DNA of 64,000 bases from Anthoceros angustus. Taxonomy: Eukaryota; Plantae; Anthocerotophyta. The notes beneath the pieces were generated by a model. The model was not told the origin of the DNA. It was given only the letters and a program-made list of their open reading frames with translations, and did no database searches. The stretch spans positions 992,001 to 1,056,000 of the forward strand of contig VJWM01000068.1 in assembly GCA_010909165.1 (NCBI GenBank). The letters run 5' to 3'. Made by a program: the position numbers and the translations under genes. Position 1 is the first letter of the stretch, and every line of letters starts with the position of its first letter. Shown one piece after another: positions 1-64,000 of the stretch.

Positions 1-1176
1 GAATGATTATTTGGCGCGGCGGGATTGCGAGTGGGTCGGGCAGGTGCATAGGTTTTGGGGCTGAAGGTTGGGCTGATTCAGCAGGGGATGAGTCCCGGAA
101 AGGCGGAGAGTTATGGTTGTGATGTTACTTATGTGACGAACAGTGAGCTCAGGTTTGATTTTTGAGGGATAATCTGGCGACGAGCAAGGAGGATTTGGTG
201 CTTCAGGGTTTAATTTTGTGTGATTGATGAGGTGGATTCGATTCTGATTGATGAGGCCAGGACCCCGTTGATCATTTCTGGGTCTGCGGAGAAGCCCAGT
301 GAGAGGTATTTGAAGGCGGCGAAGATTGCCGCGGTGTTTGCCAAGGATGTGCATTACACGGTGGATGAGAAGCAGAAGACGGTGCTGGTGACGGAGCAGG
401 GGTATGAGGCCGCGAGGATATTTTGCAGGTCAAGGATTTGTATGATCCAGGAGCAGTGGGCGAGTTATCTGTTGAATGCGATCAAGGCGAAGGAGTTGTT
501 TCTGCGGGATGTGAATTACATCGTGCGCGCGGGGGAGGTGATGATTGTGGATGAGTTTACTGGGAGGGTGATGCAGGGAAGGCGGTGGAGTGACGGGCTG
601 CACCAGGCTGTGGAGGCGAAGGAGGGCGTCAAGATCCAGAACGAGACGGTGACGCTGGCGTCCATCTCGTACCAGAACTTCTTCCTGCAGTATCCCAAGC
701 TGTGCGGGATGACGGGACAGCGGCCACCGAGAGCCAGGAGTTCAGGAGCATCTACAAGCTGAAGGTGACGGTGGTGCCCACCAACAAGCCCATGGTGCGG
801 AAGGATGAATCGGACGTGGTGTTCAGGACCGCGAGCGGGAAGTGGCGCGCCGCGGTGGTGGAGATTGCGAGAATGCATAAGACAGGAGGCCGGTGCTGGT
901 GGGGACGACGAGTGTGGAGCAGAGCGAGGCGTTGTCAAGACAGCTGCAGGAGGCTGGGATCGCGCACCAGGTGCTGAATGCGAAGCCGGAGAATGTGGAA
1001 AGGAGTCGGAGATCGTTGCGCAGAGTGGGAGGCTTGGGGCCGTCACCATAGCGACCAATATGGCGGGCGCGGGACGGATATCATCTTGGGGAACGCGGAC
1101 TTCATGGCGAAGTTGAAGCTACGGGAGATGCTGATGCCGCAGGTGGTGAAGCTCGCGGATGGCGAGATTCCGTTCC
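1..1176 (+). pseudogene. SECA1: Internal fragment of chloroplast SecA (duplicate of 3156-4344; truncated copy or assembly echo)
   Basis: Near-identical to 3156-4344. Encodes [28 protein letters not shown] and GRGTDIIL, with several single-base indels. Ends at the junction at 1176. Confidence 0.9.
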
Positions 1177-1212
1177 CCACAACCCGCCACGGACTAACGA
1201 GGAGTACAAATT

Positions 1213-1863
1213 TCAACTACCATCTTCAGCTCTGTGCTGTCCGCCGTAGACGTGCTGGTGTCGGTGTTGGTGCCGATGCTCGCCTGGCCCACTCCTGAGC
1301 CTTAGGGCTTTATTCTTCGCCCTGCTGCCCTGCTGCTCCCACCGATTCTTCCCGCTAGGAGCATCAGCAGCGCCTGGGAATTGCACCATCATGCCCAACA
1401 CGAACCCAACCACCAGCGCCGGCAGGTACTTCGCCAGCCCCAGCGCCGGCGACAACCAACTCTGTCGACGCACATTCTTCTGCACCGCTCTCTGCTTCGA
1501 GGGCACACCTTTCTGCAACCCAAATCCGCCACAGTCTCGTCACCAAATCCCACTCCCGCACCAACACACCCCAAACAAACACAAAGCACCCATCTCACAT
1601 CCGGCTTTTCAAATCTCTCCTCCGCCTTCACGGGCCAAACCAAGCGCCTCAGCACCCCGATGTTAGAGATTTTCTCACCAGAGCCGTTCTCACGCTCTTG
1701 CTACATTCACAAAACTCCACACCATAACTCCAACCGCAATAACACCAAACATCTCACACACACAACAACACGCCAAAATCATTCCCCCACAGCCCACCCA
1801 TCTCACCGGCTTCCCTTCCTTCGGCTCCTGCTGGTGCTTCCACAGACAACCGAACGGAGACAT
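1213..1863 (-). CDS. Hypothetical ~152-aa single-pass membrane protein, 3 exons
   Basis: Exons 1863-1807, 1700-1599 and 1512-1213 join in frame across two phase-0 introns (1806-1701 and 1598-1513; GTGAGA donors, TAG/CAG acceptors). Product: [27 protein letters not shown]...[13 protein letters not shown]...[17 protein letters not shown]...HRHQHRHQH...EDGS*. The start codon is uncertain. Confidence 0.55.
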
Positions 1864-2089
1864 GTCGCTCCCGTCCCCCCGTTATGCAGTCAGGCCAGCC
1901 TCACCCTGTACCGCAAGGATGAAGAATCTTCCTTCTCCCACGCTTCCCCAAATTCGGCCTTGCCCCGCTCCCCGCACCACCTCCCCAGACATGGTCGCAC
2001 CATCTGCTACACACACAAATTCCTGAGTCGTGAATCGTGAGCTTCTCGGGACCAGCAGCAGGCATGCTTGTTTGGGTCTGGGATTTTTG

Positions 2090-2150
2090 GTTCATTAAAT
2101 TGATTAAATATTATTTAACTTCTACATAAAATAAACTGGAGTTAAAACGT
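2090..2150. promoter_or_regulatory. AT-rich core of a probable bidirectional promoter (unknown gene / SECA1)
   Basis: Abrupt AT-rich island (ttcattaaattgattaaatattatttaacttctacataaaataaa) between two divergent starts in otherwise GC-rich DNA. Confidence 0.4.
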
Positions 2151-2485
2151 AGGTCAAAGCTGGAGAAAGCGAGACCGTGAATGTGTTAGACACACAGTGT
2201 GATTAGGGTTGTAATAAAAAGGCGTGGATAGGCAAATCGAGTCGTGGCAGGAGGTACATATGTTGGCGAGATATGTCGAAGTTGTCATCCAATGAGGAAG
2301 CGATAATGCGAGCCGAGGGGATGCTTGGCTCGCAGCGGCCTTGGCGGAAAACCCTGACCAGGGCGGGGACGGGAGGAGCAGCTCGCAGCATGGGCAGATC
2401 GAGACGGCGGCGCGAGAGGAATCGAGACGGGGAGGAAGACGAGGAAGAGCTCGAGTGAGGAGGAGGAAGGGGAGGAGGAAGAGGA

Positions 2486-5400
2486 ATGGCGGCGCACACT
2501 GTAGCTGCGGTTGTGTGCTCGGAAGTGGCCGGGGTGGCGGGGAGCTGCTACCATCTCTCCGGCTCCCCGGCGCTGTCGCGGGCGCCGTCGTCTTTGCTGC
2601 TGGGATCGTCGCCGCCGCCACCGTCGCCTCTGGTGCACTACAATGGCCTGCACCGATCGCACAGCGAGACGGCCGTGGGGTCCTTTCTGGGCCAGCGGGG
2701 CCGCTCTGGATGGAGGCGCAGCAGCAGCAGCAGCCGAGGGGAGGAGCGCGGCGGCGTCGGCCTCCTGGGGGTTTCTGGGAGGGCTGTTCAAGGGCAGGAT
2801 TCCGGGAGGGCACGCGGCAGGAGTACGCCAGCGCGGTCGGGGCGGTGAATTCCCTGGAGGCGGAGATGCGGGAGCTTTCGGACGAGGGACTGAGGGGGAG
2901 AACGGAGGAGCTTCGTGCCAGGGTTGCGGGCGGGGAGGGTCTGGATTCCGTGCTGCCGGAGGCGTTTGCCGTGGTGCGGGAGGGGGCCAAGCGGGTGTTA
3001 GGGTTGCGGCCGTTCGACGTGCAGTTGATTGGAGGGATGGTGCTGCATCGCGGCGAGATCGCGGAGATGCGGACCGGGGAGGGGAAAACGCTCGTGGCGG
3101 TGCTCCCGGCGTATTTGAACGCGTTGGGAGGGAAGGGCGTGCATTCGGTGACGGTGAATGATTATTTGGCGCGGCGGGATTGCGAGTGGGTCGGGCAGGT
3201 GCATAGGTTTTTGGGGCTGAAGGTTGGGCTGATTCAGCAGGGGATGAGTCCCGCGGAAAGGCGGGAGAGTTATGGTTGTGATGTTACTTATGTGACGAAC
3301 AGTGAGCTCGGGTTTGATTTTTTGAGGGATAATCTGGCGACGAGCAAGGAGGATTTGGTGCTTCGGGGGTTTAATTTTTGTGTGATTGATGAGGTGGATT
3401 CGATTCTGATTGATGAGGCCAGGACCCCGTTGATCATTTCTGGGTCTGCGGAGAAGCCCAGTGAGAGGTATTTGAAGGCGGCGAAGATTGCCGCGGTGTT
3501 TGCCAAGGATGTGCATTACACGGTGGATGAGAAGCAGAAGACGGTGCTGGTGACGGAGCAGGGGTATGAGGCCGCGGAGGATATTTTGCAGGTCAAGGAT
3601 TTGTATGATCCGCGGGAGCAGTGGGCGAGTTATCTGTTGAATGCGATCAAGGCGAAGGAGTTGTTTCTGCGGGATGTGAATTACATCGTGCGCGCGGGGG
3701 AGGTGATGATTGTGGATGAGTTTACTGGGAGGGTGATGCAGGGAAGGCGGTGGAGTGACGGGCTGCACCAGGCTGTGGAGGCGAAGGAGGGCGTCAAGAT
3801 CCAGAACGAGACGGTGACGCTGGCGTCCATCTCGTACCAGAACTTCTTCCTGCAGTATCCCAAGCTGTGCGGGATGACGGGGACGGCGGCCACCGAGAGC
3901 CAGGAGTTCGGGAGCATCTACAAGCTGAAGGTGACGGTGGTGCCCACCAACAAGCCCATGGTGCGGAAGGATGAATCGGACGTGGTGTTCAGGACCGCGA
4001 GCGGGAAGTGGCGCGCCGCGGTGGTGGAGATTGCGAGAATGCATAAGACAGGGAGGCCGGTGCTGGTGGGGACGACGAGTGTGGAGCAGAGCGAGGCGTT
4101 GTCAAGACAGCTGCAGGAGGCTGGGATCGCGCACCAGGTGCTGAATGCGAAGCCGGAGAATGTGGAAAGGAGTCGGAGATCGTTGCGCAGAGTGGGAGGC
4201 TTGGGGCCGTCACCATAGCGACCAATATGGCGGGGCGCGGGACGGATATCATCTTGGGGAACGCGGACTTCATGGCGAAGTTGAAGCTACAGGAGATGCT
4301 GATGCCGCAGGTGGTGAAGCTCGCGGATGGCGAGATTCCGTTCCAGAAGGGGAGTAAGCTTCCGGTGAGGAAGTCGTGGAGCGCGAATCCGGCGCTGTTC
4401 CCATGCCCGCTGTCTCCAGCCGGGGCGGAGGTGGCGGGCGCCGCCTGCCGGGCGGCGACCGCGGCGTGGGGGCGGCGACCCTGACGGAGCTGGAGGCGGA
4501 GGAGCGGCTTTCCTACGCGTGCGAGAAGGGCCCGACGGAGGACGCGGTCGTGGCGGAGCTCCGGGGCGCGTTCCAGGCGCTGGTGTCGGAATACAGGGCG
4601 TTCACGGAGCGGGAGCGGCAGCAGGTGGTGTGGCAGGAGGGCTGCATGTTGTCGGCACGGAGCGGCACGAGAGTCGGAGGATCGACAACCAGCTCCGCGG
4701 GCGGAGCGGGCGGCAAGGCGATCCGGGAGCTCCTGATTCTTCCTCAGCCTGGAGGACAATTTGTTCCGGATCTTCGGCGGGGACCGGATCCAGGCTCTGA
4801 TGCGGGCCTTCCGGGTGGAGGACCTCCCGATCGAGTCCAAAATGCTGACGCGCAGCCTGGACGAGGCGCAGCGCAAGGTGGAGAGCTACTTCTTCGACAT
4901 CCGGAAGCAGCTGTTCGAGTACGACGAGGTGCTCAACAGCCAGCGCGACCGGGTGTACAGCGAGCGCCGGCGCGCGCTGGTGTCTCCTTCCTTGCAGCCG
5001 CAGATGATGGAGTACGCGGAGCTGACCATGGAGGACATCGTGAACGCCTACGTCCCGGCCTCGGCGCCGCGGGAGCAGTGGAATCTGGACTCGCTTTGCG
5101 CCAAGGTGCGGCAGTATTGTTACCTGCTGGACGATCTCCGGCCCGAGCAGATCTCGAGCAGTGCGAGACGGTGGACGCGCTCCGGGACTTCCTCCGCGCC
5201 GCGGGCAGGGACGCGTACGTGAGGAAGCGCGCGAGGTGGAGGGCCAGGCCGCGGGGTTGATGACCGAGGCGGAAAGATACTTCGTGCTTTCGCAGACAGA
5301 TAATCTGTGGAAGGAGCATCTGCAAGCCCTGAAGTTTGTGCAGACGGCGGTTGGCTTGCGCGGTTACGCGCAAAGAGACCCGCTGATAGAGTACAAGCTC

Positions 5401-5589
5401 GAGGGATATAATCTCTTTCTTGACATGATGGCGCAGATCCGCCGCAATGTCATATACTCTGTCTACCAGTTCAAGCCCGTCATGGTGAAGCCCGAGGCCG
5501 AGCAGGCCCAACAACAGGCTTCTGCTTCTTCTTCGTCTTCTGCTCCTCCTTCCTCTTCTGCTACTGTAGCTAGCCGAAGGACTCGATGA
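2486..5589 (+). CDS. SECA1: Chloroplast preprotein translocase SecA1, intronless; the only full-length copy (several frameshifting indels)
   Basis: Ser/Ala/Arg-rich transit-peptide-like N-terminus. Walker A (MRTGEGKT), DEVD, GRGTDI, the plastid/cyanobacterial-type insertion, [23 protein letters not shown] and [14 protein letters not shown] are all present. The frame is recovered by single-base corrections in G runs, with no intron-sized gaps. Confidence 0.95.
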
Positions 5590-5704
5590 TGTTCGTCTTT
5601 CCCTTGGCACACTGATTTTTTTGCCTTCCTCGAGAATGCACGCCCCGATGCTTCTTGCATGTAGAAGAGAGTGAGTGAGGAAAGGTAGTGAGGTAAAACA
5701 TGGT

Positions 5705-6064
5705 TCATTCCTTGGCACACGATGCCTAGGAAGGCCTTGAGAATGTCATAGGCTACAAATCTGATGCCGTTTTGAGGCACGATCTTGATGGAGTTGGCCC
5801 ACAGGTAGTAGCCTACTGCAACCCAGTCGACTGCATGTCAAGTGCTGGAGACAATGACGAAACAACAGGGGTTGCTTGGCTGGAGGATGGGCTACATAGT
5901 GTACCTTACGCCTTCGTGGTGGTATATGGTTGTGAGTGCCTGCCAAGTGCTGGCGTAGGACGAGGTTTGCATCTGGAAATCGTTTGTAAGTGTGTGCGAG
6001 AGAGCTGGGTTGGCTGGAATGAAAGTAGAGATGTCTACCTGCATTCGCCTGCGAACTGTGTCTA
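5705..6064 (-). pseudogene. 3' fragment of the SLC25 carrier (duplicate)
   Basis: Matches 10789-11158 ([26 protein letters not shown]). Cut at junction 6064. Confidence 0.8.
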
Positions 6065-7928
6065 CTGGGAGGGTGATGCAGGAAGGCGGTGGGTGACGGG
6101 CTGCACCAGGCTGTGGAGGCGAAGGAGGGCGTCAAGATCCAGAACGAGACGGTGACGCTGGCGTCCATCTCGTACCAGAACTTCTTCCTGCAGTATCCCA
6201 AGCTGTGCGGGATGACAGGGACGGCGGCCACCGAGAGCCAGGAGTTCGGGAGCATCTACAAGCTGAAGGTGACGGTGGTGCCCACCAACAAGCCCATGGT
6301 GCGGAAGGATGAATCGGACGTGGTGTTCAGGACCGCGAGCGGGAAGTGGCGCGCCGCGGTGGTGGAGATTGCGAGAATGCATAAGACAGGGAGGCCGGTG
6401 CTGGTGGGGACGACGAGTGTGGAGCAGAGCGAGGCGTTGTCAAGACAGCTGCAGGAGGCTGGGATCGCGCACCAGGTGCTGAATGCGAAGCCGGAGAATG
6501 TGGAAAGGAGTCGGAGATCGTTGCGCAGAGTGGGAGGCTTGGGGCCGTCACCATAGCGACCAATATGGCGGGGCGCGGGACGGATATCATCTTGGGGAAC
6601 GCGGACTTCATGGCGAAGTTGAAGCTACAGGAGATGCTGATGCCGCAGGTGGTGAAGCTCGCGGATGGCGAGATTCCGTTCCAGAAGGGGAGTAAGCTTC
6701 CGGTGAGGAAGTCGTGGAGCGCGAATCCGGCGCTGTTCCCATGCCCGCTGTCTCCAGCCGGGGCGGAGGTGGCGGGCGCCGCCTGCCGGGCGGCGACCGC
6801 GGCGTGGGGGCGGCGACCCTGACGGAGCTGGAGGCGGAGGAGCGGCTTTCCTACGCGTGCGAGAAGGGCCCGACGGAGGACGCGGTCGTGGCGGAGCTCC
6901 GGGGCGCGTTCCAGGCGCTGGTGTCGGAATACAGGGCGTTCACGGAGCGGGAGCGGCAGCAGGTGGTGGCGGCAGGAGGGCTGCATGTTGTCGGCACGGA
7001 GCGGCACGAGAGTCGGAGGATCGACAACCAGCTCCGCGGGCGGAGCGGGCGGCAAGGCGATCCGGGGAGCTCCCGATTCTTCCTCAGCCTGGAGGACAAT
7101 TTGTTCCGGATCTTCGGCGGGGACCGGATCCAGGCTCTGATGCGGGCCTTCCGGGTGGAGGACCTCCCGATCGAGTCCAAAATGCTGACGCGCAGCCTGG
7201 ACGAGGCGCAGCGCAAGGTGGAGAGCTACTTCTTCGACATCCGGAAGCAGCTGTTCGAGTACGACGAGGTGCTCAACAGCCAGCGCGACCGGGTGTACAG
7301 CGAGCGCCGGCGCGCGCTGGTGTCTCCTTCCTTGCAGCCGCAGATGATGGAGTACGCGGAGCTGACCATGGAGGACATCGTGAACGCCTACGTCCCGGCC
7401 TCGGCGCCGCGGGAGCAGTGGAATCTGGACTCGCTTTGCGCCAAGGTGCGGCAGTATTGTTACCTGCTGGACGATCTCCGGCCCGAGCAGATCTCCGAGC
7501 AGTGCGAGACGGTGGACGCGCTGGGACTTCCTCCGCGCCGCAGGCAGGGACGCGTACGTGAGGAAGCGCGCCGAGGTGGAGGGCCAGGCCGCGGGGTTGA
7601 TGACCGAGGCGGAAAGATACTTCGTGCTTTCGCAGACAGATAATCTGTGGAAGGAGCATCTGCAAGCCCTGAAGTTTGTGCAGACGGCGGTTGGCTTGCG
7701 CGGTTACGCGCAAAGAGACCCGCTGATAGAGTACAAGCTCGAGGGATATAATCTCTTTCTTGACATGATGGCGCAGATCCGCCGCAATGTCATATACTCT
7801 GTCTACCAGTTCAAGCCCGTCATGGTGAAGCCGAGGCCGAGCAGGCCCAACAACAGGCTTCTGCTTCTTCTTCGTCTTCTGCTCCTCCTTCCTCTTCTGC
7901 TACTGTAGCTAGCCGAAGGACTCGATGA
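6063..7928 (+). pseudogene. SECA1: 5'-truncated SecA duplicate
   Basis: Restarts at the sequence of position 3723 ([10 protein letters not shown]) and runs to the same stop codon. Confidence 0.9.
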
Positions 7929-8041
7929 TGTTCGTCTTTCCCTTGGCACACTGATTTTTGCCTTCCTCGAGAATGCACGCCCCGATGCTTCTTGCATGTA
8001 GAAGAGAGTGAGTGAGGAAAGGTAGTGAGGTAAAACATGGT

Positions 8042-9672
8042 TCATTCCTTGGCACACTTGGTGATGCCTAGGAAGGCCTTGAGAATGTCATAGGCTACAA
8101 ATCTGATGCCGTTTTGAGGCACGATCTTGATGGAGTTGGCCCACAGGCCACGGTAGTAGCCTGCAACCCAGTCGACTGCATGTCAAGTGCTGGAGACAAT
8201 GACGAAACAACAGGGGTTGCTTGGCTGGAGGATGGGCTACATAGTGTACCTTACGCCTTCGTGGTGGTATATGGTTGTGAGTGCCTGCCAAGTGCTGGCG
8301 TAGGACGAGGTTTGCATCTGGAAATCGTTTGTAAGTGTGTGCGAGAGAGCTGGGTTGGCTGGAATGAAAGTAGAGATGTCTACCTGCATTCGCCTGCGAA
8401 CTGTGTCTAAAGGGTAGCATGTGGTTGTGGCCACCATGCCTGCAGCTGAGCCTATCAGCAGGGTGATGGATGCCATCTCCTGAACTTGGCCGGCATCATA
8501 TACTAGTTTCTTCAACATGTCATATCTGAATACGAGTGACAGACATGTCAATATATCACATCCAGCTGATTCAGGCATGAGAAGTTTGAAGTTTGACACG
8601 GTTTGTGGTTGGGTGGGCACTTACGAGGCAAAATTGATGGCTGCGTAGGGGTGATGGCAATAATGGATGGAGAGAGTCCTTTGTACAAAGCGGAAATTCC
8701 CTCCTGGACAGACAGACAAGGTAAAGCTATCTGCCAGGAAGTGCAGGAAAGAACATATGGATGGATGGAAGCGAAAGTTGTGAGTATTACCTTGGCCAGA
8801 ATCGTGCGGAGTACGGAGGATGCCTGAATACTCTGCGTCTGGCAACGCCAGTCTCAACCGCAATGTGTCCAGGGATGGGTTAAGGATGTTGCTGTGATTC
8901 CAGCCAGAGCCCCAGCTAACAGTCGTTGGCGCACTGTGAGCTTGCAATCAGGCCCAGCTAGTAGCTCCTTGTAGAGGTCGTGGGACATGAACTGGCAACG
9001 CAGTTGAGAGTCAGAAAGGTAGAACAGACAACGTTCAAGGCACAGGACAATTTGAAGTAACTTGTGTGTCTTACATCACATCGAGCTCCATGACTACAAA
9101 CTGCCCTCTACTTCGTTAACCTCTAAGAGACACAGTTCATGCTCTTTGCATGGACTGTCTCCACAGGAGAAGAGTTAACAACATGAAAACATCACCTGCA
9201 GATGAGGTGAAGAATAATAAGCACCTGCGATGCGAGGCACTCCTACAGCAACCTGATGACTCTAACGTTTAAGCACAGACGGCAATTTGCCATCCACGGA
9301 CAGTGTTGAGACATACCTGCGCAGCAGAATAGGGAAGATCCTGATCACGTTGGCTCCATTCCCAGTAGGCACGAGCCCTTCCTCGTGCCAGATCTTTGAA
9401 AGAGCCTGCCCCACAGAACTGTAAGGCGCGGAATGCAGCCCCACTGGCTGACATGTTGCACCTGCCCACCACCACCACCACCATCAGCTGCCACCCCAAG
9501 ACTACTACTACTCAGGCGCGTGCCCGCATGCAGCTTTCACATACTTGCCTGAAAGAGGATCTTAACACGGTCCAGAGGAGCTGTGCACGTCCGGGCAACA
9601 GCACCTGCCAACCCACCTGCTAACAGAAGCTTCCCGACACGATCCAGCCGCGCTGTATTTTCCGAGTCTCTC
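8042..9672 (-). pseudogene. SLC25 carrier duplicate lacking the first ~2 codons
   Basis: Same exons and introns as 10789-12445. Junction 9672 removes ATG ACA G. Confidence 0.8.
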
Positions 9673-10675
9673 GGAATACAGGGCGTTCACGGAGCGGAGC
9701 GGCAGCAGGTGGTGGCGGCAGGAGGGCTGCATGTTGTCGGCACGGAGCGGCACGAGAGTCGGAGGATCGACAACCAGCTCCGCGGGCGGAGCGGGCGGCA
9801 AGGCGATCCGGGAGCTCCTGATTCTTCCTCAGCCTGGAGGACAATTTGTTCCGGATCTTCGGCGGGGACCGGATCCAGGCTCTGATGCGGGCCTTCCGGG
9901 TGGAGGACCTCCCGATCGAGTCCAAAATGCTGACGCGCAGCCTGGACGAGGCGCAGCGCAAGGTGGAGAGCTACTTCTTCGACATCCGGAAGCAGCTGTT
10001 CGAGTACGACGAGGTGCTCAACAGCCAGCGCGACCGGGTGTACAGCGAGCGCCGGCGCGCGCTGGTGTCTCCTTCCTTGCAGCCGCAGATGATGGAGTAC
10101 GCGGAGCTGACCATGGAGGACATCGTGAACGCCTACGTCCCGGCCTCGGCGCCGCGGGAGCAGTGGAATCTGGACTCGCTTTGCGCCAAGGTGCGGCAGT
10201 ATTGTTACCTGCTGGACGATCTCCGGCCCGAGCAGATCTCCGAGCAGTGCGAGACGGTGGACGCGCTCCGGGACTTCCTCCGCGCCGCGGGCAGGGACGC
10301 GTACGTGAGGAAGCGCGCCGAGGTGGAGGGCCAGGCCGCGGGGTTGATGACCGAGGCGGAAAGATACTTCGTGCTTTCGCAGACAGATAATCTGTGGAAG
10401 GAGCATCTGCAAGCCCTGAAGTTTGTGCAGACGGCGGTTGGCTTGCGCGGTTACGCGCAAAGAGACCCGCTGATAGAGTACAAGCTCGAGGGATATAATC
10501 TCTTTCTTGACATGATGGCGCAGATCCGCCGCAATGTCATATACTCTGTCTACCAGTTCAAGCCCGTCATGGTGAAGCCGAGGCCGAGCAGGCCCAACAA
10601 CAGGCTTCTGCTTCTTCTTCGTCTTCTGCTCCTCCTTCCTCTTCTGCTACTGTAGCTAGCCGAAGGACTCGATGA
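9671..10675 (+). pseudogene. SECA1: 3' third of SecA (duplicate)
   Basis: Restarts at the sequence of 4586/6924. ORF 9846-10655 encodes the SecA wing/scaffold region. Confidence 0.9.
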
Positions 10676-10788
10676 TGTTCGTCTTTCCCTTGGCACACTG
10701 ATTTTTGCCTTCCTCGAGAATGCACGCCCCGATGCTTCTTGCATGTAGAAGAGAGTGAGTGAGGAAAGGTAGTGAGGTAAAACATGGT

Positions 10789-12445
10789 TCATTCCTTGGC
10801 ACACTTGGTGATGCCTAGGAAGGCCTTGAGAATGTCATAGGCTACAAATCTGATGCCGTTTTGAGGCACGATCTTGATGGAGTTGGCCCACAGGCCACGG
10901 TAGTAGCCCCTGCAACCCAGTCGACTGCATGTCAAGTGCTGGAGACAATGACGAAACAACAGGGGTTGCTTGGCTGGAGGATGGGCTACATAGTGTACCT
11001 TACGCCTTCGTGGTGGTATATGGTTGTGAGTGCCTGCCAAGTGCTGGCGTAGGACGAGGTTTGCATCTGGAAATCGTTTGTAAGTGTGTGCGAGAGAGCT
11101 GGGTTGGCTGGAATGAAAGTAGAGATGTCTACCTGCATTCGCCTGCGAACTGTGTCTAAAGGGTAGCATGTGGTTGTGGCCACCATGCCTGCAGCTGAGC
11201 CTATCAGCAGGGTGATGGATGCCATCTCCTGAACTTGGCCGGCATCATATACTAGTTTCTTCAACATGTCATATCTGAATACGAGTGACAGACATGTCAA
11301 TATATCACATCCAGCTGATTCAGGCATGAGAAGTTTGAAGTTTGACACGGTTTGTGGTTGGGTGGGCACTTACGAGGCAAAATTGATGGCTGCGTAGGGG
11401 GTGATGGCAATAATGGATGGAGAGAGTCCTTTGTACAAAGCGGAAATTCCCTCCTGGACAGACAGACAAGGTAAAAGCTATCTGCCAGGAAGTGCAGGAA
11501 AGAACATATGGATGGATGGAAGCGAAAGTTGTGAGTATTACCTTGGCCAGAATCGTGCGGAGAGTACGGAGGATGCCTGAATACTCTGCGTCTGGCAACG
11601 CCAGTCTCAACCGCAATGTGTCCAGGGGATGGGTTAAGGATGTTGCTGTGATTCCAGCCAGAGCCCCAGCTAACAGTCGTTGGCGCACTGTGAGCTTGCA
11701 ATCAGGCCCAGCTAGTAGCTCCTTGTAGAGGTCGTGGGACATGAACTGGCAACGCAGTTGAGAGTCAGAAAGGTAGAACAGACAACGTTCAAGGCACAGG
11801 ACAATTTGAAGTAACTTGTGTGTCTTACATCACATCGAGCTCCATGACTACAAACTGCCCTCTACTTCGTTAACCTCTAAGAGACACAGTTCATGCTCTT
11901 TGCATGGACTGTCTCCACAGGAGAAGAGTTAACAACATGAAAACATCACCTGCAGATGAGGTGAAGAATAATAAGCACCTGCGATGCGAGGCACTCCTAC
12001 AGCAACCTGATGACTCTAACGTTTAAGCACAGACGGCAATTTGCCATCCACGGACAGTGTTGAGACATACCTGCGCAGCAGAATAGGGAAGATCCTGATC
12101 ACGTTGGCTCCATTCCTTTCCAGTAGGCACGAGCCCTTCCTCGTGCCAGATCTTTGAAAGAGCCTGCCCCACAGAACTGTAAGGCGCGGAATGCAGCCCC
12201 ACTGGCTGACATGTTGCACCTGCCCACCACGGTTCCCACACCACCACCATCAGCTGCCACCCCAAGACTACTACTACTCAGGCGCGTGCCCGCATGCAGC
12301 TTTCACATACTTGCCTGAAAGAGGATCTTAACACGGTCCAGAGGAGCTGTGCACGTCCGGGCAACAGCACCTGCCAACCCACCTGCTAACAGAAGCTTCC
12401 CGACACGATCCAGCCGCGCTGTATTTTCCGAGTCTCTCCTGTCAT
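10789..12445 (-). CDS. Mitochondrial carrier family (SLC25) protein, TAAC/EAAC-like adenine nucleotide carrier; multi-exon, complete copy
   Basis: Three PX(D/E)XX(K/R) repeats: [23 protein letters not shown] and [12 protein letters not shown]. Also [15 protein letters not shown] and a C-terminal [11 protein letters not shown], with GT-AG introns between exons. Confidence 0.88.
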
Positions 12446-12629
12446 GGTGTTCGGATCGGGAAACCTCCGCCTATGTTCGGATTTAGACTTATGTGGAGAC
12501 ACAGATTTAAGGTGTAGGTTGATCCTTTTCGGGGCGGACTGTTCGGGCAAGGCTGTGAGCTTTACGATGAACGCTAAGCCGGAAGCACAAGGACAGCCGC
12601 CATGTTATTGCCGGCAGCCGCACATGAAC

Positions 12630-12788
12630 GCCGGATGAAGCTGGTCTCGGCAACTAGCTGCCATAGCTTCGCGCTACTCGGGAAGCAACAGAAAGGGAAA
12701 TTCCTTAGCTGCCGGATGAAGCTGGTTTCGGCAACAACCCGCCATACCTGGATCCTGCTCGCTACTATTAGGGAAGCAACAGAAAGGG
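12630..12788. repeat. Diverged 2-unit tandem repeat (81-bp period) in the carrier/GT61 divergent spacer; echoes at 14749-14907 and 17625-17783
   Basis: Both units start gccggatgaagctggt(c/t)tcggcaac and end gggaagcaacagaaaggg, with a diverged middle. Confidence 0.9.
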
Positions 12789-12846
12789 AGAGGAGTTTCC
12801 ATTCTCGGCTGGAGCAACGTATCTGCTGAATGGACATAAGTTGGCT

Positions 12847-13396
12847 ATGCGCGGTTTCTTCCTACGCTGCTTTCCCCTCCTTCTACTCATCTGCTTGGTG
12901 CTGCAAATTTGGATCCCACAAAGCCTTTTTGCTTCCACAGTATTGCCCTTTGCCTTCTCGCAAGGCCCCGCAGCGGAGATATCGTGCCAAACCCGAACTG
13001 CTGCACCCTTAAGCCTGTCGGCTGACAAGCTGTGCACGGGTGTTTGTGACCCTGCATGTTTCCCTAGAGCCCGCGTGTGCGTCCATTCATCCAAGGTCCG
13101 TGTGTTGTGATTGCCTGTTGATGGAGGGTTTTGCTTATGTTTTAACGCCAAGCATGGAATTTGTGTTTGGATATCAGGTTGTGGTCTGTGGGCCTGGAGC
13201 AGGCCCACTGTATGACGCCTCATATAGGACTCGTGCTGGGGATGGTGGTGGTGCTATGCCTGCCATCATGCGATTCCGTGGGGAAAAGCTCACCATACCT
13301 GTGGAGCATGGGGTCTGTCCAGAGGGAGACTGGATTCATGGCCTCTCCATGGTGGCGGATCAGCGGTTTCTTCCTCTGAGGAAACCAAATCCGCAT
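12847..13396 (+). pseudogene. 5' fragment of the GT61-like gene (duplicate)
   Basis: Matches 17846-18393. Cut at junction 13396. Confidence 0.8.
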
Positions 13397-14562
13397 ACGA
13401 GTGACAGACATGTCAATATATCACATCCAGCTGATTCAGGCATGAGAAGTTTGAAGTTTGACACGGTTTGTGGTTGGGTGGGCACTTACGAGGCAAAATT
13501 GATGGCTGCGTAGGGGTGATGGCAATAATGGATGGAGAGAGTCCTTTGTACAAAGCGGAAATTCCCTCCTGGACAGACAGACAAGGTAAAAGCTATCTGC
13601 CAGGAAGTGCAGGAAAGAACATATGGATGGATGGAAGCGAAAGTTGTGAGTATTACCTTGGCCAGAATCGTGCGGAGAGTACGGAGGATGCCTGAATACT
13701 CTGCGTCTGGCAACGCCAGTCTCAACCGCAATGTGTCCAGGGGATGGGTTAAGGATGTTGCTGTGATTCCAGCCAGAGCCCCAGCTAACAGTCGTTGGCG
13801 CACTGTGAGCTTGCAATCAGGCCCAGCTAGTAGCTCCTTGTAGAGGTCGTGGGACATGAACTGGCAACGCAGTTGAGAGTCAGAAAGGTAGAACAGACAA
13901 CGTTCAAGGCACAGGACAATTTGAAGTAACTTGTGTGTCTTACATCACATCGAGCTCCATGACTACAAACTGCCCTCTACTTCGTTAACCTCTAAGAGAC
14001 ACAGTTCATGCTCTTTGCATGGACTGTCTCCACAGGAGAAGAGTTAACAACATGAAAACATCACCTGCAGATGAGGTGAAGAATAATAAGCACCTGCGAT
14101 GCGAGGCACTCCTACAGCAACCTGATGACTCTAACGTTTAAGCACAGACGGCAATTTGCCATCCACGGACAGTGTTGAGACATACCTGCGCAGCAGAATA
14201 GGGAAGATCCTGATCACGTTGGCTCCATTCCTTTCCAGTAGGCACGAGCCCTTCCTCGTGCCAGATCTTTGAAAGAGCCTGCCCCACAGAACTGTAAGGC
14301 GCGGAATGCAGCCCCACTGGCTGACATGTTGCACCTGCCCACCACGGTTCCCACACCACCACCATCAGCTGCCACCCCAAGACTACTACTACTCAGGCGC
14401 GTGCCCGCATGCAGCTTTCACATACTTGCCTGAAAGAGGATCTTAACACGGTCCAGAGGAGCTGTGCACGTCCGGGCAACAGCACCTGCCAACCCACCTG
14501 CTAACAGAAGCTTCCCGACACGATCCAGCCGCGCTGTATTTTTCCGAGTCTCTCCTGTCATG
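13397..14562 (-). pseudogene. 5' portion of the SLC25 carrier (duplicate)
   Basis: Matches 11281-12445. Confidence 0.8.
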
Positions 14563-14965
14563 GTGTTCGGATCGGGAAACCTCCGCCTATGTTCGGATTT
14601 AGACTTATGTGGAGACACAGATTTAAGGTGTAGGTTGATCCTTTTCGGGGGCGGACTGTTCGGGCAAGGCTGTGAGCTTTACGATGAACGCTAAGCCGGA
14701 AGCACAAGGACAGCCGCCATGTTATTGCCGGCAGCCGCATACATGAACGCCGGATGAAGCTGGTCTCGGCAACTAGCTGCCATAGCTTCGCGCTACTCGG
14801 GAAGCAACAGAAAGGGAAATTCCTTAGCTGCCGGATGAAGCTGGTTTCGGCAACAACCCGCCATACCTGGATCCTGCTCGCTACTATTAGGGAAGCAACA
14901 GAAAGGGAGAGGAGTTTCCATTCTCGGCTGGAGCAACGTATCTGCTGAATGGACATAAGTTGGCT

Positions 14966-16693
14966 ATGCGCGGTTTCTTCCTACGCTGCTTTCCCTCCTT
15001 CTACTCATCTGCTTGGTGCTGCAAATTTGGATCCCACAAAGCCTTTTTGCTTCCACAGTATTGCCCTTTGCCTTCTCGCAAGGCCCGCAGCGGAGATATC
15101 GTGCCAAACCTGAACTGCTGCACCCTTAAGCCTGTCGGCTGACAAGCTGTGCACGGGTGTTTGTGACCCTGCATGTTTCCCTAGAGCCCGCGTGTGCGTC
15201 CATTCATCCAAGGTCCGTGTGTTGTGATTGCCTGTTGATGGAGGGTTTTGCTTATGTTTTAACGCCAAGCATGGAATTTGTGTTTGGATATCAGGTTGTG
15301 GTCTGTGGGCCTGGAGCAGGCCCACTGTATGACGCCTCATATAGGACTCGTGCTGGGGATGGTGGTGGTGCTATGCCTGCCATCATGCGATTCCGTGGGG
15401 AAAAGCTCACCATACCTGTGGAGCATGGGGTCTGTCCAGAGGGAGACTGGATTCATGGCCTCTCCATGGTGGCGGATCAGCGGTTTCTTCCTCTGAGGAA
15501 ACCAAATCCGCATCACGAGGCAGAGAAGCTTATTCCTGCGTTACTTCTCTCCAGGAACTTCGAAGCTGGTGGGTTGTTTTGGTTTACATCTCAGAATGAC
15601 ACTTCCCGTTGGGCCAAGGGCCTTCTCTCAGCAACTGGTCTGGAGGACATGGTCAGGTACCTAGAACTTCCAGAGGAGAGGGAACCACCCGTCTGCTTTG
15701 AGGATGCTGTGCTGTTCTCAGCCCCGACCAACGTGCGTTATGTTCCGAATGCGGAAACAAATAAGTTGCTGCGAGCTCAAGTGCTGGAGTTTTGTTCCAT
15801 ACCGGATGTGAGTTGGATACCCTATCTCTCACTGAATACTGCGCTGTGAATGTTTACAATGCTTTACAACCATGGATAACACTTTGTCGGACCTGGTTTC
15901 TCATGGCATCAAGTTGTGTACTGTTGCAGCGTAATGTAACAAGGCCTCTGAGGAAGGCAGTAATTCTGGACAGGAGGGGGGCACGGCATCTCGCCAATCG
16001 AGATCAGGTGTGTGTAGTTCATGGGCTTGCACTGTTCCTGTGCTCAATCCTGTTGTTCAGCGAACTGCAGCCCCATTGCTCACTTATGGTGTCCTATTGT
16101 TTTCGTGCATGTTGAAGAGAATTTTGAACGTGCTTGCCTGTGGTGTTATGTCCAACAGGTCTCCAAAGTGATTACTGAAGTACTTGATATACCTGTGGAA
16201 CAGCGGGAGGGTGGACTGGGTTCCTTCTGCGATCAGGTAAAGATGCCAGAGCTGCTGCATATTGTACATGGTGACGTGGCATTCGATTAACATGTTGGGG
16301 CTGTGCAGGTCAGCTGTAGCTGAGGAGGACTTCCTCATTGTTCCTCACGGTTCACAAAACGTGAACTTCATATTTGCACGGCCTGGAGCCGTAATCATAG
16401 AGGTAATACGTACTAATACTCTAGAGTGTTTTGCAACGCACATGGTGCCTGGACATGTCCATCTGAACATTGCGGTTGTCTGCCTGTGTGAAGGTTTTCC
16501 CCTCATCTGTTTCATACCACGGCTTTGAGGAACTATACCCACGCAGCAGGTCTCAAGCTGTACTCATTGCTGGGAATAAGGCCGCCGAGGAACTTGTTGA
16601 GCTGGTTGTTCTCATTTCTTGGTTGGATACATGTTTCTACCGTTTCCGTCTTTGTAAAATTATGCAAGGCAGCAGCCTATTCATGCTGACTTG
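14966..16693 (+). pseudogene. GT61-like duplicate missing the last ~14 codons
   Basis: Matches 17846-19577. Cut at junction 16693 (HADL|). Confidence 0.8.
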
Positions 16694-17438
16694 CAATCAG
16701 GCCCAGCTAGTAGCTCCTTGTAGAGGTCGTGGGACATGAACTGGCAACGCAGTTGAGAGTCAGAAAGGTAGAACAGACAACGTTCAAGGCACAGGACAAT
16801 TTGAAGTAACTTGTGTGTCTTACATCACATCGAGCTCCATGACTACAAACTGCCCTCTACTTCGTTAACCTCTAAGAGACACAGTTCATGCTCTTTGCAT
16901 GGACTGTCTCCACAGGAGAAGAGTTAACAACATGAAAACATCACCTGCAGATGAGGTGAAGAATAATAAGCACCTGCGATGCGAGGCACTCCTACAGCAA
17001 CCTGATGACTCTAACGTTTAAGCACAGACGGCAATTTGCCATCCACGGACAGTGTTGAGACATACCTGCGCAGCAGAATAGGGAAGATCCTGATCACGTT
17101 GGCTCCATTCCTTTCCAGTAGGCACGAGCCTTCCTCGTGCCAGATCTTTGAAAGAGCCTGCCCACAGAACTGTAAGGCGCGGAATGCAGCCCCACTGGCT
17201 GACATGTTGCACCTGCCCACCACGGTTCCCACACCACCACCATCAGCTGCCACCCCAAGACTACTACTACTCAGGCGCGTGCCCGCATGCAGCTTTCACA
17301 TACTTGCCTGAAAGAGGATCTTAACACGGTCCAGAGGAGCTGTGCACGTCCGGGCAACAGCACCTGCCAACCCACCTGCTAACAGAAGCTTCCCGACACG
17401 ATCCAGCCGCGCTGTATTTTCCGAGTCTCTCCTGTCAT
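16690..17438 (-). pseudogene. 5' portion of the SLC25 carrier (fourth copy)
   Basis: Matches 11696-12445. Confidence 0.8.
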
Positions 17439-17845
17439 GGTGTTCGGATCGGGAAACCTCCGCCTATGTTCGGATTTAGACTTATGTGGAGACACAGATT
17501 TAAGGTGTAGGTTGATCCTTTTCGGGGCGGACTGTTCGGGCAAGGCTGTGAGCTTTACGATGAACGCTAAGCCGGAAGCACAAGGACAGCCGCCATGTTA
17601 TTGCCGGCAGCCGCATACATGAACGCCGGATGAAGCTGGTCTCGGCAACTAGCTGCCATAGCTTCGCGCTACTCGGGAAGCAACAGAAAGGGAAATTCCT
17701 TAGCTGCCGGATGAAGCTGGTTTCGGCAACAACCCGCCATACCTGGATCCTGCTCGCTACTATTAGGGAAGCAACAGAAAGGGAGAGGAGTTTCCATTCT
17801 CGGCTGGAGCAACGTATCTGCTGAATGGACATGGGGCGGTTGGCT

Positions 17846-19619
17846 ATGCGCGGTTTCTTCCTACGCTGCTTTCCCCTCCTTCTACTCATCTGCTTGGTGC
17901 TGCAAATTTGGATCCCACAAAGCCTTTTTGCTTCCACAGTATTGCCCTTTGCCTTCTCGCAAGGCCCCGCAGCGGAGATATCGTGCCAAACCCGAACTGC
18001 TGCACCCTTAAGCCTGTCGGCTGACAAGCTGTGCACGGGTGTTTGTGACCCTGCATGTTTCCCTAGAGCCCGCGTGTGCGTCCATTCATCCAAGGTCCGT
18101 GTGTTGTGATTGCCTGTTGATGGAGGGTTTTGCTTATGTTTTAACGCCAAGCATGGAATTTGTGTTTGGATATCAGGTTGTGGTCTGTGGGCCTGGAGCA
18201 GGCCCACTGTATGACGCCTCATATAGGACTCGTGCTGGGGATGGTGGTGGTGCTATGCCTGCCATCATGCGATTCCGTGGGGAAAAGCTCACCATACCTG
18301 TGGAGCATGGGGTCTGTCAGAGGGAGACTGGATTCATGGCCTCTCCATGGTGGCGGATCAGCGGTTTCTTCCTCTGAGGAAACCAAATCCGCATCACGAG
18401 GCAGAGAAGCTTATTCCTGCGTTACTTCTCTCCAGGAACTTCGAAGCTGGTGGGTTGTTTTGGTTTACATCTCAGAATGACACTTCCCGTTGGGCCAAGG
18501 GCCTTCTCTCAGCAACTGGTCTGGAGGACATGGTCAGGTACCTAGAACTTCCAGAGGAGAGGGAACCACCCGTCTGCTTTGAGGATGCTGTGCTGTTCTC
18601 AGCCCCGACCAACGTGCGTTATGTTCCGAATGCGGAAACAAATAAGTTGCTGCGAGCTCAAGTGCTGGAGTTTTGTTCCATACCGGATGTGAGTTGGATA
18701 CCCTATCTCTCACTGAATACTGCGCTGTGAATGTTTACAATGCTTTACAACCATGGATAACACTTTGTCGGACCTGGTTTCTCATGGCATCAAGTTGTGT
18801 ACTGTTGCGGCGTAATGTAACAAGGCCTCTGAGGAAGGCAGTAATTCTGGACAGGAGGGGGCACGGCATCTCGCCAATCGAGATCAGGTGTGTGTAGTTC
18901 ATGGGCTTGCACTGTTCCTGTGCTCAATCCTGTTGTTCAGCGAACTGCAGCCCCATTGCTCACTTATGGTGTCCTATTGTTTTCGTGCATGTTGAAGAGA
19001 ATTTTGAACGTGCTTGCCTGTGGTGTTATGTCCAACAGGTCTCCAAAGTGATTACTGAAGTACTTGATATACCTGTGGAACAGCGGGAGGGTGGACTGGG
19101 TTCCTTCTGCGATCAGGTAAAGATGCCAGAGCTGCTGCATATTGTACATGGTGACGTGGCATTCGATTAACATGTTGGGGCTGTGCAGGTCCGGGCTGTA
19201 GCTGAGGAGGACTTCCTCATTGTTCCTCACGGTTCACAAAACGTGAACTTCATATTTGCACGGCCTGGAGCCGTAATCATAGAGGTAATACGTACTAATA
19301 CTCTAGAGTGTTTTTGCAACGCACATGGTGCCTGGACATGTCCATCTGAACATTGCGGTTGTCTGCCTGTGTGAAGGTTTTCCCTCATCTGTTTCATACC
19401 ACGGCTTTGAGGAACTATACCCACGCAGCAGGTCTCAAGCTGTACTCATTGCTGGGAATAAGGCCGCCGAGGAACTTGTTGAGCTGGTTGTTCTCATTTC
19501 TTGGTTGGGATACATGTTTCTACCGTTTCCGTCTTTGTAAAAATTATGCAAGGCAGCAGCCTATTCATGCTGACTTGGCTGAGTTATATAAACTGCTGTG
19601 GATGATCTTGGATGCATAA
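17846..19619 (+). CDS. Glycosyltransferase family 61 (DUF563)-like type II membrane protein, ~6 exons, complete copy
   Basis: N-terminal anchor (FLRCFPLLLLICLVLQIW), CFEDAV, a 'KAVILDRRGARHLANRDQ' strand and the GT61-type motif HGSQNVNFIFARPGAVIIEVFP. GT-AG introns at about 18100, 18687, 18888, 19116 and 19285. Confidence 0.75.
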
Positions 19620-19882
19620 GCAGCACCAGCTTCCTCGCTTGCCCTTCTCCGCTTTCCTACAATAATCACAACTGGGACCTTTTGAATGGAAGGTTTTCTG
19701 TGCTTCCATCGCATATTGCTTGTGAGCAGATTCGGCATGGCACACATGTACGAGCAGGTTCGGCACGGCATCTATGTAAGAATATGTCTACATAGTCTGC
19801 AGAGATGTACCGGATCTGCTGTTCTGAAGAGAGGGCAAATCACCGGGGAGGAGTGAAACGTAAAAGTAGCAACAAGTTATTG

Positions 19883-20665
19883 CTATGTATTCAACAGTGA
19901 CACTGGATAGATACATGTACAGTGAACTTTCTTTATGGGGAATGACAACATGCGGTAGTAAGTGCCACATCGGAAAAGACGGCAAAACACATGTTCCAAC
20001 CTGAAGAAAGTCCAAGATCTCCTTGAGACGACCACTCGCGTGGATAAAATTAAATTCCCGTCTCTCGAGCCTACCGCCACACCCGTTGAGGCTTTGGCGG
20101 TGGTTTCTTCCTGGCTGCAGCTCTGACAGGCAGCGCTGTCTTCCTCCGTTGATTCAATGTCTGCCTCTCCTTGCCCTTCAAGCTCGGAGTAGCGGGTACC
20201 AGTTGAGAATCGTCCCGCTCTGGATACCTCTGCCAGGCCAGAGCGCACCACATATCTCAGCAGCCTTTCGTTTACACCTTTTACACAGTGACGTACAATA
20301 ATTGCCACAAAAAAACAAAGAAACCAGGCCCTCACCACATCATCCTGCCCTTTCTCCTTCTCTTGCTCCTCGGAATACGTCTCGCTGCTCCAATCTTGGC
20401 CGAAGAGAGGATTGATGTAGGATGTGGAAGCCTCCCACACCGGGCACTTGCAACTCCCGCAGTCGCACTCTGCTGCCTTGTCCGGAACGGACTCCGCGTT
20501 GTGGAGAATGAAAAGCTCCACGACATAAACCGGAAGCCGCACCACGTAGGCCACAATTCTGAGCAAAATGTGCAGAAGCAGCACCAGAACGAGCTCCCAG
20601 CTGGTGCACTCGCTCTGACCTGCGGGCCGCATCGCAGCCTTGTCGTCGGTGGCCTCAATCTTCAT
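19883..20665 (-). CDS. Hypothetical protein with N-terminal hydrophobic segment; 3' end uncertain
   Basis: Long ORF MKIEATDDKAAM...LVLVLLLHILLRIVAYVVRLPVYVVELFIL...CDCGSCKC...EEQEKEKGQD, with a probable short T-rich intron at about 20280-20340. No family recognised. Confidence 0.4.
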   Translation of the reverse strand: MKIEATDDKAAMRPAGQSECTSWELVLVLLLHILLRIVAYVVRLPVYVVELFILHNAESVPDKAAECDCGSCKCPVWEASTSYINPLFGQDWSSETYSEEQEKEKGQDDVVRAWFLCFFVAIIVRHCVKGVNERLLRYVVRSGLAEVSRAGRFSTGTRYSELEGQGEADIESTEEDSAACQSCSQEETTAKASTGVAVGSRDGNLILSTRVVVSRRSWTFFRLEHVFCRLFRCGTYYRMLSFPIKKVHCTCIYPVSLLNT

Positions 20666-20955
20666 CACCTGGTGCGGAATTCCTCTCACCTACTACAATC
20701 CACAAGTACACTGCAACCTCAACTTCCGGTCCCCCAGACCGGACCAGGTGCAGAACCTCCTCCTGTTCCTGCTTCTGCTCCTTCTCCACCGAATCGGATT
20801 GCTATCCACCAAATCCATGGCACCGAAAACCGGCACCTGTAGAACGAACCGACATCGGAAATCCTAGTCATGAAGACCAGATTCCAGCATAAGAAACTCT
20901 TTAGAATAGAGACTGCTGCACACCTATAGTTACATAATGCTACTATTGTACACGT

Positions 20956-23152
20956 CTAAGTTCGAGCTAGCTTCTTCTCATTATACTCATCAAGAAGCTT
21001 GCACAACAGGGCAAGCTGAACTGCCAAGACGTTGTTGCCGCATTCCGCACCAGGGCTGTTCACCTGTACCCGCAGAGGACACAGAATTCAGGACTTCGGC
21101 TGCAACGGTGTGAAAGTGGACTAGGTGTGCAGAGATAAGAGATTATACTACCTTAGCCTCCATATCTCGTAGCTCGTCCACTGGATGAGGATTTGTTGTA
21201 GACTCAGTGGATACCCAGTCCAAATGGAAGACAGGGATCTGGGAGGGATATTGCACGGAGATTTTCACCTGATGGCAAATCATGCAGTGAGCAGAGCATT
21301 GCTGTTTCATTTGGATACACGTGAACACAGCTTGGAAGATGGATGGCACGGCATGATTACCTGTAGTTCTAGCTGGAGGTGTCTGCCCCCACTTTGACCT
21401 TCTCTCCTCAGTACAGCTCGGAATTCTCGCTCTCCAATTTTGTCCCAAGTTCCTTTGTTTTTAGCAGGCTCTTTGGATTTTGCTGCTTCCTTCCGGAGTG
21501 CAGAAGGCATCTTACCATCCTTCACTGATTCTTGTCGTCCAAGAGAAGCTTCTTGATTTCCCCCATCTAACGGATCTACTGTGGTCGACCCTTGCTTGCT
21601 TGTCCCGGATCTGCGGCTCGAATTGCGCCCACTTTCTGACATTTCTACATCCACCTGTTTGGGTTGTGCTCTGTCCTTTGTAGGAGATGCTTTCAAAGCA
21701 TAAGCCTCTTTGGTGCTGTAGGCCTCTGATGGTCCATTCACCCCTTGTGCAGATGATGGAAGCTCCCCATCTTCCCTCCCACCTTCTAGGTCCCCAGCAT
21801 CCCTCTAAGATCCAAGGGCTGTACCTCAGACCAGCTCCGCAACCCACATTTTGACTTGTGCTGAGCCCAAGGAGCTTCACTGGCTTTGACAGGAGGGAGT
21901 TTCAACTTGAACAAACAATCCAGCTGCTCCTGCATAGCCAGGCATGTCAAGGTGGTTATTTATGGGGTGTGCCTGCCAGATAAGCAGTACAGAAGTACTT
22001 TTAGCACAGCTTGGTAACCACAATGTCCGAGACAATTACTTCAGAGCATGGAGAGCTTTCCGGCTGCAGAACAGCTTGCAGAAAGGTCTGGATTCGGTGC
22101 TGCTCTCGGTATACAGCCAGTCCATCACCCACCGCTGCACATCTCAGATCTGAGGATCTGGGTGTCTGCAAAGAAGCCTCAGCAAGAAAGTCCATGCCAG
22201 CCACCAGTTGTGCCCACTTGTACGGTCGCAGAGAGCGTTTTTTATCTAACAGAAGATTGCCTCCAATTTGTGTAGCAGCAGACTACATTCCATGACACGA
22301 CCAGACTATTAGAGACGTAATGTATGCCAAAGAGGAAGTTGACAGAAATTAAATCCTGAACTGCGCACACCTGATTAGGTAAATCCAGACCTTGATCATC
22401 TGGAAAGAGGTTGACAAGCCAGTTACTCTGATCACCTCCTTGTGAGATATCAAGTCCTGCATAGACAACGTTGACCTTTGGCAGAAACTCAAAGCGTAAA
22501 GTCAAAGTTTTGTTCTGCTTCTCATTCCACAGCTTCTGGTCTTGGCCAATGTGTAGCAGTACGGCCAAAGGATGAGCATTGTAGATTCCTTCACCATCTG
22601 CATTCCCTTTCTCGTGGGCCCTTTTTGCCCTCTTCCTACGTCTCTGAGAGTCATCCTCCTCCTCGACATCTTCATCACCTCTTAGTTCATCTTTGGCTGA
22701 GCCTGTCAACCACAAGTTCAATCCCAACTGGACTCACTCCCACATGCATCGACAGATGGCTACAGGTGACAACTCAGTGCTTAAAGAAATCCTGAAACTG
22801 TCCTTAGATACAAACCTGCCATCCTGCTCATCATCTGGCGAGCAACTGCTTGTGCTTCTTTAGCACTTCCAATGATCTCCAGATCGATATTTTCTCCTGA
22901 AGCTTCCCTTTCCGTCACAAGTTGTGTATACAATATGTACAAGGGTGGGGCAAGGAGCTCAGCAAGCTGATGCTGCTTCATACGATTCATATGCAGCATT
23001 CCAAGTTGCTGCTGCACTTGCAATGAGGCCTTCTTCACAGTCTTCAAATGTGAAGGGAGGCTGGATAAAAACTTCTTCCTGCCGGCAAGGCTTTCCTGTA
23101 ACAACTTCTTTTTGACTTCAAGTACCTCTCGCTGTTCGCATAACCCCTTCCT
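20956..23152 (-). CDS. THOC5: THO complex subunit 5 (FMIP family), 3' two-thirds; upstream exons replaced by an orphan block
   Basis: RKKFLSSLPSHLKTVKKASLQVQQQLG...LAPPLYILYTQL...DDSQRRRKRAK...HPLAVLLHI...LRFEFLPKVNVV...VKISVQYP...DELRDMEAKVN. Confidence 0.88.
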
Positions 23153-23159
23153 CTGCCAC

Positions 23160-23568
23160 AAAAAATTCTATCTGATTATACCTGCGTGCCGGCCGGGCCG
23201 GAATTGCGCAGGCGCGGGAACAGGACCGAGGGGGAGGGGCGCAAGAGCCCGAGAGCCAGGCCTTGCGAAGAAGTAACCCCGCCGGCCAGCCCGACTGCCG
23301 GTCGCTTCCGGTCGACTTCCGGTCATTTCAGCCACTCTCCCGCCAATCTGAAATCAGTCTACTCCACGCAAGTTCCGGCTTCGCAATGGCTGCTTACATG
23401 GAGCCCTAAAATAAGCAGGCCGCCCTTAATTTATCGATATTTTTAGCCGCAGCCCATGGGAACGTTTGTTCAGATTTGTTGTCGCCGAGCTGGTCCCGCG
23501 CTCTGTTGCCCACTATTCTCGCCAGCATTCAGATACAAACTCTGATCAGCTCTTCAAAGCAAATTTTC
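23160..23568. other. Orphan ~400-bp promoter/5'UTR-like block not matching anything else in the window
   Basis: GC-rich left part with (t/g)ccggtc x3 and a minus-strand GCAG|GTATAA donor-like site. It sits where THOC5 upstream exons should be. Confidence 0.65.
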
Positions 23569-23665
23569 AAATCCTAGTCATGAAGACCAGATTCCAGCAT
23601 AAGAAACTCTTTAGAATAGAGACTGCTGCACACCTATAGTTACATAATGCTACTATTGTACACGT

Positions 23666-25661
23666 CTAAGTTCGAGCTAGCTTCTTCTCATTATACTCAT
23701 CAAGAAGCTTGCACAACAGGGCAAGCTGAACTGCCAAGACGTTGTTGCCGCATTCCGCACCAGGGCTGTTCACCTGTACCCGCAGAGGACACAGAATTCA
23801 GGACTTCGGGCTGCAACGGTGTGAAAGTGGACTAGGTGTGCAGAGATAAGAGATTATACTACCTTAGCCTCCATATCTCGTAGCTCGTCCACTGGATGAG
23901 GATTTGTTGTAGACTCAGTGGATACCCAGTCCAAATGGAAGACAGGGATCTGGGAGGGATATTGCACGGAGATTTTCACCTGATGGCAAATCATGCAGTG
24001 AGCAGAGCATTGCTGTTTCATTTGGATACACGTGAACACAGCTTGGAAGATGGATGGCACGGCATGATTACCTGTAGTTCTAGCTGGAGGTGTCTGCCCC
24101 CACTTTGACCTTCTCTCCTCAGTACAGCTCGGAATTCTCGCTCTCCAATTTTGTCCCAAGTTCCTTTGTTTTTAGCAGGCTCTTTGGATTTTGCTGCTTC
24201 CTTCCGGAGTGCAGAAGGCATCTTACCATCCTTCACTGATTCTTGTCGTCCAAGAGAAGCTTCTTGATTTCCCCCATCTAACGGATCTACTGTGGTCGAC
24301 CCTTGCTTGCTTGTCCCGGATCTGCGGCTCGAATTGCGCCCACTTTCTGACATTTCTACATCCACCTGTTTGGGTTGTGCTCTGTCCTTTGTAGGAGATG
24401 CTTTCAAAGCATAAGCCTCTTTGGTGCTGTAGGCCTCTGATGGTCCATTCACCCCTTGTGCAGATGATGGAAGCTCCCCATCTTCCCTCCCACCTTCTAG
24501 GTCCCCAGCATCCCCTCTAAGATCCAAGGGCTGTACCTCAGACCAGCTCCGCAACCCACATTTTGACTTGTGCTGAGCCCAAGGAGCTTCACTGGCTTTG
24601 ACAGGAGGGAGTTTCAACTTGAACAAACAATCCAGCTGCTCCCTGCATAGCCAGGCATGTCAAGGTGGTTATTTATGGGGGTGTGCCTGCCAGATAAGCA
24701 GTACAGAAGTACTTTTAGCACAGCTTGGTAACCACAATGTCCGAGACAATTACTTCAGAGCATGGAGAGCTTTTCGACGCTGCAGAACAGCTTGCAGAAA
24801 GGTCTGGATTCGGTGCTGCTCTCGGTATACAGCCAGTCCATCACCCACCGCTGCACATCTCAGATCTGAGGATCTGGGTGTCTGCAAAGAAGCCTCAGCA
24901 AGAAAGTCCATGCCAGCCACCAGTTGTGCCCACTTGTACGGTCGCAGAGAGCGTTTTTTATCTAACAGAAGATTGCCTCCAATTTGTGTAGCAGCAGACT
25001 ACATTCCATGACACGACCAGACTATTAGAGACGTAATGTATGCCAAAGAGGAAGTTGACAGAAATTAAATCCTGAACTGCGCACACCTGATTAGGTAAAT
25101 CCAGACCTTGATCATCTGGAAAGAGGTTGACAAGCCAGTTACTCTGATCACCTCCTTGTGAGATATCAAGTCCTGCATAGACAACGTTGACCTTTGGCAG
25201 AAACTCAAAGCGTAAAGTCAAAGTTTTGTTCTGCTTCTCATTCCACAGCTTCTGGTCTTGGCCAATGTGTAGCAGTACGGCCAAAGGATGAGCATTGTAG
25301 ATTCCTTCACCATCTGCATTCCCTTTCTCGTGGGCCCTTTTGCCCTCTTCCTACGTCTCTGAGAGTCATCCTCCTCCTCGACATCTTCACCTGCAAACCA
25401 CTTGTTACCCAGAATCCTCTCCACCCATCAAACCCGTTTTGAAGTGCAGCATCACTCTAAGACACATGAGGAACAATGGAGCAGAGTCAGACAACAGACC
25501 TGACGCAGGTCAAGAAACTTGACAGAAGCCTCTGTTATGAGCTCCCGCAGCTCCCGACCCCTCTGCTTGTTCCGCTTCAAGGTCAGCATTTCGGAGAGGG
25601 TCGCTTCGATTGAGCCCTTGATCTCGTGCAGGACCTCATACCGGGTGGTCGCTTTTCCCAT
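23666..25661 (-). pseudogene. THOC5: THOC5 duplicate with ATG/exon 1 but an internal deletion at ~25390
   Basis: Exon 1 MGKATTRYEVLHEIKGSIE...FLDLRQ and intron 1 are joined directly to GEDVEEEDDSQRRRKR. The sequence present at 22680-23152 is absent here. Confidence 0.85.
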
Positions 25662-26469
25662 GCTGACCAACAGCCTCTATCACCGAATTGATTCAACCAC
25701 CCATGGAGAATTTTGCGGCTCACAGCCTCCACCTGAACCTGCTCAGGTTCAACACCTCCTTCAAGCGTGCGATTCCTACCGGAGACGACCCAATGGGGGT
25801 CAGACAAACAACAGATCCCATCTGACGTCTAACAAGGAGAAATAACGAGCGTGATCCGTTAAGACAATTGGCACGCGAGACCTGTGCGGTGCCAGGCAAA
25901 ACCTAACTCTGACACGCGAGGAACTGCCATTGTGATGAGCCTCTGTTCACATTCCAGGGCTTAAGACGATGTTGCTTGCGACTCGCTGACTTCATTGATC
26001 GACAGGGCATCTGAAGACTTCGCTGTCTCTGTCTGGAATCAAAAAACCTTCTTGTACAGGCCTTTCAATGGTTGGTTGAGGACAGACGGAGCTCCATACA
26101 GATTTCTGGATGCGAGATTGTGACTTCCTGTGTGCAAGAAGCAGTTGGGCAACTACTGCTTGGCGTTGCACTCTAGTGACGATACAGATCAAGGTCTTGC
26201 ATCACCCTGGGAATAATTTTCTTGAGAGACCAGAGTGCGTGACAGCAACGCATGCAATAAGGCCTCCCCGTTTGTGACGTTGAAGCAACAAGCTCAGCAG
26301 CTAATCTGACATTGCACTGCAGTGTGCTTCATCAACGGACCGGACGTTGTTTGTGACTAGCCACGATGCTGACATTCCCAAGCAACAAGCAATGCATCAT
26401 GAACAGGCCAATCAGACCTGGAATTTATTCCAATTTTGAGGTTAGTAAGCATCTGCTTCAAGTTTATCG

Positions 26470-27239
26470 TCAGCCGGAGCCCAAGCCAGGCAGACGTGTC
26501 AACCCTCCCCGTACTGCAGCACATTGAGAAGGAGTATCAGGAGCAGTTGCTGGACTTGAAGGTGCGCCAAAACAAGTACAACCAGCACGTGGAGGCAATT
26601 AGGCAGCATGTGTCTCCTACAAGGGAGAGCAGGCTTCAACAGCAGTAAGCTTTCTGGAAGCCAGGGAGAGGGATTCATCTTCCGGTACTGCAGAGAGAAT
26701 CTCGTCTGAAAGTCTTGAATGCCATCCTTTTGATAGAGCCGCTACGAGGGCATCCATGGAAGAGCAGCTTCAGATGAAGGAAAAGATGAAGGAAGCGGAA
26801 AAGCTTGAGGAACACAAACTGTTCTGTTACAACGAGTACCTAAGACGGTACTTTGACACACCCAGGCTGCTTGATGGGCTCAATATACTCCAGCTTTGTA
26901 TGACTCCCTGGCGGTCATGCAGATTTCATGGTCCCCACTGCGTTGAAGGGCATCTTGCCAGGGAGAGAGAAAGGAGAGCGTACTTGAGGGAATTGATGAA
27001 GGACAATATTGAGGTTGTGCCCTGGTGTTTTGGTTCCAGATAGTCTAAATTCTAACTGGCACTAGCTGCTCACAACCTGCAACCTCCCACCCTTCAACAT
27101 GAAGTCTGAATTGCTCCTTTCTCCACAGATGGCAAAGCTACGGAAGGAGCTGGAGAGAAGAGATAGGCAACGGCAACTAGAGATGGACGAAATTCGGGCT
27201 CATACGACTTGCACTTGGAACCGAAGACACTACATTTGA
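26470..27239 (+). CDS. Charged coiled-coil protein, C-terminal exons (5' end not resolved); partial echo at 29113-29843
   Basis: Exons LQHIEKEYQEQLLDLKVRQNKY..., EEQLQMKEKMKEAEKLEEHKL, LARERERRAYLRELMKDNIE and MAKLRKELERRDRQRQLEMDEIR...WNRRHYI*, separated by GT-AG introns (e.g. GTAAGC at ~26645). Confidence 0.55.
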
Positions 27240-30200
27240 AGTGTTGTCCTGCTTGAACAAGCTTCAATTGGCACGAGACGACGCTAAAGCCACGTAGGAA
27301 GCTTTCTTAGCGGCTGTTCGGTTCCTGTTGGAAACTTGCAGAAACAGAGTGGAAGCTGGATCACTGGTTACCTGAAACCGTTCACATGGCAAAACGGCCA
27401 ATGGGCCATGCACAGGCTACTTGGCCTCTCATTCCCCTCGAATCAGCCCACCACGATTTCTAACATGGGTTATACAGCGTGAAGTTTCACTGGATGTTGA
27501 TCTTCTTTCCTTGAAAAGCTGAGTGTCGTTTGTTTTGTCACTGGTTTTCTGGACACGTCTGTGAAAGGGAAACAACGACGGAATGGTTCAGTCACTATTT
27601 GAAACCGCCCGACAACCGACAGCATGTGAAGGTCGAGACTGACCAGATGAAACATGTAGCTGGATGGCGTTTCGTGCCTCCATAATCGCAGATTTCCAGT
27701 CGTCGTAACCAGCTTTGTGCTCGGCTTTCCTCGACCGTTTTAACCCTGGAACCTGAATGGGAAGAAGAACAGGACACACTGAGTTTCACGTCTGGTATAG
27801 AAGGTAGCAGCACGGCATTAAAAATGAAGTACCTGCAAGCCATCGTCCAAGTCAAGAGGCTCCTCGTTTTCATCACTAGAATCCTCCAGCTCATCCTGTT
27901 TTCTTTTGCTAGGAAGGGCGTCTAGAAGGTCTATGCATCAGAAACATGGAGTAAGCATCAGGAATTAATCAGCAAGAAGGTAGTGGGCAGGACGCAAGAG
28001 CAACTAAGAAAGCTACCTCGTTGTCCCCTGATCTTCGCAGGATCTTTTTTCTCCTTTTCAATGCCCAGAATGTCAAAGCACAAGTCGAGCATTGATGTTG
28101 CTACCTGCGCGAAACAAAACATCATCTCGCTGGCAAAGTCAAGGAGGCAAGGGTGCTTTCCTATGTTAAGGGAAAGCTTACGTTTCCGAACTCGGATTCG
28201 GATGTGCCACAGATGTCCAGAAGCTTCATCTTGTCCACTTTCAACTGCTCATAGGACAAGCAACACACGACGTGAGCAATTCAGCAACAACTCTTACCAA
28301 TTCACGAGGCAAACAGGAGACCCTGCTACCATTACCGGATCTAGACACTAGGATGAAAGTACCTTGTTCTTCTTTGCACAGAGGAAGAAAGCAACCGAAG
28401 TGAACACAGGACGCCCAAAATCTGCACTTGCTCTTCTACCCGCAGGCAAAGCCGCCAAGAATCTGGTCTTATACCTACAACAAACAACACAGGGAGATGC
28501 CATTCAGCATCTGTTGAGCTGGTATCTACAGAACTATGACCTTAAATAACAAAGGAGCAACTTACAGTGTCAAAGCTTTATGTACAGCATCAACTAGCCT
28601 AACGCACCCAAACTGCACTGCTAACTCTCGCACGTCAACTTTGTTCCTGCACAGAATGCACATCGTTGGAAAGGACACACAACATGATTAGGACGGGTCA
28701 CAAAACCAGAGCCTGGACCTCTTCTCTGCAATGCTAAGACGAAAACACTACCTTATCCCCAACGCATTCTGCAACGCATTCATACACCTGACATAAGCTT
28801 TGTCAGACATCCCACTCACACGAGTCGCCTTCGATCTGTTAAATGGGACCTGCAATCTGCAACCACAATGCATAAGCTCCAAGGGCTACACCACAGCAAG
28901 GCAACCGATAGACCCGCATTGCTACCGTGAAACCAACCTCAGGCGGGACAAGGGAGCTTACTCAGTGCAAGCAAGTTCGAGGCACAGAACCGACTTGCAC
29001 ACTTCCCCTGCACAACAACAGCGGAAGCACAACCCATGAGACAAAGTGAGCAAAATTGAGGTGAAACACGAAAATCCGAGAGCCAGCCGCAGCCGCAGCC
29101 ACAGCCCGCCATCCCTCCCGTACTGCAGCACATTGAGAAGGAGTATCAGGAGCAGTTGCTGGACTTGAAGGTGCGCCAAAACAAGTACAACCAGCACGTG
29201 GAGGCAATTAGGCAGCATGTGTCTCCTACAAGGGAGAGCAGGCTTCAACAGCAGTAAGCTTTCTGGAAGCCAGGGAGAGGGATTCATCTTCCGGTACTGC
29301 AGAGAATCTCGTCTGAAAGTCTTGAATGCCATCCTTTGATAGAGCCGCTACGAGGGCATCCATGGAAGAGCAGCTTCAGATGAAGGAAAAGATGAAGGAA
29401 GCGGAAAAGCTTGAGGAACACAAACTGTTCTGTTACAACGAGTACCTAAGACGGTACTTTGACACACCCAGGCTGCTTGATGGGCTCAATATACTCCAGC
29501 TTTGTATGACTCCTGGCGGTCATGCAGATTTCATGGTCCCCACTGCGTTGAAGGGCATCTTGCCAGGAGAGAGAAAGGAGAGCGTACTTGAGGGAATTGA
29601 TGAAGGACAATATTGAGGTTGTGCCCTGGTGTTTTGGTTCCAGATAGTCTAAATTCTAACTGGCACTAGCTGCTCACAACCTGCAACCTCCCACCCTTCA
29701 ACATGAAGTCTGAATTGCTCCTTTCTCCACAGATGGCAAAGCTACGGAAGGAGCTGGAGAGAAGAGATAGGCAACGGCAACTAGAGATGGACGAAATTCG
29801 GGCTCATACGACTTGCACTTGGAACCGAAGACACTACATTTGAAGTGTTGTCCTGCTTGAACAAGCTTCAATTGGCACGAGACGACGCTAAAGCCACGTA
29901 GGAAGCTTTCTTAGCGGCTGTTCGGTTCCTGTTGGAAACTTGCAGAAACAGAGTGGAAGCTGGATCACTGGTTACCTGAAACCGTTCACATGGCAAAACG
30001 GCCAATGGGCCATGCACAGGCTACTTGGCCTCTCATTCCTCGAATCAGCCCACCACGATTTCTAACATGGGTTATACAGCGTGAAGTTTCACTGGATGTT
30101 GATCTTCTTTCCTTGAAAAGCTGAGTGTCGTTTGTTTTGTCACTGGTTTTCTGGACACGTCTGTGAAAGGAAACAACGACGGAATGGTTCAGTCACTATT

Positions 30201-31711
30201 TGAAACCGCCCGACAACCGACAGCATGTGAAGGTCGAGACTGACCAGATGAAACATGTAGCTGGATGGCGTTTCGTGCCTCCATAATCGCAGATTTCCAG
30301 TCGTCGTAACCAGCTTTGTGCTCGGCTTTCCTCGACCGTTTTAACCCTGGAACCTGAATGGGAAGAAGAACAGGACACACTGAGTTTCACGTCTGGTATA
30401 GAAGGTAGCAGCACGGCATTAAAATGAAGTACCTGCAAGCCATCGTCCAAGTCAAGAGGCTCCTCGTTTTCATCACTAGAATCCTCCAGCTCATCCTGTT
30501 TTCTTTGCTAGGAAGGGCGTCTAGAAGGTCTATGCATCAGAAACATGGAGTAAGCATCAGGAATTAATCAGCAAGAAGGTAGTGGGCAGGACGCAAGAGC
30601 AACTAAGAAAGCTACCTCGTTGTCCCCTGATCTTCGCAGGATCTTTTTCTCCTTTTCAATGCCCAGAATGTCAAAGCACAAGTCGAGCATTGATGTTGCT
30701 ACCTGCGCGAAACAAAACATCATCTCGCTGGCAAAGTCAAGGAGGCAAGGGTGCTTTCCTATGTTAAGGAAAGCTTACGTTTCGAACTCGGATTCGGATG
30801 TGCCACAGATGTCCAGAAGCTTCATCTTGTCCACTTTCAACTGCTCATAGGACAAGCAACACGACGTGAGCAATTCAGCAACAACTCTTACCAATTCACG
30901 AGGCAAACAGGAGACCCTGCTACCATTACCGGATCTAGACACTAGGATGAAAGTACCTTGTTCTTCTTTGCACAGAGGAAGAAAGCAACCGAAGTGAACA
31001 CAGGACGCCCAAAATCTGCACTTGCTCTTCTACCCGCAGGCAAAGCCGCCAAGAATCTGGTCTTATACCTACAACAAACAACACAGGGAGATGCCATTCA
31101 GCATCTGTTGAGCTGGTATCTACAGAACTATGACCTTAAATAACAAAGGAGCAACTTACAGTGTCAAAGCTTTATGTACAGCATCAACTAGCCTAACGCA
31201 CCCAAACTGCACTGCTAACTCTCGCACGTCAACTTTGTTCCTGCACAGAATGCACATCGTTGGAAAGGACACACAACATGATTAGGACGGGTCACAAAAC
31301 CAGAGCCTGGACCTCTTCTCTGCAATGCTAAGACGAAAACACTACCTTATCCCCAACGCATTCTGCAACGCATTCATACACCTGACATAAGCTTTGTCAG
31401 ACATCCCACTCACACGAGTCGCCTTCGATCTGTTAAATGGGACCTGCAATCTGCAACCACAATGCATAAGCTCCAAGGGCTACACCACAGCAAGGCAACC
31501 GATAGACCCGCATTGCTACCGTGAAACCAACCTCAGGCGGGACAAGGGAGCTTACTCAGTGCAAGCAAGTTCGAGGCACAGAACCGACTTGCACACTTCC
31601 CCTGCACAACAACAGCGGAAGCACAACCCATGAGACAAAGTGAGCAAAATTGAGGTGAAACACGAAAATCCGAGAGCCAGCCGCAGCCGCAGCCACAGCC
31701 CGCCATCCCTC
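26503..31711 (+). repeat. Direct tandem duplication, junction 29117, period ~2610, microhomology CCCTC
   Basis: gccatCCCTC|ccgtactgc. Confidence 0.95.
27470..29117 (-). pseudogene. ORC6: ORC6 duplicate lacking exon 1
   Basis: Matches 30072-31711. Cut inside intron 1 at junction 29117. Confidence 0.85.
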
Positions 31712-31877
31712 ATCCTTGCCCACTGAAAGGACACCCATCATCTTAGCAACATCACCCACCACTCCAAAACTGGCGGAGCTGAAATGCACGTTGCTGAGCC
31801 GCTGCAATTCTTGCGCCTTTTGGTCACCTGAGCCCCACCTTCATGCCCAGCTTCTCTTGCAGCGCTTTTATGTCCAT
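30072..31877 (-). CDS. ORC6: Origin recognition complex subunit 6, multi-exon, complete copy
   Basis: MDIKALQEKLGMKVGAQVTKKAQELQRLSNVHF; GEVCKSVLCLELAC; RFLAALPAGRRASADFGRPVFTSVAFFLCAKKNK; VDKMKLLDICGTSESEF; KAGYDDWKSAI; TKQTTLSFS. These match plant ORC6 motifs as I know them. Confidence 0.92.
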
Positions 31878-32414
31878 TTCCGCAACCCGACCGCCGTCCC
31901 TTCTTTGGCGTCACAGCTACCCCGGCAGCGCAAGACCCTTCAGTGCAGATACCAGGAGGTGCCCATCGCCCTGCTCGAGCCCCTGCCTCCACGTGAACAG
32001 GCAATCGTGGGCGCCCAGATCCGAGCACCAACGCAGGCGTCACCTGGCCTCAATGCGTGACAAAACACGCCGAGATGGATGTCGAGAGTAAGTCAGGAGA
32101 CCGCAGCACGACGGGAGCTGACTGGAATGCTCCAGGCTGGTGAGGTGAAGAAAGGCGTGGACAGAGAAGGAGGGCGGGAGAAGAGCACAGCGCGGGAACG
32201 CAACCTCTCCAATTTTGTCCTTACCAACTAACTGCAAACGTTGTAAGCTTTCTTAGCGGCTGTTCGGTTCCTGTTGGAAACTTGCAGAAACAGAGTGGAA
32301 GCTGGATCACTGGTTACCTGAAACCGTTCACATGGCAAAACGGCCAATGGGCCATGCACAGGCTACTTGGCCTCTCATTCCCTCGAATCAGCCCACCACG
32401 ATTTCTAACATGGG

Positions 32415-34222
32415 TTATACAGCGTGAAGTTTCACTGGATGTTGATCTTCTTTCCTTGAAAAGCTGAGTGTCGTTTGTTTTGTCACTGGTTTTCTGGACA
32501 CGTCTGTGAAAGGAAACAACGACGGAATGGTTCAGTCACTATTTGAAACCGCCCGACAACCGACAGCATGTGAAGGTCGAGACTGACCAGATGAAACATG
32601 TAGCTGGATGGCGTTTCGTGCCTCCATAATCGCAGATTTCCAGTCGTCGTAACCAGCTTTGTGCTCGGCTTTCCTCGACCGTTTTAACCCTGGAACCTGA
32701 ATGGGAAGAAGAACAGGACACACTGAGTTTCACGTCTGGTATAGAAGGTAGCAGCACGGCATTAAAATGAAGTACCTGCAAGCCATCGTCCAAGTCAAGA
32801 GGCTCCTCGTTTTCATCACTAGAATCCTCCAGCTCATCCTGTTTTCTTTGCTAGGAAGGGCGTCTAGAAGGTCTATGCATCAGAAACATGGAGTAAGCAT
32901 CAGGAATTAATCAGCAAGAAGGTAGTGGGCAGGACGCAAGAGCAACTAAGAAAGCTACCTCGTTGTCCCCTGATCTTCGCAGGATCTTTTTCTCCTTTTC
33001 AATGCCCAGAATGTCAAAGCACAAGTCGAGCATTGATGTTGCTACCTGCGCGAAACAAAACATCATCTCGCTGGCAAAGTCAAGGAGGCAAGGGTGCTTT
33101 CCTATGTTAAGGAAAGCTTACGTTTCGAACTCGGATTCGGATGTGCCACAGATGTCCAGAAGCTTCATCTTGTCCACTTTCAACTGCTCATAGGACAAGC
33201 AACACGACGTGAGCAATTCAGCAACAACTCTTACCAATTCACGAGGCAAACAGGAGACCCTGCTACCATTACCGGATCTAGACACTAGGATGAAAGTACC
33301 TTGTTCTTCTTTGCACAGAGGAAGAAAGCAACCGAAGTGAACACAGGACGCCCAAAATCTGCACTTGCTCTTCTACCCGCAGGCAAAGCCGCCAAGAATC
33401 TGGTCTTATACCTACAACAAACAACACAGGGAGATGCCATTCAGCATCTGTTGAGCTGGTATCTACAGAACTATGACCTTAAATAACAAAGGGAGCAACT
33501 TACAGTGTCAAAGCTTTATGTACAGCATCAACTAGCCTAACGCACCCAAACTGCACTGCTAACTCTCGCACGTCAACTTTGTTCCTGCACAGAATGCACA
33601 TCGTTGGAAAGGACACACAACATGATTAGGACGGGTCACAAAACCAGAGCCTGGACCTCTTCTCTGCAATGCTAAGACGAAAACACTACCTTATCCCCAA
33701 CGCATTCTGCAACGCATTCATACACCTGACATAAGCTTTGTCAGACATCCCACTCACACGAGTCGCCTTCGATCTGTTAAATGGGACCTGCAATCTGCAA
33801 CCACAATGCATAAGCTCCAAGGGCTACACCACAGCAAGGCAACCGATAGACCCGCATTGCTACCGTGAAACCAACCTCAGGCGGGACAAGGGAGCTTACT
33901 CAGTGCAAGCAAGTTCGAGGCACAGAACCGACTTGCACACTTCCCCTGCACAACAACAGCGGAAGCACAACCCATGAGACAAAGTGAGCAAAATTGAGGT
34001 GAAACACGAAAATCCGAGAGCCAGCCGCAGCCGCAGCCACAGCCCGCCATCCCTCATCCTTGCCCACTGAAAGGACACCCATCATCTTAGCAACATCACC
34101 CACCACTCCAAAACTGGCGGAGCTGAAATGCACGTTGCTGAGCCGCTGCAATTCTTGCGCCTTTTTGGTCACCTGAGCCCCACCTTCATGCCCAGCTTCT
34201 CTTGCAGCGCTTTTATGTCCAT
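32415..34222 (-). CDS. ORC6: ORC6, second complete copy (duplicate or echo)
   Basis: Near-identical to 30072-31877. Confidence 0.88.
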
Positions 34223-34519
34223 TTCCGCAACCCGACCCGCCGTCCCTTCTTTGGCGTCACAGCTACCCCGGCAGCGCAAGACCCCTTCAGTGCAGATACC
34301 AGGAGGTGCCCATCGCCCTGCTCGAGCCCCTGCCTCCACGTGAACAGGCAATCGTGGGCGCCCAGATCCGAGCACCAACGCAGGCGTCACCTGGCCTCAA
34401 TGCGTGACAAAACACGCCGAGATGGATGTCGAGAGTAAGTCAGGAGACCGCAGCACGACGGGAGCTGACTGGAATGCTCCAGGCTGGTGAGGTGAAGAAA
34501 GGCGTGGACAGAGAAGGAG

Positions 34520-34546
34520 GGCGGGAGAAGAGCACAGCGCGGGAAC
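34520..34546 (-). promoter_or_regulatory. Two E2F-like elements ~300 bp upstream of the ORC6 ATG
   Basis: Minus-strand TCTCCCGCC (34520-34528) and GTTCCCGC (34539-34546), each one mismatch from WTTSSCSS. ORC genes are known E2F targets. Confidence 0.35.
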
Positions 34547-35345
34547 GCAACCTCTCCAATTTTGTCCTTACCAACTAACTGCAAACGTTGTATTTCACGT
34601 GCCGGCGGCAACGACTCGAGACGCTCGTGAGTCGGGAATCGGGGCTGGGCATCCTTCCCAGTGTATGTAAATATGTGACGTAACCTCACAGCATCCAAAG
34701 CTCTCTCTCCATGTCCATTGGGGACAGTCAGTGGCATCCGACGTGGTCCAGTGGGACAGGTACATCGGATGTATAAAAAAGTGTGTGGGTTTTTTTTGTT
34801 TGGGGCTAGGTGGTGTCTCGGCTTGGGCATAGCCCCTAATCACCACCCTCAGGACATCACGAAGCTGGCAGCCTTCGTGGCGTCGCAGCTCATCTTCACG
34901 ACGACCTATGCGAAGGAGACGAGTCTTGGAGGGGCTCAATCCTCGTCAGGACGCCTACTCGAGCCTCAACCCCTTCACACAAGAGATCAGGAAGACGCAC
35001 CAATCTGGGCCAGCGTCAACCGAGCTCGAACCCCGGTCTCGGGGTTGCGAGTGATGCATGCTGACCGGGATACCATGTCCCGTGGGACAAACAAAACCAG
35101 TCGCCTAATTTATTTATAAGAGGAGCCCGTTTAGGAGTATTCAGAATTTGAGACGGACTTAATATTTAAATATATTCTATCTGGAATATATTCATGCTGG
35201 CTTGTTCAGACGTGTGGCTTTGGACTCCACCTAGTTTCCCCCCTATAACTGCCCTGAATGCTTCACTGGCCAGCGGAAAACGACTCGAGACGTCCGTGAT
35301 GCGCGGTGGGAGGTTTCTCTTTCCCCGCCTAACCAAAAGTTCAGC

Positions 35346-35666
35346 ATGGCTGACACAGAATCTGGGCCTGCTGCTCCAACCAATGCCTGGCGAGAACCAG
35401 CGGCTTCTGGCACGCGTGATCGCTTTGCGGAGCCCGTAGCATCAGTAGTGGCAATGTGCTGTGTGGCGGCAATAGCAAGTGCAACGACGATGGCATTCTA
35501 CATCGAGTCTGAGGAGACGGAGTTTGATTTTGCAAGGCGGGTGGTAGAGCATGTACAGTGCATAATCTCAGACTTCGGCATCCGAAATGGAAGTTATGAT
35601 CCCTGTTGCATGGTCTCGCAGAACGGGGTTCCTGAGTGGGAGGACTGGATCACACGCAACCAGTGA
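35346..35666 (+). CDS. 106-aa intronless ORF (echoes at 37478-37798, 40370-40690 and frameshifted at 43422-43745)
   Basis: MADTESGPAAP...VVAMCCVAAIASATTMAFY...YDPCCMVSQNGVPEWEDWITRNQ*. Good ATG context; no family recognised. Confidence 0.4.
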   Translation: MADTESGPAAPTNAWREPAASGTRDRFAEPVASVVAMCCVAAIASATTMAFYIESEETEFDFARRVVEHVQCIISDFGIRNGSYDPCCMVSQNGVPEWEDWITRNQ

Positions 35667-35687
35667 GAGCGGATCGGAGGCCTCCGG

Positions 35688-36362
35688 AACTGCACTGCTA
35701 ACTCTCGCACGTCAACTTTGTTCCTGCACAGAATGCACATCGTTGGAAAGGACACACAACATGATTAGGACGGGTCACAAAACCAGAGCCTGGACCTCTT
35801 CTCTGCAATGCTAAGACGAAAACACTACCTTATCCCCAACGCATTCTGCAACGCATTCATACACCTGACATAAGCTTTGTCAGACATCCCACTCACACGA
35901 GTCGCCTTCGATCTGTTAAATGGGACCTGCAATCTGCAACCACAATGCATAAGCTCCAAGGGCTACACCACAGCAAGGCAACCGATAGACCCGCATTGCT
36001 ACCGTGAAACCAACCTCAGGCGGGACAAGGGAGCTTACTCAGTGCAAGCAAGTTCGAGGCACAGAACCGACTTGCACACTTCCCCTGCACAACAACAGCG
36101 GAAGCACAACCCATGAGACAAAGTGAGCAAAATTGAGGTGAAACACGAAAATCCGAGAGCCAGCCGCAGCCGCAGCCACAGCCCGCCATCCCTCATCCTT
36201 GCCCACTGAAAGGACACCCATCATCTTAGCAACATCACCCACCACTCCAAAACTGGCGGAGCTGAAATGCACGTTGCTGAGCCGCTGCAATTCTTGCGCC
36301 TTTTTGGTCACCTGAGCCCCCACCTTCATGCCCAGCTTCTCTTGCAGCGCTTTTATGTCCAT
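35688..36362 (-). pseudogene. ORC6: 5' fragment of ORC6 (duplicate); a shorter one lies at 38996-39256
   Basis: Matches 33549-34222. Confidence 0.8.
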
Positions 36363-36729
36363 TTCCGCAACCCGACCCGCCGTCCCCTTCTTTGGCGTCA
36401 CAGCTACCCCCGGCAGCGCAAGACCCCTTCAGTGCAGATACCAGGAGGTGCCCATCGCCCTGCTCGAGCCCCTGCCTCCACGTGAACAGGCAATCGTGGG
36501 CGCCCAGATCCGAGCACCAACGCAGGCGTCACCTGGCCTCAATGCGTGACAAAACACGCCGAGATGGATGTCGAGAGTAAGTCAGGAGACCGCAGCACGA
36601 CGGGAGCTGACTGGAATGCTCCAGGCTGGTGAGGTGAAGAAAGGCGTGGACAGAGAAGGAGGGCGGGAGAAGAGCACAGCGCGGGAACGCAACCTCTCCA
36701 ATTTTGTCCTTACCAACTAACTGCAAACG

Positions 36730-37198
36730 TTGTATTTCACGTGCCGGCGGCAACGACTCGAGACGCTCGTGAGTCGGGAATCAGGGCTGGGCATCCTTCC
36801 CAGTGTATGTAAATATGTGACGTAACCTCACAGCATCCAAAGCTCTCTCCATGTCCATTGGGGACAGTCAGTGGCATCCGACGTGGTCCAGTGGGACAGG
36901 TACATCGGATGTATAAAAAGTGTGTGGGTTTTTGTTTGGGGCTAGGTGGTGTCTCGGCTTGGGCATAGCCCCTAATCACCACCCTCAGGACATCACGAAG
37001 CTGGCAGCCTTCGTGGCGTCGCAGCTCATCTTCACGACGACCTATGCGAAGGAGACGAGTCTTGGAGGGCTCAATCCTCGTCAGGACGCCTACTCGAGCC
37101 TCAACCCCTTCACACAAGAGATCAGGAAGACGCACCAATCTGGGCCAGCGTCAGCCGAGCTCGAACCCCGGTCTCGGGTTGCGAGTGATGCATGCTGA
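36730..37198 (+). CDS. Candidate small spliced gene, 5' end unresolved (echoes at ~34590-35064 and ~39620-40090)
   Basis: Removing introns 36769-36833 (GTGAGT..CACAG) and 36900-36945 (GTACAT..GCTAG) gives one frame ...SIQSSLHVHWGQSVASDVVQWDRWCLGLGIAPNHHPQDITKLAAFVASQLIFTTTYAKE...SDAC*. The last exon has G/C-ending codon bias. Confidence 0.35.
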
Positions 37199-37851
37199 CT
37201 GGGATACCATGTCCCGTGGGACAAACAAAACCAGTCGCCTAATTTATTTATAAGAGGAGCCCGTTTAGGAGTATTCAGAATTTGAGACGGACTTAATATT
37301 TAAATATATTCTATCTGGAATATATTCATGCTGGCTTGTTCAGACGTGTGGCTTTGGACTCCACCTAGTTTCCCCTATAACTGCCCTGAATGCTTCACTG
37401 GCCAGCGGAAAACGACTCGAGACGTCCGTGATGCGCGGTGGGAGGTTTCTCTTTCCCCGCCTAACCAAAAGTTCAGCATGGCTGACACAGAATCTGGGCC
37501 TGCTGCTCCAACCAATGCCTGGCGAGAACCAGCGGCTTCTGGCACGCGTGATCGCTTTGCGGAGCCCGTAGCATCAGTAGTGGCAATGTGCTGTGTGGCG
37601 GCAATAGCAAGTGCAACGACGATGGCATTCTACATCGAGTCTGAGGAGACGGAGTTTGATTTTGCAAGGCGGGTGGTAGAGCATGTACAGTGCATAATCT
37701 CAGACTTCGGCATCCGAAATGGAAGTTATGATCCCTGTTGCATGGTCTCGCAGAACGGGGTTCCTGAGTGGGAGGACTGGATCACACGCAACCAGTGAGA
37801 GCGGATCGGAGGCCTCCGGAACTGAGATCAACCGTTGGCCTCTGACATCTC

Positions 37852-38845
37852 ATGGCCTTCATGGCGCAGAGGAGAGAGCTACAAGAGTATGGAGACACGG
37901 CCTACTGGGATGAGAGGTACACAAACGACGCTGGCCCGTTCGACTGGTACCAGCGCTACAGCGGTTTGCAGACGCTGCTGGACAAGTATGTTGCCAAAAG
38001 CTCCAAGGTTTTGATGATAGGCTGCGGGAACGCTCTCACCTCGGAGGAGATGGTGAAGGACGGTTATGAGGACGTTGTGAACATCGACATTTCACCTGTT
38101 GTGGTAGAGAGTATGCAGCAGAAATATGCGGAACAGAGCCAGCTGCAGTACCAGGTGATGGATGCCCAGGAGATGCAGGAGTTCAAAGATGGCACATTTG
38201 ATGCAGTGATCGACAAGGGCTTGTTAGACTCGCTGCTGTGTGGGACCACGGCGCAGCAAAGTGCAACGCAGATGCTAGGGAGGTCTGTCGGGTGCTGAGG
38301 CAGGGAGGAGTCTACTTGCTGGTCACGCACGGGGAGCCGAAGCAGCGAACCACCTCCGGCAGCCGGAGGTGTTGAAATGGTCCATAGCTCTGCATGTTGT
38401 GCCCAAGCCTGGTTGCCAGTCCAAGCAGGCTGATCCTGGGAACACATGGGATTGCACAGAGACAGTCCCCTGCCGGAAGAAGAGCAGCCGGCGGAGGCTG
38501 ATGGGAAGGAGGGCAAGGGAAGGCTGCGGACGGGAAGAAGGAGAATGGCAAGAAGGGTAAGGAGGGGAGCAAGAAAGCAGAGGCGGAAGTCAAAAAGGAT
38601 GGGAAAGCTGCACCTGCAGAGGGAAGAAGGATGCGAAGGGTGAAGAAAACTCCCCGATTCCCCGCCTCCGGAACCAACCGCTGAACCAGAGCCACGAACA
38701 TACCTTCAATACTACGGAGAGATGGACGTGCACTTCGTGTACATCTGCGCCAAGGAAGGAGGTTCTTCCAAGGAAGGATAGCAAAGCAGCGGGGAAAGAT
38801 GCCAAAGGGAAGGACAAGCCAGCCCCAAGTAAGAAGGCTAAATGA
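37852..38845 (+). CDS. EEF1AKMT4/METTL13-like class I SAM-dependent methyltransferase, intronless (frameshifted copy)
   Basis: YGDTAYWDERY, FDWYQRY, VLMIGCGNA, NIDISPVVV, MDAQEM, FDAVIDKGLLDSLLCG, RVLRQGGVYLLVTHG and DVHFVYICAK. Confidence 0.9.
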
Positions 38846-40743
38846 GGTCTCATTGTTGTAAGCAGCTTGTAAGCAGCATGGAGCATAAATGCACCGCCAC
38901 TTCACAAGCACACAATGCATGCGGACAAGGGTGCATGTTTTAAGTTCCTCACGCAAGACAAGAGGATGCCTAGTGCTCCAGAATCAACAACTGCAGAAGC
39001 ACAACCCATGAGACAAAGTGAGCAAAATTGAGGTGAAACACGAAAATCCGAGAGCCAGCCGCAGCCGCAGCCACAGCCCGCCATCCCTCATCCTTGCCCA
39101 CTGAAAGGACACCCATCATCTTAGCAACATCACCCACCACTCCAAAACTGGCGGAGCTGAAATGCACGTTGCTGAGCCGCTGCAATTCTTGCGCCTTTTT
39201 GGTCACCTGAGCCCCACCTTCATGCCCAGCTTCTCTTGCAGCGCTTTTATGTCCATTTCCGCAACCCGACCGCCGTCCCTTCTTTGGCGTCACAGCTACC
39301 CCCGGCAGCGCAAGACCCCTTCAGTGCAGATACCAGGAGGTGCCCATCGCCCTGCTCGAGCCCCTGCCTCCACGTGAACAGGCAATCGTGGGCGCCCAGA
39401 TCCGAGCACCAACGCAGGCGTCACCTGGCCTCAATGCGTGACAAAACACGCCGAGATGGATGTCGAGAGTAAGTCAGGAGACCGCAGCACGACGGGAGCT
39501 GACTGGAATGCTCCAGGCTGGTGAGGTGAAGAAAGGCGTGGACAGAGAAGGAGGGCGGGAGAAGAGCACAGCGCGGGAACGCAACCTCTCCAATTTTGTC
39601 CTTACCAACTAACTGCAAACGTTGTATTTCACGTGCCGGCGGCAACGACTCGAGACGCTCGTGAGTCGGGAATCAGGGCTGGGCATCCTTCCCAGTGTAT
39701 GTAAATATGTGACGTAACCTCACAGCATCCAAAGCTCTCTCCATGTCCATTGGGGACAGTCAGTGGCATCCGACGTGGTCCAGTGGGACAGGTACATCGG
39801 ATGTATAAAAAGTGTGTGGGTTTTTGTTTGGGGCTAGGTGGTGTCTCGGCTTGGGCATAGCCCCTAATCACCACCCTCAGGACATCACGAAGCTGGCAGC
39901 CTTCGTGGCGTCGCAGCTCATCTTCACGACGACCTATGCGAAGGAGACGAGTCTTGGAGGGCTCAATCCTCGTCAGGACGCCTACTCGAGCCTCAACCCC
40001 TTCACACAAGAGATCAGGAAGACGCACCAATCTGGGCCAGCGTCAACTGAGCTCGAACCCCGGTCTCGGGTTGCGAGTGATGCATGCTGACTGGGATACC
40101 ATGTCCCGTGGGACAAACAAAACCAGTCGCCTAATTTATTTATAAGAGGAGCCCGTTTAGGAGTATTCAGAATTTGAGACGGACTTAATATTTAAATATA
40201 TTCTATCTGGAATATATTCATGCTGGCTTGTTCAGACGTGTGGCTTTGGACTCCACCTAGTTTCCCCTATAACTGCCCTGAATGCTTCACTGGCCAGCGG
40301 AAAACGACTCGAGACGTCCGTGATGCGCGGTGGGAGGTTTCTCTTTCCCCGCCTAACCAAAAGTTCAGCATGGCTGACACAGAATCTGGGCCTGCTGCTC
40401 CAACCAATGCCTGGCGAGAACCAGCGGCTTCTGGCACGCGTGATCGCTTTGCGGAGCCCGTAGCATCAGTAGTGGCAATGTGCTGTGTGGCGGCAATAGC
40501 AAGTGCAACGACGATGGCATTCTACATCGAGTCTGAGGAGACGGAGTTTGATTTTGCAAGGCGGGTGGTAGAGCATGTACAGTGCATAATCTCAGACTTC
40601 GGCATCCGAAATGGAAGTTATGATCCCTGTTGCATGGTCTCGCAGAACGGGGTTCCTGAGTGGGAGGACTGGATCACACGCAACCAGTGAGAGCGGATCG
40701 GAGGCCTCCGGAACTGAGATCAACCGTTGGCCTCTGACATCTC

Positions 40744-41739
40744 ATGGCCTTCATGGCGCAGAGGAGAGAGCTACAAGAGTATGGAGACACGGCCTACTGG
40801 GATGAGAGGTACACAAACGACGCTGGCCCGTTCGACTGGTACCAGCGCTACAGCGGTTTGCAGACGCTGCTGGACAAGTATGTTGCCAAAAGCTCCAAGG
40901 TTTTGATGATAGGCTGCGGGAACGCTCTCACCTCGGAGGAGATGGTGAAGGACGGTTATGAGGACGTTGTGAACATCGACATTTCACCTGTTGTGGTAGA
41001 GAGTATGCAGCAGAAATATGCGGAACAGAGCCAGCTGCAGTACCAGGTGATGGATGCCCAGGAGATGCAGGAGTTCAAAGATGGCACATTTGATGCAGTG
41101 ATCGACAAGGGCTTGTTAGACTCGCTGCTGTGTGGGACCACGGCGCAGCAAAGTGCAACGCAGATGCTAGGGAGGTCTGTCGGGTGCTGAGGCAGGGAGG
41201 AGTCTACTTGCTGGTCACGCACGGGGAGCCGAAGCAGCGTTTGAACCACCTCCGGCAGCCGGAGGTGTTGAAATGGTCCATAGCTCTGCATGTTGTGCCC
41301 AAGCCTGGTTGCCAGTCCAAGCAGGCTGATCCTGGGAACACATGGGATTGCACAGAGACAGTCCCCTGCCGGAAGAAGAGCAGCCGGCGGAGGCTGATGG
41401 GAAGGAGGGCAAGGGAAGGCTGCGGACGGGAAGAAGGAGAATGGCAAGAAGGGTAAGGAGGGAGCAAGAAAGCAGAGGCGGAAGTCAAAAGGATGGGAAA
41501 GCTGCACCTGCAGAGGGAAGAAGGATGCGAAGGGTGAAGAAAACTCCCCGATTCCCCGCCTCCGGAACCAACCGCTGAACCAGAGCCACGAACATACCTT
41601 CAATACTACGGAGAGATGGACGTGCACTTCGTGTACATCTGCGCCAAGGAAGGAGGTTCTTCCAAGGAAGGATAGCAAAGCAGCGGGGAAAGATGCCAAA
41701 GGGAAGGACAAGCCAGCCCCAAGTAAGAAGGCTAAATGA
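40744..41739 (+). CDS. Methyltransferase, second copy (shares most frameshifts with the first)
   Basis: Near-identical to 37852-38845. Confidence 0.85.
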
Positions 41740-42029
41740 GGTCTCATTGTTGTAAGCAGCTTGTAAGCAGCATGGAGCATAAATGCACCGCCACTTCACA
41801 AGCACACAATGCATGCGGACAAGGGTGCATGTTTTAAGTTCCTCACGCAAGACAAGAGGATGCCTAGTGCTCCAGAATCAACAACTGCAGAGGCCAGCAC
41901 AGATCTTCCCATAATACATCTTGCTTCAGTAATTACACAAAATTGTTCTGAAAAGCACTTCGTGAGGAAATACAATGATGCACGAAAATACAGTCCTTCC
42001 CAATGCCGGGGCAGGCAGGATACCACGGC

Positions 42030-43353
42030 TTACAAAGCTTCCCTCAGCTGGAAAGTTTTGGCGAGACGCCGGGCCCTGTCATATTCATTCAGGACCACCA
42101 GAATCCGCTTCACGCCGAGCTAGTCCAAGCACATCTTCTGAGCTTGCTCCGCTGTCCTTTTTCTTCTCCACTGATCTCGCAAGAGTCATCACATACTCTT
42201 TGAAAGCATCGAGCTTTGGACTGTCCAAAAAAAACAGGCAACAGATCTCAGAATCTAGTACGCATATTCCTGCGACAAAACAGCACTGTCCAACCACGCC
42301 AGAAACAAAACATCTAGCAGAAAGCTTTTAACACGGCCAAATGAAACGGCTGATTTCTTTCGACATGAGACTGTGTGCTAACCTCCGCTCGCCCACAGAG
42401 TTAGCCCCAGCCACACACCCATCAAAGCAGCAACCACTCGTTCTGTTCTGGTGATCGCATCGTAAAGGGTTGGAAGTACACTTCAAATGGGGCAACATCT
42501 TTGCCGATAACAGTTCTTCAAGTGCAAGCTGTTCCAACAATGGCATTGCCAGAACACCTTTCCACAAGGCTATGCTGCGAGTCGAACACCAGTGCCGAAT
42601 CTATGTGCAGCCAGGCGTCCTGCCTGCGCAACTGCGGTAGTTACATTCAGAGGCCAGAATGGTACCTGGAGAATCATTGTTCACTTAGTTAAACAACATC
42701 AAGGAAAACAAGGCAACATCAAAGCTAATGGACTGAACAGGAGTCCTACAGACTCACCTCAAGAGCTGCGACAGAACCTGCTAGCCGTGTCCTTACAGCT
42801 GCCAACAGGTCCTGCAAGGCCTCGCTTGATGCCTCCACATATATCAGAATCTCCTTCACAGCTGCGACAGCACGCCTGTTCCTTCCTTGCTCAGACTATC
42901 CCAGCAATTCAAATGGTATGCAAGACTGGTAATGCAACTTTTCTACCAGATTTGGGATCAAGTTGCTGTCAGCATCAGCATCATCCATCTCGTTGCCGTT
43001 GGATGGCATTCCATAATCAAATAAGAGTCTGTACCTACATTTGGCCAAGATCAGCTTGATCAGCTAGGCAGACTAAGAAACTTAGACAAACATGGACCAT
43101 CCTCCTGCAGAAGGCTGAAGAGACATGTTTCAAATACATGCACCAGGCTAACGAGAAAGCAATGCAGGGCAAATAAATCATTACCATAGCATGCTGTCAA
43201 ATCTGGCATCTCCATAAAGAGGGTCCCATTTAAGCAGTTCCAACCGGACAAATGGGAGAAAATGGCAGGGCACTGAGCTGAATGTAAGAATCCCGATATG
43301 CAGTTGGATACTGGCGCTTCCAACCTTCCAGTTTCTGCTTCACTCTGACCAGC
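42030..43353 (-). pseudogene. ILP1: 3' fragment of ILP1/GCFC2 (duplicate, indel-rich)
   Basis: Matches 45093-46439. Confidence 0.8.
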
Positions 43354-43798
43354 GGAAAACGACTCGAGACGTCCGTGATGCGCGGTGGGAGGCTCTTTCC
43401 CCGCCTAACCAAAAGTTCAGCATGGCTGACACAGAATCTGGGCCTGCTGCTCCAACCAATGCCTGGCGAGAACCAGCGGCTTCTGGCACGCGTGATCGCT
43501 TTGCGGAGCCCGTAGCATCAGTAGTGGCAATGTGCTGTGTGGCGGCAATAGCAAGTGCAACGACGATGGCATTCTACATCGAGTCTGAGGAGACGGAGTT
43601 TGATTTTTGCAAGGCGGGTGGTAGAGCATGTACAGTGCATAATCTCAGACTTCGGCATCCGAAATGGAAGTTATGATCCCCTGTTGCATGGTCTCGCAGA
43701 ACGGGGGTTCCTGAGTGGGAGGACTGGATCACACGCAACCAGTGAGAGCGGATCGGAGGCCTCCGGAACTGAGATCAACCGTTGGCCTCTGACATCTC

Positions 43799-44799
43799 AT
43801 GGCCTTCATGGCGCAGAGGAGAGAGCTACAAGAGTATGGAGACACGGCCTACTGGGATGAGAGGTACACAAACGACGCTGGCCCGTTCGACTGGTACCAG
43901 CGCTACAGCGGTTTGCAGACGCTGCTGGACAAGTATGTTGCCAAAAGCTCCAAGGTTTTGATGATAGGCTGCGGGAACGCTCTCACCTCGGAGGAGATGG
44001 TGAAGGACGGTTATGAGGACGTTGTGAACATCGACATTTCACCTGTTGTGGTAGAGAGTATGCAGCAGAAATATGCGGAACAGAGCCAGCTGCAGTACCA
44101 GGTGATGGATGCCCGGGAGATGCAGGAGTTCAAAGATGGCACATTTGATGCAGTGATCGACAAGGGCTTGTTAGACTCGCTGCTGTGTGGGACCACGGCG
44201 CAGCAAAGTGCAACGCAGATGCTAGGGGAGGTCTGTCGGGTGCTGAGGCAGGGAGGAGTCTACTTGCTGGTCACGCACGGGGAGCCGAAGCAGCGTTTGA
44301 ACCACCTCCGGCAGCCGGAGGTGTTGAAATGGTCCATAGCTCTGCATGTTGTGCCCAAGCCTGGTTGCCAGTCCAAGCAGGCTGATCCTGGGAACACATG
44401 GGATTGCACAGAGACAGTCCCCCTGCCGGAAGAAGAGCAGCCGGCGGAGGCTGATGGGAAGGAGGGCAAGGGGAAGGCTGCGGACGGGAAGAAGGAGAAT
44501 GGCAAGAAGGGTAAGGAGGGAGCAAGAAAGCAGAGGCGGAAGTCAAAAGGATGGGAAAGCTGCACCTGCAGAGGGAAGAAGGATGCGAAGGGTGAAGAAA
44601 AACTCCCGATTCCCCGCCTCCGGAACCAACCGCTGAACCAGAGCCACGAACATACCTTCAATACTACGGAGAGATGGACGTGCACTTCGTGTACATCTGC
44701 GCCAAGGAAGGAGGTTCTTCCAAGGGGAAGGATAGCAAAGCAGCGGGGAAAGATGCCAAAGGGAAGGACAAGCCAGCCCCAAGTAAGAAGGCTAAATGA
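43799..44799 (+). CDS. Methyltransferase, third and cleanest copy
   Basis: ORF 43799-44815 is in frame through the whole catalytic domain. The correct C-terminus is read from ORF 47481-47960. Confidence 0.9.
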
Positions 44800-45092
44800 G
44801 GTCTCATTGTTGTAAGCAGCTTGTAAGCAGCATGGAGCATAAATGCACCGCCACTTCACAAGCACACAATGCATGCGGACAAGGGGTGCATGTTTTTAAG
44901 TTCCTCACGCAAGACAAGAGGATGCCTAGTGCTCCAGAATCAACAACTGCAGAGGCCAGCACAGATCTTCCCATAATACATCTTGCTTCAGTAATTACAC
45001 AAAATTGTTCTGAAAAGCACTTCGTGAGGAAATACAATGATGCACGAAAATACAGTCCCTTCCCAATGCCGGGGCAGGCAGGATACCACGGC

Positions 45093-47502
45093 TTACAAAG
45101 CTTCCCTCAGCTGGAAAGTTTTGGCGAGACGCCGGGCCCTGTCATATTCATTCAGGACCACCAGAATCCGCTTCACACGCCGAGCTAGTCCAAGCACATC
45201 TTCTGAGCTTGCTCCGCTGTCCTTTTTCTTCTCCACTGATCTCGCAAGAGTCATCACATACTCTTTGAAAGCATCGAGCTTTGGACTGTCCAAAAAAAAA
45301 ACAGGCAACAGATCTCAGAATCTAGTACGCATATTCCTGCGACAAAACAGCACTGTCCAACCACGCCAGAAACAAAACATCTAGCAGAAAGCTTTTAACA
45401 CGGCCAAATGAAAACGAAGCTGATTTCTTTCGACATGAGACTGTGTGCTAACCTCCGCTCGCCCACAGAGTTAGGCCCCAGCCACACACCCATCAAAGCA
45501 GCAACCACTCGTTCTGTTCTGGTGATCGCATCGTAAAGGGTTGGAAGTACACTTCGCAAATGGGGCAACATCTTTGCCGATAACAGTTCTTCAAGTGCAA
45601 GCTGTTCCAACAATGGCATTGCCAGAACACCTTTCCACAAGGCTATGCTGCGAAGGAGTCGAACACCAGTGCCGAATCTATGTGCAGCCAGGCGTCCTGC
45701 CTGCGCAACTGCGGTAGTTACATTCAGAGGCCAGAATGGTACCTGGAGAATCATTGTTCACTTAGTTAAACAACATCAAGGAAAACAAGGCAACATCAAA
45801 GCTAATGGACTGAACAGGGAGTCCTACAGACTCACCTCAAGAGCTGCGACAGAACCTGCTAGCCGTGTCCTTACAGCTGCCAACAGGTCCTGCAAGGCCT
45901 CGCTTGATGCCTCCACATATATCAGAATCTCCTTCACAGCTGCGACAGCACGCTCTGTTCCTTCCTTGCTCAGACTATCCCAGCAATTCGAAATGGTATG
46001 CCGCAAGACTGGTAATGCAACTTTTTCTACCAGATTTGGGATCAAGTTGCTGTCAGCATCAGCATCATCCATCTCGTTGCCGTTGGATGGCATTCCATAA
46101 TCAAATAAGAGTCTGTACCTACATTTGGCCAAGATCAGCTTGATCAGCTAGGCAGACTAAGAAACTTAGACAAACATGGACCATCCTCCTGCAGAAGGCT
46201 GAAGAGACATGTTTCAAATACATGCACCAGGCTAACGAGAAAGCAATGCAGGGCAAATAAATCATTACCATAGCATGCTGTCAAATCTGGCATCTCCATA
46301 AAGAGGGTCCCATTTAAGCAGTTCCAACCGGACAAATGGGGAGAAAATGGCAGGGGCACTGAGCTGAATGTAAGAATCCCGATATGCAGTTGGATACTGG
46401 CGCTTCCAACCTTCCAGTTTCTGCTTCACTCTGACCAGCTGTGAGAAATCCTCAGCTGCATCTCCAAAAACCCTCTCAGCTGTTTGCAGTACCTCCTGAC
46501 AACCAGATATATAAGCTTTCTGTTCGCTATCACTTTCGTCGCTGCTTGATTCACCTTCAACACTGAAGTTACTGGATGCTTCCCCATTTGCCATGGTCAC
46601 CCGGGCTGACCTGTTTGAAGCAATCCGACTTTTCCTGCGCTCCCTTGCTTGCGCACGTTTTTTGGCCTCCATTCGTTTCTGGAGATTTACATCACGCCCA
46701 AACTCATCCAGCTGTGGCATTGAAAACTGAGCATCCAAAGCAGATGCTGCAGCGGCAGCAGCGGCGGCGGCAGCGACTGCAGTGCCTGCACCCCTACTGA
46801 TGGCAGCTTTTGCTGCTGCTACTGCTGCCTCAACCTCCATCATCTCCTCTGCATTATCAGCAGATCGTCTTTCAGTCATTGCATTGGCACGATCCTCATG
46901 TAACTTTTGCATGTGTTCTTCCAGCTCCTCAATCAAAGGACCCTTATCCTGCCAGATACAAACAAAATTGAGGGTTGGAACCTTTGACATACCCTTGCAA
47001 GTGGACGTGGCAGAAAAAACGAGTTTACTAGTAGCAAATGCAAGGAATTAGTGGAAAGTTACCTGGAGAAAGTCACACAATGCTGAGACATAATCACGTA
47101 GCTCTTGCATGTAGAGATACTTGTCTCCTGCCGCTGTCAGTGCCTTGTCCAAAGTGCTTACAGCAAGTATAGAACTGTTAAGGTTCTCCTCCGTTCTGGA
47201 AAGGTCTGCCTTAGTCCTCCCATGACTCTCCTGCCACAGAAGGAGTGACCACCCATCAGATATTTCAGCAGAGGTAGCTCCACCACTGACGCCTAATGAT
47301 GAAAATCCATCCACCGTCTTCACACCAACTCCTACTCCTGAAGAGAGCTCTAGCATGGCGTAGACTCTGGTGTCTCTGCAGCTAATGATATCAAAGCTAA
47401 AAAAGGAAAAATCACCATACCCGCATTCTCTGCAGACCTCTCTTAGAGCCTGTAATGTAGATTCCGCTTGCTGAGCAGCAGTGAGGGCTTCTATACCTCT
47501 GC
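45093..47502 (-). pseudogene. ILP1: 5'-truncated ILP1/GCFC2 duplicate (cleanest copy of the GCFC domain)
   Basis: DKYLYMQELRDYVSALCDFLQ, MPQLDEFGRDVNLQKR, KQKLEGWKRQYPTAYRDSYI, VRLELLKWDPL and LIPNLVEKVALP. Confidence 0.88.
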
Positions 47503-47960
47503 ATGTTGTGCCCAAGCCTGGTTGCCAGTCCAAGCAGGCTGATCCTGGGAACACATGGGATTGCACAGAGACAGTCCCCCTGCCGGAAGAAGAGCAGCCG
47601 GCGGAGGCTGATGGGAAGGAGGGCAAGGGGAAGGCTGCGGACGGGAAGAAGGAGAATGGCAAGAAGGGTAAGGAGGGGAGCAAGAAAGCAGAGGCGGAAG
47701 TCAAAAAGGATGGGAAAGCTGCACCTGCAGAGGGGAAGAAGGATGCGAAGGGTGAAGAAAAACTCCCCGATTCCCCGCCTCCGGAACCAACCGCTGAACC
47801 AGAGCCACGAACATACCTTCAATACTACGGAGAGATGGACGTGCACTTCGTGTACATCTGCGCCAAGGAAGGAGGTTCTTCCAAGGGGAAGGATAGCAAA
47901 GCAGCGGGGAAAGATGCCAAAGGGAAGGACAAGCCAGCCCCAAGTAAGAAGGCTAAATGA
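47497..47960 (+). pseudogene. 3' fragment of the methyltransferase (Lys-rich half)
   Basis: Restarts at the sequence of 44340. Confidence 0.85.
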
Positions 47961-48248
47961 GGTCTCATTGTTGTAAGCAGCTTAAGCAGCATGGAGCATA
48001 AATGCACCGCCACTTCACAAGCACACAATGCATGCGGACAAGGGGTGCATGTTTTAAGTTCCTCACGCAAGACAAGAGGATGCCTAGTGCTCCAGAATCA
48101 ACAACTGCAGAGGCAGCACAGATCTTCCCATAATACATCTTGCTTCAGTAATTACACAAAATTGTTCTGAAAAGCACTTCGTGAGGAAATACAATGATGC
48201 ACGAAAATACAGTCCTTCCCAATGCCGGGGCAGGCAGGATACCACGGC

Positions 48249-51200
48249 TTACAAAGCTTCCTCAGCTGGAAAGTTTTGGCGAGACGCCGGGCCCTGTCAT
48301 ATTCATTCAGGACCACCAGAATCCGCCCACACGCCGAGCTAGTCCAAGCATCTTCTGAGCTTGCTCCGCTGTCCTTTTTCTTCTCCACTGATCTCGCAAG
48401 AGTCATCACATACTCTTTGAAAGCATCGAGCTTTGGACTGTCCAAAAAAAAACAGGCAACAGATCTCAGAATCTAGTACGCATATTCCTGCGACAAAACA
48501 GCACTGTCCAACCACGCCAGAAACAAAACATCTAGCAGAAAGCTTTTAACACGGCCAAATGAAACGAAGCTGATTTCTTTCGACATGAGACTGTGCAACC
48601 TCCGCTCGCCCACAGAGTTAGCCCCAGCCACACACCCATCAAAGCAGCAACCACTCGTTCTGTTCTGGTGATCGCATCGTAAAGGGTTGGAAGTACATAA
48701 ATGGGGCAACATCTTTGCCGATAATAGTTCTTCAAGTGGCTGTTCCAACAATGGCATTGCCAGAACACCTTTCCACAAGGCTATGCTGCGGGAGTCGAAC
48801 ACCAGTGCGAATCTATGTGCAGCCAGGCGTCCTCTGCCTGCGCTAACTGCGTAGTTACATTCAGAGGCCAGAATGGTACCTGGAGAATCATTGTTCACTT
48901 AGTTAAACAACATCAAGGAAAACAAGGCAACATCAAAGCTAATGGACTGAACAGGAGTCCCACAGACTCACCTCAAGAGCTGCGACAGAACCTGCACAGT
49001 GTGTCCTTACAGCTGCCAACAGGTCCTGCAAGGCCTCGCTTGATGCCTCCACATATATCAGAATCTCCTTCACAGCCGCGACAGCACGCCTGTTCCTTCC
49101 TTGCTCAGACTATCCCAGCAATAAATGGTATGCCGAAGACTGGTAATGCAACTTTTCTACCAGATTTGGGATCAAGTTGCTGTCAGCATCAGCATCATCC
49201 ATCTCGCTGTTGGATGGCATTCCATAATCAAATAAGAGTCTGTACCTACATTTGGCCAAGATCAGCTTGATCAGCTAGGCAGACTAAGAAACTTAGACAA
49301 ACATGGACCATCCTCCTGCAGAAGGCTGAAGAGACATGTTTCAAATACATGCACCAGGCTAACGAGAAAGCAATGCAGGGCAAATAAATCATTACCATAG
49401 CATGCTCAAATCTGGCATCTCCATAAAGAGGGTCCCATTTAAGCAGTTCCAACCGGACAAATGGGAGAAAATGGCAGGGCACTGAGCTGAATGTAAGAAT
49501 CCCGATATGCAGTTGGATACTGGCGCTTCCAACCTTCCAGTTTCTGCTTCACTCTGACCAGCTGTGAGAAATCCTCAGCTGCATCTCCAAAAACCCTCTC
49601 AGCTGTTTGCAGTACCTCCTGACAACCAGATATATAAGCTTTCTGTTCGCTATCACTTTCGTCGCTGCTTGATTCACCTTCAACACTGAAGTTACTGGAT
49701 GCTTCCCCATTTGCCATGGTCACCCGGGCTGACCTGTTTGAAGCAATCCGACTTTTCCTGCGCTCCCTTGCTTGCGCACGTTTTTTGGCCTCCATTCGTT
49801 TCTGGAGATTTACATCACGCCCAAACTCATCCAGCTGTGGCATTGAAAACTGAGCATCCAAAGCAGATGCTGCAGCGGCAGCAGCGGGCGGGCAGCGACT
49901 GCAGTGCCTGCACCCCTACTGATGGCAGCTTTTGCTTACTGCTACTGCTGCTCAACCTCCATCATCTCCTCTGCATTATCAGCAGATCGTCTTTCAGTCA
50001 TTGCATTGGCACGATCCTCATGTAACTTTTGCATGTGTTCTTCCAGCTCCTCAATCAAAGGACCCTTATCCTGCCAGATACAAACAAAATTGAGGGTTGG
50101 AACCTTTGACATACCCTTGCAAGTGGACGTGGCAGAAAAACGAGTTTACTAGTAGCAAATGCAAGAATTAGTGGAAAGTTACCTGGAGAAAGTCACACAA
50201 TGCTGAGACATAATCACGTAGCTCTTGCATGTAGAGATACTTGTCTCCTGCCGCTGTCAGTGCCTTGTCCAAAGTGCTTACAGCAAGTATAGAACTGTTA
50301 AGGTTCTCCTCCGTTCTGGAAAGGTCTGCCTTAGTCCTCCCATGACTCTCCTGCCACAGAAGGAGTGACCACCCATCAGATATTTCAGCAGAGGTAGCTC
50401 CACCACTGACGCCTAATGATGAAAATCCATCCACCGCCTTCACACCAACTCCTACTCCTGAAGAGAGCTCTAGCATGGCGTAGACTCTGGTGTCTCTGCA
50501 GCTAATGATATCAAAGCTAAAAAGAAAAATCACCATACCGCATTCTCTGCAGACCTCTCTTAGAGCCTGTAATGTAGATTCCGCTTGCTGAGCAGCAGTG
50601 AGGGCTTCTATACCTCTGCCCCAAAACCCCAAACTGCACTACCGAGGCCTGAGGAGACAGTCCCGGGAGGAAAGCGGTGCTCTGAGCAGCAGGAACTGGC
50701 CCCAGTAACAGCTGTCCCTCTAACCGCAGCTTCATCTACCCTCTTCCCAACCCCTTCCTAAGCTGTTCCTCTTCCCACCTCCTCTCCTCGTCTTCCTCAT
50801 CTTCGTCTCTATGCTCTGTTGCCAAGCCATCTGCCCTGTCATCCACAGATTCAAAACTCCTCCCTCTTCTTGTGCTTGTTTGGTTTCTCCCAAGAATGCC
50901 ATTCTGCCCCTAACTTCACCTTCGTCCTCACTTGAGGCAGCGTCATCTTTATCCAGGTCATCATCTCGTTCCTCACAAGGCCTGACTCTCGCAGCTTGCC
51001 TCTAGAGTGCACGGTGTCTCCTGACCCCAGACTGATATAATCAGGAGCAGACTGGGCCAGCCTGAGTTTCTCCTTTTAGCTTTAGCTGCAGCAATGGCTG
51101 CAGCATCTGGTATATGGGTAATCCCACCTCCATCTGCCCCTGGTCCAATCCCCATCAACTCCAGCTGACTTTCTGCATCATCCCTGTCCAGCCTCAACCT

Positions 51201-51849
51201 GGCAAGGTCATCCCTGCTCCCAGCTCTGTCTTCTCGGCCACCCAGGTCAAAGAGCTTCTCCTCCTGGCCCAGAGACTCAGGAACAGCCCCATTCAGCAGC
51301 TTCACCAAACCCTTGAGCACCAGGACAGGCTCGGAGGAGCACTATCAGCTACTGATTTGGGCCCCCAGCCGCAACGTGTTCCGTTCCAGCTCCAGCAGCT
51401 TCTCTTTGTGTACTCCCCAGCCTGAGGCTGCACATTAGAAGGAGTAGAGCTGAGCCCCAGCAGCTTCTCCTTCCCAAGCTTGTGGCCTGACCCATGCCTG
51501 TGCCGAACGATGACTTCTTCTTCGATTTCGACGCAACCACAGGTTCAGTATCCCGCTCATCAGCATCAAAACTAAGGAGACTGGTGCCTGCAGCTCTCCC
51601 ACCCTTCCCCTTCTGCTTCTCCTTCTTGCCACCCAGCTTCCTACTGCTACTCCCATCAGCATCATCCTCATCTCCAGCAAAGCTCAAGAGCTTGTTGACG
51701 GGAGGCTTCCTACAGCTCTATCCTTGCCCTGCTCTTTCCTCCCCAGCCTTGCCCGTTTTCTCCACAGGCTTCGCCCCGGATTTCTCATTCTCGTCATTGT
51801 CCCCATCATCCTCATCTGCCCTCTTCCGCCACTTCTTCGTCTTCATCAT
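48249..51849 (-). CDS. ILP1: ILP1 / GCFC2-PAXBP1 (NTR2-like spliceosome disassembly factor), only full-length copy, many indels
   Basis: N-terminus MMKTKKWRKRADEDD...KLLSFAGDEDD...QPQAGEYTKEKLLELERNT...IPDAAAIAAAKAKREKLR...EEEQLRKG, followed by the GCFC domain exons. Confidence 0.9.
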
Positions 51850-52849
51850 TTTCGCCACGTGAGATCGCCCACCCGAAAGTGGGCACCAACTCCACTCAAT
51901 TGTCTGCCAAGAGCCCCGGCAGACCTGGCCATACCACGCTCCACACGCCCCACTGGAGACTGCGCAAAACTCTTGCGCAGCTTAGGTTAAAACTCCAAGG
52001 CGCCTCCGGCTCACCTATACCAACATGCAAAATCCGATGCAGCGCCATCAGCGCGCTCCTAATAAGCCAAGCCCGTCTCCATACCTATCCCTCCACTGCT
52101 AACATTGACCGCTAGATCCTCTCTCTCTCGCTGCAGCTTCGCTGACAGCAACTGTGTGTGGAGGTGCACAAGAAACCAGCCCACCACGAGAGGAGGGGAA
52201 AGAAGGGCAGCGTTGTCATGTGCTGTGTTCATGCATTGCTAGAAACAGGACAAGGGCGCAGCAGGAAGTCTTCCACAACACTCGCAAACATTTGTCTCCC
52301 TCGGCGTATGTTTACGAACTGGACGGGAGGGTATGGTGATGGCGCCAGTTCTTTGATTACATCTCTGCTAAATTCGCACCAAACCTCTATTTACAGCTCA
52401 CTTGCTCATGCTAGTCTCAGGCTTACTTGCTTGCTCTCATCTTGTGCCGTCTGGTGAGCAACATGAGAAGCCCATTGTGTTCGAGGAGGGATGCATTTCC
52501 ACAGAAAAGCGAAACTCTCAGGGCAGGGGGGCGGAGACCTCTCGTCGAGAAACGAGATGAAATGGAGTTGCTGCAAACAGGACAGATGAATCCAGAACCT
52601 TGGTGAGCGTGGAGTGCTGCTGGGCACGTTCCTTGCTGTGTATGCCACAGCTCACAAAGCTTCCGATGCTGCAGAAGCTTAGGCCAAATGGACACACATT
52701 TATAAGACCACCGTTGTTAAGCATCCTGCGCTTAGATCGGTACTTACGTGGGGTGCCTAGAGGGGTGGATGCCGCAAGTAGCTAAGGCACACCATGGTAC
52801 AAGTTGCCAAGTCCCATGACAGTCCAAGTGGACTAAATCAGACTTCTCT

Positions 52850-52872
52850 CTTCTTCTTCTTCTTCTTCTTCT
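52850..52872. repeat. (CTT)n microsatellite upstream of the EF-hand gene; echoes at ~55926, ~57792 and ~60494
   Basis: Direct CTT run; length and purity differ between echoes. Confidence 0.85.
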
Positions 52873-53014
52873 TTCGGAACTACATATGTGACTATAGGTT
52901 GAACGAGCAGCAAAGCTGTTATGAATCATACATAGGTACATATATAGCTGCTAAATCATGGGATCCAAACAGAATGTGAAGGTGCAAATGCGGTTTTCAG
53001 ATCGGCGAGATTTG

Positions 53015-54927
53015 ACCTCCATCATCTCCTCTGCATTATCAGCAGATCGTCTTTCAGTCATTGCATTGGCACGATCCTCATGTAACTTTTGCATGTGTTC
53101 TTCCAGCTCCTCAATCAAAGGACCCTTATCCTGCCAGATACAAACAAAATTGAGGGTTGGAACCTTTGACATACCCTTGCAAGTGGACGTGGCAGAAAAA
53201 ACGAGTTTACTAGTAGCAAATGCAAGGAATTAGTGGAAAGTTACCTGGAGAAAGTCACACAATGCTGAGACATAATCACGTAGCTCTTGCATGTAGAGAT
53301 ACTTGTCTCCTGCCGCTGTCAGTGCCTTGTCCAAAGTGCTTACAGCAAGTATAGAACTGTTAAGGTTCTCCTCCGTTCTGGAAAGGTCTGCCTTAGTCCT
53401 CCCATGACTCTCCTGCCACAGAAGGAGTGACCACCCATCAGATATTTCAGCAGAGGTAGCTCCACCACTGACGCCTAATGATGAAAATCCATCCACCGTC
53501 TTCACACCAACTCCTACTCCTGAAGAGAGCTCTAGCATGGCGTAGACTCTGGTGTCTCTGCAGCTAATGATATCAAAGCTAAAAAAGAAAAAATCACCAT
53601 ACCCGCATTCTCTGCAGACCCTCTCTTAGAGCCTGTAATGTAGATTCCGCTTGCTGAGCAGCAGTGAGGGCTTCTATACCTCTGCCCCCAAAACCCCAAA
53701 CTGCACTACCGAGGCCTGAGGAGACAGTCCCCGGGAGGAAAGCGGTGCTCTGAGCAGCAGGAACTGGCCCCCCAGTAACAGCTGTCCCTCTAACCGCAGC
53801 TTCATCTACCCTCTTCCCAACCCCCTTCCTAAGCTGTTCCTCTTCCCACCTCCTCTCCTCGTCTTCCTCATCTTCGTCTCTATGCTCTGTTGCCAAGCCA
53901 TCTGCCCTGTCATCCACAGATTCAAAAACTCCTCCCCTCTTCTTGTGCTTGTTTGGTTTTTCTCCCAAGAATGCCATTCTGCCCCTAACTTCACCTTCGT
54001 CCTCACTTGAGGCAGCGTCATCTTTATCCAGGTCATCATCTCGTTCCCTCACAAGGCCCGACTCTCGCAGCTTGCCTCTAGAGTGCACGGTGTCTCCTGA
54101 CCCCAGACTGATATAATCAGGAGCAGACTGGGCCAGCCTGAGTTTCTCCCTTTTAGCTTTAGCTGCAGCAATGGCTGCAGCATCTGGTATATGGGTAATC
54201 CCACCTCCATCTGCCCCTGGTCCAATCCCCATCAACTCCAGCCGACTTTCTGCATCATCCCTGTCCAGCCTCAACCTGGCAAGGTCATCCCTGCTCCCAG
54301 CTCTGTCTTCTCGGCCACCCAGGTCAAAGAGCTTCTCCTCCTGGCCCAGAGACTCAGGAACAGCCCCATTCAGCGGCTTCACCAAACCCTTGAGCACCAG
54401 GACAGGCTCGGAGGGAGCACTATCAGCTACTGATTTGGGCCCCCCCAGCCGCAACGTGTTCCGTTCCAGCTCCAGCAGCTTCTCTTTTGTGTACTCCCCA
54501 GCCTGAGGCTGCACATTAGAAGGAGTAGAGCTGAGCCCCAGCAGCTTCTCCTTCCCAAGCTTGTGGCCTGACCCATGCCCTGTGCCGAACGATGACTTCT
54601 TCTTCGATTTCGACGCAACCACAGGTTCAGTATCCCGCTCATCAGCATCAAAACTAAGGAGACTGGTGCCTGCAGCTCTCCCACCCTTCCCCTTCTGCTT
54701 CTCCTTCTTGCCACCCAGCTTCCTACTGCTACTCCCATCAGCATCATCCTCATCTCCAGCAAAGCTCAAGAGCTTGTTGACGGGAGGCTTCAGCTCTATC
54801 CTTGCCCTGCTCTTTCCTCCCCGGCCTTGCCCGTTTTCTCCACAGGCTTCGCCCCGGATTTCTCATTCTCGTCATTGTCCCCATCATCCTCATCTGCCCT
54901 CTTCCGCCACTTCTTCGTCTTCATCAT
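53015..54927 (-). pseudogene. ILP1: 5' half of ILP1 (duplicate; cleanest copy of exon 1); a shorter 5' fragment lies at 56416-56804
   Basis: ORF 53594-54769 (391 aa). Confidence 0.85.
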
Positions 54928-57792
54928 TTTCGCCACGTGAGATCGCCCACCCGAAAGTGGGCACCAACTCCACTCAATTGTCTGCCAAGAGCCCCGGCAG
55001 ACCTGGCCATACCACGCTCCACACGCCCCACTGGAGACTGCGCAAAACTCTTGCGCAGCTTAGGTTAAAACTCCAAGGCGCCTCCGGCTCACCTATACCA
55101 ACATGCAAAATCCGATGCAGCGCCATCAGCGCGCTCCTAATAAGCCAAGCCCGTCTCCATACCTATCCCTCCACTGCTAACATTGACCGCTAGATCCTCT
55201 CTCTCTCGCTGCAGCTTCGCTGACAGCAACTGTGTGTGGAGGTGCACAAGAAACCAGCCCACCACGAGAGGAGGGGAAAGAAGGGCAGCGTTGTCATGTG
55301 CTGTGTTCATGCATTGCTAGAAACAGGACAAGGGCGCAGCAGGAAGTCTTCCACAACACTCGCAAACATTTGTCTCCCTCGGCGTATGTTTACGAACTGG
55401 ACGGGAGGGTATGGTGATGGCTGGTTCTTTGATTACATCTCTCTGCTAAATTCGCACCAAACCTCTATTTACAGCTCACTTGCTCATGCTAGTCTCAGGC
55501 TTACTTGCTTGCTCTCATCTTGTGCCGTCTGGTGAGCAACATGAGGAAGCCCATTGTGTTCGAGGAGGGATGCATTTCCACAGAAAAGCGAAACTCTCAG
55601 GGCAGGGGCGGAGACCTCTCGTCGAGAAACGAGATGAAATGGAGTTGCTGCAAACAGGACAGATGAATCCAGAACCTTGGTGAGCGTGGAGTGCTGCTGG
55701 GCACGTTCCTTGCTGTGTATGCCACAGCTCACAAAGCTTCCGATGCTGCAGAAGCTTAGGCCAAATGGACACATGGACACAAGACCACCGTTGTTAAGCA
55801 TCCTGCGCTTAGATCGGTACTTACGTGGGGTGCCTAGAGGGGTGGATGCCGCAAGTAGCTAAGGCACACCATGGTACAAGTTGCCAAGTCCCATGACAGT
55901 CCAAGTGGACTAAATCAGACTTCTCTCTTCTTCTTCTTTTTCTTCTTCCTCTTCTTCTTTCGGAACTACATATGTGACTATAGGTTGAACGAGCAGCAAA
56001 GCTGTTATGAATCATACATAGGTACATATATAGCTGCTAAATCATGGGATCCAAACAGAATGTGAAGGTGCAAATGCGGTTTTCAGATCGGCGAGATTTG
56101 AGCATGTGTGTTCTTGACAGCAGACGGTGAGAGCGTCATGGCAGAGGGGTATTCTCTGCTAGATGGGTCCCAGATCCGCAAGGCACTGCCAGACCTCCAG
56201 ACGAGAGCATCCAAGAAGTTTGCGGAGCTGACAGTGGAGGGCAAGGGAGTGCTCACTGGGGATCAGGCACGGGCTGCGGCCGAGGCAGAAGCTGCAGCGC
56301 TGCTGGGAGCGCAGCTGTCCACCCAGCGCCTCGAGAAGGCCTTTCGGGGATCACAACACCTGGGGATGAATTGGACGAGGAAGCATTTGGGGCCACCGTG
56401 GAGAAGTATGTGCAGTTCTCCTTCCCAAGCTTGTGGCCTGACCCATGCCCTGTGCCGAACGATGACTTCTTCTTCGATTTCGACGCAACCACAGGTTCAG
56501 TATCCCGCTCATCAGCATCAAAACTAAGGAGACTGGTGCCTGCAGCTCTCCCACCCTTCCCCTTCTGCTTCTCCTTCTTGCCACCCAGCTTCCTACTGCT
56601 ACTCCCATCAGCATCATCCTCATCTCCAGCAAAGCTCAAGAGCTTGTTGACGGGAGGCTTCCCTACAGCTCTATCCTTGCCCTGCTCTTTCCTCCCCCCG
56701 GCCTTGCCCGTTTTCTCCACAGGCTTCGCCCCGGATTTCTCATTCTCGTCATTGTCCCCATCATCCTCATCTGCCCTCTTCCGCCACTTCTTCGTCTTCA
56801 TCATTTTCGCCACGTGAGATCGCCCACCCGAAAGTGGGCACCAACTCCACTCAATTGTCTGCCAAGAGCCCCGCAGACCTGGCCATACGCTCACACGCCC
56901 CACTGGAGACTGCGCAAAACTCTTGCGCAGCTTAGGTTAAGAGCTCCAAGGCGCCTCCGGCTCACCTATACCAACATGCAAAATCCGATGCAGCGCCATC
57001 AGCGCTCTAATAATAAGCCCGTCTCCATACCTATCCCTCCACTGCTAACATTGACCGCTAGATCCTCTCTCTCGCTGCAGCTTCGCTGACAGCAACTGTG
57101 TGTGGAGGTGCACAAGAAACCAGCCCACCACGAGAGGAGGGGAAAGAAGGGCAGCGTTGTCATGTGCTGTGTTCATGCATTGCTAGAAACAGGACAAGGG
57201 CGCAGCAGGAAGTCTTCCACAACACTCGCAAACATTTGTCTCCCTCGGCGTATGTTTACGAACTGGACGGGAGGGTATGGTGATGGCGCCGGTTCTTTGA
57301 TTACATCTCTCTGCTAAATTCGCACCAAACCTCTATTTACAGCTCACTTGCTCATGCTAGTCTCAGGCTTACTTGCTTGCTCTCATCTTGTGCCGTCTGG
57401 TGAGCAACATGAGGAAGCCCATTGTGTTCGAGGAGGGATGCATTTCCACAGAAAAGCGAAACTCTCAGGGCAGGGGGGCGGAGACCTCTCGTCGAGAAAC
57501 GAGATGAAATGGAGTTGCTGCAAACAGGACAGATGAATCCAGAACCTTGGTGAGCGTGGAGTGCTGCTGGGCACGTTCCTTGCTGTGTATGCCACAGCTC
57601 ACAAAGCTTCGATGCTGCAGAAGCTTAGGCCAAATGGACACACATTTATAAGACCACCGTTGTTAAGCATCCTGCGCTTAGATCGGTACTTACGTGGGGT
57701 GCCTAGGGGTGGATGCCGCAAGTAGCTAAGGCACACCATGGTACAAGTTGCCAAGTCCCATGACAGTCCAAGTGGACTAAATCAGACTTCTC

Positions 57793-57824
<32 letters not shown>

Positions 57825-58278
57825 GGAACTACATATGTGACTATAGGTTGAACGAGCAGCAAAGCTGTTATGAATCATACATAGGTACATATATAGCTGC
57901 TAAATCATGGGATCCAAACAGAATGTGAAGGTGCAAATGCGGTTTTCAGATCGGCGAGATTTGAGCATGTGTGTTCTTGACAGCAGACGGTGAGAGCGTC
58001 ATGGCAGAGGGGTATTCTCTGCTAGATGGGTCCCAGATCCGCAAGGCACTGCCAGACCTCCAGACGAGAGCATCCAAGAAGTTTGCGGAGCTGACAGTGG
58101 AGGGCAAGGGAGTGCTCACTGGGGATCAGGCACGGGCTGCGGCCGAGGCAGAAGCTGCAGCGCTGCTGCTGGGGCGCAGCTGTCCACCCAGCGCCTCGAG
58201 AAGGCCTTTCGGGGATCACAACACCTGGGGATGAATTGGACGAGGAAGCATTTGGGGCCACCGTGGAAGTATGTGCAG
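54541..58278 (+). repeat. Direct tandem duplication, junction 56415, period ~1870, microhomology GCAG with 1-bp loss
   Basis: gtatgtGCAG|ttctccttccc; donor reads gcagcttctcc. Confidence 0.95.
56138..56415 (+). pseudogene. 5' fragment of the EF-hand protein gene
   Basis: MAEGYSLLDGSQIR...ATVEKYVQ, cut at junction 56415. Confidence 0.8.
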
Positions 58279-59337
58279 GCCATTGCGGATGCTCTGGAAG
58301 GTACTGCACATCGCTGATCTCTGGCTGGATCTTGTGGAAATGTATAAATGTGTGTTTTACGGCTGGTGGGATGTGTGGACTTTGGAATTGCATGGGTTGA
58401 TGACTTTTCTGTTGATGCTACAGAGGAGCCAGTGGCAGTATCTGTGTTGGATGGGTCTGTCATGAGAGGATTGTTGGAAGATGAGGACGAATTCGCCATG
58501 CTGGCAGAGAATCTCTTCACTGTGCTGGACGCAGATGAGAATGGGAAGCTGAACCGGAGTGAGATCCGACCGCGATTCTCCAGCTGGGAGCTGAGATGGG
58601 GATACCGGCTCCATCAGGTACCAAAATGATTGCTCAGTCATGTGACTGGGGTTTCGAGGGTTTGCTTTTTCTGGATCTGAACGTGCTGCTGAACTTGTTC
58701 TGCAGCGAAGCCTGAGTAGAGTCGCTGTTGACTGATCTTTTCAAGAAGTATGGGACTGGGGGCCGAAGAGCTTGGCCAAACACAGTTTGCAAAGCTGCTT
58801 CAAGAGATGCTGCAAGACCTTGCGGACTCGTTGAAAGCAAAGCCCATTATCGTTGTCCATGACTTTCAAGTGCTAACTGGATCACGGCTGAGAAAGGTAT
58901 CAATGACCCTTCAGGTTCATGGCAGAGACAAATGCGTATTCGTGCCAACAGGGTTTAGGGTCTCTCTGGTTGCATCAAGTCACAGCTCTCATGTGGCAAT
59001 GTTGCAGGTACTGGCAGATGAGAAGTTACTGGAGGAAATGACTGACACCATCTTCAAGGAACTTGATGTTGACAGCAATGGCAAGCTAGACAGAGTGGAG
59101 ATCCGACCTATTTTTGAGAGTAAGGGGATGGACTGGGGCCTTCCTCCTTTGAAGGCAAACGAAACTGTGCTGCAGCTTTATGACAATGTTTTCAACGCTG
59201 TGGATGCGGACAACAGTGGACAAGTAGACCGATCAGAGTTTCAGGTTTTGGTGAAAACAATTTTCGAGCATTTCGCGGACCAGCTTGAAGTGAACCCAAT
59301 TGTTGTCGATACGGAGACTGCGTATCAGCAGGAGTAA
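58001..59337 (+). CDS. Plant calcium-binding EF-hand family protein, multi-exon
   Basis: EF loops DADENGKLNRSE, DVDSNGKLDRVE and DADNSGQVDRSE; family motifs LEDEDEFAMLAENLF and ELGQTQFAKLLQ; GT-AG introns. Confidence 0.85.
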
Positions 59338-60494
59338 TCTCGAAAGCATGAGATGCTTCTTTGTTTCCAGGTCCAGGCAGCTCTCCATTCCTTTTGGAGG
59401 ATTTGGGTACTCACATCAAGAAAGTATTCGCTGACTCGGTCGCAAGCTGTTTGCTAGATGCAGCGGAATATCGTACTCCATATGAGGGCAGGTGAAATGC
59501 TTGGAGTGCGGGCGGTTACCAGGAGTTGATTTTCTTCGTGTGAGCAAGTGCGTTTTGCGGTGGGATTTCACAACAGAGAAGTGATAATGTCTCTAAAGGA
59601 GACGGTTAGCTGTGTCTGCCTACTTTCACCGCTGATTGGTTTTGACCCTTGGATGACTGTCCAGTGTCTTTCCGCAGTGCACAAAGTTAGGCTTCCGTAG
59701 AAGCTTATTACTATCTAGTGAAGGTTCTTGTCCTAGGTGCTGGATGATGCTGTACACGGCTATGCAAGACGAAGGCATGGTTGCACCTCATGCTGTAAAT
59801 TGTTTTGTGCTTCCTGTATGCATGTGCAGTCGCGGCTCCCAGCTCTGAAGCAGGGCAAGCAGCTCCACCGCACAAATTACAGAAGCCGGCCTTGAGGTTG
59901 AAATGCTTTGCAGGAAACTCTCTCGGACTAATGTGTGCAGAATCCGGCACTTGCTAGTAAAATAATTGCAGTGACATGAAGTGCAACGCGAAACACTCAA
60001 GCTTGCCAGATGTAGAGATCGGAAAGATGACAAAGTCCGTAGCATTAGGAGATGTGGGACGGAAGACCAGGTCTGGTTGCTAATCATAAATTAACGAATG
60101 TTCGTAGATAAGCAAGTCGCGCCAAATCCACTTACAACTTGCATTCGAAACAGGAAATGTTCAGCCGAAACGGGGCTTCCGGCTGAGCGTTCATCCAGAA
60201 ACGAGATGAAATGGAGTTGCTGCAAACAGGACAGATGAATCCAGAACCTTGGTGAGCGTGGAGTGCTGCTGGGCACGTTCCTTGCTGTGTATGCCACAGC
60301 TCACAAAGCTTCGATGCTGCAGAAGCTTAGGCCAAATGGACACACATTTATAAGACCACCGTTGTTAAGCATCCTGCGCTTAGATCGGTACTTACGTGGG
60401 GTGCCTAGGGGTGGATGCCGCAAGTAGCTAAGGCACACCATGGTACAAGTTGCCAAGTCCCATGACAGTCCAAGTGGACTAAATCAGACTTCTC

Positions 60495-60526
<32 letters not shown>

Positions 60527-60702
60527 GGAACTACATATGTGACTATAGGTTGAACGAGCAGCAAAGCTGTTATGAATCATACATAGGTACATATATAGCT
60601 GCTAAATCATGGGATCCAAACAGAATGTGAAGGTGCAAATGCGGTTTTCAGATCGGCGAGATTTGAGCATGTGTGTTCTTGACAGCAGACGGTGAGAGCG
60701 TC

Positions 60703-62039
60703 ATGGCAGAGGGGTATTCTCTGCTAGATGGGTCCCAGATCCGCAAGGCACTGCCAGACCTCCAGACGAGAGCATCCAAGAAGTTTGCGGAGCTGACAGT
60801 GGAGGGCAAGGGAGTGCTCACTGGGGATCAGGCACGGGCTGCGGCCGAGGCAGAAGCTGCAGCGCTGCTGCTGGGGCGCAGCTGTCCACCCAGCGCCTCG
60901 AGAAGGCCTTTCGGGGATCACAACACCTGGGGATGAATTGGACGAGGAAGCATTTGGGGCCACCGTGGAAGTATGTGCAGGCCATTGCGGATGCTCTGGA
61001 AGGTACTGCACATCGCTGATCTCTGGCTGGATCTTGTGGAAATGTATAAATGTGTGTTTTACGGCTGGTGGGATGTGTGGACTTTGGAATTGCATGGGTT
61101 GATGACTTTTCTGTTGATGCTACAGAGGAGCCAGTGGCAGTATCTGTGTTGGATGGGTCTGTCATGAGAGGATTGTTGGAAGATGAGGACGAATTCGCCA
61201 TGCTGGCAGAGAATCTCTTCACTGTGCTGGACGCAGATGAGAATGGGAAGCTGAACCGGAGTGAGATCCGACCGCGATTCTCCAGCTGGGAGCTGAGATG
61301 GGGATACCGGCTCCATCAGGTACCAAAATGATTGCTCAGTCATGTGACTGGGGTTTCGAGGGTTTGCTTTTTCTGGATCTGAACGTGCTGCTGAACTTGT
61401 TCTGCAGCGAAGCCTGAGTAGAGTCGCTGTTGACTGATCTTTTCAAGAAGTATGGGACTGGGGGCCGAAGAGCTTGGCCAAACACAGTTTGCAAAGCTGC
61501 TTCAAGAGATGCTGCAAGACCTTGCGGACTCGTTGAAAGCAAAGCCCATTATCGTTGTCCATGACTTTCAAGTGCTAACTGGATCACGGCTGAGAAAGGT
61601 ATCAATGACCCTTCAGGTTCATGGCAGAGACAAATGCGTATTCGTGCCAACAGGGTTTAGGGTCTCTCTGGTTGCATCAAGTCACAGCTCTCATGTGGCA
61701 ATGTTGCAGGTACTGGCAGATGAGAAGTTACTGGAGGAAATGACTGACACCATCTTCAAGGAACTTGATGTTGACAGCAATGGCAAGCTAGACAGAGTGG
61801 AGATCCGACCTATTTTTGAGAGTAAGGGGATGGACTGGGGCCTTCCTCCTTTGAAGGCAAACGAAACTGTGCTGCAGCTTTATGACAATGTTTTCAACGC
61901 TGTGGATGCGGACAACAGTGGACAAGTAGACCGATCAGAGTTTCAGGTTTTGGTGAAAACAATTTTCGAGCATTTCGCGGACCAGCTTGAAGTGAACCCA
62001 ATTGTTGTCGATACGGAGACTGCGTATCAGCAGGAGTAA
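60703..62039 (+). CDS. EF-hand protein, second full copy
   Basis: Appears identical to 58001-59337, including the same frameshifts. Confidence 0.85.
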
Positions 62040-63734
62040 TCTCGAAAGCATGAGATGCTTCTTTGTTTCCAGGTCCAGGCAGCTCTCCATTCCTTTTGGA
62101 GGATTTGGGTACTCACATCAAGAAAGTATTCGCTGACTCGGTCGCAAGCTGTTTGCTAGATGCAGCGGAATATCGTACTCCATATGAGGGCAGGTGAAAT
62201 GCTTGGAGTGCGGGCGGTTACCAGGGAGTTGATTTTCTTCGTGTGAGCAAGTGCGTTTTTGCGGTGGGATTTCACAACAGAGAAGTGATAATGTCTCTAA
62301 AGGAGACGGTTAGCTGTGTCTGCCTACTTTCACCGCTGATTGGTTTTTTGACCCTTGGATGACTGTCCAGTGTCTTTCCGCAGTGCACAAAGTTAGGCTT
62401 CCCGTAGAAGCTTATTACTATCTAGTGAAGGTTCTTGTCCTAGGTGCTGGATGATGCTGTACACGGCTATGCAAGACGAAGGCATGGTTGCACCTCATGC
62501 TGTAAATTGTTTTTGTGCTTCCTGTATGCATGTGCAGTCGCGGGCTCCCCAGCTCTGAAGCAGGGCAAGCAGCTCCACCGCACAAATTACAGAAGCCGGC
62601 CTTGAGGTTGAAATGCTTGTAGGAAACTCTCTCGGACTAATGTGTGCAGAATCCGGCACTTGCTAGTAAAATAATTGCAGTGACATGAAGTGCAACGCGA
62701 AACACTCAGCTTGCCAGATGTAGAGATCGGAAAGATGACAAAAGTCCGTAGCATTAGGAGATGTGGGACGGAAGACCAGGTCTGGTTGCTAATCATAAAT
62801 TAACGAATGTTCGTAGATAAGCAAGTCGCGCCAAATCCACTTACAACTTGCATTCGAAACAGGGAAATGTTCAGCCGAAACGGGGCTTCCGGCTAGGCGT
62901 TCATCCACCTTGAAACGAAGTCATATTTTTATCGAAGGCAGTCCAGGTGAATCATGGTGGACTGGAATTAGCGGTTCCAAGCAGGTGCGCAATCTACCAA
63001 AGTGGCGCACATAGAGCTGGATTTCAGCAAGGCCGCGCATGCTTCTGCGAACCATAGCTGTCTAGCCCGCTGGCCTGGGTTTACAAGGGAGGCGACAGGG
63101 CCAGCAGGTTTTGGGAAGCAGCCAGAGGAACAGGTCCGGCTGCCTGACTGAAAGGTGTGTGAAGAAGGAAGCTTGGAGAAGTTGGTGTAGGAGGAATATT
63201 ACATCTCTACGCCTCCCAGACGAGCTGCTCCAAGCTCTTGTTCGCTTGCTGCTATGGCAGATGGATGAGTGGAGCTTCCTGGTTGTTAATCGCTTGGTGG
63301 ACATGCGTGTAAACTGTGGCAGCTCGGAAGCAGCTCGGCCTGGAGCAAGCGTTCGCGTTCCACAGGCTTGGTGAGAGGGATGTACAGTATTCACTTGGAC
63401 CACGACATTGCCGGATATTCCTAGCCGGGTAACTGTAACTTCAGATTGGGAATACATAAGGTGAAAGCATTGGCAGTTACCGTGACATGGAAAGAGGGGC
63501 GTGTTTACTAAAACATCTCATCGGTATCCAAGCTCCAATGCAGGAGCACAAGCGAGCGCCAGCGGATGATGTTTCGCCGCCATTCGCCGCGACGCCATAA
63601 CTAAGGCGCCAGCAGAGCTTGCCATTGTTCTCCCTACCCAGCCGTCCATCACACACGCTCGCCTCACCTCGATCCCTCCCTTCTGCGATTTTGTGTGTGC
63701 GAGGAGGGCGCGTCCGCAGCGGCACCGGGAAGCC

Positions 63735-63988
63735 ATGGCCGTCGCCAGCAGCGCCAGCGTCGCACACCTGGCCGCGGTGCCAGCCTCCTCCTTCGTGGCC
63801 GGCTCCAGGACGCGCCTGGGCTCCTGCGCCTGCGTCTCCCTCGGCGTCACCAATGGCAGCCGCGTCTTCGCCATGGCCACCAAGAAGGTCTCGGCCAAGC
63901 CCAAGGCCTCCTTCAGCGGCAAGAAGTCCTGGCTCCCGGGCGTGAGGTTCGGCGGCAACCTGGTGGACCCCGAGTGGCTCGACGGATC
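63735..63988 (+). CDS. LHCB6: Light-harvesting complex II minor antenna CP24, exon 1 (gene continues past the window end)
   Basis: Transit peptide followed by KKSWLPGVRFGGNLVDPEWLDGS, then a GTGAGC donor at ~63989. Confidence 0.88.
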
Positions 63989-64000
63989 GTGAGCCTCCCT

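Follow-up and report, generated by a model that had tools for sequence, protein, structure and literature searches.

The 64-kb window (the whole stretch of DNA that we analysed) consists of 16 overlapping tiles that spread about 27 kb of single-copy plant genes over 63 kb. This ladder is probably an assembly artefact rather than a novel form of genome instability. An artefact is favored by the sequencing-type errors that distinguish the copies, by frameshifts in SecA, by a missing exon of THOC5, and by single-copy contigs from a related plant whose order matches that of the collapsed sequence.

Geometry of the ladder

When we compared the window to itself with blastn, we found 15 junctions, at 1176, 6064, 9672, 13396-13401, 16693, 23568, 29117, 32245, 35692, 38997, 43353, 47502, 53015, 56415, and 60197. 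(The exact site of the junction at 13396-13401 is ambiguous because of a 7-bp microhomology.) All 15 jump back by 1870-3168 bp, and the complete tiles are 3128-6875 bp long. Adjacent copies are 97.3-99.7% identical, and the tile matches have E-values of 0, which excludes chance as the source of the ladder. If only the new part of each tile is kept, then the window collapses to 27,061 bp, and each tile is collinear on this collapsed sequence, with a depth of 1-5. The original prediction had described 15 junctions with back-jumps of 1.87-3.17 kb, tiles of 3.1-6.9 kb, and about 27 kb of non-redundant sequence, and our analysis recovered all of these. The tiles, along with a segment of T5 that is discussed below, are as follows (position in the window, strand, and position in the collapsed sequence).

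T0: 1..1176 (+), collapsed 1980-3168; inside SecA
T1: 1177..6064 (+), collapsed 1-4888; the sole tile with the whole SecA gene
T2: 6065..9672 (+), collapsed 2549-6151; junction 6064 goes back 2338 bp
T3: 9673..13401 (+), collapsed 3412-7114; junction 9672 goes back 2746 bp
T4: 13402..16693 (+), collapsed 5016-8288; junction 13401 goes back 2116 bp, with 7 bp of exact microhomology
T5: 16694..23568 (+), collapsed 5424-12279; junction 16693 goes back 2880 bp, with 4 bp of microhomology
T6: 23569..29117 (+), collapsed 9570-11385 and then 12280-16007; junction 23568 goes back 2710 bp, with 0 bp of microhomology
T7: 29118..32245 (+), collapsed 13399-16541; junction 29117 goes back 2609 bp, with a 34-bp imperfect similarity
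T8: 32246..35692 (+), collapsed 14190-17641; junction 32245 goes back 2342 bp
T9: 35693..38997 (+), collapsed 15506-18814; junction 35692 goes back 2139 bp, with 5 bp of microhomology
T10: 38998..43353 (+), collapsed 15916-20276; junction 38997 goes back 2895 bp, with 11/13 bases similar
T11: 43354..47502 (+), collapsed 17224-21339; junction 43353 goes back 3055 bp, with 5 bp of microhomology
T12: 47503..53015 (+), collapsed 18211-23735; junction 47502 goes back 3157 bp, with 6 bp of microhomology
T13: 53016..56415 (+), collapsed 20671-24049; junction 53015 goes back 3060 bp
T14: 56416..60197 (+), collapsed 22185-25968; junction 56415 goes back 1870 bp
T15: 60198..64000 (+), collapsed 23269-27061, to the end of the window; junction 60197 goes back 2702 bp
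Segment U: 22675..23568 (-), the last 894 bp of T5; absent from T6

The repeats are all direct, with tile starts and tile ends that increase monotonically, and the self-comparison found no inverted matches in the window. All 15 junctions lead backward, and the sole forward move is a skip at 25389/25390. Overlapping pieces that are placed in order give just such a pattern of direct backward jumps with monotonic starts and ends. The shortest tile is 3.1 kb and the shortest overlap is 1.87 kb; given a constant hazard of switching with the observed mean, the probability that 14 runs would all exceed 3.1 kb is P ~3e-5. The jump lengths and tile lengths showed no periodicity (in 256-bp bins, for example). 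The repeated part stops at 62907, and because T0 is cut by the start of the window, the ladder continues to the left. There are 0 Ns in the window.

We also considered a transposon-mediated or satellite-type repeat. The copies have no common repeat unit, and there are no terminal repeats or target-site duplications at their ends and no inverted repeat. Each junction is unique and is located within ordinary genic sequence. This argues against such repeats and agrees with an earlier reading of the sequence, in which no transposon ends flanked the tiles.

Microhomology and overlap lengths

At 14 junctions, the exact microhomology is 2, 2, 7, 4, 0, 1, 1, 5, 2, 5, 6, 1, 0-4, and 1 bp. It reaches at least 4 bp at 5 of the 14 (chance P = 0.004 for each), and several junctions have imperfect matches of 11/13 to 16/18. 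Adjacent tiles are joined seamlessly, and neither filler nor adapter sequence lies between them. The lengths of the overlaps vary little (coefficient of variation 0.15), tile length is correlated with the next step (0.92), and the overlaps are more uniform than those from a simulation at equal depth in which every non-contained read was kept in the layout. Microhomology above the chance level and uniform overlaps both fit poorly with read ends that were simply concatenated. The junction microhomology would be explained by a stitching step in which the ends of pieces are aligned, and also by template switching by a polymerase.

Genes in the ladder

Pfam domains in the window correspond to SecA, THOC5, an ILP1-like protein (NTR2/GCFC), a mitochondrial carrier, a methyltransferase, and an EF-hand protein. 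The SecA, THOC5, and ILP1-like genes that had been proposed from the sequence were thus borne out, but the proposed ORC6 was not recovered by our scans of open reading frames.

SecA is frameshifted in every copy: there are at least 5 changes of frame in T1, 3 in T2, and 1 in T3, and the copy in T0 is split among several frames. In the related plant, SecA is one uninterrupted open reading frame of 1060 amino acids. The methyltransferase reading frame is intact in just one of its three copies (T11, 43799-44815, 338 amino acids). The copy in T9 is truncated by the loss of one G from a run of G (GGGG to GGG), and the copy in T10 carries the same loss. We also identified the reading frames for the NTR2/GCFC (ILP1-like) protein in T13 (53594-54769, minus strand) and for the EF-hand protein in T14 (58750-59337). 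It could be argued that a ladder of this kind would break every gene, but this argument is weak: most genes fit within at least one tile, and only THOC5 is missing an exon.

Differences between the copies

Across 57 kb of aligned copies, we found 376 gap openings versus 141 mismatches. Most of the differences are single-base changes in the length of homopolymers, and transitions account for 32 of the roughly 39 real substitutions. Homopolymer indels together with transitions are the error profile of long reads rather than a sign of divergence. Furthermore, at the 39 substitution columns with a depth of at least 3, the minor allele was never present in more than one copy. The copies differ by sequencing-type errors and not by mutational divergence or haplotype variants.

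The error loads of different copies of the same sequence are very unequal: T10 has 1 error where T11 has 22, and T11 has 14 where T12 has 46 (p ~1e-5). T12 has the most private differences (50), which are mainly deletions. Some systematic homopolymer errors are common to several copies, which implies that the copies are consensus-like and are not single raw reads. Because of errors that are common to copies, such as the one in the methyltransferase of T9 and T10, a majority vote among the copies does not give the true base. Nor is there an accurate backbone with noisy inserts, as the methyltransferase is frameshifted in T9, which would belong to the backbone, and is intact in T11, which would be an insert.

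We found neither an excess nor a depletion of errors within 100 bp of the junctions. If short reads spanned the junctions, they would map uniquely there and the flanks should have been polished, so the lack of cleaner flanks favors an artefact. Changes in error rate exactly at the junctions were not supported, as 25 of 60 shifted segmentations fit equally well, and this counts against an artefact.

A missing exon of THOC5

T5 carries the THOC5 exons for Pfam positions 100-327, and segment U, at the end of T5, carries the exon for positions 100-209. Because it holds this exon, segment U is genuine sequence from the locus, and we ruled out that it is the tail of a chimeric read. The skip at 25389/25390 in T6 drops segment U as well as the exon for Pfam positions 4-101. 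We did not find the exon for positions 4-101 anywhere in the 64-kb window; the THOC5 exons were searched for singly by reference and not as a joined spliced model. In the related plant, this exon is conserved and lies between the homologs of 23162 and 25498. Since a conserved exon is absent at the irregular join, the window both repeats and omits real sequence. The omission also implies that the sequence is wrong in this one join region and that 25390, where the tile resumes, is not the break point.

Comparison with other sequences

Two short-read contigs (L001 and L082), which are from a related species and not from the same species, are single-copy and are collinear with positions 1572-6123 and 9670-18624 of the collapsed sequence. 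In a word search for independent contigs from the same species, the best matches were 86% identical (SecA) and 68% identical (methyltransferase), so none of them was from this species. Exact-protein look-ups with two open reading frames from the window gave no match. A scan of metagenomes found SecA loci only, all with at most 75% identity, which is too low for this plant or a near relative.

Explanations for the ladder

The true locus is probably a single-copy stretch of roughly 27-28 kb. We propose that successive overlapping pieces, derived from long reads, were appended to each other and that their true overlaps of 1.9-3.2 kb were left untrimmed. The pieces were probably attached via short spurious alignments of their ends, or they may simply have been abutted. 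Consensus and polishing would then have been run on the inflated template, and the redundant copies, having received unequal shares of the long and short reads, would have kept different subsets of nanopore-type errors. We infer that no read spans the junctions and, likewise, that a software step lies behind the joins. Most assemblers require several reads to support a join, which counts against an artefact. The original prediction had favored an assembler or gap-filler that stitched overlapping reads together without collapsing them. The internal evidence (the errors, the frameshifts, the lost exon, and the comparison to the relative) supports an artefact of this sort, but it fits poorly with raw reads that were pasted end to end: the copies are too consensus-like, the microhomology is above chance, and the overlaps are too uniform.

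Alternatively, the ladder might be a real rearrangement in the sequenced plant that formed in one pass, as a polymerase repeatedly disengaged and re-primed 2-3 kb behind at microhomology (FoSTeS/MMBIR or break-induced replication, in a chromoanasynthesis-like event). It would then record a single processive run of replication or repair that slipped back by about 2.6 kb at least 15 times, which would be a previously undescribed staircase form, and the differences between the copies would be no more than assembly errors that were left uncorrected, since a repeat of this kind cannot be polished with short reads. We consider this unlikely. The microhomology of 0-7 bp, some of it imperfect, is within the range that is known for FoSTeS/MMBIR-type junctions; the joins lack filler or adapter; the narrow range of back-jump lengths looks as if it were physically set; and the copy differences, being sequencing errors, are silent on the age of the ladder. 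Also, the output of an assembler normally reflects read support. However, known replicative rearrangements mix orientations, jump directions, and segment sizes, while all 15 of these jumps are direct and backward and no run is shorter than 3.1 kb. The nascent strand would be fully homologous to its template, which gives no reason for 15 out-of-register re-annealings. Furthermore, copies that are physically present should be covered equally, which does not fit with their very unequal error loads, and the lost exon implies that THOC5 would be broken in a plant that is probably haploid.

It is still less plausible that the ladder is a real but non-genomic molecule, either a rare somatic molecule or a chimera that formed in vitro (for example, when a polymerase switched templates during library preparation or amplification), that was read once or a few times and was kept as a contig. 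Microhomology at the joins would be expected, and the poor and uneven base quality would fit with very low read support. But chimeras from multiple-displacement amplification are predominantly inverted, and 0 of the 15 junctions are. The ladder is also no shorter than 63 kb and extends past the left edge of the window, and its shared systematic errors are typical of a consensus of many reads. The published nanopore libraries for hornworts, which may not be the ones behind this window, were prepared by ligation and were amplification-free (PMC7027989, PMC8075897). Fifteen independent natural tandem duplications over evolutionary time seem exceedingly improbable, even though each junction alone resembles a simple tandem duplication and no junction need be re-copied if the source intervals avoid the earlier joins. 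Independent duplications would not account for the lack of substitution-type divergence or for homopolymer indels that break essential genes; it is implausible that 15 near-equal events would all fall within 27 kb of housekeeping genes and nowhere else in the window; and the related plant is single-copy.

If the ladder is an artefact, then about 36 kb of the window is false sequence. Too many genes would be counted for SecA, THOC5, the methyltransferase, the ILP1-like protein, and the EF-hand protein, gene models would be broken, and a real exon of THOC5 would be hidden. Findings of template switching in this genome would need to be confirmed at the level of reads before they are interpreted biologically. 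If the ladder were real, then it would represent an unprecedented and highly regular replication error in single-copy genes.

Similarity to known systems

The junctions of FoSTeS/MMBIR and chromoanasynthesis resemble those of the ladder in that they are clustered, lead to gains in copy number, and have 0-7 bp of microhomology. In contrast to their mixture of inversions, directions, and sizes, the ladder has only direct, backward jumps of near-constant length, and its tiles progress monotonically. Tandem duplications and templated insertions by polymerase theta also involve short microhomology and nearby head-to-tail duplication, and one could interpret the junction at 23568 as a 1821-bp templated insert in this style. 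However, polymerase-theta events are isolated and scattered across the genome, whereas the ladder would comprise 15 overlapping events in 27 kb. Chimeras from multiple-displacement amplification share template switching at microhomology and differ in their mostly inverted orientation.

Among the assembly errors that have been described are under-collapsed "homotype" false duplications, which arise from errors in long reads and include faulty joins and gap fills (Ko et al. 2022, PMC9516828). Like the ladder, these contain adjacent copies of single-copy genic sequence that differ by sequencing-type errors, and they lead to false gene gains and broken gene models. They are defined by low read depth and usually comprise one pair of duplicates, often separated by a gap (PMC9516828), whereas in the ladder, 15 consecutive gap-free overlaps build a staircase with a maximum depth of 5 copies, and the joins show microhomology.

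Geometry of the ladder

The window (no N; 52% G+C) reads as a ladder, in which single-copy genes are written as 16 overlapping tiles (T0 to T15) separated by 15 junctions where the sequence jumps back upstream. Self-blastn of the whole window yielded 33 long matches, all of them direct and none inverted. It recovered all 15 junctions of the original prediction at the same positions, and after every one the sequence restarts 1870-3168 bp upstream, in agreement with the predicted 1.87-3.17 kb. Complete tiles measure 3128-6875 bp, as expected (3.1-6.9 kb), and the new parts of the tiles join into a non-redundant "collapsed" sequence of 27,061 bp, which bears out the estimate of ~27 kb. All 16 tiles are collinear on this sequence, with starts and ends both strictly rising, and copy depth along it varies from 1 to 5. 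Because T0 begins inside collapsed coordinates that T1 precedes, the ladder extends past the left edge of the window.

Overlap lengths have a coefficient of variation of 0.15, and tile length is correlated with the next step (0.92); both values are tighter than in a simulation in which every non-contained read was placed, at the depth observed here. We found no fixed-bin periodicity in tile or jump lengths, and no junction sequence is repeated among the 15 (each occurs once). Exact microhomology at 14 junctions was 2, 2, 7, 4, 0, 1, 1, 5, 2, 5, 6, 1, 0-4 and 1 bp. It reached at least 4 bp at 5 of the 14 (the chance per junction is 0.004), and several junctions have imperfect matches of 11/13 to 16/18.

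Genes on the locus and in a related plant

Pfam scans of one ORF at a time gave the gene content, which we placed on the collapsed locus.

Genes identified by Pfam ORF scans
Window 2341-5490, + strand: SecA, chloroplast-type, apparently intron-less
Collapsed locus, - strand: mitochondrial carrier
Collapsed locus, - strand: THOC5
Collapsed locus, + strand: EEF1A-lysine-methyltransferase-like gene
Collapsed locus, - strand: NTR2/GCFC gene, ILP1 type
Collapsed locus, + strand: EF-hand gene

Thus SecA, THOC5 and the ILP1-type gene were correctly named beforehand, but ORC6 was not recovered in the ORF scans. The best protein matches of SecA are SecA proteins of bryophytes and other plants.

For comparison we used two contigs of a related plant (68-86% protein identity), both from the same public short-read run: L001 (10.4 kb) and L082 (from a 20.9-kb contig). 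SecA appears to be without introns both in the window (2341-5490) and in the relative (L001:450-3632); SecA genes of seed plants are intron-rich. Both contigs are single-copy and collinear with collapsed 1572-6123 and 9670-18624, with nearly equal spacing, so the collapsed order is ancestral. This order is expected whether the ladder is an artefact or real.

Some neighbours differ. In the relative, a GCFC/ILP1-like gene lies on the opposite side of the THOC5-to-methyltransferase block in reversed orientation (L082:1-1206 versus collapsed 18953-20226), a squalene-epoxidase gene replaces the window's neighbour of the methyltransferase, and a short segment upstream of SecA in the window (collapsed 103-322) is downstream and inverted (L001:6695-6937).

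Differences between copies

Alignments of the copies, 57 kb in all, contain 141 mismatches and 376 gap openings (557 gap bases), and adjacent copies differ at ~10 sites per kb. Where depth is at least 3, the copies differ almost exclusively in homopolymer length, by a single base each time. Transitions account for 32 of ~39 true substitutions.

The methyltransferase ORF is complete (338 aa) in just one of three copies, T11 (43799-44815). T9 and T10 have the same one-G deletion in a run of four G, which cuts the ORF to 150 aa.

Window 38278, 41170 and 44231: methyltransferase G run in three copies, two of which share a one-base loss

This shared loss implies that the copies bear common systematic homopolymer under-calls plus private errors, and it makes a majority vote among copies unreliable for the true base in this assembly. 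SecA is frameshifted in every copy in the window (at least 5 frame changes in T1, 3 in T2 and 1 in T3, partly shared and partly private) and is one unbroken 1060-aa ORF in the relative. The 195-aa EF-hand ORF is unbroken in each of its two ladder copies (58750-59337 and 61452-62039), so errors spare some duplicated gene copies.

Copies of one sequence can carry very different numbers of errors, by up to ~twenty-fold (1 in T10 versus 22 in T11; 14 in T11 versus 46 in T12). We found no sharp alignment of changes in error rate with junctions, and neither enrichment nor depletion of differences within 100 bp of them. The mix of shared and private errors in the copies is that of a nanopore-type consensus rather than of a single raw read or natural divergence.

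A missing THOC5 exon

Junction 23568, between T5 (16694-23568) and T6 (23569-29117), is irregular: T6 repeats just 1821 bp before a forward skip at 25389/25390, and it lacks the final 894 bp of T5. Those 894 bp are genuine locus sequence, because they include the THOC5 exon that spans Pfam positions 100-209. We searched for the THOC5 exons separately, by reference, one exon each. The relative has the exon for positions 4-101 ~140 bp farther upstream, flanked by the homologs of window 23162 and 25498. This exon had no match in all 64 kb, and Pfam scans of local ORFs did not find positions 4-101.

Window 23168-23568 / 25390-25500 (expected site); relative L082:3956-4396: missing THOC5 exon, Pfam 4-101

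Since the relative has this exon and the window does not, the assembly lacks at least ~300 bp of coding sequence that is real and conserved. The assembled sequence thus drops some real DNA as well as duplicating it, and the window as assembled holds no complete THOC5 gene.

Origin of the ladder

The ladder is probably an assembly artefact. The original preference for an assembler or gap-filler is favoured by the strictly direct, backward and monotonic geometry, the sharp minimum lengths of tiles and overlaps, the error spectrum of the copies, the unequal quality of copies of identical sequence, the persistence of errors immediately beside junctions, and the missing THOC5 exon. Plain concatenation of reads is a poor fit to the junction microhomology and the tight overlap lengths. 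A real ladder is favoured by the microhomology, which polymerase template switching would produce too, by the seamless joins, and by the read support that joins in assemblies usually require; against the geometry, errors and lost exon, we nevertheless consider a real ladder improbable. A chimera formed in vitro or from a rare molecule seems slightly less probable again, and an accumulation of natural duplications is scarcely credible.

An assembly artefact could also account for the microhomology. A stitcher that compared the ends of pieces within a limited search window might attach every new piece at its highest-scoring short alignment and miss any overlap that extended beyond that window; joins of this kind could yield microhomology and perhaps also the minimum overlap length.

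False duplications of the under-collapsed, homotype kind have been described as a class of assembly error (PMC9516828). Published hornwort assemblies used R9 nanopore reads with wtdbg, miniasm/Racon or MaSuRCA, followed by Pilon (PMC7027989, PMC8075897), and the error profile of the window, whose own pipeline may differ, is compatible with these nanopore and Pilon pipelines.
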